From Chthoniobacterales bacterium (lineage in GTDB: Bacteria > Verrucomicrobiota > Verrucomicrobiia > Chthoniobacterales > Chthoniobacteraceae), in assembly GCA_038207335.1 (NCBI GenBank), contig JBBQZX010000021.1:40909-104908 (forward strand): a stretch of DNA of 64,000 nucleotides, read 5' to 3'. Below, piece after piece: positions 1 through 64,000 of this stretch. Within the stretch, counting starts at the first letter, position 1. Each line of letters opens with the position of its first letter. Under the pieces are notes generated by a model. The model did not search any database. It had not been told where the DNA came from and was given only the letters and a program-made list of their open reading frames with translations. The translations under genes and the position numbers were made by a program.

Positions 1-41
1 GCGACTTTGTCGAAGGCCGCTCGGGAGACACTGCGTAGCCG

Positions 42-998
42 ATGGCGACCGGGCGCAAGCATGTGGAGGTCTATGTCGGCCTCTTTGTCCTGATCGGGTT
101 CTGCTTCATCGCGGCGATGGTCGTGACGTTTGGGAAGATGGGGCAGAAGTTCTCGAAATATTACACGCTCACGGTGGAATTCCCGAACGCGGGCGGGTTG
201 GTGAAAGACTCCGATGTGCTGCTCTCCGGCACGCGGATCGGATATGTCGCGCAGGTGCCGCGGCTGACCGGGCATTCGTATGCGGCGCTGGCGACGATCA
301 ACATCCGCGACGACGTGAAGATCCCGAAGAAATCGACCTTTCTCGTCGGTAGTTCGGGGCTCATGGGCGACCGGTATGTCGATGTGATTCCCCAGTCGAA
401 CTTCGATCCGGCGGACCTCGCGCAGCCGGGCGATGTGATTCTCGGCACGCGCGCTTCCGGGCTGGATGACGTAACGGCCAAAGGTGCGGTGGTGATGGAT
501 CAGCTCAACGCGGAGCTGCTTTCGATTCAAAAAATCACCGAGCGGCTGAACGAGAATTTGCTCGGCGAGAAGAACCTCAAGAATCTTGAGGAGACGTTCG
601 CGAACTTGAAGACGACGAGCGCGAATTTCAGCGAGGGCTCGCAAAAGCTGACGCCGCTGCTCGCGGACGCGCAAGGCGTGGTGGAGGGGGCAAAAGGGAC
701 GATGAAAACGGTCGATGGGGCGGCGGGCGATTTGCGCGGGGCGATTGCGGAATTCAAGAAAACAGCGGAGACGGCGACGAAAACGATCGACTCGGCAAAG
801 GGGCTCGTGGAGTCGGGCAAGGGGCTGCTTAAAAAAGCGGGCGAGGGCCAGGGAGCGCTTGGAACGCTGATGTCCGACCGCGAGACGGCCGAAAACCTGC
901 GAGCGTTTTTGTTCAACCTGCGCCGCTCGGGGCCGATTTTTTACAAAGATCGGGCCGTGCCGACGCCGGTGCCGAGCGAGAGATCTTCGCGCCGGTAG
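42..998 (+). CDS. MlaD/MCE family lipid transport substrate-binding protein
   Basis: N-terminal TM (VGLFVLIGFCFIAAMVV), MCE motifs FPNAGGLVKDSDVLLSGTRIGYV and SSGLMGDRYVDVIP, helical C-terminus with GEGQGALGTLMSD. Confidence 0.9.
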   Translation: MATGRKHVEVYVGLFVLIGFCFIAAMVVTFGKMGQKFSKYYTLTVEFPNAGGLVKDSDVLLSGTRIGYVAQVPRLTGHSYAALATINIRDDVKIPKKSTFLVGSSGLMGDRYVDVIPQSNFDPADLAQPGDVILGTRASGLDDVTAKGAVVMDQLNAELLSIQKITERLNENLLGEKNLKNLEETFANLKTTSANFSEGSQKLTPLLADAQGVVEGAKGTMKTVDGAAGDLRGAIAEFKKTAETATKTIDSAKGLVESGKGLLKKAGEGQGALGTLMSDRETAENLRAFLFNLRRSGPIFYKDRAVPTPVPSERSSRR

Positions 999-1046
999 CG
1001 GATCGCGACGCGCGCGGCAGGCTCCGTGCTTGTGCTTGCAGGTGCC

Positions 1047-2042
1047 ATGCACGACTTGCTGACCATCAACCTTTTGCGCGTCCTCTTCGTGACGTGCAGC
1101 GCGTGCGGTGGGTTCATGGTCGGTGACGCCACGTCTGGCTCGGCGTGGCTCGGTGGCGCTGCGGGGGCGGTATTCGGGCTCGCCGTGGTGCTTGCAGACC
1201 GGCTGATGCAGGGGGTGTCGCTGCGTCTGTTTTCCTCAGCGACTTTCGGTCTGTTGATCGGCTTCGTTTTCGCCCGGCTCCTCATCGCCGCGAACGTCCT
1301 GCGATACACCTCGGGCGGCACGCAGTGGATTGTGAGTTTGCTCGTCTATGCCACGTTTTCCTATCTCGGCATGATGCTGGCCGTGCGGAGTAATCGCGAC
1401 GAATTTGCGCTCATCATTCCGTATGTCCGCTTTCGCCGCGCGAAGGTGCAGGAGGAGCCGCTAATCGTGGATTCCAATGTGATCATCGACGGGCGGCTGC
1501 CGGAGCTGTGCGCGACCGGATTCATCAGCACGTCGCTCATCGTGCCTCGGTTTGTGCTCGAGGAGTTGCAGCATGTCGCCGATTCCGCCGACCCGCTGAA
1601 GCGCGAGCGCGGACGCCGCGCGCTCGAACATTTGCAGCAGTTGCAGCGCAACTCGGCGCTCGCGGTCACGATCCACGAAACTGGTGCGGACCCCGACACG
1701 GCGGTCGATACGCGGCTCGCGCTGCTCGCGAAACTGCTCGATGCGCGGCTACTCACGAACGACGGAAATCTGTGCTCGATCGCCCGGCTGCAGGGCGTCG
1801 TCGCGCTGAACCTTAACGACGTTACGAAGGCGCTGCGGCCCATTCTGGCACCGGGGCAGGAGCTGGAGATCGCGCTCGTAAAAGACGGGCGCGAGCCACA
1901 CCAGGCGGTCGGCTACATGCCGGATGGGACGATGATCGTGGTGAATCACGCGCGCGCCCGCCTCGGCGGCACGGCGACGGTCATCATCTCTGGAGCGCAT
2001 CAGACCAGCGCCGGGCGGCTCTTTTTCGCGGAGCTAAAATGA
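1047..2042 (+). CDS. PIN/TRAM domain membrane protein (YacL-like)
   Basis: Four N-terminal TM helices, PIN motif IVDSNVIIDGR, VPRFVLEELQHVADS, RGRRALE, TRAM-like GREPHQAVGYMPDGTMIVV. Confidence 0.9.
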   Translation: MHDLLTINLLRVLFVTCSACGGFMVGDATSGSAWLGGAAGAVFGLAVVLADRLMQGVSLRLFSSATFGLLIGFVFARLLIAANVLRYTSGGTQWIVSLLVYATFSYLGMMLAVRSNRDEFALIIPYVRFRRAKVQEEPLIVDSNVIIDGRLPELCATGFISTSLIVPRFVLEELQHVADSADPLKRERGRRALEHLQQLQRNSALAVTIHETGADPDTAVDTRLALLAKLLDARLLTNDGNLCSIARLQGVVALNLNDVTKALRPILAPGQELEIALVKDGREPHQAVGYMPDGTMIVVNHARARLGGTATVIISGAHQTSAGRLFFAELK

Positions 2043-2131
2043 CGCGCCTCTGTATGCTCAATGAGCGGCTTCGGAGAAGCGGCTCACCGGAGCTTGAATT
2101 GACTTTGTCAGCGAATCGCCGGCTGGATTTT

Positions 2132-2365
2132 TTAGAGTTTCCCCTCGAACTCCACCAGACGCTGTAGCGCCTCTAGGAAATCGCGAAATGCCTCCGCCGG
2201 AAGCATGATCGTGTCGCGGCGACCACCGACATCTTCGGTGATCTTCAAAAAACGACCTCTCTGATTCTCTTTGAGATCGAGAAAGAAAATCTTCCGCTCA
2301 ATAGAGACTTTCTCCGACGCGATCGGATCGGAGCCCATTCGCTCCCCTGGATTTTGGTTCATCAT
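2132..2365 (-). CDS. PUR-repeat (PurA/DUF3276-like) ssDNA/RNA-binding protein
   Basis: KIFFLDLKENQRGRFLKITE...RDTIMLPAE matches the PUR repeat pattern; start codon uncertain. Confidence 0.85.
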   Translation of the reverse strand: MMNQNPGERMGSDPIASEKVSIERKIFFLDLKENQRGRFLKITEDVGGRRDTIMLPAEAFRDFLEALQRLVEFEGKL

Positions 2366-2505
2366 ATACAAGATAATACTGACTCTCGGCGATTTGAGCC
2401 GACTAGGCCCGTGCGCTTGAGGGCATTTAAACTAGGCAGAAAAAGGGGACGTGCAATACCGAACGCGCAGATATTTTCATTTTTTCAGAACTGTAATAAA
2501 CGTTC

Positions 2506-3477
2506 CTACTTCAACCCGACCGCCGCAGACACCCGCGCCATGGTCTTTTCCGCAATTGCGCCCGCCCGCTCCGCTCCCTGCGCGAGCACGCGATCCACAT
2601 ACGTCGCGTCGCTGGCGAGCTGCGCCCGGCGCTCCCGCATCGGCCCGAAAAACTCCCAGATCGCACTGAAGAGCCGCTTCTTGAAATCGCCGTATCCGAC
2701 CCCGCCCGCGCGGTAGTCCGCCTCCATCCGCGCGACATCCGGTGCCGTTGCAAATAGCCGATAGAGTGCCACGATCACCGAGCCCGCCGGGTCCTTCGAC
2801 GCCTCCACCGGCGTCGAGTCGGTTACGATGCCCATGATCTTTTTCCTGAGCGCTTTTTCCTCCGGGAAAAGCTCGATCGTGTTGTCGTAGCTCTTGCTCA
2901 TCTTCCGGCCGTCGAGCCCCGGGATCGTCTCCATCGCAGGCAGAATGCTGGCCTCAGGGATCGTCAAAATTGGGCCGTAGAGCGCGTTCATCTTTTTTGC
3001 GATGTCGCGCGTCACCTCCACGTGCTGCTGCTGGTCGCGTCCGACTGGCACTACGTTGCTGTCGTAGAGCAAAATATCCGCCGCCATGAGCACCGGATAC
3101 GCGAAGAGCCCGTGCGACGGCACCTTTTCCTTCGCGATGTGATCTTTATACGCGTGGCAGTTTTCCAGCATCGGCATCGGCGTCACGCAGCTTAGCAGCC
3201 ACGTGAGCTCGGTCACCCGCGGCACGTCGCTCTGGTGGAAAAGCACGGCTTTCTCCGGATCCAGGCCGCACGCGAGAAAGTCCAGCGCCACGCCGCGCGA
3301 AAACTCCCGCAGTGCCGCAGGATCGCGCACCGTCGTCAGCGCGTGATAATCCGCGATGAAATAAAACGCCTCGCCGCGCTCCTGCCATTCGATGGCCGGG
3401 CGCATCATGCCAAAGTAATTTCCGATGTGCGGCTTCCCGGTCGGTTTGATGCCGGAAAGGATGCGTGGCGTGGGCAT
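2506..3477 (-). CDS. trpS: Tryptophan--tRNA ligase
   Basis: ILSGIKPTGKPHIGNY (HIGH), YPVLMAADILLY, VPVGRDQQQH, KMSKS; ATG at 3477. Confidence 0.97.
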   Translation of the reverse strand: MPTPRILSGIKPTGKPHIGNYFGMMRPAIEWQERGEAFYFIADYHALTTVRDPAALREFSRGVALDFLACGLDPEKAVLFHQSDVPRVTELTWLLSCVTPMPMLENCHAYKDHIAKEKVPSHGLFAYPVLMAADILLYDSNVVPVGRDQQQHVEVTRDIAKKMNALYGPILTIPEASILPAMETIPGLDGRKMSKSYDNTIELFPEEKALRKKIMGIVTDSTPVEASKDPAGSVIVALYRLFATAPDVARMEADYRAGGVGYGDFKKRLFSAIWEFFGPMRERRAQLASDATYVDRVLAQGAERAGAIAEKTMARVSAAVGLK

Positions 3478-3570
3478 GTTTTTGTGAAAAGGGCGGGCAA
3501 CTTCCGCGACCGCGCGCTGCGGTGTCAAGGTGCGCGGTGCGGCCTGGCATCTCGCACCGCACGGCTGAGT

Positions 3571-4619
3571 TTATTTTGCCGGCCGGCGCCAGACCCAATC
3601 GAGCTGCCTTGTAGTCGAGTGAATCTTCGGGTCGTTGGCGGCGTGGCCGTCCTCGCGATTCATCGCTACAGACCACAGATCGAAGCCGCCCTCCGGCGTG
3701 CGCCGGTAGCGCATAGGTGCGTCGTCCATAAGGTCAGCCGGGATCGCGGCGATGAAGTCCGGCACGAGTTCGTCGAGCTTTTCGGGAAACGCACCGCGAG
3801 CCCGGCGAAACAGCTCCAGCGCACAGGCAAGCTGCGCCTGCTTTGTGTGCGCTTCGGATTTGTAAAACCTTCCATCGCTGGCATCGAAGCCGCCCATGAG
3901 CATGGCGGCGAAAATTTGGTAGATCGACTCGAACATGTTCCCTCGTCCCAATTTGTGCCCCAGATTCTTGAGGAGAAGGATGACGCTTTGGTACGTCTGC
4001 AGCCGGATCGATCCTCGCGAGTTCATCGTCGTAGAGTTGGTTCATCAAAACTTGGTTCTGAAACAGCCAGCCACGCGGAGAGGGGCGCAGCAAAATCTTT
4101 CTCCCACTTCACAGGAAAGTTTGCGTGTGGCCGGGTCGTCCCATCTCGGAGCTGTTGCAGGAGAGGTTCATAATGTCCGACTGCGCCCAGCACGTCGGTC
4201 GCAGCAACCGGTCCCGGAGCGTCGAGCAGCTTGTTCTTCACGAAAAAATCGCGCCAAGCCGCAAGATCGATCCGTTCCGCTTTCGACGGTTCGCCCATCG
4301 TCGGCTGCGTGGCTTTGCTTTCGGGAAATTCGAGCCGCTTGGGTGGCGGCTCGTTTGCTTCGCTCGCGCGGAAGATTTCCTCGAAGATCGGAATCGCTGC
4401 GAAATTCTCCGCGTCCGGGACGGGCGGAGGGAGGAAATCTTTGAGGTCGAGTTTCACGCCTCGGCGCTCGGCGTCGGTGCGGTAGGCGGCCCATGCGCGC
4501 TGGCCGCGCCAGTTTTTCTCGGCGTAAAATGCGACGATCAGCGCGATGAAGAGGATGAGCGCGAGCGCAAGGCGCAGAGCCGCTTTGCGAGTGAAAATGC
4601 GGCGAGAAAAGCGGTTCAT
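3571..4619 (-). pseudogene. Disrupted membrane-anchored protein with GspG-like C-terminal tail; paralog of 21937-23325
   Basis: N-terminal part (4619 to ~4085), a middle piece in another frame (PRGWLFQNQVLMNQLYDDELARIDP) and a C-terminal piece (LACALELFRRARGAFPEKLDELVP...PMRYRRT) resemble the 21937-23325 protein, but the central region is missing. Confidence 0.7.
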
Positions 4620-4841
4620 TGGGATACCGTGGGGAGATGAAATTTACCGCGAGGGATCGAGGGAACGAATGTGAGAATGTGCGAAGGAGAGTAACTGCCT
4701 TGGCGTCCGCGCTCGGTCGATGCGGACTTTGCGGCTCGCGGAATCCGCGTCCTGGGAGCGCGGAAGTCCTGACCACTGGCTCGCTCGTCGATTTGATATA
4801 ATCTACAGCTCTCGCGATTCCGTAAAATCACCGCTACACCG

Positions 4842-6314
4842 ATGATCCTGAGCACACACGAAATGCGAGAGCTGGAGGAGCGAGCTTTTGCCGATGGCGT
4901 GAGCGCGGAGTTACTGATGGATCAAGCGGGAGTGCGTATCGCGGAGGCGGTGCGGCAGTTTTTCCCAGAGCCGGGGCGGTGCGTCGCGCACTTTGGCAAA
5001 GGCCACAACGGCGGCGATGCGCTCGTTGCCGCGGGGCATCTAGCTGCGGCGGGCTGGCGAGTCGAATTAGCACCGGCGTTTCCCATCGGCGACTGGAGCG
5101 CGCTGACTCGGAAGAGATTCGCGACGCTCGAAGATCGCGGCTCGGCGGCTGGCGGAGGCGCTCTCGTGGTGCTCGATGGGCTGCTCGGAATCGGAGCGAG
5201 TGGCGCGCTGCGAGAGCCGATCGCGGGTGCGGCGCGAGAGATCGCGCGGCTGCGGGCGGAAGAGGGCGCGCACGTTTTTGCGATCGATCTGCCGAGCGGC
5301 CTCGACGGCGATTCCGGCGATGCTGCGGACGGCGTGGTGCAGGCGGATTTCACGCTCGCGATCGGCTTTGCGAAACGCGGGCTCGTCGCCGATGGCGCGG
5401 CGCATTTCACCGGCCGCATCGCCGTACTGCCGCTGCGAGAACTCACCGCGCGCGCCAACTTTTCCGAGGAAACCGCAACCGTCGCGACGCCTCACACGCT
5501 CGCCTCGCTGCTACCGCGGCGCAGCTTCGACATGCACAAGGGCGACTGCGGACGCGTGGCTATCGTTGCGGGTTCGCGTGGCCTCGTCGGCGCGGCGTCG
5601 ATGTGCGCGGAAGCCTGTGTCCATGCGGGCGCGGGGCTCGTCACACTCCTCGTGACGGAAGACATTTACCCCATCGCCGCGGCGCTCGCTTCGCCCGAAG
5701 TCATGGTGAAGCCCGTGGCCTCTTATCTGGAATTGCTCGACCTGAAATGCGACGTCGTCGCGTTCGGTCCCGGCCTCGGGCACGCGCGGAGCGACGAACT
5801 TCTCGAGCTCATCCGGCGTGTCGAAGCGCCCATGGTCATCGACGCGGACGGCCTCAACGCTCTCGCCGCAAGCATCCAGACTCTCGATGCCTGCGCCGGC
5901 CCGCGACTGCTCACGCCGCACCCCGGCGAGATGGCGCGGCTTGCTCCTGCTTCGCGCAAAATGCTGCGCTGCAAGACGGTCGAGACATTCACTCAGAAGT
6001 ACGCGCACACCCTGCTGCTGAAAGGCGCGCGCACGCTCATCGGCGAGCGCGGACGCCCGCTCAGCTACAACTCCACCGGCTCGCCCGGCATGGCCACCGG
6101 CGGCATGGGCGACCTCCTCACCGGCGTCTGCGCCGCCCTCGCCGCGCAGCATCTCGCGCTCTTCGATGCCGCGCGCCTCGGAGCATGGCTCTGCGGGCGC
6201 GCCGCCGAACTCGCCATTTTCTCCGACTCCGAGTCTGAGGAATCGCTCAGCGCCACAAACCTCCTTCCGCACCTCGGCGCGGCATTTCGCGAACTGCGCG
6301 CGCGCTCATACTGA
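4842..6314 (+). CDS. nnr: Bifunctional NAD(P)H-hydrate epimerase/dehydratase (YjeF)
   Basis: GKGHNGGDA, DGLLGIG, AIDLPSG, HKGDCG, GPGLG, VIDADGL, TPHPGEMARL, MATGGMGD. Confidence 0.95.
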   Translation: MILSTHEMRELEERAFADGVSAELLMDQAGVRIAEAVRQFFPEPGRCVAHFGKGHNGGDALVAAGHLAAAGWRVELAPAFPIGDWSALTRKRFATLEDRGSAAGGGALVVLDGLLGIGASGALREPIAGAAREIARLRAEEGAHVFAIDLPSGLDGDSGDAADGVVQADFTLAIGFAKRGLVADGAAHFTGRIAVLPLRELTARANFSEETATVATPHTLASLLPRRSFDMHKGDCGRVAIVAGSRGLVGAASMCAEACVHAGAGLVTLLVTEDIYPIAAALASPEVMVKPVASYLELLDLKCDVVAFGPGLGHARSDELLELIRRVEAPMVIDADGLNALAASIQTLDACAGPRLLTPHPGEMARLAPASRKMLRCKTVETFTQKYAHTLLLKGARTLIGERGRPLSYNSTGSPGMATGGMGDLLTGVCAALAAQHLALFDAARLGAWLCGRAAELAIFSDSESEESLSATNLLPHLGAAFRELRARSY

Positions 6315-6432
6315 TCTCCTTAATCTCCTGCCCCTCGCGCGAAGCAACCGCGCGCCCGGCGATCCGCGAATCTGCATTGCCCTGACGAGCCCGCTTTGAG
6401 CGATGTGCAGGGAAATTCAAACAAACCAAAAT

Positions 6433-6888
6433 ATGAAATCACAACTCCACAAAATCACCGGCGCGATCCTCGCAGCCACCGCCCTCGCTTGCGTTTCCTC
6501 GTTTGCGCAGTCGGCGGTCACAACCACCAGCACCACCACCACGGCAGGCACCATTAGCGACTTCAGCCCGGACACCATCGTCGTCCGCACCGAGTCCAGC
6601 CCGGAGCCCATCCGCTACAGCTACTCGAAGACCACGACGTACGTCGATGACTCCGGAACTCCCGTGTCGCTCGAACTCGTGAAAAGCGGTCTGCCCGTCA
6701 CGGTCAGCTACATCAAGGAAGGCGACCACATGGTGGCCAACCGCGTCATCGTCCACAAGAAGACGACCACGACCACGACGGATGGCGGCACCGCAGTAGT
6801 CGAGAAAAAGCGCACTACCATTACCGACGACGCGCCTGCAGTCATCGAGAAAAAGTCCACCACGACGACCACCTCGGAGACCAAGTAA
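6433..6888 (+). CDS. Secreted Thr-rich hypothetical protein
   Basis: Signal peptide ending SFAQ, poly-Thr tracts, small beta-rich core; followed by a terminator. Confidence 0.75.
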   Translation: MKSQLHKITGAILAATALACVSSFAQSAVTTTSTTTTAGTISDFSPDTIVVRTESSPEPIRYSYSKTTTYVDDSGTPVSLELVKSGLPVTVSYIKEGDHMVANRVIVHKKTTTTTTDGGTAVVEKKRTTITDDAPAVIEKKSTTTTTSETK

Positions 6889-6916
6889 ATCTAGGCCCGT
6901 TTCAACCCCCAACCCT

Positions 6917-6951
6917 AAAAACCCGCGAAGTTTTTACTTCGCGGGTTTTTT
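6917..6951 (+). terminator. Intrinsic terminator (possibly bidirectional)
   Basis: aaaaacccgcgaagt-tttt-acttcgcgggttttt perfect stem with T-run, 29 bp after a stop codon. Confidence 0.9.
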
Positions 6952-7049
6952 GTGAAACGAAACAACAAATGCAAAAAAATTCCCGCCAGCAGAAACGCTC
7001 ACCGCGCCCTCCGCGCGCGAACCAAACACAGCAACCCACACAAGCCGAC

Positions 7050-7304
7050 ATGGACACACAGAACTACCCGCAAAACTTCGATGAATTCCGTCACCGCACG
7101 GAGGACTACGTGCGCGATGAACCGACCAAAGCCGTTGGCCTCGCCGTGCTCGCCGGAATCGTCCTCACCATCTTCCCGGTTTTCAGCATCATCACCGGCA
7201 TCCTTCGCCTCATCCTCACGCTCGCCCGTCCAGCGCTTCTCATCCTCGGCGGCATGAAGCTCTACGAGGAGATCGACAAACGCTGCTGCAAAAACGGCGA
7301 ATAA
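7050..7304 (+). CDS. Small membrane protein, ElaB/YqjD/DUF883-like
   Basis: EDYVRDEPTKAVGLAVLAGIVL motif. Confidence 0.65.
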   Translation: MDTQNYPQNFDEFRHRTEDYVRDEPTKAVGLAVLAGIVLTIFPVFSIITGILRLILTLARPALLILGGMKLYEEIDKRCCKNGE

Positions 7305-7322
7305 TCCACTCCCCTCCCAGCC

Positions 7323-7667
7323 ATGAAAACTCACAACTACCCGGTGCATTCCGACCCGCCCGCGCGCGGCTTCGCGGAGCAGGCTGATCTCGCACTTCGC
7401 GAAAACCCCATTCCGGCCATCATCACCGCCGTCGCCCTCGGCTTCGGAATCGGGCTGCTCGTCCGGTTTCTCCAACCCGAGCCTCACCATCTCCGCGACT
7501 ACGTGGATGAAAGTCGCGGCTATTTCCGTTCTGCGATCAAGCCGTGGAAAAAGAAAGTCCACCGCGCTTATGACACCTCGTCGAAAGCCATCCACAATGC
7601 CGCCGACGACCTCCGCGACATCGATCTCGACCCCGTCGCGAAATGGTGGAAGCGCCTCTGGGCGTGA
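7323..7667 (+). CDS. Small membrane protein, DUF883-like motif
   Basis: LRENPIPAIITAVALGFGIGLLV motif. Confidence 0.65.
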   Translation: MKTHNYPVHSDPPARGFAEQADLALRENPIPAIITAVALGFGIGLLVRFLQPEPHHLRDYVDESRGYFRSAIKPWKKKVHRAYDTSSKAIHNAADDLRDIDLDPVAKWWKRLWA

Positions 7668-7703
7668 GCGAGAGTCAGGTCAGTCTCGGATTCTAGCCGC
7701 GCG

Positions 7704-8288
7704 TCAAGGACGCACCCCGGCAGGCCTCGGCGGGAGACTTGAGCGGTTCTTCTTCGCTTCCTCTGCTTCCTTGATCTGGGCCAAAAGCGCGTCCTTCTCG
7801 CGAAAGTCGTAACCTTTCCAATCCGTCGCGCCGCGCTGCGGATACGTCTCCGTGGAGAGCTTGTGCGAATCCCCGAAGACCAGAATCGCCATTCGCCACT
7901 TCCCTTCCTTGCTCGCCGTGTCGATCGGCACAAACACATCGATATTCGCGTGCGCTTTTAACAACGGCGGCAATCCATACGACCCGTCGGCATGGTTTGC
8001 ATTCGGGATGGTCGAGCAGTGCGAGAGTTCCTTCTTGTCGTTGTCGAAAAAGTAAGCGCGGCCGACGATCTCACTCCCCTTTACGTCACGGCTGGTTCGC
8101 AGGCTCACCTTGAGGCACGGCCATTTAATCCGAAAGACGCCGTCCGCCGCGATCCAGTTATCGAAAGTGAACTCCCGCACGCTGACGATCGTGACGACGG
8201 GCACGCTCGATGCCGGTGCTGGCGGCTCCGCGGAAAGTGGAAGCGCCGCGACCAAGCCCAAGACAAAGGAGACAGTAAGAGCATTCAT
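7704..8288 (-). CDS. Secreted hypothetical protein
   Basis: ATG at 8288, signal peptide ending LPLSA, globular composition. Confidence 0.65.
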   Translation of the reverse strand: MNALTVSFVLGLVAALPLSAEPPAPASSVPVVTIVSVREFTFDNWIAADGVFRIKWPCLKVSLRTSRDVKGSEIVGRAYFFDNDKKELSHCSTIPNANHADGSYGLPPLLKAHANIDVFVPIDTASKEGKWRMAILVFGDSHKLSTETYPQRGATDWKGYDFREKDALLAQIKEAEEAKKNRSSLPPRPAGVRP

Positions 8289-8430
8289 GCGTGGGAGAAT
8301 CTGGAGTGTGATCACATTTCGGATTGGTTCAAAAATTGCACCTGACTCCTGTCGGCAAATGGAGTCAAGGCATCCGCATCCTCCCGTATTTGCGCTCGAC
8401 CGCCGCGGTTCCTTTCGCAAACGTCGCCTC

Positions 8431-9651
8431 GTGCGTTTCCCCTCGCTCGTCCTCCTCACGCTGCTTTGCGTCGTTGTGCTCGGTCGCGCGGAGGACTGGC
8501 CGCAATTTCGCGGCCCCACCGGTCTCGGCTACACGACGGAAAAGGCGCTCCCTACGACTTGGAACGCAGCCACCGGCGAGCACATCGCGTGGCGCGCGGC
8601 GTTGCCGAAAAGCGACGGCGCTTACTCGTCGCCCATTATCGTCGGCGACCGCGTCATCGTCACCTGCGCCTCGAATCAGCCCGTGACGCATCGCGTCCTT
8701 TGCTTTGCGAAAGCGGACGGCCGCGCGCTGTGGGACACGGCCATCGAGCCCGGGCCGTGGATTCTCACTGACCACCGCGGCGGCTACGGTGCGCCGACTC
8801 CGTGCAGCGACGGCAAGCAAATCTACGCCGTCTTTGGCTCCGCCGTCATCGCCGCGCTCAACCTCGATGGCCATCTCGTCTGGCGCCAACCCATCGAGCC
8901 GCACGCCTTCGACGTCGCCCTCGGTAGCAGTCCGATTCTTTTCAGAGACACCGTCATCCTCGACTGCGACCAGACCGGCAAAACCTCCCACTTTCTCGCG
9001 CTCCAGACCCGCGACGGCGCCGTCCGCTGGAAAGCCGAACGCCCAGCGCAGAGCTTCGCCCACAGCACCCCCGTCATCGTCCAAATCGCCGGCAAACCCC
9101 AGATGCTCGTCAGCGCCTCCAACGCCCTCCAAGGCCTCGACCCCGCCGACGGCCACATCCTCTGGAGCTGCGCCGCGCAGGGCGACGCCGCCTCTCCGGC
9201 CTTCGCAGAAGGCCTCGTCTTCAGCGACAGCGGGCGCGGTGGCAAAGCCGTCTGTGTCGATCCCACCGGTAACGGCGACATCACCGCCACGCACCTCCGC
9301 TGGACCATCCCGCAAATCCCCGAGGGCCTCTCCTCCGCCATCATCGTCGGCGGTCGCGTGTGGCGCACGCACAGTCCCTCCATCCTGAAGTGCTTCGACC
9401 TCGCCACCGGCAAAATCGTCTTCGCCGAGCGCATCTCCGGCCTCTCCCCGTGGCCCAGCCCCATCGCCACCGCCAATGGTCTCCTCTACTTTGCCTGCGC
9501 CGGGAAGACCGTCGTGGTGAAAGTGGCTGCCCCTCTTGAAATCGTCGCCACCAACGACCTCGGCGAAGAAGACCGCGCCAGCGCCGCGGTCAGCGACGGC
9601 CACCTCTTCATCCGTGGTGACAAAACCCTCTTCTGCATCGGCCCCAAATAA
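8431..9651 (+). CDS. PQQ-like/BamB-like beta-propeller repeat protein (PVC-expanded family)
   Basis: Signal peptide then DWPQFRGP, YSSPII, APTPCSDG, ASAAVSDGHLFIRG; GTG start inferred. Confidence 0.9.
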   Translation: MRFPSLVLLTLLCVVVLGRAEDWPQFRGPTGLGYTTEKALPTTWNAATGEHIAWRAALPKSDGAYSSPIIVGDRVIVTCASNQPVTHRVLCFAKADGRALWDTAIEPGPWILTDHRGGYGAPTPCSDGKQIYAVFGSAVIAALNLDGHLVWRQPIEPHAFDVALGSSPILFRDTVILDCDQTGKTSHFLALQTRDGAVRWKAERPAQSFAHSTPVIVQIAGKPQMLVSASNALQGLDPADGHILWSCAAQGDAASPAFAEGLVFSDSGRGGKAVCVDPTGNGDITATHLRWTIPQIPEGLSSAIIVGGRVWRTHSPSILKCFDLATGKIVFAERISGLSPWPSPIATANGLLYFACAGKTVVVKVAAPLEIVATNDLGEEDRASAAVSDGHLFIRGDKTLFCIGPK

Positions 9652-10611
9652 ATGAAACTCCTCCCTCTCGCAGCACTCCTCCTCCTCGCCGTCGCCGCTT
9701 CCGCCGCCGACTGGGAAAACATCTCCGACGCCACCACCGCCCAAGTCAAACCCGGCTACGGTGGCCCCACCTCCGGAGTCGTCGCCGACCGCACCAATGG
9801 CGACCTCTTCATGGTCATCAGCGACCAGGGCCTCTGGCGCAGCACCGACCACGGCGCCACTTTCACCCGCTGCGACGGCGGCGCGATTGGTGGCCGATGC
9901 GAGACCGGTTGGGCGCTCCAAGCCGACACCGCCGGCAGCCGCCTCGCCTGCTTCATGATCTACGGCAGCAGCGGCATGAGCACCGACCGCGGCGCGACTT
10001 GGACGAAATTCAAAACCACCCACCTCGACTTCGGCGCCGTCGATTGGGCCGACACCGCGCATCGCCTCCTCGCCATCCGACACGAGAGCGGCGGCATGCT
10101 CACCACCAGCCCTGACGCCGGCACCACTTGGACCGACCTCGGCAAAGACTACACCGGTTGCGGCGTCCTCGATTCCCACACCTTCCTCGCCACCAAAACC
10201 GCCGAACCCGGCATCTTCCGCAGCACCGATGCCGGGGTCACGTGGACCCGTGTCTTCGAGCAAACCCCAGCTGCCCCCGTCCCCGTCCTCTTTGATAAAG
10301 TCGCCTACTGGCTTGCCGGCAAAACCCTCCTCGTCAGCCGCGACCTCGGTGCCACTTGGTCTGCGCTCCCAGGCGTGGTCGAGGCCAGTTACGGTCCCTA
10401 CTTCGCCGACGCCCAACACTTCACCGTCGTTGGACCCAAAGGCTTCCTCGAAACCAGCGACGCCGGCACCACTTGGACCCCCGCTGCTCCACTGCCGTCC
10501 GGCTTCAAAATCCAGCGCGTCGGCCCGAACTTCGCCTGGGATCCCCGCGCCGACCTCTTCTACGCCTCCGCCATGACCCGACCCACCTTCCGGCTCACTC
10601 GAGGAAAGTAG
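9652..10611 (+). CDS. Secreted BNR/Asp-box beta-propeller protein (sialidase/xyloglucanase-like fold)
   Basis: Repeated S-x-D-x-G-x-T-W/F boxes (STDHGATF, STDRGATW, SPDAGTTW, STDAGVTW, SRDLGATW, TSDAGTTW); abuts upstream stop. Confidence 0.85.
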   Translation: MKLLPLAALLLLAVAASAADWENISDATTAQVKPGYGGPTSGVVADRTNGDLFMVISDQGLWRSTDHGATFTRCDGGAIGGRCETGWALQADTAGSRLACFMIYGSSGMSTDRGATWTKFKTTHLDFGAVDWADTAHRLLAIRHESGGMLTTSPDAGTTWTDLGKDYTGCGVLDSHTFLATKTAEPGIFRSTDAGVTWTRVFEQTPAAPVPVLFDKVAYWLAGKTLLVSRDLGATWSALPGVVEASYGPYFADAQHFTVVGPKGFLETSDAGTTWTPAAPLPSGFKIQRVGPNFAWDPRADLFYASAMTRPTFRLTRGK

Positions 10612-10692
10612 CACCTCTCGGAAAAATCCATTTGCGCCGTGCGTCAGATTCGCATTGCAGCGTTGGGCTTCGTCCCCGTTCCCCTCCTATCT

Positions 10693-11850
10693 ATGAAACA
10701 TCGTCTTTACCTTGCATTCGCGGCCTTCCTCAGCGCGACGGGCGTCGCCGACCTCCGAGCGCAGACCCTCGCCGACCCGAGCTTCGAGTCGGTTCAGCAG
10801 GGGGGTGCAAATTTCTACTACCAGCCCACCGGCTTCCCATGGAGTTTCACCTCCACCTCCGGCGTCATCCAGCCCCCCAGCGCTTTTGCGGGTCCCACCA
10901 CCGGCTTTAATGGCACCCAATACGCCTTTCTCCAGACCAACACCGGCAGTCCTAGCTCCAACGGTGCCGGCGGCCTCATCTCACAGACTGTCAATTTCCC
11001 GAGCGCGGGCAACTACCGGCTCTCCCTAATAAACGCTTACCGGGGAACTCAATCCGCCGCCCGCTACGCCGTCCAGATCGACGGCGTCACCGTCACCTCC
11101 TCCGTGGGCGCCTTCAATAGCGCCTTCACCGCGAATCAGATCAACTTCGCCGCCCCTGCCGGTTCTCACACCTTCTCCCTCATCTCCACCGGGCCCACCG
11201 ACTCCACCACATTTGTGGACCAGCTCGCCCTCTCCGTCGCCAATGGCGGCTTCAGCATCGGCACCTTCACCGGCGACGCCGACTCCGGCGTCTCCACCTC
11301 GAAGACCTACACCCACGCCATCGATCTCGATGGCTCCGGTGGCAACGTCAATGGCGTCACCTTTTCCCCCGGAGGCACCGGCGCCCAAGCCACCTACACC
11401 CTCTCTGGAGCCGGAACGCCCAACGCCAGCCTCACCACCAACACTCTCACCGGCACGATGCACTCCATCGCCACCGACTTCTTCTACGGCGGCAATCCGG
11501 CCACCCTCACCCTCTCCGGCCTCACCGTCGGCAAACAATACCTCACCACCTTCTACGCCGCCGGCTTTGGCGCCGCCGGGGGCCGTCTCCAGACCGCCTC
11601 CGACAGTCTGGGCAACGTCATCTACTTCGATGAAGACGCCGCCGGCCAGAACAACGGCACCCTTTTGCGCGACGCCTTCACCGCCACCGCCAGCACCGTT
11701 ACCTTCACCTTCACACCGACTGTAGCCGGCAATACCTACCACTTCTACGGTTTCAGCAACGAAGTCGTCCCCGAGCCCGGCACCCTCGGCCTCCTCGCCT
11801 GCGCCGCCACCGGCCTTCTCGCCCGCCGTCGCCGCAGCGCTGCGCAGTAA
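10693..11850 (+). CDS. PEP-CTERM sorting domain protein
   Basis: Signal peptide; C-terminal VPEPGTLGLLACAATGLLARRRRS. Confidence 0.93.
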   Translation: MKHRLYLAFAAFLSATGVADLRAQTLADPSFESVQQGGANFYYQPTGFPWSFTSTSGVIQPPSAFAGPTTGFNGTQYAFLQTNTGSPSSNGAGGLISQTVNFPSAGNYRLSLINAYRGTQSAARYAVQIDGVTVTSSVGAFNSAFTANQINFAAPAGSHTFSLISTGPTDSTTFVDQLALSVANGGFSIGTFTGDADSGVSTSKTYTHAIDLDGSGGNVNGVTFSPGGTGAQATYTLSGAGTPNASLTTNTLTGTMHSIATDFFYGGNPATLTLSGLTVGKQYLTTFYAAGFGAAGGRLQTASDSLGNVIYFDEDAAGQNNGTLLRDAFTATASTVTFTFTPTVAGNTYHFYGFSNEVVPEPGTLGLLACAATGLLARRRRSAAQ

Positions 11851-11948
11851 TCACCGGCCAGTCCGCAGTGGGTCCGTTGCGCACAAAATTCTCTGCATCA
11901 CGTTTGCAAAAACCCCGAGTTTGCTTCAATGCGACCCTCTTTTTCGCC

Positions 11949-12377
11949 ATGAAAAGCACACACGCCCGCTGCCTCCCCTTCCTCTGCCTTTTCCCGCCGC
12001 CGTGCCTGCGTGGGCTGGCACGTTGAAACGCGGTCGTTACAGTGGAACCTGCGTCTTTACTCAGACCCTTGCCGAGAGCGGTATCGTCGTGAAAAAGACG
12101 TTCGCCGTCACCGGCCGCATCCGCGATAATTTCACCTGCATCTTTCTTGGCGTCCCCCTCGGGGTCGCCACCAATCGCGTCGATAGGCGACTTTTCAGTG
12201 GCACCATCAATGTCGGTCTCAGTAAATTTAGCGGCCTCAGAGGCACCGATAACGACGGCAATACATTCAGTTGTCAGAACCGGCGGCACCCTGCGGCTCG
12301 CCTGGACCTTCCATCACGGCCAGACGTTCGGCGATACGGTCAACCGTCGCGCATCTCACGGCGATAGGGGGCGCTAG
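11949..12377 (+). pseudogene. Frameshifted small secreted hypothetical protein
   Basis: ATG 11949 (MKSTHARCLPFLCLF) continues in another frame as PAAVPAWAGTLKRGRYSG..., with a probable second shift near 12270. Confidence 0.45.
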
Positions 12378-12383
12378 AGGCGG

Positions 12384-12761
12384 CTACTTCATCGAGTGCA
12401 GGCCGATGAGATTGCCCTCCGTGTCGAGAACGAGCGCGATGAAGCCCCATTGCCCGATGGGAGACTTCTCCTTCTGGATGCGCCCGCCATTCTCGACCGC
12501 GCGCGCCGCCTCAATGGCGCAATCTTCGCACGAGAAATAGACGAGCGACCCTCCGACGCCGGAGTCCTTGCCGTCCATCTTCACGAGCGCGCCTGCACAG
12601 CCGCCGCCTTCGTGACTCATGGGGAAGGCGAACAGCTCCACGCCGGAAGCTTCGAGGCGCTCGAAGGTGGTCTGGAGGGTCTTTTGGTAGAAGGTCTTGG
12701 CGCGATCCATGTCCTGGACATAGATCTCGAACCAGCCGACGGGATTGCGTTCAGGATTCAT
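12384..12761 (-). CDS. VOC/glyoxalase family protein
   Basis: NPVGWFEIYVQDMDRAKTFY ... GFIALVLDTEGNLIGLHS. Confidence 0.93.
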   Translation of the reverse strand: MNPERNPVGWFEIYVQDMDRAKTFYQKTLQTTFERLEASGVELFAFPMSHEGGGCAGALVKMDGKDSGVGGSLVYFSCEDCAIEAARAVENGGRIQKEKSPIGQWGFIALVLDTEGNLIGLHSMK

Positions 12762-12821
12762 AGTTGGGAGTTCGGTTAAACGTTCGAGATTACTTCGCAC
12801 CGCATCGGGCCGCCGGTCGCG

Positions 12822-13530
12822 CTACACCTCGCGGATCGTGAAATCCCCCGTCGTCGGAGAAAGCTCGATCGGCGCGTCGGGCGTCGCGGCGGTGGTGAGG
12901 TGCGCGGTGTAGCCGAGCGCTTTCACCTTGCCGATTTGCCCGGCGGTGAAGCCAAAGTGACGCCGCTCCCGGCGCTTCCGCTGATCGTCCCTTTGATCAT
13001 GCTCGCGATCCGCGGGATGATTGCCGTCAGGAAGTTATTGATCATCGTGTTGCCCGTCGTGCCGAAGCCCGCCGCGCCGCCGTCATTGATCCCCGCGGTC
13101 ACCGAGCTCGCGATCCAATCGCCCCCGACGGAGATCGCGCCGATTTGTGCGTTTCCATTGAAGCCGCTGGTATCCGTGTCGGAGGGCCGGAAGCCGCCCA
13201 GAATTTTCGCGAATTCCACACGGCCTCCCACCTTTACATTGCCGATCGCGAGGTCGGTCGTGGCGTCGGTGGGCAGGTGAAGGTGGCCGCTCCCCGTGAT
13301 CAGGACGAAGCTCGACTGCCCGGCGATATCATTCCCGATAAGGCTGCCTTTCACCGTGACCGGCCCGAGGGCGTAGCAAGCGCGGATCGCCTCGCAATTC
13401 GTCAGCGTGCCGCTGCTGGCGTCGAGCCCGGCGATGATCGAATCCCCCACCGTCACACTCGCGATGTCCCCGCCGAAGCTGATGATCGACCCCACGCGGT
13501 CGAGCGAGACGGAGCCGGTGATGCTCCCTC
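12822..13530 (-). pseudogene. C-terminal remnant of a large secreted beta-helix-like protein
   Basis: No start or signal peptide; IASVTVG/LGPVTVKG/IGNVKVGG/IGAISVGG repeats; frameshift near 12960 leads to HFGFTAGQIGKVKA...TGDFTIREV-stop (TAG at 12822-12824). Confidence 0.7.
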
Positions 13531-13825
13531 CGGGGATGCGCCTATCCAACCCGCCCCGTGAGGCGGGTCGAGCAAGAACCCCGGCGGGCAATGAAAACGT
13601 GGGCGATCACGCCGCGCGGAGCTTCATTTGGTAGAGGAGGAGCAAAATGAGGATGCCGCCATCAATCACGAAAGCGGACTTGATTGGCTGCGCGATCTCT
13701 CCTGGCAGCTATGGACATCTCCTCGACGCAGCGAAACATCCACGTTTCTATCCGCTCTCGGAAGAGTGCAGCGTGGAATGAGCCAGACTCCTCATCGCCA
13801 AACAACGCGAACTCCTCCGTGCCGG

Positions 13826-14800
13826 ATGACTCTCACCCGATCCCGACTGCTCCCCATCACGCGAATCGTTGCTGCGGGCATGGCGATTAGCGGCTTTCTC
13901 GCAGTCGCGATTGGATTCTTCGGCGATGTTCATTGGTATGCCGATCTCTTCTCGCATCTGCGACCGCAGTATTGCGTCTGGCTTGGCCTTGCGATCATTG
14001 CCGCGACGCTTGCCAGACGGTGGATTGCCTTGGGCGTGGCGCTCGCCGCTTTGATCGCAAACTGCGTCGCTCTCGCCCCATACTCCGTCCCGTGGCATGA
14101 CTCGCAGGCTGCGCAGCCGTGCGGGCGCCCGTGGACATTCGTCACGATCAACCTCCTCTACGGCAACCGGCAGCATTCGCTCGTCTCGGAGTATCTGCGG
14201 CGCGAAAAGGCGGACGTGGTCGTCTTCGAGGAGGTTTCGGCCTACTGGCAGGCAGAGCTCGAGGAACTCAGCGATCTTTACCCCTACCGCTCCACGAAAG
14301 TCGCCAAGGACAGCTTTGGCATCGCGATTTTTTCCCGTCAGGAGCCGCTGAAGGTCGCCATTCGGCAAGTGGGAGAACGCGAAGGCGACGTGGCAGTCTT
14401 CGGGACTTGGGAGAGCGACGGGAAGCGCTTTGGCCTCGTCGGCGTCCACCCGGACAAGCCCGACGACGCGTGGAAGGTCCGCAACCGGCGCGTGTATCTC
14501 GGTAACGTCGCGCAGTGGTGCAACGATCAAACGAAGGCCGGCAGGCCGCTGCTTGCCATCGGCGACTTCAACGCCACCCCGTGGTCGGCGTCACTCCGAT
14601 CGTTCGTCCGTGACACGGATCTTCGCAACGCCAACCAAGGCACGATCTTCGGAGCCACATGGAATCTCTGGCAACCGCACCGCCTCTTGATCGACCACGT
14701 CTTTCTCTCCCCTCAGTGGACGCTACTCCACCGCGAGGTCGGGCCCGACATCGGCTCGGATCACCGTCCGCTCCTCATACGCGCCGCCCTGAAGCTCTGA
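13826..14800 (+). CDS. Endonuclease/exonuclease/phosphatase family protein (YafD-like), membrane-anchored
   Basis: N-terminal TMs, DVVVFEEV, IGDFNATPWS, IDHVF, GSDHRP. Confidence 0.92.
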   Translation: MTLTRSRLLPITRIVAAGMAISGFLAVAIGFFGDVHWYADLFSHLRPQYCVWLGLAIIAATLARRWIALGVALAALIANCVALAPYSVPWHDSQAAQPCGRPWTFVTINLLYGNRQHSLVSEYLRREKADVVVFEEVSAYWQAELEELSDLYPYRSTKVAKDSFGIAIFSRQEPLKVAIRQVGEREGDVAVFGTWESDGKRFGLVGVHPDKPDDAWKVRNRRVYLGNVAQWCNDQTKAGRPLLAIGDFNATPWSASLRSFVRDTDLRNANQGTIFGATWNLWQPHRLLIDHVFLSPQWTLLHREVGPDIGSDHRPLLIRAALKL

Positions 14801-14862
14801 AAGTCGCGATCGGGAGTTCAACCCAGAGCCCATCCGAGAGGGAAATGCTCGCGCCGCGACCA

Positions 14863-15465
14863 TTATTCCGGGCGGATCATCTCAAAGCGGTCGCTGGTCC
14901 GGCAGTACCAGTGCGGGCTTGCCATGCGGCCGATGACTTGGTAGCGCTCGCCGCGGATTCGGAGCGTCGCGGGGTCGATCAGTTCCTCCCGAATGTGCGC
15001 GCGCTTCACCAACCCGATCACGAGGCGGTTCCCGCCGATCTGCAGAGTGCCCCACTCCACGCATTCGAGGCTCGCGGGCGCGGCGGCGATTCGCGGCACC
15101 TTTACCGCGGAGCCCGGCACAGTCGCCAACCCCGCCGCGACCACCTCGCTCTTGCCAAAAGGCAGCGTCGCCGCCGTCGCATTCATCGCCTCGGCGAGCG
15201 CTTCATCCACTAGATTCACCACGAACTCATGCCCCGCGCGGATATTCCTCGCCGTATCCTTCGGCGTCCCGTCGTCACGATCCCCGGGGCAAAATCCCAC
15301 AATCGGCGGGTTCGCCCCGAGCACGTTGAAAAAGCTGAACGGCGCGGCATTCACCGCTCCATCCGGCCCCAGCGTCGTCACCCATGCGATGGGCCGCGGC
15401 GTCACCAGAGACGCTAGGATCGCATACGCGCGACCCGCATGTTCACCTTCGAGATCGAGTTCCAT
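14863..15465 (-). CDS. Flavin reductase (DIM6/NTAB) family protein
   Basis: VTPRPIAWVTT, NAAPFSFFN, KDTARNI, EFVVNLV. Confidence 0.93.
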   Translation of the reverse strand: MELDLEGEHAGRAYAILASLVTPRPIAWVTTLGPDGAVNAAPFSFFNVLGANPPIVGFCPGDRDDGTPKDTARNIRAGHEFVVNLVDEALAEAMNATAATLPFGKSEVVAAGLATVPGSAVKVPRIAAAPASLECVEWGTLQIGGNRLVIGLVKRAHIREELIDPATLRIRGERYQVIGRMASPHWYCRTSDRFEMIRPE

Positions 15466-15678
15466 GCGAGTGAAACGTCCCGCGCCCCGGCCCCGGCCTT
15501 GCGGCGAATTCAGTGCCACGGCATTTCGATAGCGCCCAGAGGGAAGACCGCGAAATCGTTTCGTGCGTGAATTTTTTTGCTTTCACGGGTGTGGTGCGCT
15601 TCATTCCGCGCGCTTGCAAGAAAGGCGGCTTGTCAAGGCAGTGCTCGGTGCCCGCCGGTCGGTCTCAAGTTCCCTTGC

Positions 15679-18600
15679 ATGAAAGCATTTGCCGCATTCC
15701 TTTTGCTCGTCTGCGCTCCGTTCGCGGACGCCGCTTCGTTGTTTCAAGATGGCTTCGAGACAGGTCCGCTCGGGAGCGCATGGACAGTGACAAGCAGTGG
15801 CGACGGGCGGGTGGCGATCCACGATGACTTTGGCCTGCGACGGGTGCGCGGCATTTGGTGCTGGATGATGCGGTGAGCGATGCGGCGAATTCCGTGGCGG
15901 AGGCGACGCTGACGCTGGACCTGGCGCACAAGAAGAATGTGGTGCTCTCTTTCAAGGCGAAGAGTCTCGGCAATGAGCCGAATCCGCCCCCGGCGAACAA
16001 CTTCTCCAATACGCGCAACTACGACGGCGTGGCAGTGAGTGTCGATGGGGGGACCACTTGGAGGGCGGTGCAGTCGCTTGCGGGTGTGGGGACGGATTGG
16101 GAGAGCTTTAATATCACGCTCGATAGCTCGGTGGCGTGGCTGGGGTCGTTTAGCGCGGGCTTTCGCATCCGCTTTTCGGAATATGACAACGCGAGGGTGC
16201 CGATCGATGGGATCGCGATCGACGATGTCGCGGTGACCGGCGACGACGACCTGAGCGCGGTGCTGGAGCTGCCCTCGTCGGTGCGCGAGGGAAGCGGGCC
16301 GTATATCGGCTACGTCCTGCTTTCTTTCTCGCAGCCACAGGCGGTGACGGTGGCGCTGGCGACTTCGCCCACGGGGCAGGTGCTGCTGCCGGCCTCCGTG
16401 GTGGTGCCTGCGGGGCAGTCGTACGCGAGCTTTGAGTTCACCGTGGCGGACGATGCGCTCGTGAATCTTACCCGGATCATCACGGTGACGCCCTTGGGGC
16501 CGGCCGGCTTCACGGGCGTCCCGAGCAGCATCGTGGTGCTGGACGACGAGGCTCTGCCCACCGCGACCTTGACCCTGCCCGCGCAATTGAAGGAGGGGGA
16601 GCTCCCAGGGGGTAATGCCTTCATCTCGCTGAAGTTTCCCGCCACCGCACCGATCGTTTTCGATATCACGACGAGTCCTGCGGGGGAGATTTCCGTTCCA
16701 TCGACGGTCACCGTCCCCGCTGGCGCGACGCTGGCGGGCTTCACAGCTCAAGCGCTCAATGATACGCGGCTCGATGGGGACATTCTCGTGACCGTGACGG
16801 CGACCGCGCCCCTACTCGCCCCGGCTGTGGCGCAGACGACCGCCGTGGACGACGAAATTCCCGCGCTCTCCCTGGTGCTGCCCGCGACTTTGACCGAAGG
16901 TGCCGCCGGCACAGCCACGATCAACATGTCCGGCGCGCTGCCAGCGGCCCTGACCGTCAATCTCACCAGCTCGCTCACTGCCGCGCTCACGGTGCCCACG
17001 ACGATCATGATCCCCGCGGGCCAGACGACCGCGACATTTCCCCTGACCACCGTGGACGACGGCCTGATCAATTTCGCCCGCTCCGCGACGATCAGCGCCA
17101 GCGGAACCGGCGTGTCGAGCACTTCGGCCAGCCTCTCCGTGCTCGACGACGAAACGCCGCCGGTGCTCACGCTCACGCTGCCCGCCACCGTCACCGAGGG
17201 CCTTTACCCCGCGTGGAATGCCACCGTCTCGCTCAGCACCGCCGCTGCCGCTCCGCTGACCGTCGTCTTCACTACCAACCCCGGCACCGAGCTGAGCCTC
17301 CCATTTTCCCTGATCATCCCCGCCGGCCAGACGCAGGTGGCGTTCACCGTCCAGGCGGCGAATGACACGCGCATCGACGGCGACGTCCTCGTCTCAGTCT
17401 CCGCGACCCCGTCCAGCGCATCCGGTGTCGCGCCCGCCACCGCGAGCATCACCACCATCGACAACGAAACCCGCGTGCTCACCCTCGCCCTCCCCGCCAC
17501 GATCCTAGAGGGCGGCACCGGCTCCGGCACCGTCACGATGTCCGGCACTTTGACGACCCCGCTCGTGGTCAGTCTCACCAGCTCGAAAGTCAGCGCGCTC
17601 ACGCTTCCAGCCACCGTCACGATCCCCGCCGGCGGCACCCAGGTCAGCTTCATCGCCACCGCTCCCGACAACGCCGCCACCGACGGCAGCCGCCCCGTCA
17701 ATGGCACCGTTGCCGCCGCGACCTTCACCGGCGCATCGGCCGCCGTCGTCGTCCGCGACAACGAACTCGTCCGCTACAGCTTCAGCGGCCTGGCGAATAT
17801 CGTGAACGTCTCCAAGCCGCAGACCATCACCGTCGGCGGGGCCGATGTGGAGGGGAACATCATCCCCGGCGTGCTCGGCACGGTGAATCTCAGTCTCGTC
17901 CGTCCGGACGGCACCACCCAGCCTTTGACGCCGCCCACCGCGGTGCTCTCCGGCTCGGCGGGTTGGACCGGGAGCGTCACACTTCCCGCCGTCACGGTGG
18001 GGCCGCTGAAGTTGCGCGCCACCGGCACGGGCGGCATCACCGGCGACTCGAGCTTCTTCGACCCGCTGAACGTCCTGAGCCTCACGACAGCCGACCTTTT
18101 GTGGGATGGAGTCCGCAAGCGCATCTTCGCGAGCGTGCCTGCCACGGCGGGCGGCGCTTATGCAAATCAGGTCGTCGCCATCGATCCCGCCACCCTCCAG
18201 ATCACTGGCAGCGTCACCACCGGCCAGGACCCCGGACAGATCGTCATGACTAGCGGCGGCGAATACCTCTACGTCGCGCTCAAGGCCAACGGCACCGTCG
18301 ATCGCATCGAGCGCAGCCCCACCGCTGGCACCTTCATCGGCTACAACAACTACACCAGCGGCTTCGGCCTCACCCGCCTCCTCATCGCCTCCGACGGCGT
18401 CACCATCACCCAAACAAATTCCAGCGTCATCAGCGGCTACTACGTCGAAATCCGTAGCTCCGGCTCCCTCCTCGCCTCCTCCAGCGGCCTCATCGTCGAT
18501 GCCGCCAGCCTCACCCTTAAGTCCAACCTCGGCACCACCGGGCGCCCCTGCCTTGACACCCCCTACCAGCGCGCCTACATCGTCAATGGCGCCAGCCTCC

Positions 18601-19181
18601 GCGCCTTCGACACCACCACCGGCAGCGCCACCGGCTCCCTCACCCTTCCTACCACACTCACCGGCGACTGGGCCCTCAACTCCCTCCGCTGGGGCCTCGA
18701 CGGCTTCGCCATCCTCGGCCCCGACAAAATCTACCTCGCCCGCTGGTCCGCCGCCATCCCCGCCGCCCTCGACTCGAACAACGACGGCACCTCCGACGCC
18801 TGGGCCGCCGCCTACTTCAGCACCTTCACCCTCGACCCCGCGGCCGACACCGACCGCGACGGCATCGCCGACTCCCTCGAATACCTCTTCGGAACCTCCC
18901 CCCTCACCGGCAACCGCAGCCCCATCGCCTTCAGCACCACGAAAGCCGCCGGCCGCACCATCCTTCACCTCACCTTCCCCCGGCGCGCCGACCTCGCCCC
19001 TGGCTCCTACGGCTTCCTCGTCGGCACCGACCTCGCCACATGGCAGCCCGTCGCCAGCCTCACCGAGACCATCATCTCCACCCAGATCATCGGCGGAGTG
19101 AAAATCGACACCATCGACGCCGCCGTGCCCTCTCCTTCCGAGGAATGTGGATACCTCAGGTTAAAGTGGACCCATCCCTAA
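15679..19181 (+). CDS. Large surface protein with Calx-beta/Ig-like repeats, a beta-propeller and a DxDxDG C-terminal region; frameshift near 15835
   Basis: Signal peptide MKAFAAFLLLVCAPFADA lies in a different frame from the 15855-19181 ORF; repeats VxxPAGxTxxxFxxxxxDD; C-terminal DSNNDG/DTDRDG...LEYLFGTSP. Confidence 0.8.
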
Positions 19182-19198
19182 GCCCGCCAGCCCTGCCC

Positions 19199-19561
19199 AT
19201 GCACCGCGCCACCCTCACCCGCTGTGTGGAAATCCTCCCCATCGTCGTCCCCGTCGTCCTCATCATCGGAGCCATCAGCTTCCTTTCCCGACCCTCCCCC
19301 CCGACTCCCCTCGACCCCGCCCGCCTGCACCCACCCGGAGAACCAGGCGTCTCCTATTGCACCCTCGACTCCGCCGGCCATCTCGCCAGCACCCAGCACA
19401 AAGACGCCCGCGGCCTTTCCCCCCTTGAAATCCTCCACACCCCTACCGGCGACATCACCATCCAGCGCACCTTCGGCGACACCGGCACCCTCTTAAAAGA
19501 AGAAGCCTTCCGCGCCGGCCACCCCGTCCCCCTTCCCGCCCATAGAAAGGCCGAACAGTAG
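19199..19561 (+). CDS. Hypothetical membrane-anchored protein
   Basis: ATG 19199, single TM (IVVPVVLIIGAISFL), codon usage like the upstream gene. Confidence 0.6.
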   Translation: MHRATLTRCVEILPIVVPVVLIIGAISFLSRPSPPTPLDPARLHPPGEPGVSYCTLDSAGHLASTQHKDARGLSPLEILHTPTGDITIQRTFGDTGTLLKEEAFRAGHPVPLPAHRKAEQ

Positions 19562-19637
19562 CTGCCGACTGCGGCGGCCCGGAGGGCAGAAGAAGCGAAC
19601 GGGTGGCGCCATCTCACGGAGGAACGACCACAGCTAC
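19558..19637. repeat. REP-like element bounded by GTAGCTG...CAGCTAC
   Basis: Inverted 7-bp GTAG-type ends in a convergent intergenic region. Confidence 0.45.
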
Positions 19638-19685
19638 GGCAGGGGCGTCGGAAGCCCCAGCAGGAAGTGGAATCTCCAAAGACGG

Positions 19686-20983
19686 TCAGCGACTTAGAAC
19701 GCGATGTTTGCGGCGGGCCTTGCTTTTGGAAAGAGAGGGCAAGATCACGCCTTGCGCAGCGAGGGATTCCGGAGCAGCGGCTGGAGCGGCTTCCACCGGA
19801 AACGCGAGTCGGTAGAACCGCGACGTGAAAGCCGAGGCGGCAGCATCTTCAAAAAGAAAACCACCGTCGCCCGCGGCCCGCACGGTGCCGATCGGCTGAA
19901 AAGGCGCGTCGAGTGTCTCCGTCGCGAGCACTGTGTGCGTGCCGTTAGGGACGGCGCGGCCGCGGAGGGACAGCTTCCCATCGGTGCCGCGCTGGATGCT
20001 GCTGAATTGGAGTTCCCCCGCGACTCGCACGATGGTGCCGTGCGAGAGGAAGCCGGGCGTGCTGTCCTGAATCACATTGACGAGCGGCGCCGCGGTGGCG
20101 AGGTCATCGTAGGAGTCAGTGTAGGCGAGACGCCCGGCATTGCCGGGCTGAGAATTCGACACGTAGATGCGCCAGTGGCCGTTGCCGAGCGGGAGAAAGT
20201 TCACGCCTTCACTGCCGTCGTGCTGCCAGTATCCGGGGCCGGGATCGCCGCTATCGATCCTGGTGTATTCGGATAAAGGCCCGACGACGCTTTTCCACAG
20301 TTCCTGCCGCGCGGTCCCGGAGTTGTGGATCGTCATGTACCACGCGCCATCGTGCTCCAAGATGAACTGCTCGAGGAACACCGGCGGCAGCCCCGACCCC
20401 GATGCGCCAGTGATAAAGCCCTGCGCGGTCCAGTTCGTCCCTGTGGAATCCGTGCGCCGGAACACGTATTCGTGCGCCACCCCCGTGTCGTAGTCGATGC
20501 CGGGGCAGGTAATGTAAGCGTCGCCATTGGCAGCGATGTAAAACTCCGGTCCCCAGCACTGCACATGATGCCCCTGCGTCACGACGGGGATATTCGCGAC
20601 AAAGCTCCAGTGAATAAGGTCCGTGGACCTCGCCAGCCCGAAATACCATTCGTCATGTCCAAAGTAAGGACTGCGAGGCGGCGACCCGATCACCCCGAAA
20701 TCGCCCGACGTATAGCACACGAACCACGTCTCGCCGATCCGCGCGATGGAGGGATCGCGGAGATCATCCCCATTGGGCGGCCGGAACAAATCAAAGGAGC
20801 CGCTCTCATTCTGCAACATCCGCCAAGTAATCCCGTCGTCGCTCAACCCGATCCGCAGCGCCTGCACTTCGTTGTTCAAGTTCGACATCACATACCGCGC
20901 GCCCGGGATGATCGACCCGGTATCCGCGCGGGCCACCCCGCCGGCACGAGCGCGCACACGATCGCGAGGAAAAGGCAGTTCAT
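19686..20983 (-). CDS. Secreted GH43/GH32-like five-bladed beta-propeller glycoside hydrolase; signal peptide frameshifted
   Basis: LRDPSI, ARSTDLIHW, WGPEFY, SEGVN, LSHGTIV; ATG 20983 gives MNCLFLAIVCALV in a different frame from the body. Confidence 0.75.
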
Positions 20984-21232
20984 TCTGGTAAACATCACGT
21001 GGCGGGAAGCAGCGAGGAGGCAACAGCTTCGACCCTTTTCAAGCGCCCCGCTACTCGCCTTCCTTGGAATCGGCCGGCAGGTCCAGATCCGGCCTCATCC
21101 GCATGAGGTGGAGAGCGAGTCCGCGTTCGCGTGGGCGAAACCACACCTCATCCAGCCAGAGGCGGCCGCTCAGATTGTAATCCCGAGCCAGGGGGTGGAG
21201 CTCGTCGAAATACGCCGGCGGGTCCGGCTCCT

Positions 21233-21766
21233 TCAATAGTCCACCGGGGGCGGGGGAACCGGGACTTGAGTATCATGAAACGCCAACAGCTTCTCCGATA
21301 ACCGCCGCGCAAAAACCAAGCAAAGCCCGCCCAAGACGACATTCACAAAAGCCCGCCCGATCTCACCAAATGCCGTCTGAATCTGTGGAACGGTCGAATC
21401 CGAAGCGGCCGCGAGGGAGACTTCATAAAAACCCCAGGCCGCCACAGTGCCAGCCGAAGTCAGCATAAAGCGGAGCCCGAGGAACACAAAGGCGAGGCAA
21501 TACAAGTCTTTCAGTGTAATCCCCCCTAGCGCGACTTCCCGATCTGGCTCTGGCGTCACCTTCACCGCGAGACGTCCGGCATAGCGCCACATGCACACCG
21601 CTGCGAGGCCGAAGAAGAGGGGGCTGAGATATTCCACAAACGTCTTCGAAGCCCGGAAAGTCATGGAATGCTGCACTGCCTCCCCCACAAAAATCGAAAT
21701 GGCCTCCACCCCCCACAGTACCGCGAAGACTCGGAGGACGATGGTGACGATGGCGCTGAGGGGCAT
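21233..21766 (-). CDS. Hypothetical four-TM membrane protein
   Basis: Four hydrophobic segments in two internally similar halves. Confidence 0.75.
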   Translation of the reverse strand: MPLSAIVTIVLRVFAVLWGVEAISIFVGEAVQHSMTFRASKTFVEYLSPLFFGLAAVCMWRYAGRLAVKVTPEPDREVALGGITLKDLYCLAFVFLGLRFMLTSAGTVAAWGFYEVSLAAASDSTVPQIQTAFGEIGRAFVNVVLGGLCLVFARRLSEKLLAFHDTQVPVPPPPVDY

Positions 21767-21936
21767 GGGTATGAGGGTTACTCCGACACCATCAGGCCAA
21801 ATGAGCCAAAACCAAGCTTCCGCAAAGGATGCGCCGGGGAGCCATGCCGCGACCTTTACAGGAGAGGAAAAGGAGGAGGCAAGAGATATCTTTTACTTTC
21901 CACCGGATGGGGTAGGGCTGCGGCGGGGGGAGGGGT

Positions 21937-23325
21937 CTAGCGGGTGGGCTCGGGCCAGAGCCAGTCGCGGGCTTTGTAGCGGGAGGGGGTGGTGGCGTCG
22001 GTGAGGGTGGAGCCTTCGTCGTCGCGGGCATTCGCGCCGATGGAGTAGAGGAGGAAGGTGGCGGGGGTGGTGCGGCGGTAGCGCATGGGGGCTCCATTGA
22101 TGATGTCGGCGGGGATGGCGGGGAGGAGCGCGGGGACCAATTCGGAGAGGCTCTCGGGGTAGCTGCCATGCTGGATGCGGAAGCGCTCGAGGGCGCAGGC
22201 GATGCGGGTCTGGCGGCGGGTATTTTCGAGAGTGATGTAGCGGAGGAGGATGGCGTCCGTGTTCGATCCGAAGGCAAACGGCGTGGATATCGGTGGCGTA
22301 GCAAAGAGATCGGCACTGCGGTCGAACCCGGTTTCCAACTTTTTCAGGGAGCTGTCGGTGTCTTGGTTCTCGCGCACCTGCTTTCGCCAATGGTGCCCGG
22401 AGACGAACTCGACCCAGAGTCTCCACTCGGGCGTGAAGGCACCAAAGGTTCCGCCGATCGTCCTCCATTCTGTGAATGACATGCCGCGGCAGGCTTCCTC
22501 GGCGTCATTGATGAATCCGCGCTCGGAGGAAAACGTGAACCGGCCATCGGCGGCGAGGTCGATTGTGTCGAGCTCGGAAGCGATGCGGGTGAGGTCTTCG
22601 TCGCGCCAGAGGTGGGCGGCGATGCCGGAATCCACGGCACGGATCATCGCCGTGAAGTTCGTGACGCGCATCATCCCGCTGACCATCGAGCGCTCGGGGA
22701 GGGTAGCGCGATACAGCCGGGTGAGGTCGAGGAAGTCCTCGAGCGCCTCTGCAGGCTGCCCGGTGGCAAGATGCGCCTGCATTTTCATGCAGAGGATGGA
22801 GCCGATGTGCCAGGCTAGGACGATGGCACCTGAATCGAAGTCCGGCAGAGGCTTCGTGCTCTGCGGGAAGCGACTGCCGGGGCGGGAACGGGCGGCGCGG
22901 AGGTCGGCGAGGTCTTTTTGGTAACGCTCCAGTCCGAGGAGAACGGCGGCACCGGGGTCGGCAGGGGCGGTTTCCTTTGTGAGCCACTTCTCATCCAGCA
23001 TGGCTGTGCGCTGGGCTTCGAGCCGCTCGGCGAGAGTGGTCTGCGGGACGTTCAGCTTTGGCCTTGGCAGTGGGAACTTCCCCGACGACTCGCCCGTGGG
23101 CAGGTGCTCGAAGACGGTGCCGGTGATGTAGTTGTCCTCGGCGGGGATCTCCGGCGAGAGGAAGTCGTCGAAGTGCAGCAGGACACCGCGGGCGACGGCG
23201 GCGGTGCGATATTTCTCCCACTGCCGCCGGCCGTGGCTGCGGTCAAAGGCCACCCACGCGCACACGAGTAGCGAGAGGGCGGCGAGGCCGATGAAGGGCC
23301 AGGTCAGCCACAGCAGGCGCTTCAT
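21937..23325 (-). CDS. Membrane-anchored hypothetical protein with GspG-like C-terminal tail
   Basis: N-terminal TM; C-terminal IACALERFRIQHGSYPESLSELVP...PMRYRRT...LYSIGANARDDEG. Confidence 0.8.
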   Translation of the reverse strand: MKRLLWLTWPFIGLAALSLLVCAWVAFDRSHGRRQWEKYRTAAVARGVLLHFDDFLSPEIPAEDNYITGTVFEHLPTGESSGKFPLPRPKLNVPQTTLAERLEAQRTAMLDEKWLTKETAPADPGAAVLLGLERYQKDLADLRAARSRPGSRFPQSTKPLPDFDSGAIVLAWHIGSILCMKMQAHLATGQPAEALEDFLDLTRLYRATLPERSMVSGMMRVTNFTAMIRAVDSGIAAHLWRDEDLTRIASELDTIDLAADGRFTFSSERGFINDAEEACRGMSFTEWRTIGGTFGAFTPEWRLWVEFVSGHHWRKQVRENQDTDSSLKKLETGFDRSADLFATPPISTPFAFGSNTDAILLRYITLENTRRQTRIACALERFRIQHGSYPESLSELVPALLPAIPADIINGAPMRYRRTTPATFLLYSIGANARDDEGSTLTDATTPSRYKARDWLWPEPTR

Positions 23326-23341
23326 GGCGCGGGGGGCCGGG

Positions 23342-25363
23342 CTAGGCGCGGCGGTCGCGGATGGAGGCCAGGATGTCGGCGATGACTTCGGCGCGGGGGC
23401 GGGCGCCCTGAGGGCCTTTGCCGTGGATGCGGACGCTGACGACGCCGGTTTCGAGGTCGCGCGGGCCGAGGATAAGCATGTGGTGGACTTTCTGCATCTC
23501 GGCGTTGGCGATCTTGGCTTTAATCGGGTCACGGGTCTCGTCGATCTCGGCGCGGACGCCGTGGCTGCGGAGTTCCTTGACGTAGTCCTTTGCGAAAAAG
23601 ACCGAGGCCTCGTCGTCGCCTAAGGTGAGGACGCGGACCTGCAGGGGGGCGAGCCAGAGGGGGAAATTCCCCGCGTAGTGCTCGATGAGGAAGCCGATGA
23701 AGCGCTCGTGGGTGCCGAGGGGGGCGCGGTGGATGCAGAGGGGGGTGGCGTCGGTATTCTCGCGGGTCTTGTAGTGGAGGCCGAAGCGGGCGGGGACGGC
23801 GAAATCGACCTGGTTGGTGGCGAGAGTGAACTCTTTGCCGATGACGTTCCAAATCTGGATGTCGATCTTCGGCCCGTAGAAGGCGGCTTCGTTGGGCACT
23901 TCGATGAAGGGCGCGCCGCTGGCGATGAGGACGTCGCGGACCATCTTCTCGGTCTTGAGCCAGAGGTCGGACTGATCGACGTATTTCTTGCCGAGCTCCT
24001 CGGGGCTGTGGGTGCTGAAGCGGAACTGGTAGCGATCGACGCCGAAGATGGCGAAGTATTTGAGGTACATCTGGTTGACGGCCTCGAACTCGGCGGCGAA
24101 CTGCTCCTCGGTGCAGTAGATGTGGGCGTCGTTCATCTGCATGGCGCGCACGCGCATGAGCCCGAAGAGTTCGCCCGACTGCTCGTAGCGGTAGCACGTC
24201 CCATATTCCGCCAGCCGCAAAGGCAGGTCGCGATAGCTGCGCGGCACCGCCCCGAAGAGCTTGTGGTGGTGCGGGCAGTTCATGGCTTTGAGGTAGTAGC
24301 GGTCGCCTCGCACCAAGCGTTGGAACGCCGCGTTGTGGGTTTGGTATTCCGCCCACGTTGCCGCTATCTCAGGAGGAAAAGTCCCGGCTTGCTCGGCTCT
24401 TGATACGACTTCATCGACGGGGCCTTCTTCCCCAGCGGGAATCCAATCCCTTACTTTCACAAACGCGGCCCGTGCTTTGTGACTGAGTTCATCGGACTGC
24501 GCCGCGTTCTCATTTAACATCATCGGCGGAAACATGCTGTCCGCGTAGTAAGGCAGGTGCCCGCTGGTGAGATACATGTTCTCCCGCGCGAGGTGCGGGG
24601 TGCGGACGCGGTCGTAGCCGGCGGCGAACTCCGTCTCTTTGGCGAGCTTTTCCAACTCCTCGATGAGGACGGTGCCGCGCGGGAGCCAGAGCGGGAGGCC
24701 GGGGCCGACATCATCGTCGAAGCAGAAGAGCTCCATCTCGCGGCCGAGCTTGCGGTGGTCGCGCTTTTTCGCCTCCTCGAGCATGGTGAAATACTCGTCG
24801 AGCAGGGTCTTGTTCTTGAAGGCGGTACCGTAGATGCGCTGGAGCTGGGGGTTCTTTTCGTCGCCCTTGTAGTAGGCGCTGGCGACGTGCGTGAGCCGGA
24901 AGGCGCCGATATTTCCCGTGCGCATGACGTGGGGCCCGGCGCAGAGGTCGGTGAAGTCGCCGTTGCGGAAGATGGAGATTTCCTCGCCCTCGGGGATGCC
25001 CTGGATGATGTCGAGCTTGAAAGTGGAGGGGGTGCCGCGCGTGGCGAGGGCGGCGAGCTCGCCGCGATAGGCCATGGCGAGGGCATCGGCGCGGCTGAGG
25101 GTCTGCTTTTCAAAGGTGTGGTTGGCCTTGATCTCCTTTTTCATCTCGGCCTCGATGGCGGGGAAGTCCTCGGGGGTGATGCGGTGGGAGGGGAGGTCGA
25201 GGTCGTAGTAGAAGCCGGCCTCGACGGGGGGGCCGGCGGCGAATTGGGCATCCGGCCAGATGCGGAGGATGGCGGTGGCGAGGACGTGGGCGGCGCTGTG
25301 GCGGAGCCGCTCGAGGTCGGTCATCTGCGCGCGTTGTTCGAGGGTTTTGCGTTCGTCGGACAT
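23342..25363 (-). CDS. thrS: Threonine--tRNA ligase (no N-terminal TGS domain; ~70-aa insert)
   Basis: LRHSAAHVLA, DLCAGPH, RDHRKLG, MNCPHH, YRYEQSGELFGLMRVR, AAFYGPKID, IHRAPLGTHERF. Confidence 0.97.
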   Translation of the reverse strand: MSDERKTLEQRAQMTDLERLRHSAAHVLATAILRIWPDAQFAAGPPVEAGFYYDLDLPSHRITPEDFPAIEAEMKKEIKANHTFEKQTLSRADALAMAYRGELAALATRGTPSTFKLDIIQGIPEGEEISIFRNGDFTDLCAGPHVMRTGNIGAFRLTHVASAYYKGDEKNPQLQRIYGTAFKNKTLLDEYFTMLEEAKKRDHRKLGREMELFCFDDDVGPGLPLWLPRGTVLIEELEKLAKETEFAAGYDRVRTPHLARENMYLTSGHLPYYADSMFPPMMLNENAAQSDELSHKARAAFVKVRDWIPAGEEGPVDEVVSRAEQAGTFPPEIAATWAEYQTHNAAFQRLVRGDRYYLKAMNCPHHHKLFGAVPRSYRDLPLRLAEYGTCYRYEQSGELFGLMRVRAMQMNDAHIYCTEEQFAAEFEAVNQMYLKYFAIFGVDRYQFRFSTHSPEELGKKYVDQSDLWLKTEKMVRDVLIASGAPFIEVPNEAAFYGPKIDIQIWNVIGKEFTLATNQVDFAVPARFGLHYKTRENTDATPLCIHRAPLGTHERFIGFLIEHYAGNFPLWLAPLQVRVLTLGDDEASVFFAKDYVKELRSHGVRAEIDETRDPIKAKIANAEMQKVHHMLILGPRDLETGVVSVRIHGKGPQGARPRAEVIADILASIRDRRA

Positions 25364-25544
25364 AGGGAAAAAGGCGGACAAGCTAGGGCGCGCGGGGTCC
25401 GGGTGCAATGCCGGAGGGGAGGTGAACGTCGGAGGCTCGGGATTCGCGAGGCAATCCTCGCGGATGGTGGGTTTCAGCGAGACTCGGGCGTTGCCGCGCG
25501 GCTGGAAGTGCTCAACCTCCACGACTACCCGCGCAGCTTCCATC

Positions 25545-25673
25545 ATGGCATTCCTCCACTCGGACACGTTCCACATTTTCTCCCAAGTCTTGCTCGGCGG
25601 GGTCTGGGTCTTTCACGGCGTTTACAGCAAGATCATGGATGGCATCCCGCGGCATCGCTTGATCGTCGGGAGG
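25545..25673 (+). pseudogene. Truncated DoxX-like family protein (N-terminal 43 codons)
   Basis: VWVFHGVYSKIMDGIPRHRLIVGR, then runs into the antisense strand of the methyltransferase. Confidence 0.65.
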
Positions 25674-26303
25674 GCCGAAGGCGAAGAAGTTTGCGAGGTC
25701 GCGGAGATGCTCCACGAGCACGACCCGGCCACCGGGCGAGAGGCATCGGCGCGCCTCGGAAAACCACGCGCTACGCTCCCGCTCGCTCCTCAGTTCATGG
25801 ATCGCGAGCAGGCCGAAGATGGCGTCGGACGTTTCCTCCGGCACGGGCCACCGGTCATAAGGCGCTGCGAGCGTGCCGGGCGTGGGCGGGAATATCCTTC
25901 GCGCCCGCCGGATCGACGCTTCGGTCATGCGGGTCGCGTCGAAGTGATCGAGGAGGAGCCATTCGCACCGGTCGAAGCGGAGGCGAAGGGCGTCGGAGGC
26001 TTCGTCGAAACCGGAATGGCAGAAGATCGCGCGACGGAGGAATGCCCCGCGCAGGGCACGATCCAGCCAGCGCCAGCGATACAAATCCGAGCGGTCGTAG
26101 ATGACATGGGAGACGCCGAGCGATCCGACCAAAAAGTAAGCCGCGCCTGTCAGCCCGGCGGCGCAGAGCAGCTTCAGTGGGAGCGCATTGAAGAAACAAA
26201 GCCCGGCAAGCGAAGCCAGCAGAGCAGCCATTGCGGCGGCGTAAAACGGCCAGTTGAAACGCGCGATGGCCAGCATTCCCTGCCAATGCGAACGCTGCTT
26301 CAA
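25671..26303 (-). pseudogene. C-terminally truncated class I SAM-dependent methyltransferase
   Basis: TTG start overlapping the DUF2071 stop; HSGFDEAS, TEASIRRAR, LLAIHELR, LSPGGRVVLVEHLRDLANFFAFGP, then similarity ends abruptly. Confidence 0.7.
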
Positions 26304-27061
26304 GCCGCACCTCCCGCGCGCACGATCCGCCCGCGTTCCCACCGATAGGCGACGCGGCGCACCGCGAATGCGTTCGCGAGGATCGGCGTCGTCCCGCGAA
26401 AAGGCGCTTCGTCGAAAAGGCCGACCCGCCACTCCCGCACCGCGGCGGGACGCGGCGTCCAGTCCTGACGGCTCCCTTCGATCACCACAAATGTCCCATC
26501 TTCCTGCACGCTGAAAGTGAATGGCATCGGCCCGGCAAAGCGACGCGCCGCGTGCCAGTCGGCGAACGGCGAGCCTGCCGGCAGCGGAGCCGTTTCGTCC
26601 GCAGAGGCGAACGTGAGATCGAGCGTTGGCGTTCCATCGGGGAGCGAAGTCTCGACGCGCACCTGCTCGTGGGCTTCCTCGATCCGCGCATTCACGTAGC
26701 GGTAGCGGTAGTGCGTCATCAGGTTTCCCAACCAAACCATTCGGTGCCGGTCGGTTTCGCTGCGCAAAATCTGGAGGCCGCGCAGGCGCCGAGTGCCGTC
26801 TTGAAGCCGGGTGAAGATGCGGTATCCCGCGAGGAGGAAATCCTGCCCGAAGAAGGAGGGGAAACCCGCGGGACGCAGGCCTTTCGTCCAGACAATGGCG
26901 ACTGTCACGAAACCGAGACCGGCAAACGTATCGATCTCCAAACCCTTCGGCACCAGCGGTCGGAGAATCTCTTCTGGAAACGCGAATGAGACCGCCACTA
27001 CCTGATCGAACCAAGCGACGACCGGAAAGGGCCTGCGGAGAAGATTCGCGAGTTTTGCCAT
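26300..27061 (-). CDS. DUF2071/YqjF family protein
   Basis: LRPAGFPSFFGQDFLLAGYRIF, LRGLQILRSETD, ARRFAGPMPFTF. Confidence 0.85.
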   Translation of the reverse strand: MAKLANLLRRPFPVVAWFDQVVAVSFAFPEEILRPLVPKGLEIDTFAGLGFVTVAIVWTKGLRPAGFPSFFGQDFLLAGYRIFTRLQDGTRRLRGLQILRSETDRHRMVWLGNLMTHYRYRYVNARIEEAHEQVRVETSLPDGTPTLDLTFASADETAPLPAGSPFADWHAARRFAGPMPFTFSVQEDGTFVVIEGSRQDWTPRPAAVREWRVGLFDEAPFRGTTPILANAFAVRRVAYRWERGRIVRAGGAA

Positions 27062-27244
27062 GCTTCTCGGACTAATCGCGAGTGATGTCGGATGCACGCG
27101 TCGAGAGCGAAATGGCGTGCTCTCTCTAGGGTTTTGGCGGGGGTGTTTCATTTTGTGCAGAGAATGAACGACTGTGGATATTTGACCTGCCTCGAACAGC
27201 GCAGCACAGCCGCTTTTCTCTGTAAAATCACGCAAAACGGGCGC

Positions 27245-27260
27245 TGGCACGACCGCTGCT
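27245..27260 (+). promoter_or_regulatory. Sigma54 (-24/-12) promoter
   Basis: TGGCAC-gaccg-CTGCT with GG and GC at the correct spacing, about 210 bp upstream of the first amt gene. Confidence 0.75.
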
Positions 27261-27466
27261 AGGGGCGCCGCCGTGATTTCAAGTCTATCGCACAGCCCTT
27301 TCCGCGCTGCGACCATCCTTTTGCCCCAGCCATGTGCGCATTTCGCGCCTATCGCCGCGCGGCGCTCACTTTCGTCCCTGCACCATGTCGTGTCGCCTAT
27401 GGCGCGCGCTGCCGTGCGGTGACGGATGCAACACAACCAAAACCGAAAACCACACCACACGAAACT

Positions 27467-29041
27467 ATGCAGAAATCATTGAAACGCACTTTGCTCCCGG
27501 CCCTCGCGGCGGCGATGTGTTGGCTCACCCTCGGGGATGCCCCGCTCCACGCGCAGGATGCCGCCGCTCCGGCAGCGCCCGTCGCCGCGGAGCCGACAGT
27601 CGCCGCACCGGATGCCGCACCTGCCGCAGTCGCTCCGGCGGAAGCCGCGCCTGCTGCGCCGACGGACCCGATCACCGACATCAAGAACGCCTCCAGTGCG
27701 ATGCGCACCGGCCTCGACACCGTCTGGGTGCTCGTCACCGCGATGCTTGTCTTCTGGATGAACGCCGGCTTCGCCCTCGTCGAGAGCGGCTTGTGCCAAT
27801 CCAAAAACTGCGTCAACATCCTGTTCAAGAACTTCATCGTCTTCGCCTGTTCGACGGTGTCGTTCTGGGTCATCGGATGGGGCATCATGTTTGGCGATGG
27901 GACGCCATTCATGGGCACATCGGGGCTCTGGTTCGTCGGGGGTGCCGATAATTCGCCCGCGCTCGGCCACGACTACATGTCGATGAATCCGTTCTCCGGC
28001 GAGGAATACAAAGGCGTCTATGGCGCGATCAACTGGACCCCGGTTCCGCTGTGGGCGAAGTTTTTCTTCCAGCTCGTCTTCGCCGGCACCGCCGCAACGA
28101 TCGTCTCCGGTGCAGTCGCCGAGCGTATCAAGTTCCACAGCTTCATGGTCTTCAGCTTCATCCTGGTCGCGGTGTTCTACCCGATCACCGGTCACTGGAT
28201 CTGGGGCGGCGGTCTCCTCGGCGCGAATAACTTCCGCGACTTCGCAGGTTCGACTGTCGTGCATTCCGTCGGCGGCTGGGCAGCGCTCGCAGGCGTCATC
28301 GTCCTCGGGCCACGGCGCGGGAAATTCCGCGATGGGAAAGTGCATCCGATCCCCGGTCACAACATGACCTCCGCCGCTCTCGGCGTGCTCATCCTGTGGC
28401 TCGGCTGGTTCGGCTTCAACCCCGGCTCCACGATGTCCGCAGGCGACGGTAAGGCGATCGCCCACGTCCTCGTGAACACGAACATTGCAGCCGCCACCGG
28501 CGCGCTCTTCGCGCTCATCACCGCCTGGACTTTGCTGAAAAAGCCGGATTTCTCGATGGTTCTCAATGGCTGTCTCGCGGGCCTCGTCGCCATCACGGCG
28601 CCGTGCGCTTTCACCACGATCACCTCGGGTGCGATCATCGGCGCCATTGCCGGCGTCGTCGTCGTCGTGGCGGTCATCTTCTTCGATAAGATCAAGCTCG
28701 ACGACCCGGTGGGCGCCCTCTCGGTCCATCTCGTCTGTGGCGTGTGGGGCACCCTCGCGCTCGGGCTTTTCTACGACAAGGACGTCACCGCCAACATCGC
28801 CGCGCTCCCGCCAAATGCGGCCGACGCAGCGGGCTGGACGGCAATGAGCCAGACGATGGTGCAGCTCAAGGGGATCCTCTACTGCGGTGGATTCACCTTC
28901 ATCGCGTCGCTCATCGTTTGGTTCATCATCAAGGCCGTCTTCGGTCTGCGTGTGAGCGCTGAGGAAGAGATCGAAGGTCTCGACATCGGCGAGCACGGCA
29001 ACGAAGCGTACCCGAACTTCCAACCCGCGAGCCGCGGCTAA
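27467..29041 (+). CDS. amt: Ammonium transporter (copy 1)
   Basis: MNAGFALVESG, IVSGAVAER, DFAGSTVVH, WFGFNPGS, LAGLVAITA, DDPVGALSVH, GLDIGEHG. Confidence 0.97.
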   Translation: MQKSLKRTLLPALAAAMCWLTLGDAPLHAQDAAAPAAPVAAEPTVAAPDAAPAAVAPAEAAPAAPTDPITDIKNASSAMRTGLDTVWVLVTAMLVFWMNAGFALVESGLCQSKNCVNILFKNFIVFACSTVSFWVIGWGIMFGDGTPFMGTSGLWFVGGADNSPALGHDYMSMNPFSGEEYKGVYGAINWTPVPLWAKFFFQLVFAGTAATIVSGAVAERIKFHSFMVFSFILVAVFYPITGHWIWGGGLLGANNFRDFAGSTVVHSVGGWAALAGVIVLGPRRGKFRDGKVHPIPGHNMTSAALGVLILWLGWFGFNPGSTMSAGDGKAIAHVLVNTNIAAATGALFALITAWTLLKKPDFSMVLNGCLAGLVAITAPCAFTTITSGAIIGAIAGVVVVVAVIFFDKIKLDDPVGALSVHLVCGVWGTLALGLFYDKDVTANIAALPPNAADAAGWTAMSQTMVQLKGILYCGGFTFIASLIVWFIIKAVFGLRVSAEEEIEGLDIGEHGNEAYPNFQPASRG

Positions 29042-29053
29042 GAAACGGCATCG

Positions 29054-29088
29054 CCCGGTCCCGGCTGCCATCGCGCAGCCGGGCCGGG
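29054..29088 (+). other. GC-rich intergenic hairpin between amt and P-II
   Basis: cccggtcccggctgc-catcgc-gcagccgggccggg. Confidence 0.55.
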
Positions 29089-29098
29089 TATTTCCTAA

Positions 29099-29446
<348 letters not shown>

Positions 29447-29460
29447 AACGCAGAACTGTC

Positions 29461-29499
29461 CGCGCGGGCAGCAGCGCTTCGGCGTTCGCTGCCCGTGCG
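29461..29499 (+). terminator. Stem-loop after P-II (TTCG loop)
   Basis: cgcgcgggcagc...ttcg...gctgcccgtgcg; no immediate T-run. Confidence 0.5.
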
Positions 29500-29548
29500 T
29501 GGCGTTCCGCACTTTTCCCCGAATCCATAACTCCCTTACTTCCCTAAA

Positions 29549-29875
29549 ATGAACCCACTCCTTATCCTTCTTGTCTTCGCCTCCGTCGCCGTCTTTGCCG
29601 GCATGGGCGCGCATCTTCAAAAAGCTCGCACGGCGAAAATCTTTCACATCGTCGGCGGTGCCCTGGGCATGACCGCCTCCATCGCTTTCGCCCTCACGCA
29701 GCACAAGCTCTCGTGGGCATTCATCGTCCCGTTCGTATTCGCGATGATCTTCGCCGGACGCGCGCTCGGTGACTGGGCGCGCGGCCGCGTCAGCTTCCAG
29801 CCCCCCGCGCAGCTCTTCTTTCTCGCCGGGACCCTTTCGCTTCTCGGAGCACTGAGCACGTTGCTCGTCCGCTGA
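29549..29875 (+). CDS. Small hypothetical membrane protein
   Basis: 108 aa with about four hydrophobic segments. Confidence 0.7.
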   Translation: MNPLLILLVFASVAVFAGMGAHLQKARTAKIFHIVGGALGMTASIAFALTQHKLSWAFIVPFVFAMIFAGRALGDWARGRVSFQPPAQLFFLAGTLSLLGALSTLLVR

Positions 29876-29886
29876 ATCTTCCAGGC

Positions 29887-31161
29887 GTGATTGCTTCCAT
29901 CGTCGCGGACCCAAATCCGCTGATGATCCTCCCATTCGGCGCGATGCTCCTGTGCATCGCGATCATGCCGCTTTTCGCGCCGAAATTCTGGGAGCACAAC
30001 CTCCAGAAAGTCTCCATCGGCCTCGGCGCGATCAGCGTCATCTATTACCTCGCCGTCCTGCACGATGGCTGGCGCATGGCCGAAGTCGCGCACGACTACG
30101 CAAGCTTCATCCTTTTTATCGGCGCGCTTTTCGTCATCGCCGGCGGCATCCACATCGGGGTGAAAGGCGAAGCGCAGCCGGGCCACAACACGTCGTTCCT
30201 GCTGATCGGCGCGGTGCTCGCGAATCTTGTCGGCACCACCGGCGCATCGATGCTCCTCATCCGTCCGTGGATTCGCATGAACCGCTACCGCTTCACGCAT
30301 TTCCACACAGTATTTTTCATCTTCGCAGTCAGCAACGTCGGCGGCTGCCTCACTCCCGTCGGCGATCCGCCGCTCTTTCTTGGCTATTTGAGGGGCGTGC
30401 CTTTCTGGTGGATCACGGAGAAAACCTGGCCCGCGTGGCTCTTCGCCGTCGGCGCGCTGCTCGCGATTTTCTACATCGTCGATCGGCGGAATTTTCACAA
30501 AGTCCCCAAGCCGATTCGTGACGCCGAGCCGCACGAGAAATTCAAAATCACCGGAATCAAAAATGTCGGCTGGCTCGCACTCGCGCTCGGTGCGGTCTTC
30601 ATCAAGAGCCCGCAGGGATTGCGTGAAGTCATCATGGCCGGCACAGCGATCGGCTCCTACTTCACCACGTCGAAAGCCGTCCACGAGTCGAACCATTTCA
30701 ACTTTGCTCCGATCAAGGAAGTCGCGTGGCTCTTCCTCGGAATCTTCGCCACGATGGTGCCCGCGCTCGACTATCTCGAGCTCCACGCCACCACGCTCGG
30801 CATCGCGCATCCGGGCCAATTCTACTGGCTCAGCGGCGCCCTCTCCGGCGTGCTCGATAACGCGCCGACCTACCTGACATTCCTCGCCGCCGCATTCGGC
30901 ATCAAAGGTCTGAATCTCAACGACGCCGCGCACATGACGAAGTTCCTCGCCGAGCACGGCATTTACGTGGTCGCCATCTCGCTCGGCTCCGTGTTCTTCG
31001 GCGCGATGACCTACATCGGCAACGGCCCAAACTTCATGGTGAAATCCATCTGCGACCACGCCGGCGTCCACACGCCCAGCTTCTTCAACTACATTATCCG
31101 CTACTCCGTGCCCGTGCTGCTCCCCATCTTCGCGGCAGTCGCGTGGCTGATGTTGCGGTAA
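29887..31161 (+). CDS. Putative sodium:proton antiporter (ion transporter superfamily)
   Basis: GTTGASMLLIRP, SNVGGCLTPVGDPPLFLGYLRGVPF, LDNAPTY, YIGNGPNFMVKSI. Confidence 0.88.
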   Translation: MIASIVADPNPLMILPFGAMLLCIAIMPLFAPKFWEHNLQKVSIGLGAISVIYYLAVLHDGWRMAEVAHDYASFILFIGALFVIAGGIHIGVKGEAQPGHNTSFLLIGAVLANLVGTTGASMLLIRPWIRMNRYRFTHFHTVFFIFAVSNVGGCLTPVGDPPLFLGYLRGVPFWWITEKTWPAWLFAVGALLAIFYIVDRRNFHKVPKPIRDAEPHEKFKITGIKNVGWLALALGAVFIKSPQGLREVIMAGTAIGSYFTTSKAVHESNHFNFAPIKEVAWLFLGIFATMVPALDYLELHATTLGIAHPGQFYWLSGALSGVLDNAPTYLTFLAAAFGIKGLNLNDAAHMTKFLAEHGIYVVAISLGSVFFGAMTYIGNGPNFMVKSICDHAGVHTPSFFNYIIRYSVPVLLPIFAAVAWLMLR

Positions 31162-31213
31162 CGCAAGCCGCCGTCTCGCGACAGGACAGGCTCAAGCCGG
31201 AGGCTTGCGCTAC
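31158..31213. repeat. GTAG-type REP-like palindrome
   Basis: gtaacgcaagcc ... caagccggaggcttgcgctac (reverse strand GTAGCGCAAGCCTCCGGCTTG). Confidence 0.65.
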
Positions 31214-31258
31214 GGCGATCTCCCCGCTAACCCTCCCGCTCGACATCCCCACATCCTC

Positions 31259-33170
<1,912 letters not shown>

Positions 33171-33202
33171 GCGCTGTCCGGTAGGCGCGCTCCCGGCTAC
33201 AG

Positions 33203-36200
33203 CTATTTCCCTCTCACCGACTCGAGGTAGGCGAGGAGGGAGGCCAGTTCTTCGGGCGTGAAGGGCGCGAGCAGGCCTTCGGGCATGATCGACACCTCGC
33301 GCTTTCCCTGCGCCTTGATGTCGCCTTTCTCCAGCGTCACGGATTGGCCCGTGATGTTCCGCACGTCCAGCGAGTCGCCGCCGTCGCGCGTCACGAAGCC
33401 CTCGATGTGCTCACCCTTCTTTGTGTCGAACCACACGCTCTCGAACCCCTGCGCAATCTTCGCACTCGGTTTCAGGATCGACTCTGTGAGCTCCGGTCGC
33501 CCGTAGATTTTCGCCACCGCGGACAGGATCGGCCCCTTCGGCGGTTCATCGGGCGTGATCGTGTGGCACGCGATGCATCCGGCGCGCAGGAACATCTCCT
33601 TGCCCTTCACCGGGTCGCCGCCCTTCTGCACCGCCGCAAAAACCTCCTCATATTTCATCGTCCCGATCGTCATCGACTGCGAGCCCGTGTCCTTCAGTCC
33701 GAGGCTCTGGTAGGCGAAGAGCGCGGCTTCAGCCACCGCGTTGTTCGGGTCTTTCAGGTGCGCCGTCACCTGCGGGGCGAAAGCTGCGGCCCTTGTGTGC
33801 GCGATCACTCCGAGCAGTGCGGCGGCGGTTTCCGGCTTTGCCCACAGGCCGTCGAGCGCCTTCTGCGCGGCGGCGAGATCCTTCTTATCCGTCACCTTGC
33901 TACCCGCGAGATTCACCAGTACCGTCAGGCCGAGGTGCTGCTTTCCGGCGTCCTTCTCCGTCGCCAGTTTCGCGAAATCCCAGACGTGCTTTGCATTCCG
34001 CCCGTCGTGTGTGAATTCCTCCCACACCTGCGCCAGCGGCCCCGCGGGCGGCGACGTCGACGCCAGCGTCGCGAACGCATCCGCGCCCGCCTCGAACATC
34101 TCCTTGTTCTCCATCGACTTCTGGAAATCCCGCAGCGCACGCGAACGCAGTTCCGGCGTCTCCTTGGCGTTCGACGCGATCCCCGACAACGCCTTCAGCG
34201 CGTCCGCCGGTAGCGACTTGTCCCCGCGTACCAGCGCCTCGATCGCGCCCAGCTTCGCCGCCGTGTCGGTGCCCGCCTTCGCGAGCATGAGGTCCGTCAG
34301 CCCTGGAAAATCCACCTTTGTCTTCACGAGCGTCGCCACCAGCCACTTCGCTTCCTCCGCGTCGGTTTTGGAAAGTTCCGCCTTCATCGCCGCCTCGATC
34401 TTCTCAGAACCCGCCCACTTCTCGCCCTTGTAAACCGGCCCCGTCGTATCCGGCCGCGTCGTCCACCACTTCCCGTATTCGTAAGCTGTCTCCTTCTGAT
34501 CCAGCCGGCACAGCGCGTTCAGGATGCCGCGCCGCAGCGCCGGCTCCTTCGCTGAGGAAAGTCGCGCCAGCAGGCCATCGACCACCTTCACGTCGTAAAT
34601 CCCGTAGAGCGCGCGCAGCACGCCGGGCGCGGCCTTTTCGTCGGACGAACTCAGCGCCGCCAGGCACGCATCCGCCGCATTCATCGCCGACAGATACCGC
34701 ACCGCCACATGCGCGATCACCGGGTCCGTATCCCCCGTCAGCGGAATCATCGACCCCGCGGCCTCAATCTTCCCCAGCCGTCCGAGTGCCGTCACCGCCT
34801 GCAGGCGGACGTGCTCATTCTTATCCGAAAGCGCTGCCACCAGCGGTGCTGTCGGCACCTTCCCGGCCAGCCGCACATCGTCGCCCATCGCCTTCAGCGC
34901 GAATTCCCGCATCTCGTCGTCCTTCAGCAGCGCCGTCTCCAGCCCCAGAGTCTTCTCTCCGAACATCTGCGTCAGCGTGAAGAGCGCGGCGACGCGCACA
35001 TTGACCGGCGCGTGCATCTTTGCGATCTCTGCCAAGCCTTCCGACACTCCCGGGCGCGGCCCGCGTCGGAGCAATTCCCGTTGCGCCGTCTGGCGTAAAG
35101 TCGCGCTCTCCGACCCCACCAGCCGCACCAGCGCGAGATCATCCAGCTTCCCGAAATCCGGCACCGGCGCCGGCTTCGCGCCCTCTTTCACCAGTTCGAT
35201 CAAATATCCCGCATTCGGCCCTTCGTATTTAAACGTCGCCCCCTCCCAGCTCGAAACGTAGAGCCGCTGCGAGCCGTCCACATCCATGTCCGTCGGGCGC
35301 GTCATGGGCAGCCACTTCTCTTGCGGTGCCTTTTCATAGCCTGCGCCCAGCCGTTTCAGGTCGTGGTAGAAGATGCCGCCGGATCCCCATTCCACCGTGT
35401 ACAGCCCCTTCCGCAGCCCCGGCTCATCCAGCCAGAGCGACCCGCACGGAGAACCGCCGCCGAAATCCGTCAATGCCGGCACGATATCCTCCGGGAAATT
35501 CACAAACAAATTCGGATACCCCATGTGCGCTCCCATCGGGATAAAGCTCAGCCGGTCGTTCCAGCCGCCTCCGTCGTTCGTATTATCGCGGGTAAAGACC
35601 TCCAGCGTCGGGCTCACCGCCACGTCGTAGATATTCCGCTGCCCGCGCGACACGTATTCCAGCCCTGTGCCGTCCGTCCGCACCCGCACCACGCCGCCGC
35701 CCTTCATGTGTAGCGTATTGCCGTCCTTGCCCTTGGCCTCCAGCGCCCCGTAGTCGCCCACCGCGATGTAGATCCACCCATCGATCGCCAGCCGGCAGCC
35801 ATTCGTCGTATGATCCGCCCCGCGGAATTTCAGATCGAAGCCCAGCCCCTTGACCAAGTCCTCCTCCTTATCCGCCACCCCGTCTCCATCCGAGTCCGTA
35901 TAAACCGTCAGGTTTGGCGGATGCATCACGTACATACGCCCCGGCCCGGTCCCCGTAGCCCCGTCCCAAATCACCCCGCGCGGACTATCCATCTTGGCGA
36001 ATACCTTGAATTCATCCGCCACCCCATCCCCATCCTTATCGATACAGCGCAGCACCTTACCGCGATCCGGCTTTGCATCCAGCGAACCATTCTCATCGAT
36101 CGCGACAAAAAGCGTTCCATCCGCCGCCGCGCTCACGGAAGTCGGATACCCCACCTCCGGCGGTTTCGCAAAAAGCGTCCCCTTGAAGCCCTCGGGGATC

Positions 36201-36319
36201 TTCACACTCTTCGGCAGGTCCGCCCCCAGCGCGGCAGTCGAGAGCAGGAGCGCAGGCAGCACAGCGGGCAGCAGGAGCGCTTGGAGGGAGAGCATGGGGA
36301 GTTTCGGACGGCGGTTCAT
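33203..36319 (-). CDS. PVC-type heme-binding protein (dehydrogenase-like propeller, HEAT repeats, cytochrome c)
   Basis: Signal peptide, DKDGDGVAD, DNTNDGGGW, HEAT-like repeats, GDPVKGKEMF...CIACH...SIMPEGL. Confidence 0.9.
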   Translation of the reverse strand: MNRRPKLPMLSLQALLLPAVLPALLLSTAALGADLPKSVKIPEGFKGTLFAKPPEVGYPTSVSAAADGTLFVAIDENGSLDAKPDRGKVLRCIDKDGDGVADEFKVFAKMDSPRGVIWDGATGTGPGRMYVMHPPNLTVYTDSDGDGVADKEEDLVKGLGFDLKFRGADHTTNGCRLAIDGWIYIAVGDYGALEAKGKDGNTLHMKGGGVVRVRTDGTGLEYVSRGQRNIYDVAVSPTLEVFTRDNTNDGGGWNDRLSFIPMGAHMGYPNLFVNFPEDIVPALTDFGGGSPCGSLWLDEPGLRKGLYTVEWGSGGIFYHDLKRLGAGYEKAPQEKWLPMTRPTDMDVDGSQRLYVSSWEGATFKYEGPNAGYLIELVKEGAKPAPVPDFGKLDDLALVRLVGSESATLRQTAQRELLRRGPRPGVSEGLAEIAKMHAPVNVRVAALFTLTQMFGEKTLGLETALLKDDEMREFALKAMGDDVRLAGKVPTAPLVAALSDKNEHVRLQAVTALGRLGKIEAAGSMIPLTGDTDPVIAHVAVRYLSAMNAADACLAALSSSDEKAAPGVLRALYGIYDVKVVDGLLARLSSAKEPALRRGILNALCRLDQKETAYEYGKWWTTRPDTTGPVYKGEKWAGSEKIEAAMKAELSKTDAEEAKWLVATLVKTKVDFPGLTDLMLAKAGTDTAAKLGAIEALVRGDKSLPADALKALSGIASNAKETPELRSRALRDFQKSMENKEMFEAGADAFATLASTSPPAGPLAQVWEEFTHDGRNAKHVWDFAKLATEKDAGKQHLGLTVLVNLAGSKVTDKKDLAAAQKALDGLWAKPETAAALLGVIAHTRAAAFAPQVTAHLKDPNNAVAEAALFAYQSLGLKDTGSQSMTIGTMKYEEVFAAVQKGGDPVKGKEMFLRAGCIACHTITPDEPPKGPILSAVAKIYGRPELTESILKPSAKIAQGFESVWFDTKKGEHIEGFVTRDGGDSLDVRNITGQSVTLEKGDIKAQGKREVSIMPEGLLAPFTPEELASLLAYLESVRGK

Positions 36320-36688
36320 ATCGGTGTGAAAGTCGGAGTTTGAGCCCCGCACAATCCCATGGCGAGCCCCGAGCTTAGTCCTCGCGGAAAAAAGGCAGCG
36401 GGCCGACTTTTGCCGGAGCTCCACCTCCCGCCAGGCAAGCGTGGCCTGTCAGAGCTCCGAAATGAGGCGTGAGGAAGTGTAATTACTCTGGAAATCGGCT
36501 TGCTGACGGCGTCAAAAAACGGAGAGCCCGAAGTGACGACCGGACACCAGTTTGCCTCGACTGGATCCAGTCTGGCCTGAGCAGAAGACACGGAATGGAG
36601 AGCGGACGCCAGTCTGGTTATGCCGGACGCCAGTTTTCCTGCAAAGGACGGTAGTTTGTTCCAAAGGAGCGCCCTTTTGTCGCGCCTA

Positions 36689-36717
36689 CCGTCCCCGAGC
36701 GGGAGATTGGGGACGAG
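36689..36717. repeat. REP-like palindrome followed by a second hairpin
   Basis: cgtccccgagcgggagattggggacg; next hairpin cgctgggcggacgg-aaag-ccgtcccatccagcg at ~36721-36753. Confidence 0.45.
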
Positions 36718-36942
36718 GGACGCTGGGCGGACGGAAAGCCGTCCCATCCAGCGCACCCCGCGCGGTCCGGTTACGATTCCGCGGGGATCATCGATCCCGG
36801 CTAGAGGCGTTTCGTGGGAATTCGCGGTTGACGTGGTGCAGGGGCGCGCTTAGCAAGAAAGGTGTCTTTTTTCTCTCCCCAGAGAACGATCCAGCGTTCC
36901 AGCGATACTCTGTCCCGCTCGCTCGTGTTCCCGATTCGTCCT

Positions 36943-39900
36943 ATGAAAAAATCTCTCGGCAACTTCACCCCGGCGATGGTCGGGAAGCGCTCACTTTCAC
37001 TGGCGGCGGCGGTGGCCGCGATGCTGGGAGGCGTGCGGGACTCGCGGGGGCAGACGAGTGGGACTTTTACCTTCTCGGGAAATCTAGGGGCGGGGGACTC
37101 TGATGCGCTGGTGGGGCTGGATACGAGTAAGACGTATCTGGATGCGTATAACTTCGGGATCGGGGCGGGGAATGTGACGGTGAATGGGGTGACTTTCACG
37201 GGGGTGGCTGGGACGAATCCCGCGGTGGGCGGGATTTTCTCGACGACGGGGCTGGGGAATCAGAACGCCGGGGTGGGAGCGGTGCCGGGGGGGCAGCTCG
37301 GACTGGTGACGACGGGCTTCGTGTATGGGGCGACGACGGTACCGGAGGTTTTCACGCTGAGCAATCTGACGGTGGGGCAGTCGTATGTCGTGAGCTTTTA
37401 CAACAAGGTGTGGGACGCTGCGGCACGGACGCAAAACTTGTCGGCGGGCGGGGCCTCGACGGCGTCGGGGGCGGCTTACGATGAGAATACATCGGGGGTG
37501 GTGGGGAATCTGAATATCCTGCGTTACACATTCCTGGCGTCGGCTCCGACGCAGACGGTGTCGTTTGCGGCGCAGGTGTCGAATACGACGAATCACCAGT
37601 ACGGGTTCACGCTGGAGCAGACTTTCAACAATATCTGGGTGAGCGGGAATACGTGGACGACGTCGGTGTGGGGCGGCGGGGCGGCGACGGCGCCGAATTC
37701 GGCGGGGTCGAATGGGTATTTCGGACCGCAGGGAACGCCGACGACGATCGATCTGGATGCGGACCGGACGGTGGGGCATTTGCAGTTCGAGGGGACGAAT
37801 GCGTGGACGGTGAGCAGTGTGGGGGGGAAGACGCTGACACTGCAGGCGGATGTGGGCGGTGCCTCGACGCTGAGCGCGCTGTCGGGCTCGCATACGATCG
37901 CGCCGAATATCACGCTTTTATCTCCGACGCTGCTGAAGGTGGGCGACGGAAAGCTGACGCTGAGCGGGAATATCGCGGGCGGGACGAACGGGGTGACGGT
38001 GGGCGGGGGAACGCTGGCGCTGACGGGGGTGAATGATTACCGCGGGGAGACGATCATCGGGAGCGGGACGCTGGAGGTGACGACGGTGTCGGACTACGGA
38101 GTTGCGAGTGGGATCGGGAGCCGGGCGCTGGCGGACGAGAATACGACGCTGACTGGCGTGGGGCTGCATTTCATGGGGGGGACGCTGCGGTTTGTGGGGA
38201 CGACGCCGCAGAGCACGAACCGGAATATCCGGGTGCTGAACGGGCCGAACGGTGGGACGATCGATGCGTCGGGGACGAATCCGGCGGCGACGCTGAGCTT
38301 CACGAAGACGGGGGCGAATATTAACCTCTTCGACACTGGCGGGACACGGACTTTAACGCTGACGGGAAGCAACAAGGGGGATAATGGGTTTTCGATCCCG
38401 CTGATCAATCAGGCGGCTTTTGCGACGAGCCTGACGAAGTCCGGGGCGGGGACGTGGGTGCTGAACGGGCCGGATGTGAACAGCGCGACGGGGACAACGC
38501 TGGTGACAGGCGGGCTCTTGAAGCTGGCGAAGACGGCGGTGTCGGCGGTGAGCGGGCCGCTGAGCATCGGCGACGGGACGGCACCGGCGGCGGTGGAGCT
38601 GGGAGGGACGGGGGGCAATCAGGTCGCTGATGGATCGCTGGTGACACTCGCGGGGAGCGGAGTGAATGCGGGAGCCCTGAGGGTGAAGGATACAGCAGAG
38701 ACGCTGGGCGGGCTGAGCAGTGTGGGCGGGGCGGGAATCGTAGAAAATGAAGGGACGGCGACGGGGACGCTGACGCTCAATGTGGCGGCGACGCAGGCAT
38801 TCAGCGGGGTGCTGCGCGACGGCGACGGCGTGGGCTCGGACGGTGTGCTGGCTTTGGCAAAAACCGGCGTGGGGACGCAGACGCTGTCGGGCAACAACAC
38901 CTATTCGGGCCTGACGACGGTGTCGGCGGGCGTGTTGGATTTGCAAAGCGGGAACGCGCTGGGCTCGACGGTTGCCGGGACGACGGTGGCGACGAATGTG
39001 GCGCTGCAGCTCAGCGGCGGAATCGCGGTGGGGGCGGAGACGCTGTCGATTGTGGGCGGCGGCATTGTGAATACCGGTGCGATCCGCAATCTTTCGGGGA
39101 ACAATTCGTGGGCGGGGACGATCACGCTGACGGGTCAGACGCGGTTTGTGTCGGATGCGGGGTCGCTGACGCTGGGCGGAGTGACTGGGGCGCAGAATTT
39201 GATCTTGAGCGGAGCGGGGGACGTCGTGCTCGGCGGGCCGATCACGCTGGGGATCGGATTTATTTCAAAGGATAACCTCGTCGGTGGTGGGACCGGTGCG
39301 CTGACACTGAGCGGCGCGAATACCTACAGCGGAGCGACAATGGTGACGGCTGGGACACTGCGGCTGGATTACACGACGCAGGATAATTCCAAGCTGTCGG
39401 ACACCGCGGCGCTGGTGCTAGGCGGGGTGCCGGTCGTGCTGACCGGCGGATCGCACGCGGAGGTAGTCGGCTCGACGACGCTGAACGCTGGAACGGCAAG
39501 TTCGCTGAGCAGGTCGAGTGGGACCGCGGTGCTGCAACTCGGCACGGTGACTGTGGGAGCCGGAGCGAGGCTGAATGTCAGCGCGGATAACATCGCGACG
39601 ACGAACAACCTGAACTCCGATGGCCTGCTGCTCGGATTCCGCGTGGGGAATTCATTCGCGGTGAACGGGACGAACTCGCCGGGTGGAGCGATCGTGGCTT
39701 TTACCGGATACACGAACGTGAACCGAATGGGCGGCACGATCCCGAACGGCGCAGGGACGGTCGCGCGAATCGTGGAAGGTGGTGCGGGTGGAAATGTGAC
39801 GCTCGGAGCACCGTCGACTTTGATCGATGCGCTGCAAGTGGACGCAACCGGAGCGACGACGATCGCGCCGACGAGCCCCGGAGACATCTTGTCGATCGGA

Positions 39901-42381
39901 GGAGAAACTAGCGGTGTCATATGGCATCAGGCGACAGCGGGGGGATTGACGATCGGGGCGACTCCGAATGACGGGGTGCTGACCACGGGTGCCACAGATA
40001 ATGGCGGGACCCCTGTCTTGAGCATCTCCAACGACAGCGTGACCAAGGCGGTGACGATCAACTCCGTGATCGCGAACAACGGGTCTGAAATAATCGGTGT
40101 GACGAAAACCGACGCAGGGACGGCAGTGCTGACTGCGAACAACACGTTCGGCGGAATCCTGTCGGCATCCGGTGGCACGCTCATTCTGACAGGAAACAAC
40201 GCCGCGCGGCCGACGGGACTGAGCGGGGCGACGACCGTGACCTCTGGCGGAACGCTGCAATTGCAGGCGAACGCGGGGAACACGGCGGCGGGAATCTCGA
40301 CGGTGCTCGGTAGCGAGCAGACGGCCAACCAGCCGTTCGTATTGAGCTCCGGCGGCACGCTCCAGCTCCGGAGCGACAGCGCGGTGACCTTCGCCGGCGG
40401 CAATAACTTCGGCGGTCTCGGCAGTGCGACGGTGACCATCGACGTGAATCAACTCACTGGTCCTAGCACGGGCAATACGCTCACGTTCGCGCCGGGCGGA
40501 CTCGCAGTGAACACGACGACCCTCAACATCACAGGCGGGAACGGATACAAACTCAGCATCGGCGCAATCGGCAATGGCTTAGCCAACGCCACGCTCACGC
40601 TCAACCCGACCACCGCGGGATTGATCGTCGCGGGCTACACGCCGACCGTTGCCACGACTCTCGCCCTCACCGGCACGGCTGCGGGCAATATGATCACGGG
40701 CGCGGTCACCAATGCGACCACCATCACAAAGACCGGCAGCAGCACGTGGGAACTCGCCGGTGCCAATACGAGCACCGGAGCGATCACTGTCTCAGGCGGC
40801 ACGCTGACCCTCTCGGGCGCAAAAACCGGCGCTTCGGGCGCGATTACGGTCGCCAATGTTGCCGGAACGGATGCCACGCTGAATATTTCGAACGGGGCGT
40901 ATGCGCTGGGCGCGGCGAATTTTTTCGTAGCTAGCGCCGCGACGACTCCGGCGATGGGCACGGTGACCCAAAGCGGTGGTTCCGTTTCGTTTACGAGTGG
41001 AAACGGGCTGCTCATCGGAAATGGCGGCATTGCGAACACAGGCACATACAACCTCACGGGCGGAAGCGTTACCACGTTCGCCAGCGGCACACGGGGCGTA
41101 ATGCTCGGCGTGAACGTCAATGCCATCGCGAACTTCAACCTCGGCGGCACCGGCTTTCTGAATATGACTGCTGCATCGGGAGGCGGCGGGGATGCTCTTC
41201 TTCAGATTGGCCGGTCGGACTCAACGACGAACGCCACGACGAATACTTTCACCCAGACCGGCGGCACGGCGAACGTGGGAATCCTCACCCTCGGCGGCAG
41301 CGCGGGCGGCAGCTCTACGGTAGTTTCCGCGTTGACGCTGAATGGTGGCATTTTTGCGGCGAATCAATTTACGAAGCTGGCTGCCGGCAACACCAACACC
41401 GCTGTCATCAACATCGGCGGCACGGCTGACGTCACGCTCCCCTTCTTCCCGACAGCGCGCGGCACCGGTTCCACCGTCACGCTTAATTTCGATGGAGGCA
41501 CCCTCCGCCCGCTCGCGGCGAGCACCAGCTACATCGGCGGACTGACGAATGCGTTCATCGCGGCGGGCGGCGCGACTTTCGACGTGCCGACGGGGAGGGA
41601 CATCACGATCACGCAGAACCTCCTGACAAGCACAACATCGAGCGGAGGAGGGTTGACGAAGTCCGGCGTGGGCGCACTGACGCTCACCGGGACCGAGACA
41701 TACACGGGACCGACGCGAGTCACGGGCGGTTCGCTCGTGCTGACGGGCTCCATCGCGGCGTCTTCGGGCGTGGCGATTTCCGGGGGCGCGAACTTCGATG
41801 TGAATGGACTCGGCGGGGGCTTCACGCTCGCCAGTGGGCGCACGCTCTCGGGCGGCACGGGTGCGAGCACCGGAACGGTGGCGGGTACGGTGAACGCAGC
41901 CGCGGGCGCGACCGTGGCTCCCGGACTCGGCGCGGGCGCGACTGGAAGGCTGTCGGTCTCAAACGGCTTCTCCCTCGCCTCGACGGCGCACCTTTCCCTC
42001 GATCTGAACGGCGCGGCGGCGGGGACGGGCTACGATCAACTCGCTGTGAACGCAGGAAATATCAGCCTCGCGGGCGACCTCGCGGGCTCGACGCTCACGT
42101 TTGTCCCGGCGTTCACGGACGTATTTTTCATCATCCTGAACAATGGCATCGGCACGACCGCGGGCACGCTGAACGGCGTGGCAGAAGGCGGTACGGTGAC
42201 GATCGGCGCGCAGAACTTCAAGATCACTTACGCGGCCGATTCCGTGGCGACGAATGCCGGGAACTTTGGCGGCGCGTTGGGCAACGACGTGGCGCTGCTG
42301 GCAGTGCCTGAGCCGGGAGTGATCGTCTCGCTGCTCGGCGGAATGGGACTGCTCCTAGGCCTCCGGCGTCGGCGGGCGTGA
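36943..42381 (+). CDS. Large PEP-CTERM protein with autotransporter-associated beta-strand repeats
   Basis: Many KxGxGTxxLxGxNTYxGxTxVxxGxL repeats; C-terminal VPEPGVIVSLLGGMGLLLGLRRRRA; no beta-barrel. Confidence 0.93.
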   Translation: MKKSLGNFTPAMVGKRSLSLAAAVAAMLGGVRDSRGQTSGTFTFSGNLGAGDSDALVGLDTSKTYLDAYNFGIGAGNVTVNGVTFTGVAGTNPAVGGIFSTTGLGNQNAGVGAVPGGQLGLVTTGFVYGATTVPEVFTLSNLTVGQSYVVSFYNKVWDAAARTQNLSAGGASTASGAAYDENTSGVVGNLNILRYTFLASAPTQTVSFAAQVSNTTNHQYGFTLEQTFNNIWVSGNTWTTSVWGGGAATAPNSAGSNGYFGPQGTPTTIDLDADRTVGHLQFEGTNAWTVSSVGGKTLTLQADVGGASTLSALSGSHTIAPNITLLSPTLLKVGDGKLTLSGNIAGGTNGVTVGGGTLALTGVNDYRGETIIGSGTLEVTTVSDYGVASGIGSRALADENTTLTGVGLHFMGGTLRFVGTTPQSTNRNIRVLNGPNGGTIDASGTNPAATLSFTKTGANINLFDTGGTRTLTLTGSNKGDNGFSIPLINQAAFATSLTKSGAGTWVLNGPDVNSATGTTLVTGGLLKLAKTAVSAVSGPLSIGDGTAPAAVELGGTGGNQVADGSLVTLAGSGVNAGALRVKDTAETLGGLSSVGGAGIVENEGTATGTLTLNVAATQAFSGVLRDGDGVGSDGVLALAKTGVGTQTLSGNNTYSGLTTVSAGVLDLQSGNALGSTVAGTTVATNVALQLSGGIAVGAETLSIVGGGIVNTGAIRNLSGNNSWAGTITLTGQTRFVSDAGSLTLGGVTGAQNLILSGAGDVVLGGPITLGIGFISKDNLVGGGTGALTLSGANTYSGATMVTAGTLRLDYTTQDNSKLSDTAALVLGGVPVVLTGGSHAEVVGSTTLNAGTASSLSRSSGTAVLQLGTVTVGAGARLNVSADNIATTNNLNSDGLLLGFRVGNSFAVNGTNSPGGAIVAFTGYTNVNRMGGTIPNGAGTVARIVEGGAGGNVTLGAPSTLIDALQVDATGATTIAPTSPGDILSIGGETSGVIWHQATAGGLTIGATPNDGVLTTGATDNGGTPVLSISNDSVTKAVTINSVIANNGSEIIGVTKTDAGTAVLTANNTFGGILSASGGTLILTGNNAARPTGLSGATTVTSGGTLQLQANAGNTAAGISTVLGSEQTANQPFVLSSGGTLQLRSDSAVTFAGGNNFGGLGSATVTIDVNQLTGPSTGNTLTFAPGGLAVNTTTLNITGGNGYKLSIGAIGNGLANATLTLNPTTAGLIVAGYTPTVATTLALTGTAAGNMITGAVTNATTITKTGSSTWELAGANTSTGAITVSGGTLTLSGAKTGASGAITVANVAGTDATLNISNGAYALGAANFFVASAATTPAMGTVTQSGGSVSFTSGNGLLIGNGGIANTGTYNLTGGSVTTFASGTRGVMLGVNVNAIANFNLGGTGFLNMTAASGGGGDALLQIGRSDSTTNATTNTFTQTGGTANVGILTLGGSAGGSSTVVSALTLNGGIFAANQFTKLAAGNTNTAVINIGGTADVTLPFFPTARGTGSTVTLNFDGGTLRPLAASTSYIGGLTNAFIAAGGATFDVPTGRDITITQNLLTSTTSSGGGLTKSGVGALTLTGTETYTGPTRVTGGSLVLTGSIAASSGVAISGGANFDVNGLGGGFTLASGRTLSGGTGASTGTVAGTVNAAAGATVAPGLGAGATGRLSVSNGFSLASTAHLSLDLNGAAAGTGYDQLAVNAGNISLAGDLAGSTLTFVPAFTDVFFIILNNGIGTTAGTLNGVAEGGTVTIGAQNFKITYAADSVATNAGNFGGALGNDVALLAVPEPGVIVSLLGGMGLLLGLRRRRA

Positions 42382-42466
42382 CACGGCGATGAGCGGTCGG
42401 CAAATCTGAAAATCCCGTGCGCGCGGGGCTTGAAATGCGCCTGCGGAAATGGGTAGGCTTCCGGGC

Positions 42467-43636
42467 ATGTCCACAGAAACTGCTCCTGCTCCGACGGCGC
42501 CCGTTTACTCAAACAAAAATCCCTTTCCGGCGCGGCACCCGGTCAATGTGAAGCTCACGGGCGGCGGGTCGGAGAAAGACACGCGGCATCATGAAATCTC
42601 GCTGGAAGGGTCGGGACTTAAGTATCTGGCGGGCGACGCGCTGGGCCTGCAGGTGACGAATTGCCCGGCGCTCGTGGAGGAGGTGATCGCGGCGCTCGGA
42701 GCCTCGGGCGATGAGCTGGTCCCGGGACGCGATGGGGCGCCGAAGCCCCTGCGGGCTGCGCTGTTTTCGGATTACGCGATCACGTTCACGGAGAAGAAAT
42801 TCCTTGAGCTGGCGTCGGAGAAAGGCGCGCCTGAACTCAAGGCTCTATTGGCGGTGGAGAAGGCGGAGGATTTAAAAAAATACCTGACGGGGAAAGGGAC
42901 GTGCCACGATTACGTGGATATTTTGAAGGAGTTTCCGGGGCTGAAAGTGACGCCGGAGGAGTTCGTGAAAGTGCTGCGGAAGCTGCCGCCGCGGCTTTAC
43001 TCGATCGCGTCGAGCCTGATGGCGCATCCGGAGAGCGTGCATCTGACGGTGGCGACCGTGCGTTACGACTCGAATGGGCGCGGGCGCAAAGGCGTGGCGT
43101 CCACTTTTCTCGCGGAACGATGGGAGGGAGAGACGACGGCAGGAGTGTTTTTGCAGTCGCAGCAGAAGCACTTTTTCCTGCCGCCGGATGGGCAGACGCC
43201 GATCATCATGGTCGGTCCAGGGACAGGTGTTGCGCCGTTTCGCGCTTTTCTCGAAGAGCGTGAGGCGATGGGGCACAAAGGGCGCAATTGGCTGTTCTTC
43301 GGCGAGCAGCGGCGCGGGGAGGATTTCTTTTACGAGGACCAGTTCACAAAGTGGATGCAGGACGGGTTTCTGCGGATGGATACGGCATTTTCGCGGGATC
43401 AGACGGAGAAGATTTATGTGCAGCATCGCGTCGAGCAGAACGGCACGGACCTCTGGAAATGGCTGGAGGAAGGTGCGGATTTTTTCGTCTGCGGCGACAA
43501 GACGCGGATGGCCACGGACGTGGACAACGCGCTGCATCGCGTGATCGAAAAGAAAGGCGGCAAGACGCCGGAGCAGGCGAAGGAATACGTGGAGGCGATG
43601 AAGAAGGCCAAACGCTACAAGCGGGACGTTTATTGA
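42467..43636 (+). CDS. Sulfite reductase flavoprotein (CysJ-like) FAD/NADPH module without a flavodoxin domain
   Basis: YSNKNPFPA, RLYSIASS, GVASTFL, MVGPGTGVAPFR, AFSRDQ, YVQHR, RYKRDVY. Confidence 0.88.
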   Translation: MSTETAPAPTAPVYSNKNPFPARHPVNVKLTGGGSEKDTRHHEISLEGSGLKYLAGDALGLQVTNCPALVEEVIAALGASGDELVPGRDGAPKPLRAALFSDYAITFTEKKFLELASEKGAPELKALLAVEKAEDLKKYLTGKGTCHDYVDILKEFPGLKVTPEEFVKVLRKLPPRLYSIASSLMAHPESVHLTVATVRYDSNGRGRKGVASTFLAERWEGETTAGVFLQSQQKHFFLPPDGQTPIIMVGPGTGVAPFRAFLEEREAMGHKGRNWLFFGEQRRGEDFFYEDQFTKWMQDGFLRMDTAFSRDQTEKIYVQHRVEQNGTDLWKWLEEGADFFVCGDKTRMATDVDNALHRVIEKKGGKTPEQAKEYVEAMKKAKRYKRDVY

Positions 43637-43660
43637 GTCACCATGCGCTCGATTTTACCG

Positions 43661-44455
43661 ATGAAAACGATACTGAAACTCGTGCTGCCGATGCTCTCGG
43701 CGATGCTGCTGCTGCCGGCTGCCGCGCTGGCGGAAATCAAGACGGAGACCGTCGAATACAAGGAGGGGGAGACGGCACTGGAGGGCTTCGTGGCGTATGA
43801 CGATGCGGTAAAAGGCGCGCGCCCGGGGGTGCTCGTGGTGCATGACTGGATGGGGCTGAAAGATCACACGAAGGGCGTGTGCGAGGATTTGGCGAAGCTG
43901 GGATACGTGGCGTTCGCGGCGGATATTTATGGGAAAGGCGTGCGCCCGGCGGACCGTGGCGAGGCAGGGAAGCTGGCGGGCAAATACAAGGCGGACCGCG
44001 CGCTGCTGCGCGAACGCGTGAAGGCGGGGCTCGCGCAACTCACCGGCAACAAGCTCGTGGAGCCCGGCAAGGTCGCGGCGATCGGGTTCTGCTTCGGCGG
44101 GACGACGGCGATCGAGCTGGGACGCAGCGGCGCGGACATCGCCGGGGTGGTGACTTTTCACGGCGGGCTCGACTTGCCGACGCCAGCGGATGGGAAGAAT
44201 ATCAAGGCGAAGATGCTGATCCTGCACGGCGCGGACGATCCTTTCGTGAAGCCGGAGGACATCGCGGCTTTCCGTGACGAATTGGACAAGGCCGGAGTCG
44301 ATTGGCAGATGATCTACTACAGCGACGCGGTCCACGCCTTCACCGAGAAATACGTGGGCACCGACAAGGCAAGCGGAGCCGCCTACAACGAGAAAGCCGC
44401 ACGCCGCTCCTGGCAGGCGATGAAGGATTTCTTCGGGGAGATTTTCGGGAAATAA
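43661..44455 (+). CDS. Dienelactone hydrolase family protein (signal peptide)
   Basis: IGFCFGG nucleophile motif, FHGGL, HGADDP, VHAFT. Confidence 0.93.
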   Translation: MKTILKLVLPMLSAMLLLPAAALAEIKTETVEYKEGETALEGFVAYDDAVKGARPGVLVVHDWMGLKDHTKGVCEDLAKLGYVAFAADIYGKGVRPADRGEAGKLAGKYKADRALLRERVKAGLAQLTGNKLVEPGKVAAIGFCFGGTTAIELGRSGADIAGVVTFHGGLDLPTPADGKNIKAKMLILHGADDPFVKPEDIAAFRDELDKAGVDWQMIYYSDAVHAFTEKYVGTDKASGAAYNEKAARRSWQAMKDFFGEIFGK

Positions 44456-44554
44456 AGCGATCTAGCTGGTGAGAAGAGGGCGCGTGGATTGCCTCGCGCC
44501 AAAGTTTCTGAGTGCATGTGTCTCACGCACTCTCCCCGCTGCGACTCTCCAAAC

Positions 44555-45829
44555 ATGAACGCCCGCCTTTTTCTTCTCACGTTCGCAATAGCCTCGATGG
44601 CACTGGCTGCCGACTGGCCGCAATGGCGCGGCCCTGATCGAACGGGTTATGTGTCGGCTGGCGAAGCCGTCCCGACCGCACTCGGAGCGGAGTTGCCGGT
44701 GGTCTGGCATGTGCCGGTTGGGGATGGATTCGCTTCGCCGGTGGTCGCGGGCGGGCGCGTGTTTTATCTCGATCAAAAGGATGGAAATGAAATCGCGCAT
44801 GCCGCGGACGCCGCGACGGGAAAAGAACTGTGGCACGCGATGCTTTTCTCAGCGCATCGCGATGGATTTGGCATCGGTCCACGCTGCACTCCTGTGGCGG
44901 ACTCAGCGGAGGGGCGCGTCTATTTTCAATCGGCCAAGGGCGAGTTGCAGTGTCTTGCCGCGAGCGATGGAAAGCAGATATGGCGGGTGAATTACGTCAC
45001 GGATCTCGGGGCGATCTACATCGGAGAAAAAGGAAAAGCGGCGGGCGCGAGTCGGCACGGAGCGGCAGGCTCGCCGATTATCGATGGGGAAAACCTGATC
45101 GCACAGGTGGGCAGCGCAAGTGGCGCGAGCATCGTGGCTTTCGATAAAAAGACAGGCGCGGTGGTCTGGAAATCGCAGAGCGACCAGACGGCATATGCGG
45201 CACCCCTCATCTCGGAAGTTGCCGGCGTGCGGCAGTTTATTTCATTCACCGCGGAGGCGCTCCTCGGGCTCGATCCGCGCGACGGAAGGCTGCTGTGGCG
45301 GCGTCCGCTCCAGACCGCGCTCGGGCGGCATGTGACGACTCCGGTGGTCGTCGGTGATCTCGTGATCGTGGCGTCGCACCAGATCGGGCTCGTGGCGACG
45401 CGCATCGCACGGGGAGGTGAGGGGCTCGTCGCGAGCGAAGCGTGGGTGAACAAAAACGCGGCGATGAATTTCACGAGTCCGGTGATCGTGGACGGTTTTC
45501 TCTACGGCATCGGTCCCGCGAAAAATCTCGTCTGTGTGAACTGCAACACTGGCGAGATCGCATGGGAGAAGACCGGGCTGATTCAGACCAGCGGAGACAA
45601 AGCGGAGGCGGGTTTTCTCGTGATGGGGAAAAACATCGGGATGCTGACGGACACCGGAGTCTTCGTGCTCTTCGACGCCGATCCTCATGGATACAAGGAA
45701 AGCGGGCAGGCGCAGGTGTGCGGATTGACTTGGTGCAATCCGGCTTACGCTGCTGGGAAGCTGTATTTGCGCGATCAGCGCGAGTTGCGTTGCGTGAGTT
45801 TGCTGCCTGGCGCCGCGAACACTCATTGA
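44555..45829 (+). CDS. PQQ-like beta-propeller repeat protein
   Basis: DWPQWRGPDR, GPRCTP, AYAAP, TWCNPAYAAGKLYLR. Confidence 0.9.
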   Translation: MNARLFLLTFAIASMALAADWPQWRGPDRTGYVSAGEAVPTALGAELPVVWHVPVGDGFASPVVAGGRVFYLDQKDGNEIAHAADAATGKELWHAMLFSAHRDGFGIGPRCTPVADSAEGRVYFQSAKGELQCLAASDGKQIWRVNYVTDLGAIYIGEKGKAAGASRHGAAGSPIIDGENLIAQVGSASGASIVAFDKKTGAVVWKSQSDQTAYAAPLISEVAGVRQFISFTAEALLGLDPRDGRLLWRRPLQTALGRHVTTPVVVGDLVIVASHQIGLVATRIARGGEGLVASEAWVNKNAAMNFTSPVIVDGFLYGIGPAKNLVCVNCNTGEIAWEKTGLIQTSGDKAEAGFLVMGKNIGMLTDTGVFVLFDADPHGYKESGQAQVCGLTWCNPAYAAGKLYLRDQRELRCVSLLPGAANTH

Positions 45830-45838
45830 ATTTCTACA

Positions 45839-46735
45839 ATGCCGCTCGCCGCTTTTCCAAAGTGCTATCTCGACGATCTCGTCGTGCACAAGACGATGTC
45901 TGTCGAGCAGTGGATCGAGCGGGCGGCGGCGGAGCTGGATGTGGACGGGCTGGAGTTTTATTGGGGCTTCACGCCGGCGGAGGATGGCGCGGAGATGGAC
46001 CGGCTGCGCGCGCTGGCTGAGGCGCGCGGGCTGGCGATTCCGATGATGTGTTATTCGCCGGATTTCACGCAGCCGGATGCGGCGACTCGTGCGCGCGAGG
46101 TTGCGCAGGAGCAGCGCGCGATCGAAGCGACGGCGCGACTTGGAGGAAAATTCTGCCGCGTGTTGAGCGGGCAGCGGCGGCCGGAAATCTCGATCGCCGA
46201 TGGCGTGAAAATGGCCGCGGATTGCATCTCGGCGTGCCTGCCAAAGGCGGAGGAGTGCGGAGTCACGCTCATCCTGGAGAATCACTACAAAGACGGTTAC
46301 TGGGAGTTCCCCGAGTTTGCGCAGAAGCGTGAAGTTTTCCGCCAACTCCTCGACGCGATCCCGCGGAGCCCGTGGTTCGGTGTGAATTACGATCCGTCGA
46401 ACGCCGTGATCGCCGGCGAAGACCCGCTCGTGCTGCTGGACGCGGTGAAAGATCGCGTCGTGACGATGCACGCGAGTGACCGTTTTTTCGAGGGCGGCGA
46501 CGCCCACGACCTGCACCGCCTCGGCGCGCACAAAGGCTACGCGTCGATCCTGCGCCACGGCGTGATCGGGCGTGGCCTGAACGACTACGACGCTATTTTC
46601 TCCACGCTCAAATCGGCCGGATTCCAAGGCTGGATCAGCATCGAGGACGGCGACGATCCCGCCGTCGGGATGGAGCATCTCCGGCTCTCCGCCGAGTTTT
46701 TGCGCAAGAAAATGGCGCAGCACGGATTGCCCTGA
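45839..46735 (+). CDS. Sugar phosphate isomerase/epimerase (TIM barrel)
   Basis: LENHYKD, NYDPSN, MHASDR, GWISIED. Confidence 0.88.
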   Translation: MPLAAFPKCYLDDLVVHKTMSVEQWIERAAAELDVDGLEFYWGFTPAEDGAEMDRLRALAEARGLAIPMMCYSPDFTQPDAATRAREVAQEQRAIEATARLGGKFCRVLSGQRRPEISIADGVKMAADCISACLPKAEECGVTLILENHYKDGYWEFPEFAQKREVFRQLLDAIPRSPWFGVNYDPSNAVIAGEDPLVLLDAVKDRVVTMHASDRFFEGGDAHDLHRLGAHKGYASILRHGVIGRGLNDYDAIFSTLKSAGFQGWISIEDGDDPAVGMEHLRLSAEFLRKKMAQHGLP

Positions 46736-46765
46736 AAGCCCGCGAAACCTTCACCCAGACCCACC

Positions 46766-47800
46766 ATGATCGGCCTCGTCAATTACTCCTCCGAACCGCA
46801 CTCCGTCGAACTCCGCGACCTTCCCAAGCCCGAGATCGGCGAGGACGACGTGCTGCTCTCCGTCGAGGCGGTGGGCGTGTGCGGCAGCGACCTGCACCAG
46901 TATTCCGGCAAGCAGAGCTGGAAGGTGAATTACCCAGTCGTGCTCGGGCATGAATTCGGCGGCGTGATCGCGCAGACGGGCAAGCGCGTGCGGAATTTCC
47001 GCGAGGGCGACCGCGTCGTGAGCGAGACGGCAGCGGTGCTCGACCTCGATTCACCGTTCACGCGCGCCGGGCAATACAATCTCGACCCAAATCGCCTCGG
47101 CTTCGGATACGGCGTGAATGGCGCGATGACGAAATTCGTGCGCGTCCCCGAGCGCTGCCTTCATCGCGTGCCGGATGGCCTCGCTTTTGAAAAAGCCGCG
47201 CTCACCGAGCCCTGCTGCGTGGCCTACAACGCGGTCTGCATGAACGCCCACATCCGCCCCGGCGACAGCGTCGTGATCATCGGTCCCGGCCCGATCGGCC
47301 TGCTCTGCGCGCTCATGGCGCGGCTCTCCGGCGCGTCGCCGCTCATCGTGGTCGGAGTGAAGGCGGACGCCAAACGGCTGGCGGTCGCGCGCGAAATCGG
47401 GGCCACACACACGTTCGGCGAGAAGGGTGAAAATGTGAGCGAAGCCGTGCGCGCGCTCGGCGATGGACACGGCGCGGATGTGGTGATCGACGCCGCTGGA
47501 GTCAGCGCGACATTGAAGCTCGCGCTCGATCTCGTGCGCCCTGGCGGGCAGGTGAGCAAAGTCGGCTGGGGTCGCGAGCCGCTCGATTTTTCGCTCGATC
47601 CGCTCGTGGGAAAAGGGATCACGCTGCGCGGCAGTTTTTCGCACAACTGGCCGATGTGGGAAAAAGTGCTCGGGATGCTCGCGAGCGGGCAGATTGACCT
47701 CGATCGCATCCTGAACCGCGTCGCGCCGCTCGAAGAATGGAAGAGCTGTTTCGACGAAATGCACTCCGGCGACCTTGTGAAAGCCGTGCTGAAACCGTGA
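46766..47800 (+). CDS. Zinc-binding alcohol/polyol dehydrogenase
   Basis: GVCGSDLH, LGHEFGG, TEPCCVA, GPGPIGL. Confidence 0.93.
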   Translation: MIGLVNYSSEPHSVELRDLPKPEIGEDDVLLSVEAVGVCGSDLHQYSGKQSWKVNYPVVLGHEFGGVIAQTGKRVRNFREGDRVVSETAAVLDLDSPFTRAGQYNLDPNRLGFGYGVNGAMTKFVRVPERCLHRVPDGLAFEKAALTEPCCVAYNAVCMNAHIRPGDSVVIIGPGPIGLLCALMARLSGASPLIVVGVKADAKRLAVAREIGATHTFGEKGENVSEAVRALGDGHGADVVIDAAGVSATLKLALDLVRPGGQVSKVGWGREPLDFSLDPLVGKGITLRGSFSHNWPMWEKVLGMLASGQIDLDRILNRVAPLEEWKSCFDEMHSGDLVKAVLKP

Positions 47801-48603
47801 CGCGCCCACTGACCGGAAAAGTCGCTCTAGTGACTGGCTCGGCCTCCGGCATCGGCGAGGCGATCGCGCGGCGGCTCGCCGCCGATGGCGCGAATGTCGT
47901 CGTCCATGGGCAGCTCGCGCAGCAGGCTGCGGCGGAAAAGGTCGCCGGTGAGATTCGTGACGCGCACGGCGTCGAGGCCGAGGTGCGGCTCGCGCAGCTC
48001 GATGAGCCGGCATCATGCGCGGCGCTCGTCGAGGCGACGGTCGCGTGTTTTGGAAAGATCGACCTGCTCGTGAACAACGCGGGCATCTCGCCGCGCACCG
48101 ATCTCGAAGGCACCGACTCCGCGTTTTTCGACCGCGTCATCGCAATCAATCTCCGCGCGCCGCTGCTGCTCATCCGCGCTGCGGTTCCGCATTTCAAAAA
48201 GGAGGGCGGCGGACGCATTTTGAACATCGGCTCGATCAACGCCTACTGCGGCGAAGCCTGTCTGCTGGCTTATTCGATGAGCAAAGGCGGCCTCACGACC
48301 ATGACGCGCAACCTCGCCGACGCGCTCGGCCGCGACGGCATCCGCGTGAATCAAATCAACCCCGGCTGGGTGCTCACCGACAACGAATACGCGACCAAGG
48401 TGGCTGAAGGCCTGGCAGCCGACTGGCCGCAAAATATCCCCCGCGAGCACGCCCCCGGCGGTCGCATTTTCACTCCCGCCGAGATCGCGGATTTCGCGGC
48501 GCTTTTCCTCAGCGACACTGCCGAGCTCATGAGCGGCTCGATCATCGACATCGAGCAATTCCCCCTCGTCGGGCGAAACCCGGTGAAGGCGCAGGGGTTC
48601 TAA
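47797..48603 (+). CDS. SDR family oxidoreductase
   Basis: TGSASGIG, LVNNAG, YSMSK; GTGA overlap with the upstream stop. Confidence 0.93.
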   Translation: MTRPLTGKVALVTGSASGIGEAIARRLAADGANVVVHGQLAQQAAAEKVAGEIRDAHGVEAEVRLAQLDEPASCAALVEATVACFGKIDLLVNNAGISPRTDLEGTDSAFFDRVIAINLRAPLLLIRAAVPHFKKEGGGRILNIGSINAYCGEACLLAYSMSKGGLTTMTRNLADALGRDGIRVNQINPGWVLTDNEYATKVAEGLAADWPQNIPREHAPGGRIFTPAEIADFAALFLSDTAELMSGSIIDIEQFPLVGRNPVKAQGF

Positions 48604-48621
48604 ATCCCGAGCGCGCGCGGC

Positions 48622-49299
48622 CTACTTCGTCGTCGGGAAATTGAACGCCGGGGTCGGTGCTTCCTTGTAGTCGCCGGGGATCGTGAAGAGCGCGGGATCG
48701 ACGTTTTCCTCAGTCACCGTGACGAGCGTCGTCGTCACCTTTTGCCCGGCGATCGTGAGCTCGGTTTTCACTGGCATACCGGGGAAGTCGGACGGCTTCG
48801 GAGTCATCGAACGCGCGAGCTGGGCGAGTCCGGCGTTCTGGATTTTCTCCATCGCCGCGAGAATGTCGGGATACTTGGGGTAGCCCTTCGCGATCCAGTA
48901 GGTCGCGCTCACGCCCTCCGCGTCCCACTTGAAAATCTCGCAGTCGTAGGCTCCGACCTTCTCCTTCTTTCCGGTCGGCACGAGCATCGGCGCGGGGGCG
49001 GCGGCAGCGCCCGGGGCCTGTTTCTTTTGCATCTGCTCCATGAGGGCGCGCGTCCGGTCGGCCGGGATTTTCATGAAGGTCTTCTGCGAGTGCATGAGCG
49101 TGACCACGTCGCCGGTCGCGCCATCCGTGATCGTGCTCAGCGGCGGCGCGATGTCCGCGCGAGACTTGTCGCCCTTGATCTTCACCACCATCGTCCCCGT
49201 CTGCATGGCCCCCTCGACCTGCTGCGTGATGACGAAGTCCGCCCGCACGAAGCTCAGAAAGCCGAACAAGGTGACCGCGGCGAGGAAGCCAGTTTTCAT
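48622..49299 (-). CDS. DUF4412-like secreted protein
   Basis: Signal peptide; TGKKEKVGAYDC, YWIA, GMPVKT, LFTIPGDY. Confidence 0.8.
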   Translation of the reverse strand: MKTGFLAAVTLFGFLSFVRADFVITQQVEGAMQTGTMVVKIKGDKSRADIAPPLSTITDGATGDVVTLMHSQKTFMKIPADRTRALMEQMQKKQAPGAAAAPAPMLVPTGKKEKVGAYDCEIFKWDAEGVSATYWIAKGYPKYPDILAAMEKIQNAGLAQLARSMTPKPSDFPGMPVKTELTIAGQKVTTTLVTVTEENVDPALFTIPGDYKEAPTPAFNFPTTK

Positions 49300-49350
49300 A
49301 CGCAGGAACCTGTGCGAGACATCGCGGCAGCGAAAGCGGAAACCGGCCGA

Positions 49351-50331
49351 TCAGCGCGTCACCCGGGCTGGGACAGGAGCGGGGCCTACCTCCCTGTCGG
49401 GCCGGGCGTATTTCATCTGCACGAAAGGATTGTTGTTGCCCCACTTCGACCACGGACCTGTCGGTATGTCGCGGAACTCGACAAATCGCCACTCCGTCAC
49501 ATCGACGTCTGCGAGTCCGAGGAAATCGCGAACCGCTGGCGAGACGCTCAACCCCGCACCTTTGATCGCGTTTGCCTTCGGGCGCTCGGAGCCGAAGACA
49601 TATTGAAAGTGATCGGTGCGAGCCGGTCCGCAGTCGCTCCACTGCGCGTAGCAGCTTTTACCGTGTCCATTGCGGACCTCGACCCAGCGATCTTGACAGA
49701 CGCTCTCCCCCTCGCGCTCGAAGGTCTGGCTGAACCACGGGATCACCACCCGCGCCTCCGGTTTCGTCGTGCCGCCCGTCACGTCGTTGTATGGCAGCGC
49801 GATGTAAAACGGATTTTGCTGGGGTTGAAATTTGACCGAGATGGAGTTCCGCCGCGCGGTCGGGTCTGGATCATCGTAGCCTCCGAAATCCATCTCCCAA
49901 TTCGGATTCCACGCGCTCGCCTGACGCGCGGCCTTTCCTTTTCCGGGCAGCTTTTCGCCGATGGCGAAGACGTTCGTCACGATGGCCTTCCTCCACGGAT
50001 ACCGACCGGCCGACGGCGGACGTGCATCGATTGGACGGAGGACCGTAGGCTCCAGATGCAGCAAAGCCTCTTCGCGCAACTTCGCTGCGTTGCTGGCGAA
50101 ATCCTCGCTGCTGCGAAAAGGCGTAGTCTGTCGGTCGCGGCGCTGGTCGGACGCTGTTGAGGCAGGCGTCGATGTTTTGGGAAGATCGGCGCTTTTTGGA
50201 GTCGCGAGCTCACGCTTGGCTTCTTCGGCTCCCGGACGAGGAGCTTTTTGGCAACCAGCGAACGCCGCGAGCATTGCGCAAACCGCGGCGGCGACGGCCC
50301 TCTGTTTGCGGAAATGCTTCTTCATCTTCAC
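49351..50331 (-). CDS. Hypothetical lipoprotein
   Basis: Lipobox FAGC; conserved-looking core QNPFYIALPYND, CYAQWSDCGP, AGLSVSPAVRD. Confidence 0.8.
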   Translation of the reverse strand: MKMKKHFRKQRAVAAAVCAMLAAFAGCQKAPRPGAEEAKRELATPKSADLPKTSTPASTASDQRRDRQTTPFRSSEDFASNAAKLREEALLHLEPTVLRPIDARPPSAGRYPWRKAIVTNVFAIGEKLPGKGKAARQASAWNPNWEMDFGGYDDPDPTARRNSISVKFQPQQNPFYIALPYNDVTGGTTKPEARVVIPWFSQTFEREGESVCQDRWVEVRNGHGKSCYAQWSDCGPARTDHFQYVFGSERPKANAIKGAGLSVSPAVRDFLGLADVDVTEWRFVEFRDIPTGPWSKWGNNNPFVQMKYARPDREVGPAPVPARVTR

Positions 50332-50349
50332 GGCTTCCGCCGAGACGGT

Positions 50350-51495
50350 CTAGGCCACTTTCGCGTGGGTGTTGGCGAGGTCGCGGGCGGGGTCGATGTG
50401 CCAGCGGGTGGCGGCTTGGGCGAGGTCGGAGGTGACGGGCCAGCGGTCGGCGAGGGGGTCGCCGGTGTTGATGGGGTTGGCGCCTTTGAGGTCCATGCAG
50501 CCGGTGTTGTCTCCGATGCGGCGGAGCTCTTCCATCTCGTCGGCGGTGAAGGTGATCTCGGGGAGATTCGCGAGGTCGCTGATCTTGTCCTCGATCGCTT
50601 TTGCGCCGGGGCTGGACTCTTGGATCATGGTGGGGATGACGCTGCGGACGGCGGGGTGCGAGAGATTCCAGATGCAGGAGAGCTGGAGCGGCGAGAGGCC
50701 GTGGCGCTCGGCGATGGGGAGCATCCGGTCGAGCTTGGCGCTGCCGACATCGACCCAGCCGGCGGGGCGAAAGGTGCGGTGATCGTATTTGGGGAATTCG
50801 TGCCCGGGCTTCACGTCGCCGTGGAAGAGGCCGCCGTAATCGACGACGCGCGTGATGATCTTGATGTCGTGCTTTTCCGCCGCGGGCAGGCAGAGGGAGC
50901 CGGGCCAGGGCTCGAGTGGATTGAGGATGATCATGGACCAGTCGAGCAGCGCGCCGAAGCGCTCGAAGCTGAGGATGACATCGAGAGTGAAGCCATTGGC
51001 CGGCCCCGGCGCGATGCCGATTTGCTCGCAGAGCCCCTCCTCGCGCATCCGGTCCATCGCGGTCCAGACGGCGTCGCTGGTGAAGCCGGTGCTGTCGGGA
51101 TTGTGCAGCATGAGGCAGTCGAAGTGGTCGGTCTTGCAGCGCTCGAGCGACTTCTCGGTGGCCATGCGGATGTAGTCGAGAAAGTCGCGCGGCTGGCGGA
51201 GGCGGGAGTCGGTGAAGCGCGGGTAGCCTTTGGAGCCTTCGCGTTCGCCGTTGTAAAAGTCGTGGCCGATCATGCCGACGATGGCGTAGGTGTCGCGCGG
51301 GAGGCCGGCGAGGGCGCGGGCGAGCATTTCGTCGGCGGCGCCGTTGCCATAGACATCGGCGGTCATGAAGGTGCGAATGCCGGAGTCGTAGGCGTGGCGG
51401 ATGACGGCGAGGAAGCGCTCGTCGTCGAGCGGTTCGCCAAAGTGCATGAAGCGTCCGCCGCTCCAAGTGCCGTATGCAGTGCGTGTGAGGTCCAT
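50350..51495 (-). CDS. Aldo/keto reductase
   Basis: TADVYGNG, SLERCKTDHFDCLMLHNPD. Confidence 0.88.
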   Translation of the reverse strand: MDLTRTAYGTWSGGRFMHFGEPLDDERFLAVIRHAYDSGIRTFMTADVYGNGAADEMLARALAGLPRDTYAIVGMIGHDFYNGEREGSKGYPRFTDSRLRQPRDFLDYIRMATEKSLERCKTDHFDCLMLHNPDSTGFTSDAVWTAMDRMREEGLCEQIGIAPGPANGFTLDVILSFERFGALLDWSMIILNPLEPWPGSLCLPAAEKHDIKIITRVVDYGGLFHGDVKPGHEFPKYDHRTFRPAGWVDVGSAKLDRMLPIAERHGLSPLQLSCIWNLSHPAVRSVIPTMIQESSPGAKAIEDKISDLANLPEITFTADEMEELRRIGDNTGCMDLKGANPINTGDPLADRWPVTSDLAQAATRWHIDPARDLANTHAKVA

Positions 51496-51563
51496 AAAAA
51501 GAGGGCGGAATTTACGGGCGCGCGCGCCGCGAGGGAATGCGGATTTTACGAAATGCCGAGCGC

Positions 51564-53711
51564 CTATTGAGTGGGCGGTTGCTCGGGATTGGGCGGGAAC
51601 CAGCGGATCGCGATGGCGGCTCTTCCGAGTTCGGTGTTTGCGCAGCGGCTTTCGATCGCGTTGTAAAAGCGCTCCGCGGAGTCGTGGTAGCGATCTTTCA
51701 GCCAGCGGCCAGCCGTGTTCAAAACGATCGCCGTTTCTTCGCTGTTGTCGGGCATCAGCTTCGCGGCACGCCATGCGATGTCGGCGGCGATGAAGCGGTA
51801 ATGGAAGCGTTCGTTCGGCTCGACAGGAGTGGCTTTCAATCGCGCGCGCTCCGAAGTCGTGAGCGGGACGACGAGCGGACGCACGGTGATCCGCTTGGTG
51901 TATCCGTCTGGGACATTCACCCATTTATGCTCGGTCCATTTGCCCGCAAGTCGCTCGGTTCTGATATTAGCGACTTCATAATTCCCGTCCCAGATGAAGC
52001 CGTCCGGCTCCACTTCGGTGCCGAGCAATTCCATTCCATCGGAACGCGCAATTTGCGCTGCCGCCCACAGCGCAGCAGCCCGCTTGGAGCGTGGCAATTT
52101 CGCGTCCTGCCCGCGCTTCAGACCGGCGGTGTATTCGTCGAGTTTCAAGCGGAGCGGCGCGGGGAAAAAGGGCCGCGCCTCTGCAAAGCGCCCGAGCCTT
52201 GCAAGCCGCCGGGCAAGCAACCACCGAACTTTCAAGGTGCCTCGGATTTCTCCCGGCATGAAGAATTGCCCGGAGCCCGCGACGCAGCGCTCCAACCATT
52301 CCGCATGCGTCTCTTTCGGTTGATTAGAGCCCTCGCGGACTTCGTCGCGCGCGACTTTAGCGTCCTGCTCCGCGCTCCAGGGATAGGTTTTGCGGACGAT
52401 CGCGAGCAGTTCGCCAGTCGTCAGGACGCGCTCCGCGAGAAAGGCAGCGTCCTGCCAGACCCCGCCTTTCGCGAGCGTGAGAAAGGCCGCGGAAAATTCG
52501 TTTCGCGCGAGTTGCATCAGCCCGAGATCCGCCGTCGCGCTCTCGATTGGCATGGTTTCCCACGGTTCGGCGTCGCGCTGATCGAGTCCGTGAATCTGCG
52601 GAATTTGCGGAAGCGCTTTTGCCATCGCCGCCGTCGCATCAGCGAGTTTTCCGGCGCGAAAATCGAGCTTCGACTTGAGCCAAAGAGCGAGGCCGGAATT
52701 TGGGTCGGCGCGTTTCAGCCAGCGTTCGGCTTCGTCAAAATGGCCCGCCGTGTAAGCGGTCCAGCCGAGTCGCGCCGCGTCGCCGATGTTGGCTTGGTCC
52801 GAATTTTCCATCGCTGCCAGCCAGGCGGTTGACAAATCTCCGGGACCGTTCTCGCCTGCCTCACCGAGTGAAGATGTGACCATTCGCGAGAGGATGAATC
52901 GTGTGGCGACTGGCTCCAAAACAGCGTTTGCAGCGATTTTTTGAAGATCGGTGTCTGTGGTGACCAGTTGTTTTGCGACGCTCAAGAGCGAGTCCACGGC
53001 GGTGCGGTCGCCGGTGGCGAGTTGCTCGAGGTAGAGGCGGGCGGCGGGCTCGAGGGCGTTGTCGTTGAGTTCGGCGCGGGCCTCCCAGCCGAGGCTCGCG
53101 GCGGCGAGGCCGAGGGTGTCGGCAAAGCCCGCCTTTGCCTGCTCACGGACGGTGGTAAACCACTTTTTGGCGTCGGGACTTTTTTCCGCCAGGTCCAGCT
53201 TTCCGAGCATGAATGCCGCCCAGGTCGAGCGGTAGTGGCGCTGCGCTGCGGGGAGGGCGAGGAGTTCGGTCCACGCGGTGCGGGCGGCGGGCTTGTCGCC
53301 GCTGTGGAAGGCGCGTGCGCCGCGGTGGTAGATCGCGAATTCACTCGGGAATTCCTCCCCAGCGGCGGGTCCCCCGATGGCTTGCCTCGCCGCGAGATGC
53401 TGTGCTGTGGCTGCTTCCGCGTCGGGTGGGGCGATTGCGCGGGCCGCGAGCGCGTCGGCAAAATCGGCGGTATCGGCGTCCGCGCTTTCTTGCGATGGTG
53501 CGTCGTCTTTGCTCTGGGCAGGCTTCGCTTTGAATGGCCCGGCGAACGATTTCGCGAGGTCTTTCATCTCGATTTCAAAGTAGAACTCCGGTGCTGCGAG
53601 TACGGCCGAGCCGCCATTTTCCAAGTAACGATTTGGCAGCCACGGGCCACATGCGTGCGCGGTGGCGAGGAGCGCGAAAAGCGCGCCGCTAGTGAGGGTG
53701 AGTCGTGACAT
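51564..53711 (-). CDS. Secreted TPR-like alpha-helical protein (partner of DUF3142)
   Basis: Signal peptide ending AHA-CGP; helical repeats; C-terminal RFHYRFIAADIAWRAA...LNTAGRW; overlaps the upstream gene. Confidence 0.8.
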   Translation of the reverse strand: MSRLTLTSGALFALLATAHACGPWLPNRYLENGGSAVLAAPEFYFEIEMKDLAKSFAGPFKAKPAQSKDDAPSQESADADTADFADALAARAIAPPDAEAATAQHLAARQAIGGPAAGEEFPSEFAIYHRGARAFHSGDKPAARTAWTELLALPAAQRHYRSTWAAFMLGKLDLAEKSPDAKKWFTTVREQAKAGFADTLGLAAASLGWEARAELNDNALEPAARLYLEQLATGDRTAVDSLLSVAKQLVTTDTDLQKIAANAVLEPVATRFILSRMVTSSLGEAGENGPGDLSTAWLAAMENSDQANIGDAARLGWTAYTAGHFDEAERWLKRADPNSGLALWLKSKLDFRAGKLADATAAMAKALPQIPQIHGLDQRDAEPWETMPIESATADLGLMQLARNEFSAAFLTLAKGGVWQDAAFLAERVLTTGELLAIVRKTYPWSAEQDAKVARDEVREGSNQPKETHAEWLERCVAGSGQFFMPGEIRGTLKVRWLLARRLARLGRFAEARPFFPAPLRLKLDEYTAGLKRGQDAKLPRSKRAAALWAAAQIARSDGMELLGTEVEPDGFIWDGNYEVANIRTERLAGKWTEHKWVNVPDGYTKRITVRPLVVPLTTSERARLKATPVEPNERFHYRFIAADIAWRAAKLMPDNSEETAIVLNTAGRWLKDRYHDSAERFYNAIESRCANTELGRAAIAIRWFPPNPEQPPTQ

Positions 53712-54945
53712 GAATCCGCTGCGGAGGATCGAGCCGCAGCCAACCGATAGCGCGATTTTCACCCGGCGACAAACGCGCGGAATCGAGTTCGGCTGAGAGA
53801 CGGAAAGTGGCGCTATTTTCACCCGGATCGAGCGTGAAGCCGGGGAGCGCGTCGCTCGAAACGAGGCGCGCGCTTTTCCACTCGGCGACGACTGTGGGCG
53901 GGATGGGCTCGTCGAGTTCGCCGTCGTTGATGAGCGCGATGTCGGTGGGATTTGCGTCGGTGGCCTCGACGCGGAGGGCGCTGTGCGGGGTGCGTCCGGC
54001 GATGATCGCGGCGAGGGTGGGCCAGCGCCAATTCATCGTGTCGGAGCGGAGCGGGAGGCGATACCAGAGGATGCCGGTGAGGTTTGCGGGTCGCTCGCGC
54101 GTCCATGCCTGCACGAGCACCGAGAGTTGGCGCGCGTCGGCGCGGATGATGCGCGCAGGGGTGTCGCGCGGCCACGCGAGGCCGGGTCCCTCGGCGGAGA
54201 GGCCGGCGAGATTTCCGGCGCGGTCGAATGCGGCGCGGACGCTGTAGGTCGGCAGGGCGACGCGAAATGGGACGCCGATTTTTGCGGCGCACCGCATCCA
54301 TGCGTCGGCTTTTGCGGGGTCGCAGAGGGTGGGCGTGGGGTCTGCGACGCGGGGCTTTTCGACGGAGTGGACTTGCAAGACGAAGCTGCCGGCTTCGCGC
54401 GCGACGGTGGAAAAATCGCGCTGGGCGAGCCAAATCGGCAGCGCGGTGATGCTGATGGGGACAGGCGCGGCGGCAAGTTTGATGGCGGCGACCCAGGTGC
54501 CGTATCCGGCGAGGCGCGAGTCGGCACAGTCGAAGTCGATTTGCAGTTCGCTCGCTGGGATGCCAGCGGCGGCGGCTTCGGCCAGGATGTCGCGGGCGAG
54601 TTTGCAGAGCGTGTCGATGGCTGGGCCGGAGCTTTGAAATGGGCCGGAAAACGCGCCGATGCGGAGGGCGAGGCCGAGCGGGCGGCCGGTGGATTTGAGA
54701 GCGGCGAAATCGATTTTTGGGCGGACGATTTCGGGGGCGCTGGCTTTCCACAAGACCTCGGCGGCGAGTGGGACGAATCCGGCGGCTAGGGGCCGGGCGC
54801 GCGTGAGAGCATCGGTGACGGCGGGCGTCCAGATGCGCTGCCAGACGTAGATTTCGTGCGGGAGCGGGCCGGAGGCTTGTGGCGCCTGGCTGCACGAGGA
54901 GGCGAGCGCGGCGGTGGCAAGGAGCGTGAGGAGCCGGCGAGTCAC
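53689..54945 (-). CDS. DUF3142 domain lipoprotein
   Basis: YVWQRIW, LQIDFDC, SITALPIW, FVLQVH, FRVALPTY, ILWYRLP...NW. Confidence 0.85.
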   Translation of the reverse strand: MTRRLLTLLATAALASSCSQAPQASGPLPHEIYVWQRIWTPAVTDALTRARPLAAGFVPLAAEVLWKASAPEIVRPKIDFAALKSTGRPLGLALRIGAFSGPFQSSGPAIDTLCKLARDILAEAAAAGIPASELQIDFDCADSRLAGYGTWVAAIKLAAAPVPISITALPIWLAQRDFSTVAREAGSFVLQVHSVEKPRVADPTPTLCDPAKADAWMRCAAKIGVPFRVALPTYSVRAAFDRAGNLAGLSAEGPGLAWPRDTPARIIRADARQLSVLVQAWTRERPANLTGILWYRLPLRSDTMNWRWPTLAAIIAGRTPHSALRVEATDANPTDIALINDGELDEPIPPTVVAEWKSARLVSSDALPGFTLDPGENSATFRLSAELDSARLSPGENRAIGWLRLDPPQRIHVTTHPH

Positions 54946-55622
54946 ATGAGCGTGGCGAGGACGGCGTTCAGGTCGGAGAGGTCTTCGAAGATGAGGTCAG
55001 GGGTGTGCTCGGCGAGTTGGGCGCGAGTGAAGTTGCCTGTGGCGATGGCGACGGCCTTTGCGCCGATTTCTCGGGCGCAGGTGATGTCGTGCGGGGTGTC
55101 GCCGAGGACGTAGATGCGGTCGGGGGGGAAGTCGATGCCGTGGCGCTCGTGGGCGCGGCGGCGGGCGACGGCGCCGAGTTGGTTGCGGTCGTGATGATCG
55201 TCGGCGAATGCGCCGAAGTCGAAGTAGTGCCAGACGCCGTAGTGGGTCAGCTTGAGTTCGGCGCCGCGCGCGAGGTTGCCGGTGAGGAGGCCGAGGAGGA
55301 TGTCGGGACGCGGGGCGAGGGCGTCGAGGAGGGGGATAATTCCGGGAAGGAGACGGCCTTGGAGTTGTGGTAGGAGGAGGGCGAGGTGGTGGAGGTATCC
55401 GTCGAAGAATGCGGTGAGATTTTCGGGCGTGGCGTCGATGTGGTGGGCATTGAACATCGCGCGGGCGATGCCGGAGTCGGTGCGCCCGGCGATTTCGATT
55501 TGCTTGAGGTCGTCGTCGATGCCGAAGCGGTCGCGGAAGCCGAGGCGCAGCGCCTTTTCACCGGCGCCGCCGCTTGTGATGAGGGTGCCGTCGATGTCGA
55601 AGAGGATGAGTTTTTTTTGCAT
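54942..55622 (-). CDS. HAD family hydrolase
   Basis: LFDIDGTL, LLTGN, GDTPHD. Confidence 0.93.
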   Translation of the reverse strand: MQKKLILFDIDGTLITSGGAGEKALRLGFRDRFGIDDDLKQIEIAGRTDSGIARAMFNAHHIDATPENLTAFFDGYLHHLALLLPQLQGRLLPGIIPLLDALAPRPDILLGLLTGNLARGAELKLTHYGVWHYFDFGAFADDHHDRNQLGAVARRRAHERHGIDFPPDRIYVLGDTPHDITCAREIGAKAVAIATGNFTRAQLAEHTPDLIFEDLSDLNAVLATLM

Positions 55623-55640
55623 GGGATGTGAAAATGGAAA

Positions 55641-55668
55641 CGGCCTCCAGATTGAGGCTGGAGGCCGG
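55641..55668. terminator. GC-rich hairpin between HAD and the coiled-coil genes
   Basis: cggcctccag-attgagg-ctggaggccg. Confidence 0.55.
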
Positions 55669-55732
55669 TTCGTGAATGGTTGTCTCGGTGTTTGTTAGGA
55701 TCGAGGACGAGGACGATTTCGAAGCTCGCGAC

Positions 55733-56134
55733 TTACTCTTTTTTTTCGGCCTTCTTGTCTTCGGTCGGCTTCGATTCCGCTGGCGGGGTTTGGCGCTGGA
55801 TGCCCCACTTCTCGACGATTTTTTTGGCGTCGGCGTCGGTTTTTGCGAGTTCGACGACGTCGGTGAGGAGGGAGGTGTATTGCGCCTGGACGGCACCCGT
55901 TTGTTTTTCGAGGTCGCCGCGTTTTGCGACGAGTTCGTCCGTTTGTTTTTTGACGTCAGCGAGGTTGACGAGCTGTTTGTCGATGTTGCCGAGCTGCCAG
56001 TTGAGGGTCTTGGTGCCGCGCTTGATTGCGCCGATTTGCGCGCCGAGGAAGATGGAGGCGGCGAGGGCGAGGAGGGTGATTGGAAGGTGAATGCCGAGGG
56101 AGGAGGGAGCTTCGGGTTCGAGTTCGGGTTCCAT
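55733..56134 (-). CDS. Single-TM coiled-coil hypothetical protein
   Basis: TM then heptad-rich region; ends LLTDVVELAKTDADAKKIVEKWGI. Confidence 0.8.
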   Translation of the reverse strand: MEPELEPEAPSSLGIHLPITLLALAASIFLGAQIGAIKRGTKTLNWQLGNIDKQLVNLADVKKQTDELVAKRGDLEKQTGAVQAQYTSLLTDVVELAKTDADAKKIVEKWGIQRQTPPAESKPTEDKKAEKKE

Positions 56135-56147
56135 GAGTTTTAAGGAA

Positions 56148-56516
56148 TTAGGGGTTTGCGGGGGCGGGGGTTTTGGCGGCTTCCTCGGCTGCTTTTTCGT
56201 TCACGGTGACGCCGTATTTCGCGAGGAGTTTTTTGATGTCTTCGTTCTTGCTCTGGACGGCGAGGCCGCCGAGGTCGCGGAGGACGGCTGGCCCGATTTC
56301 CTGGGCGAGTTTGGTGCCTTGGTTGATGCGCTCGGTCTGGAGTTGGAGCTGTTGTTGGGCGATTTGAGCGGTCTGTTGCTGGGTCTGGTATTCGTCCTGT
56401 TTTTTCTGCATTTCAGCCTGGAGATTCTGGCTGGCGGTGCCGGCGAAGAAGAGCCAGATGCTCAGGGTGAGGCAGAGGCTGGCCGCTGCGATGGAGATGA
56501 TGCTGGGAAGTTTCAT
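56148..56516 (-). CDS. Single-TM Gln-rich coiled-coil hypothetical protein
   Basis: TM then Q-rich coil; ends VLRDLGGLAVQSKNEDIKKLLAKYGV. Confidence 0.8.
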   Translation of the reverse strand: MKLPSIISIAAASLCLTLSIWLFFAGTASQNLQAEMQKKQDEYQTQQQTAQIAQQQLQLQTERINQGTKLAQEIGPAVLRDLGGLAVQSKNEDIKKLLAKYGVTVNEKAAEEAAKTPAPANP

Positions 56517-56680
56517 GGGGTCGGGGTTTTTCGTGCAGAGAGGGCGGAGGGTCAAGTGCCGCGGTTAAATTTTGGCGGTGATTTTAGCCTTGAGGCGATT
56601 GGCGGAAACGTGGATGCACATTGAAATCGGATGGCGGAGTGTGGCTGCCGCAGCTGGGTGCTCGGAGAAGGCAGCGAGCG

Positions 56681-57823
56681 TTATTTTTCTACAAAAGGAG
56701 CGCAGGACTCGCGCTCGACGAGGCGGACGGGGAAGATTTCTTTTTTAGGGATGTAGGAGATGCCTTCTCGGACGAGGCGATCGACTTCGCGGACGGCGTT
56801 TTCGGCAAGTTCTTCGGCTGGGATGTGGACTGTGGTTAGGGCGGGGGCTGTGAAGTGGGCAGGGGAATCGTCGCCGCAGCCGACGATGCTGAGTTCGCCA
56901 GGGATTTTGCAGCCGGCGGCGTGGGCGGCGGCGATGAGGCCGACTGCTGCCGCGTCGGACATGCAGAAGACGGCGGTGGGGGCGGGTTGGCGCTCGCGGA
57001 GGGCGGCGAATGCTGCGACGCCGGACTGGAATGTGAGGTCGCCGTAGATGACGTGCTGGGCCTCCATGGAGAGGTCGAATTGCTCGAAGGCGAGGCGGAC
57101 GCCGTGGTTCATCTCGATGGTCTGAGGCTCGGTGGCGCCGAAGGGGCCGGAGAGGATTCCGATGCGCCGGTGACCGAGGTGGAGGAGGTGTTCGACGCCG
57201 AGGTGGGAGGCGAGGCGGTAGTCGGGGATGAGGCTGAGGACGCCGGGGAGTGGGACGTCGTAGCCGAGGGAGACGAGGGGCCATCCGCGGCGGATGAGGA
57301 CTTGGATGAGGGAGGCATTGGGGGCGCCGAAGAGGATGAATTTCGACGCGACTCCGGTGCGGACGGCGTGGGGGAGGAGCTCGGGGTCGCCGGAGTAGTC
57401 GGCGGTCTCGTCGTAGCAGCCGACGGTGAGGCTGCGGCGGTGGTCGCCGGAGGTGTCCATGGTGGCGCCGGCGATGCGGGCGACGAGGGGGTCGGCGAGG
57501 CCGGCTTCGCGCTTGCTGGTGACGAGGAGGCAGAATTCGCCGAGTTCGGGATACATGCGGACGACGGCGCGGAGGTCGTTCGGGACGTATCCCATCTCGC
57601 GGCAGACGCGGAAGACGCGCTCGCGGGTTTTTTCGCTGACGCGGATGCCATAGTCGCGGTCGTTGAGGAGGGAGGAGATGGCTCCCTGGGAGACATTCGC
57701 AGCCTTGGCGATTTGGGCCATGGTGATGGTCTTCTGCATCTCGCCGCTGCGTCGGGGGGATTTATCATCACCGCCCGCCGGGAGGTCGCTGGCGGACGAC
57801 GATCCCTCGTTGGGCAAATTCAT
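56681..57823 (-). CDS. LacI family transcriptional regulator
   Basis: ITMAQIAKAANVSQGAISSLLN HTH, LGHRRIG, FCMSDAAA, PALTTVH; start may be 57739. Confidence 0.92.
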   Translation of the reverse strand: MNLPNEGSSSASDLPAGGDDKSPRRSGEMQKTITMAQIAKAANVSQGAISSLLNDRDYGIRVSEKTRERVFRVCREMGYVPNDLRAVVRMYPELGEFCLLVTSKREAGLADPLVARIAGATMDTSGDHRRSLTVGCYDETADYSGDPELLPHAVRTGVASKFILFGAPNASLIQVLIRRGWPLVSLGYDVPLPGVLSLIPDYRLASHLGVEHLLHLGHRRIGILSGPFGATEPQTIEMNHGVRLAFEQFDLSMEAQHVIYGDLTFQSGVAAFAALRERQPAPTAVFCMSDAAAVGLIAAAHAAGCKIPGELSIVGCGDDSPAHFTAPALTTVHIPAEELAENAVREVDRLVREGISYIPKKEIFPVRLVERESCAPFVEK

Positions 57824-57848
57824 TGGCCGAGAAGTAGCGGGAGCACAG

Positions 57849-57872
57849 AAATCAGCAAGTCATTGCTGATTT
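57849..57872. promoter_or_regulatory. Perfect 10-bp inverted repeat upstream of LacI (candidate operator)
   Basis: AAATCAGCAA-gtca-TTGCTGATTT. Confidence 0.5.
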
Positions 57873-57968
57873 TTGATTGGGGAGTGAAGGAACGTGCGGC
57901 GCGGGATTCGAGCGCGAGCGGCCGTTTGAGAAATGCACCGCTCGTCGTTGAAACGCAGAGTCTTGGTT

Positions 57969-58043
57969 AAGCAGGAAAACAAGAACACAGGAAAACCGGG
58001 ATTTCGGAGGCATCGGCCATTCCTGTTTTCTGCTTTCCTGCTT
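57969..58043. repeat. Long imperfect palindrome of CAGGAAA-type units
   Basis: aagcaggaaaacaagaacacaggaa ... ttcctgttttctgctttcctgctt. Confidence 0.65.
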
Positions 58044-58087
58044 CGCTCCCACATTTTCAAACGCTGCCGCTCAGAGTCCGGCAATCG

Positions 58088-60016
58088 CTACTCCGGCAGG
58101 ATCACCTTTTTAAGCCGGTCGATGCCTTCGCGGGCGAAGTCGCTCGCGGGATACATTTTCTGCGCTTTCAAAAACCAGGCGAGGCTGGAGCCGATTTGGT
58201 CTTTCTTCTCGAGGTCCTGCGCGCCGCGGACGGTGTGGACGAAGTCGGATGCCTGCGTGGTGAGGTCGGCGCGGATTTGGCTGAGCTTGCTGTCGGCGGG
58301 AAATTGAGGAGCGATTTTTTCGACGCTCTCCCATGCGCCGGGGAAGTTGCTCTGCCGCGCCATTTCGTCGGCGCGCATGATGGCGGTCTCGATGGTTTTC
58401 ATTTCGTCCATGACTTTCCCGAGCTGCGTGGCGCGATCGGGATAGGTGGCGGTGGCGGCGATGAAACGCGCGCCGTTGTCGTAAATCTGGCGGTAGTTTT
58501 TCTGCGCGAGGAGCTGGTCGAATTCGCTGATGGAGCGCTGCTGCACGTCGCCCTGGTCGAAGATTTTTTGCGAAATTTCGCCGAGTTCGGGATTGCGCGG
58601 CCAGATTTCAGTGGCGGCGGTGAGCTCCTGCTCGAGCGTGGTTTTATCTCCGCTGATCGCGGCGTTGCGGGCTTTCGCAAGGTGCATTCGCGCGACGGTT
58701 TTCGAGGTCTCGATTGCGGCGAGCGGCTTGGAACTGTCGAAGTCTTTTGCGATCGGCGCGAGTTCATTGACGAGCTTTTCGGCGAGCGCGAAATCTTTCA
58801 CGTCGATGGCGGAGATGAGCTGGTTGGACTTTTGCGCGAACTCGAGAACTTTCCGCTTTTCGGAGCGCGGGAGTGTGCGGATTTCGGGCATGTATTCGCC
58901 GACGGAAAATGCCTCGGCGAGGCGCTTGCTGCCGCTCTCGAGTTCGTTGCTCTGGAGGAGAAATGAAAACGCGCGGACGCCTTCGCGCACGTCGCGGACG
59001 GCTTCATTTGCGAGGCCGTCGAGAGTGGTGACGGTGGGCGCCATTCCGGCGGTTTTCGTGAAGAGGTCTTTGGATTCTTTGCCGAGATTCAGCTTTGAGT
59101 CGCCGTCGTCGAAAATCGCGCGATAGAAGCGCGTGGCCATGAGGACGTGCTGGAAGCGCCTCTGCAAAAAGAACTGAACGATGAGCGCCTGGTATTCGAC
59201 TTTTGCGGCGATTTCGGAGAGCTCGCGCTTGAGTTCGTTGGATTTCTGGCGCGCGATCATTTCACCGAGGCGGCGCGTTTTCCAATCGCTGGTGTCGAGG
59301 GCGGCTTGCTTTGCGTCGGTGGCTGTCTCGGCGGCTGGCGGCGGAGGCGCGGGTGCGGCTCCGTTCTTGCCGGCGCGAGGGGATTTGAGATTTGCAGCGG
59401 CCTGCTGCGCGTGCTGCGCAGCGGCGTTGCGACCACGGGTTTCGAGCTCGAGTTTTTGGATGTCGTAATCCATCGCGACGTTTGCGGAGCCGAGGCGCTG
59501 CTGCTGCCGTTGCGCGGTCCAGACGGTGTAAACGGCGTCGGCGAGCGCGTCGCAGAGCCGCGCATCGATGTCGTAATCGGAGCCGCGACGCAGGAGGCGA
59601 AACGCGTAGTCGATATTCACCTGCGTGGCCGCGCCGGGCGCGAGGCGGTTGAGGATTTCGTTGATTATCGCCTGATATTGCTTGTCCTCGGCGGAGGTGG
59701 CTTCGGGTGCATTCAGATATTTTTCAAACCGCATCTGGAAGAGGCGGTTGTTGTTCACATTCCAGTTTTTGCCGTCCCATGTGAGCACTTCGGTGCCGGG
59801 GTCGAACATCGGCGCATCGGTGCCGAGAAAGCTGGATGCCGGCTTGCTACCGGCAGCGGGCGCGGGCTGCGAAGCCTGTGCTGGAGGGGGTGGCGGGGTG
59901 GCGGGCGCATCGGGCACTTGTGCGTAGAGGGTGCCCGCGGCGGTGAAAAGCGCGCCCAGCACGAGCGGCGCAGCGGATGCGAATCGTCGAGGTTTGGAGT
60001 CTGAAAAAGCCTTCAT
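58088..60016 (-). CDS. Secreted alpha-helical hypothetical protein (642 aa)
   Basis: Signal peptide ending LYAQ, Pro-rich linker, helical/TPR-like C-terminus; ATGA overlap with the upstream gene. Confidence 0.8.
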   Translation of the reverse strand: MKAFSDSKPRRFASAAPLVLGALFTAAGTLYAQVPDAPATPPPPPAQASQPAPAAGSKPASSFLGTDAPMFDPGTEVLTWDGKNWNVNNNRLFQMRFEKYLNAPEATSAEDKQYQAIINEILNRLAPGAATQVNIDYAFRLLRRGSDYDIDARLCDALADAVYTVWTAQRQQQRLGSANVAMDYDIQKLELETRGRNAAAQHAQQAAANLKSPRAGKNGAAPAPPPPAAETATDAKQAALDTSDWKTRRLGEMIARQKSNELKRELSEIAAKVEYQALIVQFFLQRRFQHVLMATRFYRAIFDDGDSKLNLGKESKDLFTKTAGMAPTVTTLDGLANEAVRDVREGVRAFSFLLQSNELESGSKRLAEAFSVGEYMPEIRTLPRSEKRKVLEFAQKSNQLISAIDVKDFALAEKLVNELAPIAKDFDSSKPLAAIETSKTVARMHLAKARNAAISGDKTTLEQELTAATEIWPRNPELGEISQKIFDQGDVQQRSISEFDQLLAQKNYRQIYDNGARFIAATATYPDRATQLGKVMDEMKTIETAIMRADEMARQSNFPGAWESVEKIAPQFPADSKLSQIRADLTTQASDFVHTVRGAQDLEKKDQIGSSLAWFLKAQKMYPASDFAREGIDRLKKVILPE

Positions 60017-60411
60017 GATTTTCGGACGTCGGCCGCGCGCAGCACGCCTTTTTCGCCGACCTCGATTTTGAAAAGATAGCGCTGCCCGCGTTCGATATTC
60101 ACATGGTTGAACTCCGGCGGCACGAGAACGGGCACGAGGCTGTTTTCGCTCACGACATTCACCGAAAAAAGCCGTCCGCCCGTGCGCGAAACCTCGAGCG
60201 ACGCCTCGATCGTCGCCTCCATTTTATACGTGTTGCCGCGCATCGAATTCGAGTTTTCCAGATAATCCCGCACCGGTAGCTCGGTGACCGTGCGATATGG
60301 ATCACTCACGCGACTGAAGAGGAACGCGCCTCCTGCGACTGCGGCGAGCAGCATCACGGCGGCGATGAGGATCCACGCGGGATGCACTGGGGAGCTTGCG
60401 CGGCGGGCCAT
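60013..60411 (-). CDS. Membrane-anchored small beta-rich (OB-fold-like) hypothetical protein
   Basis: Single TM then YLENSNSMRGNTY...NIERGQRYLFKIEVGEKG. Confidence 0.75.
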   Translation of the reverse strand: MARRASSPVHPAWILIAAVMLLAAVAGGAFLFSRVSDPYRTVTELPVRDYLENSNSMRGNTYKMEATIEASLEVSRTGGRLFSVNVVSENSLVPVLVPPEFNHVNIERGQRYLFKIEVGEKGVLRAADVRKS

Positions 60412-60437
60412 GGGGAAAGTAGTGGGGGATTGGAGGA

Positions 60438-60479
60438 AACGTTCAACGATCAACTTTCAGCGTCCAACATTCAATGTCG
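60438..60479. repeat. Six degenerate 7-bp tandem repeats
   Basis: aacgttc aacgatc aactttc agcgtcc aacattc aatgtcg. Confidence 0.7.
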
Positions 60480-60563
60480 GCGATGCGCATTCGCCGTTGT
60501 GCGGAGGACTTCGAAAGTCTAGCCCCGCGCAGCCGGCGCATGAAAGGACGCGGGGAGCGACGC

Positions 60564-61739
60564 CTACCGGATCGGGCCCCAATGCGCCGTGAACGGCCAA
60601 TAAACCAGCACTCCGCGGCCCATGATATTTTCCTGCGGCACCGCTGCTGCCGAAACTCCGAGCCCCGCGCGGCGGCCCCAATCGCGGCTGTCGGAGCTGT
60701 GGAAACTGTTGTCGCCGAGCGCGAAATAATTTTTCTCCGGCACCTGAAAAGTCTCTTCCGGTGTGCCGAGGAGATTCATGCGAAAACGCATGACTTGCCC
60801 GTCGGGCGTGGCCTGCTCGGACTCGTTTGAATATCCTCGATATCCATTTTGCGTCGACATCACGCGGTCAAATCCCGTGCCTTTCGCTCGCGCCCCATTG
60901 ATGAAAAGCTCCGGCGGACGAATCTGCAGCACGTCGCCCGGGAGCCCCCCGAGGCGCTTGATGTAATACTGCGACGGGCCCTGCATCATGGTCTGCTGGT
61001 TCTCGCGCGTCGGGATCGACTCGGTATTGAAAACGAAAACGTTCCCTCGCTGCGGATGGCGAAAGTGGTACGTGAATTTGTCCACAAAAACATGGTCGCC
61101 CGTGTCGTAGTAACCACGCGCGATCACCTCGCCTGCCTTGAAATCATGCAGCGGCGCGAGCAGGTAGCGCTCGAGCGTGTCGCGCGGACAATCGACGAGA
61201 TACTGATCGCGCTGGCCGACCAGAAGCGTGCGCGTTAGGACGCCGAAACGCTTCACCTCGCGGATGTCCACGATGACATCGTCACTTTTCGCCACCACAT
61301 CGACGAACGTGCGGCCGTGAATCGCAAACTCCAGAAGCCGCATCGCGATCGCAGGCGGTGGCGCGTCCGTCTTGTATCCGATGATGCCGTTGAGCGTCGG
61401 CTGCATCGAGCCGGTCGGGATCGTGAATGGCTGCAAAAAATACGTGCGCACGCCGAGCGCGATGACGATCGCGACGAGGAAAACCTCGCAATTCTCCCGC
61501 CAGCCCGCGTCCGCCATCGGCTTCGTGTTTTTGCCCGCGAGTGCATCGAGCTTTTGCGCCGCATCCTCGATTCTACGGGCATCGCGGGCCCGCACAGCCT
61601 CGTCGAGCGTGATGATCTGTTGCTCGAATTCGCGAACCGCATTTTCGCTCCAGAGATCGCGTTTGTAGGCAAGCAATTTGCGGGCGTCTTTGAGGAATGC
61701 GCGGCCGTGCTTCACATGCCGCGGAGTGAGGAAAAACAT
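60564..61739 (-). CDS. lepB: Signal peptidase I
   Basis: PFTIPTGSMQPTL (Ser), GDHVFVDK, YYIKRL (Lys), LGDNSFHSSDSRDWG. Confidence 0.95.
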   Translation of the reverse strand: MFFLTPRHVKHGRAFLKDARKLLAYKRDLWSENAVREFEQQIITLDEAVRARDARRIEDAAQKLDALAGKNTKPMADAGWRENCEVFLVAIVIALGVRTYFLQPFTIPTGSMQPTLNGIIGYKTDAPPPAIAMRLLEFAIHGRTFVDVVAKSDDVIVDIREVKRFGVLTRTLLVGQRDQYLVDCPRDTLERYLLAPLHDFKAGEVIARGYYDTGDHVFVDKFTYHFRHPQRGNVFVFNTESIPTRENQQTMMQGPSQYYIKRLGGLPGDVLQIRPPELFINGARAKGTGFDRVMSTQNGYRGYSNESEQATPDGQVMRFRMNLLGTPEETFQVPEKNYFALGDNSFHSSDSRDWGRRAGLGVSAAAVPQENIMGRGVLVYWPFTAHWGPIR

Positions 61740-61858
61740 GAGGGCGCGTGCTTACCCCGCGCCTTTCCCAATGGCAAGGCGCGCTCGACATCCCGCGGCA
61801 CGGGCCGCGAGGAAATGGCTCGCCGGAGTGCCGCCGCCGCGCTACTCGCTCTGTCCAT

Positions 61859-62164
61859 ATGCGAAGGGATTTGGAGCGTCGGCGCTTCCTGCAGAGCTGC
61901 TTCCTGCTGCTCGGCGGAGCGATTTGCGGAGCGGCCGAGGTGACTATCGAGGACGCCGCCGTCGCATCTTCATTCATCGAAAAAATCGGATACTCGAAAG
62001 CCGCGCGCGTGCTCGAAATCCAACTTCGCAGCCGAGCCCGATATCGCTATCGCGGAGTGCCCGAAGCGGTTTGGGTCGAACTCATGCGAGCGGAATCCAA
62101 GGGGCGCTATTTTTCTAAAAACATCCGGGAAAAATATCCCTGCGAACGTGTCGCCGTGCCATGA
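61859..62164 (+). CDS. KTSC domain protein with a twin-arginine-like signal peptide
   Basis: ERRRFLQ plus hydrophobic stretch; VASSFIEKIGY...LEIQL...YRYRGVP...LMRAESKGRYFSKNIR. Confidence 0.8.
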   Translation: MRRDLERRRFLQSCFLLLGGAICGAAEVTIEDAAVASSFIEKIGYSKAARVLEIQLRSRARYRYRGVPEAVWVELMRAESKGRYFSKNIREKYPCERVAVP

Positions 62165-62334
62165 GAATGACACGAAGCGAGATCGTCCTGATCGTCATCG
62201 TGATGATCGCACTGCTCGCCGGCACGATCGCAAAACACTACCGCCACGCTGCTCGTGTCCGGATCACCGCCGCGCTTGCAGCTGCCAAACCCGGCACCCC
62301 TCCGCCGCGCACGCCGCGGCCCCCGCGAAAATAA
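62161..62334 (+). CDS. Small single-TM protein (57 aa, not in the ORF track)
   Basis: ATGA overlap with the KTSC stop; MRMTRSEIVLIVIVMIALLAGTIAKHYRH...PRK-stop. Confidence 0.65.
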   Translation: MRMTRSEIVLIVIVMIALLAGTIAKHYRHAARVRITAALAAAKPGTPPPRTPRPPRK

Positions 62335-62386
62335 CAGCGCTTGTGCGCTGGTGCGCTGGTGCTATCGCTGAAACGCCCCGCAGCCC

Positions 62387-62785
62387 ATGAACGCAAAACT
62401 TTTAGTCGCACTCATTCTCGTCTCATCCGGCACCCCGCTGCTCGCCGTGGACCGCTGGAATCCGAGCTATCGTCCGTCGCGTGAGACGCTCGCCAGAGAC
62501 CGTACCCACGCGCTCGTCCTTCCTGAGCGCGCAAAATCCGGCGCGGCGCGACCGCAAGGCCCGCTGCGTGCGCCAAAAGCGACGCTTCAAAAATACCGTT
62601 CCGAACCGCTTCAAAAGGGAGGCGGACGCGCCGCTACCGATCCGCGGCGGAGCGGTCGTGCATCCTACGCCGAGCGCGCCTCCCAGCCCAGAAGGACGCA
62701 GACAACTCCGCTTCGAGGGAGCGTTAAGGAAACTGTCCATTCACGGAATCTGACAGCGCGTTCACTGCGGACCGACCTGCATTGA
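62387..62785 (+). CDS. Secreted basic hypothetical protein
   Basis: Signal-peptide-like N-terminus, Arg-rich low-structure body. Confidence 0.5.
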   Translation: MNAKLLVALILVSSGTPLLAVDRWNPSYRPSRETLARDRTHALVLPERAKSGAARPQGPLRAPKATLQKYRSEPLQKGGGRAATDPRRSGRASYAERASQPRRTQTTPLRGSVKETVHSRNLTARSLRTDLH

Positions 62786-62886
62786 TCGGGAGCTCCGGTT
62801 GGGCATTCGGTCACACAAATCGCAGGTGAGCTCTGCTGTAGTGGGCGCGTCAGATTCGAAACTTTGCGAAAAGTGAATTTTTTGTG

Positions 62887-63128
62887 TTGACCGTTTTCGG
62901 GTCATCCCTATTCTCCGCCCCCCGCTGAAAAGTGGGTGTCGGCGAAAGCCGCCAGTCGCGAAACCTTCGAGAAAGAAATCGAACTTTGTGATTGACGGAA
63001 AATCGCGACTCGCTAATTTGCTCGCCCGCTAAAAGCGGGAGGGCAGCCAGCGAGAGACGCTGAGATGGAAAACGAGCCTCAAATTTTTTTGAGAAAAACG
63101 TTGACCGACTCGGAGTCGCCGCTAAAGT
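62887..63128 (+). promoter_or_regulatory. Three tandem sigma70-type rRNA promoters
   Basis: TTGACC-16-TATTCT (62887), TTGACG-16-TAATTT (62992), TTGACC-16-TAAAGT (63101), each with an A/T-rich upstream tract and GC-rich discriminator. Confidence 0.85.
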
Positions 63129-63285
63129 CCGCACCCCGCTGAAAAGCGGGCCTGCCGAAAAAGCAGGACTTGTTCTTCAGTCTGACCGTCCGAAAAGTGA
63201 GGATCGGCAACAATCGAATCGCCCGGCAAACGCCGCGGCGCACGAAAGTTCCTGATTCGAAAGTGAAGGGCTCAGACTAGGGCAT

Positions 63286-63297
63286 CGCTCTTTGAAA
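63286..63297 (+). promoter_or_regulatory. rrn antitermination boxA
   Basis: cGCTCTTTgAaA in the 16S leader. Confidence 0.75.
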
Positions 63298-63564
63298 GTT
63301 TGGTTTTGAATCTGTCGCAACAAATCGCAGGCCGCATCAAAAGTCGATGCCCCGCGAAATGGGCAAATTCAGAACGGTCTATAAAGTAAGCAAAAATTGA
63401 ATTGTGCGTTATACGTCAGGTCTTTGAATTCAAAACATTAATTGACTGGACAAACCCCACCACGCTTTCGAGCGGCGGTGGGCATGAACGGTCAGATTTA
63501 GCAGCGACCTTAGCAGTCGCTGCGCAAACTTTCGGCTCTGCGGTTTACCGTATCCGATCCGTTT

Positions 63565-64000
<436 letters not shown>

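Follow-up and report, generated by a model that had tools for sequence, protein, structure and literature searches.

The window, that is, the whole stretch of 64,000 nucleotides analyzed here, comes from an uncultured sediment bacterium of the Verrucomicrobiota. Its genes lie in tracts that are C-rich or G-rich on the + strand, and the tracts and the switch junctions are listed in Table 1. The fourfold-site G/C skew ranged from -0.9 to +0.96, with values of -0.88 at 11.5 kb, -0.90 at 18.5 kb, +0.88 at 38.0 kb and +0.96 at 56.5 kb. These extremes occurred in genes of either strand, in agreement with a preliminary description of this DNA that had called the skew independent of the coding strand. 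The tracts named there are visible in the raw skew and are much stronger at fourfold sites, and its hand counts (33 C/8 G at 19261-19320; 29 G/12 C at 37201-37260) are exact.

Table 1. Skew tracts, switch junctions and associated genes in the window
Feature	Position	Strand	Observation
C-rich (+ strand) tract, Trp/Tyr-tRNA synthetase gene, left of the first switch	2506-3477		skew -0.37, -0.34; Pfam PF00579
Switch junction	3478-4841		fitted amplitudes 1.67 right, 1.35 left; G005 synteny break
nnr (YjeF_N + Carb_kinase), G-rich start passing to C	4842-6314	+	fourfold skew +0.58 to -0.52
C-rich tract across three + strand genes	8431-11850		fourfold skew to -0.88
Switch junction, convergent genes	11851-12383		amplitudes 1.24/1.25
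Switch junction, divergent genes	15466-15857		amplitudes 1.57/1.06; within one unitig
Long ORF, LapA-type domain, full G-to-C gradient	15858-19181	+	+0.62 to -0.90; codon counts in text; PF20579
Double switch zone, two junctions	19182-21936		amplitudes 1.17/2.10, 1.87/1.72; genes without Pfam match
G-rich (+ strand) tract, two - strand genes including thrS	21937-25543		mostly +0.45 to +0.77, dip +0.21
C-rich tract through + and - strand genes	29000-36319		fourfold skew -0.25 to -0.69
Strongest switch of the window, divergent genes	36320-36942		step 4.07; amplitudes 3.67/2.02; in one 14-kb unitig
PATR-repeat gene, 1812 aa	36943-42381	+	+0.88 to -0.22, neutral by about 40.5 kb; PF12951
One-sided switch (42382-42466) and its G-rich tract	42382-46500		amplitude 1.67/0; skew to +0.60
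Switch junction, tandem - strand genes, and G-rich tract	49981-51495		amplitudes 1.22/0.88; +0.65 to +0.87
Switch junction (53763-54941) and long G-rich tract	53763-59962		amplitude 2.15/0 and two small ones; up to +0.96

The drift within genes is synonymous, as had been proposed. In the long ORF at 15858-19181, GCG/GCC changed from 23/1 in the first 200 codons to 1/25 in the last 200, GTG/GTC from 21/3 to 2/3, and ACG/ACC from 7/3 to 1/22. The start given earlier for this gene, 15679, has to be corrected: the ATG there is out of frame with the long ORF and its frame meets a stop at 15874-15876. It was also clear that nnr and the gene at 36943 drift likewise (Table 1). Amino-acid composition and gene strand are ruled out as the cause, as genes of either strand show the effect, and they show it at fourfold sites inside codon families.

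Coincidence of the switches with assembly joins had been named as a possible artifact. In run X1, which is possibly the source sample, single unitigs cover 15049-23702, 33001-47215 and 47246-53000 without differences; this check concerns the 15-53 kb part of the window. Since single unitigs span them, the switches inside these intervals are not assembly joins, and the relative G005 shows the same sawtooth pattern. At the left of the window, 3-3531 and 4839-7668 match different G005 contigs.

Geometry and position of the sawtooth in the genome

The fourfold-site check was run on the whole genome and the effect persisted: the local G-versus-C state had a standard deviation of 0.85, compared to 0.24 in the shuffled control. 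At about 200 gene junctions, a set in which inserted or rearranged DNA is overrepresented, about 3 kb of C-rich silent sites come before the junction and about 3 kb of G-rich silent sites after it, whatever the direction of the genes. The genome holds 210 strong switches with a median spacing of 13.6 kb. Among steps of at least 2.5, 81 were C-to-G and 1 was G-to-C; among steps of at least 2, the numbers were 157 and 33. Only 5 of the 157 C-to-G steps lay deep in a gene, whereas 19 of the 33 G-to-C steps did. That is, the C-to-G changes are abrupt and intergenic and the G-to-C changes tend to fall within genes, as the first inspection had suggested. Inversions shuffling a strong replichore skew are ruled out, because they would give equal numbers of the two steps and no drift within genes.

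A model with junction-anchored, one-sided tracts and G outward explained 82% of the held-out variance (five contigs), compared to 64% for a two-sided symmetric model, 60% for a C-outward model and 58-68% for gene-middle models. Of the decay lengths 1.5, 3 and 6 kb, 3 kb was the best. The G-rich tract described earlier at 53-57.8 kb is real, but its 55-57.7 kb part climbs away from the junction and departs from the modelled decay. The peak of this tract is at 56.5-57.7 kb.

Switch junctions occurred in all four gene orientations. Profiles running into 5' and 3' gene ends (203 tracts each) were alike, with 1.48 and 1.57 at the junction and 0.75 and 0.84 at 1.5-2 kb, respectively. The state persisted past the next junction in 67-93% of cases in all four orientations. 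Contig ends were outward-G in 27 cases and the reverse in 6, out of 102.

We compared 461 orthologue pairs between this genome and G005. The skews correlated (r = 0.54, n = 244) when synteny was kept on both sides, and the correlation was 0.00 without synteny (n = 48). Thus, the state belongs to the position and not to the gene. A reversed state was seen in 10 of 92 strongly skewed genes. In G005 a strong step was present at 7/309 conserved and 57/396 variable junctions, and among convergent junctions at 0/20 and 18/87, respectively. At orthologous junctions the larger step was in the genome carrying more inserted DNA (rho 0.22, n = 385). Gene ends at conserved junctions showed no effect (0.02-0.03), whereas core genes facing a variable junction showed 0.17-0.25; the paired core and accessory sides did not differ (p = 0.65, n = 144). 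The effect of being variable was small once gap length was controlled (0.15 +/- 0.06), and just about one in five variable junctions had a strong switch. In both genomes, strong steps also stood at a few short conserved junctions.

Strong steps were found at 14 of the 21 scorable attC-like sites (42 found), at 10 of 12 copies of one GTAG-type REP-like repeat and at 14 of 37 tRNA genes, and the named repeat families account for just 38 of the 210 anchors. A motif common to the sharp switches did not appear. Intergenic k-mers, dyads and directional k-mers gave no general anchor, in-gene 4-8-mers at switches gave no anchor word, and pinpointed switches, for which 18 of 56 two-sided anchors proved sharp enough, had no motif. 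None of 16 chosen words was a general anchor, and the Chi and KOPS words gave no step. There were no sigma-70-like promoters in 11-23 kb, and the sole Rfam match was the start of a 16S rRNA. What anchors the switches is not a motif but a type of variable junction, marked by attC-like sites, REP-like repeats, tRNA genes and synteny breaks.

Substitution spectrum and possible causes

In the local sawtooth G goes up, C goes down and A/T stays flat. The local T/A slope was 0.005 +/- 0.008, and the large-scale term adds 0.28; that is, the large-scale skew of the genome moves T/A as well, unlike the local sawtooth. In G004, T/A skew goes along with G/C skew (T/A 1.09, G/C 2.06). We fitted the divergence from G005 (48,545 sites in 394 genes, near saturation) under a stationary reversible model. 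A symmetric fixation bias was better than forward-only extra mutation by 107 log-units and better than reverse-only suppression by 52; the free parameter of this fit was -0.24 to 0.07 over 12 bootstrap values. Pure misinsertion was worse by 6.6 log-units, and the best input/exit weight, 0.66, lay between the symmetric and misinsertion-type models. Divergence was not increased in skewed genes. Within this model, a fixation bias is found without added mutation, as in GC-biased gene conversion (gBGC). The preliminary description had proposed site-anchored, strand-asymmetric mutation/repair or selection. The local, anchored and strand-asymmetric nature of the force stands, but mutation is disfavored and the sites share no motif; with added mutation 107 log-units worse, biased repair or conversion and selection remain.

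The reading that we prefer, tentatively and at a little less than an even chance, is that recombination tracts at heterology boundaries undergo biased gene conversion with strand polarity. Each junction would start a tract of about 3 kb in which the strand running 5'-to-3' outward prefers G and avoids C. Where recombination tracts abut non-homology, the heteroduplex would always have the same strand polarity, and a mismatch with G would be kept or repaired in another way than one with C. What is observed is the geometry and spectrum of the skew, how it depends on position, its link to variable junctions and the lack of excess divergence; strain recombination at the flanks, a fixed polarity of the invading strand and a bias in mismatch handling are the three steps that we infer. 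The outward strand may invade, with stable G-mismatches accepted more often, or the strand with its 3' end toward the junction may invade, with MutS/MutL removing G-mismatches while C.C escapes. Both versions yield the observed sign. The sign is fitted and not predicted, because the other two combinations of strand and mismatch would give the opposite one.

The base-pair slopes were 1.14 for G.G versus C.C, 0.40-0.54 for G.T versus A.C, about 0.55 for G.A versus T.C, and 0.01 for T.T versus A.A. Across classes they follow mismatch stability, which counts for conversion, but additive selection on G minus C gives the match equally, and within classes mismatch stability predicts context effects in 1 of 8 (T/A, p = 0.016). 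The genome has comEC, dprA, recA, mutS and mutL; competence genes also occur in relatives without the sawtooth. In the relevant parts of published work, pneumococcal transformation tracts are exponential with a mean of 2.3 kb and mismatch repair has no effect when saturated (PMC3375284), donor-strand-biased repair is established (PMC12606429), and hotspot flanks have 50% more recombination events (PMC5635113), although raised flank recombination was significant in just 9 of 146 species (PMC11879095). No recombination was seen. The one DNA run with the region, X1, was clonal over 33-53 kb, with no variants at 95% likeness, and at 80% likeness the read differences stem from other organisms; no RNA run was listed for the region. 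We found no close strain, and the metagenome scan gave no relative above 58% identity.

Selection could act through Rho, making transcripts toward a variable junction C-rich and G-poor so that Rho halts read-through into foreign DNA. We consider this unlikely. Selection accounts for the fixation bias as well as conversion does, an excess of C over G is a Rho descriptor in the pertinent part of PMC13323073, the genome has two rho paralogues, and tracts into 3' ends at convergent junctions are the commonest strong class (31% versus 16-19%). However, translated sense strands, including thrS, are as strongly skewed as antisense strands, the untranslated DNA beside the stop codon shows just a weak C excess (0.12), no YC preference is seen (TC 0.255, CA 0.251), the skew and intrinsic terminators do not exclude each other at long gaps (0.72 versus 0.69), no conserved convergent end has a strong step, and two rho copies occur throughout the order, also without the sawtooth. 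Shorter gaps lean slightly toward Rho in the terminator comparison. We give still less credence to break- or nick-primed repair synthesis, in which hairpin or mobile sites would be cut often and a polymerase, for example the second DnaE, would remake one strand outward; forward and reverse rates would both change, favoring G on the new strand. Hairpin-type mobile sites are overrepresented among the anchors, the genome has a second DnaE-family polymerase and three Y1_Tnp-family matches, mutM was not found, and the intermediate input/exit weight agrees with this. Against it are the poorer fits of added mutation and pure misinsertion, the unraised divergence, and the weak link between hairpin strength and step at a given gap length. 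Absence of mutM is itself rejected as the cause, as relatives without the sawtooth lack it too.

Many small stochastic replication origins at the junctions, that is, miniature N-domains with a local leading and lagging strand on each side, seem improbable to us. The jump has the shape and sign of an origin, the left and right amplitudes at a junction correlate (rho 0.34; 115 two-sided versus 60 expected), the whole-contig skew is weak and dnaA has no switch. But the T/A behavior above differs from that of the large-scale skew, one-sided tracts fit better, 3 kb is a very short decay length for a replisome, and both dnaA and RNase H are intact. Since UDG and mutS/mutL are present as well, loss of any of these as the cause is ruled out. 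The least credible reading, and a very improbable one, is that transcription from sense and antisense junction promoters leads to deamination of the non-template strand. In its favor, the anchors lie between genes and the average gene passes from G to C (-0.24 per kb), but a transition-only process predicts 0.15 for G/C and 0.37 for T/A, whereas 1.15 and 0.005 were observed; moreover, the state passes divergent junctions (coding-strand correlation -0.55), the ribosomal-protein operon has no G-rich start, and gene ends at conserved junctions are flat. We think one-sided recombination at junctions a more probable source of the pattern than replication or transcription.

In bacteria, strand asymmetry is taken to reflect replication or transcription. 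In this genome a comparable or stronger local force (fourfold skew near +/-0.9) has another spectrum and tracks variable junctions, and the sawtooth distorts inference of codon usage, origins and horizontal transfer in these genomes. It may be, though we think it somewhat less likely than not, that bacterial recombination at the edges of gene-gain hotspots is so strand-polar and mismatch-biased that it remodels codon usage, and the amino-acid composition with it, over kilobases to either side. If the conversion reading is true, the sawtooth of one genome alone could mark long-lived insertion and recombination hotspots and give the recombination tract length, and it would parallel, in prokaryotes, the strand asymmetry of meiotic hotspots. 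Biased gene conversion in bacteria is debated, as the relevant part of PMC11879095 describes, because G+C content confounds conversion with selection; strand-polar conversion would give a signature directly testable in population data.

Comparison with known systems

Replication GC skew and the N-domains or factory-roof skews of eukaryotes show a sharp C-to-G jump with a slow return. The present pattern shares the upward jump (81 versus 1) and slow decay, the independence of gene strand and the greatest strength at silent sites. In contrast, it extends over about 3 kb at some 200 sites, is often one-sided despite the correlation between the sides, and has no T/A component. One sign per replichore is not what we see: there are 210 strong switches, and none of them is at dnaA. 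Replication-associated skew is summarized in parts of PMC3315797 and PMC11879095.

Our literature search, which covered few subscription journals, gave no report of the pattern in bacteria. Polarity anchored by a motif (Chi, KOPS, HIP1 type) differs in having a short word at the switch. The opposite GC skews at the 5' and 3' gene ends of unicellular fungi, as presented in the pertinent part of McLean and Tirosh (2011, PMC3315797), likewise form a fourfold gradient within genes with little A/T change, but they have the opposite sign, are eukaryotic and are bound to genes; here the skew crosses gene boundaries, passes divergent junctions and is absent at conserved junctions, so that gene or transcript ends do not set it. 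The Rho-driven purine bias of Bacilli, according to the relevant part of Dierksheide et al. (2026, PMC13323073), also reaches synonymous codons, and C over G matters there. That bias goes with the sense strand throughout and extends to U/T, whereas here the nearest anchor decides whether the sense strand is G-rich or C-rich, and C-rich sense strands are as strong as G-rich ones.

The pattern also resembles gBGC together with horizontal-transfer hotspots with recombining flanks, for which the searched passages of PMC5635113 and PMC11879095 report no such skew. A fixation bias without extra mutation and a location at the flanks of variable regions are common to both. gBGC, however, favors G+C over A+T, alters G+C content and is strand-symmetric, whereas in this genome G and C are exchanged between the strands.

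The sawtooth and its geometry

The assembly analyzed here comprises 5.17 Mb in 53 contigs, the window being C21:40909-104908, and a purpose-built codon-model caller gave 3784 genes (89% coding). We calculated theta, the local G-versus-C shift at fourfold sites adjusted for codon family and next base, and the step at each position, that is, right theta minus left theta with 100 sites on each side. Junctions with a step above 1.6 were called strong.

The base counts made by hand in the preliminary description were exact on recount. The skew it described persisted at fourfold sites, ranging from -0.90 to +0.96 within the window in genes on both strands. Genome-wide, the standard deviation of theta was 0.85 compared with 0.24 after shuffling, and C-to-G steps outnumbered the reverse by 157 to 33 at 2 or more and by 81 to 1 at 2.5 or more. 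C-to-G switches had been described as looking abrupt and intergenic and G-to-C changes as looking gradual and intragenic; across the genome, 5 of the 157 upward steps and 19 of the 33 downward steps lay deep in genes. The 210 strong junctions (median spacing 13.6 kb) occurred in every orientation (62 ++, 62 +-, 49 -- and 37 -+). In addition, assembled pieces (unitigs) of X1, the sequencing run holding this region, crossed five switch zones of the window with zero differences. The sawtooth, C-rich before a junction and G-rich after it, is real, strong and genome-wide, and replication, transcription, amino-acid content and assembly do not account for it. One gene had been given as 15679-19181, but the ATG at 15679 is not in the frame of the long ORF. 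The X1 unitig has the same apparent frameshift near the 5' end of this ORF.

The basic unit is a tract that begins at a junction and, read 5'-to-3' away from it, is rich in G. A one-sided G-outward junction model explained 82% of the held-out variance on five contigs; a symmetric two-sided model reached 64%, a model with the sign reversed 60% and models anchored in the middle of genes 58-68%. A decay length of 3 kb fitted best among the three values tried. The tract profile was the same whether a gene was entered by its 5' or 3' end, and tracts persisted past the next junction, whatever its orientation. The DNA-strand state carried over where a short divergent junction intervened (coding-strand correlation -0.55, n=111), and in long runs of genes on one strand the 5' end was uncorrelated with the 3' end (0.03, n=222). 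Intergenic DNA within the domains had the same sign more weakly (-0.14 to +0.21), and codon positions 1 and 2 shifted slightly in the same direction.

Junctions and relatives

No shared sequence motif was found at the anchors, that is, the strong junctions, whether between genes, in genes or at pinpointed switches. Steps were larger in longer gaps and in gaps containing more repeats: for gaps of 500-1500 bp, the strong-step share was 77% of 13 with more than 10 repeat matches and 20% of 181 without any. Nine repeat families were profiled. Strong steps occurred at 14 of 21 scorable sites of an attC-like family and at 10 of 12 of one REP-like family, labels that rest on consensus features. Three small families were also strongly linked to steps (6/10, 3/4 and 4/5), and the link was weaker for four others (12/33, 8/43, 7/18 and 3/13); tRNA genes had strong steps at 14 of 37. 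Together, the profiled families account for 38 of 210 anchors versus 30 of 520 background junctions. The genome holds 42 attC-like sites (on C1, C3, C4, C14, C17, C28 and other contigs), many arrayed at contig ends.

The relative G005 was sampled over 979 kb of about 4.4 Mb, giving 509 orthologues with a mean amino-acid identity of 82%. It carries the same sawtooth (in-gene drift -0.238 vs. -0.240 per kb). The theta of orthologues correlated at 0.54 when both neighbours were conserved and at 0.00 when neither was. In G005, 7 of the 309 conserved junctions were strong, as were 57 of the 396 variable (inserted or rearranged) ones; the paired variable-junction test gave a rho of 0.22, and the effect with gap length controlled was 0.15 +/- 0.06. 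Outward bias was absent (-0.08) in accessory genes without any homologue and was 0.25 in the core genes facing them, while the paired core-versus-accessory test across all such junctions was not significant. Causation could also run the other way, some property of a site both setting the skew and drawing insertions.

Samples of 38-200 kb were taken from 15 more relatives: four drifted clearly in the same direction (G019 -0.27, G008 -0.18, G012 -0.14 and G006 -0.10), one, G017, drifted oppositely (+0.23), and in ten the drift did not exceed two standard errors. In 195 kb of E. coli the drift was +0.15 +/- 0.05 and upward steps were not in excess. Several thrS loci drifted negatively and were excluded from this tally because samples of 20 kb carry much noise and part of them may come from genomes already sampled. 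Negative in-gene G-to-C drift was also seen at single noisy 20-kb loci titled Latescibacterota (L079), Prosthecobacter (L055) and Verrucomicrobiota (L062). The thrS of the window itself most closely matches Chthoniobacter/Spartobacteria records (86-87%). Other skew patterns were also observed: contig C3 of G017, of the same family, drifts positively within genes and has a 10-kb block where theta is close to -1.8 (L282-L283), and in the relative G004 one strand of the 159-kb contig C2 is rich in G over its entire length, the skew forming plateaus and troughs of 20-40 kb without changing sign at dnaA (L094-L098, L268-L270).

Nature of the bias

Per unit theta, the shifts were 1.15 for G/C, 0.54 for both G/A and T/C, and 0.005 +/- 0.008 for T/A; at twofold sites they were 0.51 for T/C and 0.40 for G/A. 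A 7-40 kb background term contributed 0.28 to T/A, and in the relatives G004 and G007 T/A stood at 0.5 and 0.3 of G/C, respectively. A transition-only asymmetry, which predicts 0.15 for G/C and 0.37 for T/A, fails against the observed values. The force acts almost additively on G minus C, and GG/CC is weighted somewhat more heavily.

We then fitted substitutions at 48,545 aligned fourfold sites with similar state in the genome and G005. Symmetric fixation bias was better by 107 log-units than forward-only extra mutation and by 52 than reverse-only suppression; pure loss from C was 27 log-units worse and pure misinsertion 6.6 worse. Divergence was not elevated in skewed genes. Because the fit assumes a reversible, stationary process and uses sites close to saturation, the support for fixation bias is good but not final.

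The simplest mechanism for the sawtooth may be a strand-polar conversion bias, which we propose tentatively. It is favoured because the fixation bias is independent of the direction of transcription, starts at heterology boundaries and fades over the length of a recombination tract, and because the base-pair ranking resembles mismatch stability as ranked with the Biopython nearest-neighbour table. Recombination would occur at the junctions, would be polar, and would be biased toward G outward. PMC3375284 and PMC12606429 offer precedents for the tract length and for donor-strand-biased repair, respectively, and comEC, dprA, recA, mutS and mutL were found in the genome. Against conversion, mismatch stability matches the context effects in one of eight classes, the majority of variable junctions are not anchors, relatives without the sawtooth carry the same genes, and PMC11879095 describes modest flank recombination. 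The main rival is selection at the RNA level, since a fixation bias follows from selection too; no YC preference was seen in the spectrum and context analysis.

Other features and known systems

Further features are listed in the table. Of 41 genomes of the order, most had at least two rho matches. A search for mutM/fpg gave no match in this genome or in 8 of 10 genomes of the same genus, and the match in G004 contains stops; with E. coli queries, dut and spoT had no match in this genome. Strong avoidance was seen for GTCGAC, CAGCTG and GTAC, at 0.08, 0.13 and 0.36 of the expected number, respectively, which suggests the presence of restriction systems.

Coordinates of features in the window, on other contigs (C) and at retrieved loci (L)
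Location	Feature	Remark
window 15679 to 15874-15876	ATG frame	signal-peptide-like; ends at stop
window 15858-19181	long ORF	in a different frame
window 27467-33170	two ammonium-transporter genes flanking citrate-type transporter	P-II gene after the first
window 63565-64000	16S rRNA gene start	at contig end
C3:278593-279171	integrase	adjoined by one attC-like array
C4:24313	UDG domain	within 531-aa frame
C4:175622	second DnaE-family polymerase	1052-aa frame
L080:1258-2604	rho paralogue	448 aa
L081:628-2616	rho paralogue	662 aa; long low-complexity N-terminus

A search of the available literature did not find the sawtooth pattern in bacteria. The sawtooth is similar in shape to the N-domain and similar in dynamics to gene conversion, but for each known family there is a defining test that it does not pass.
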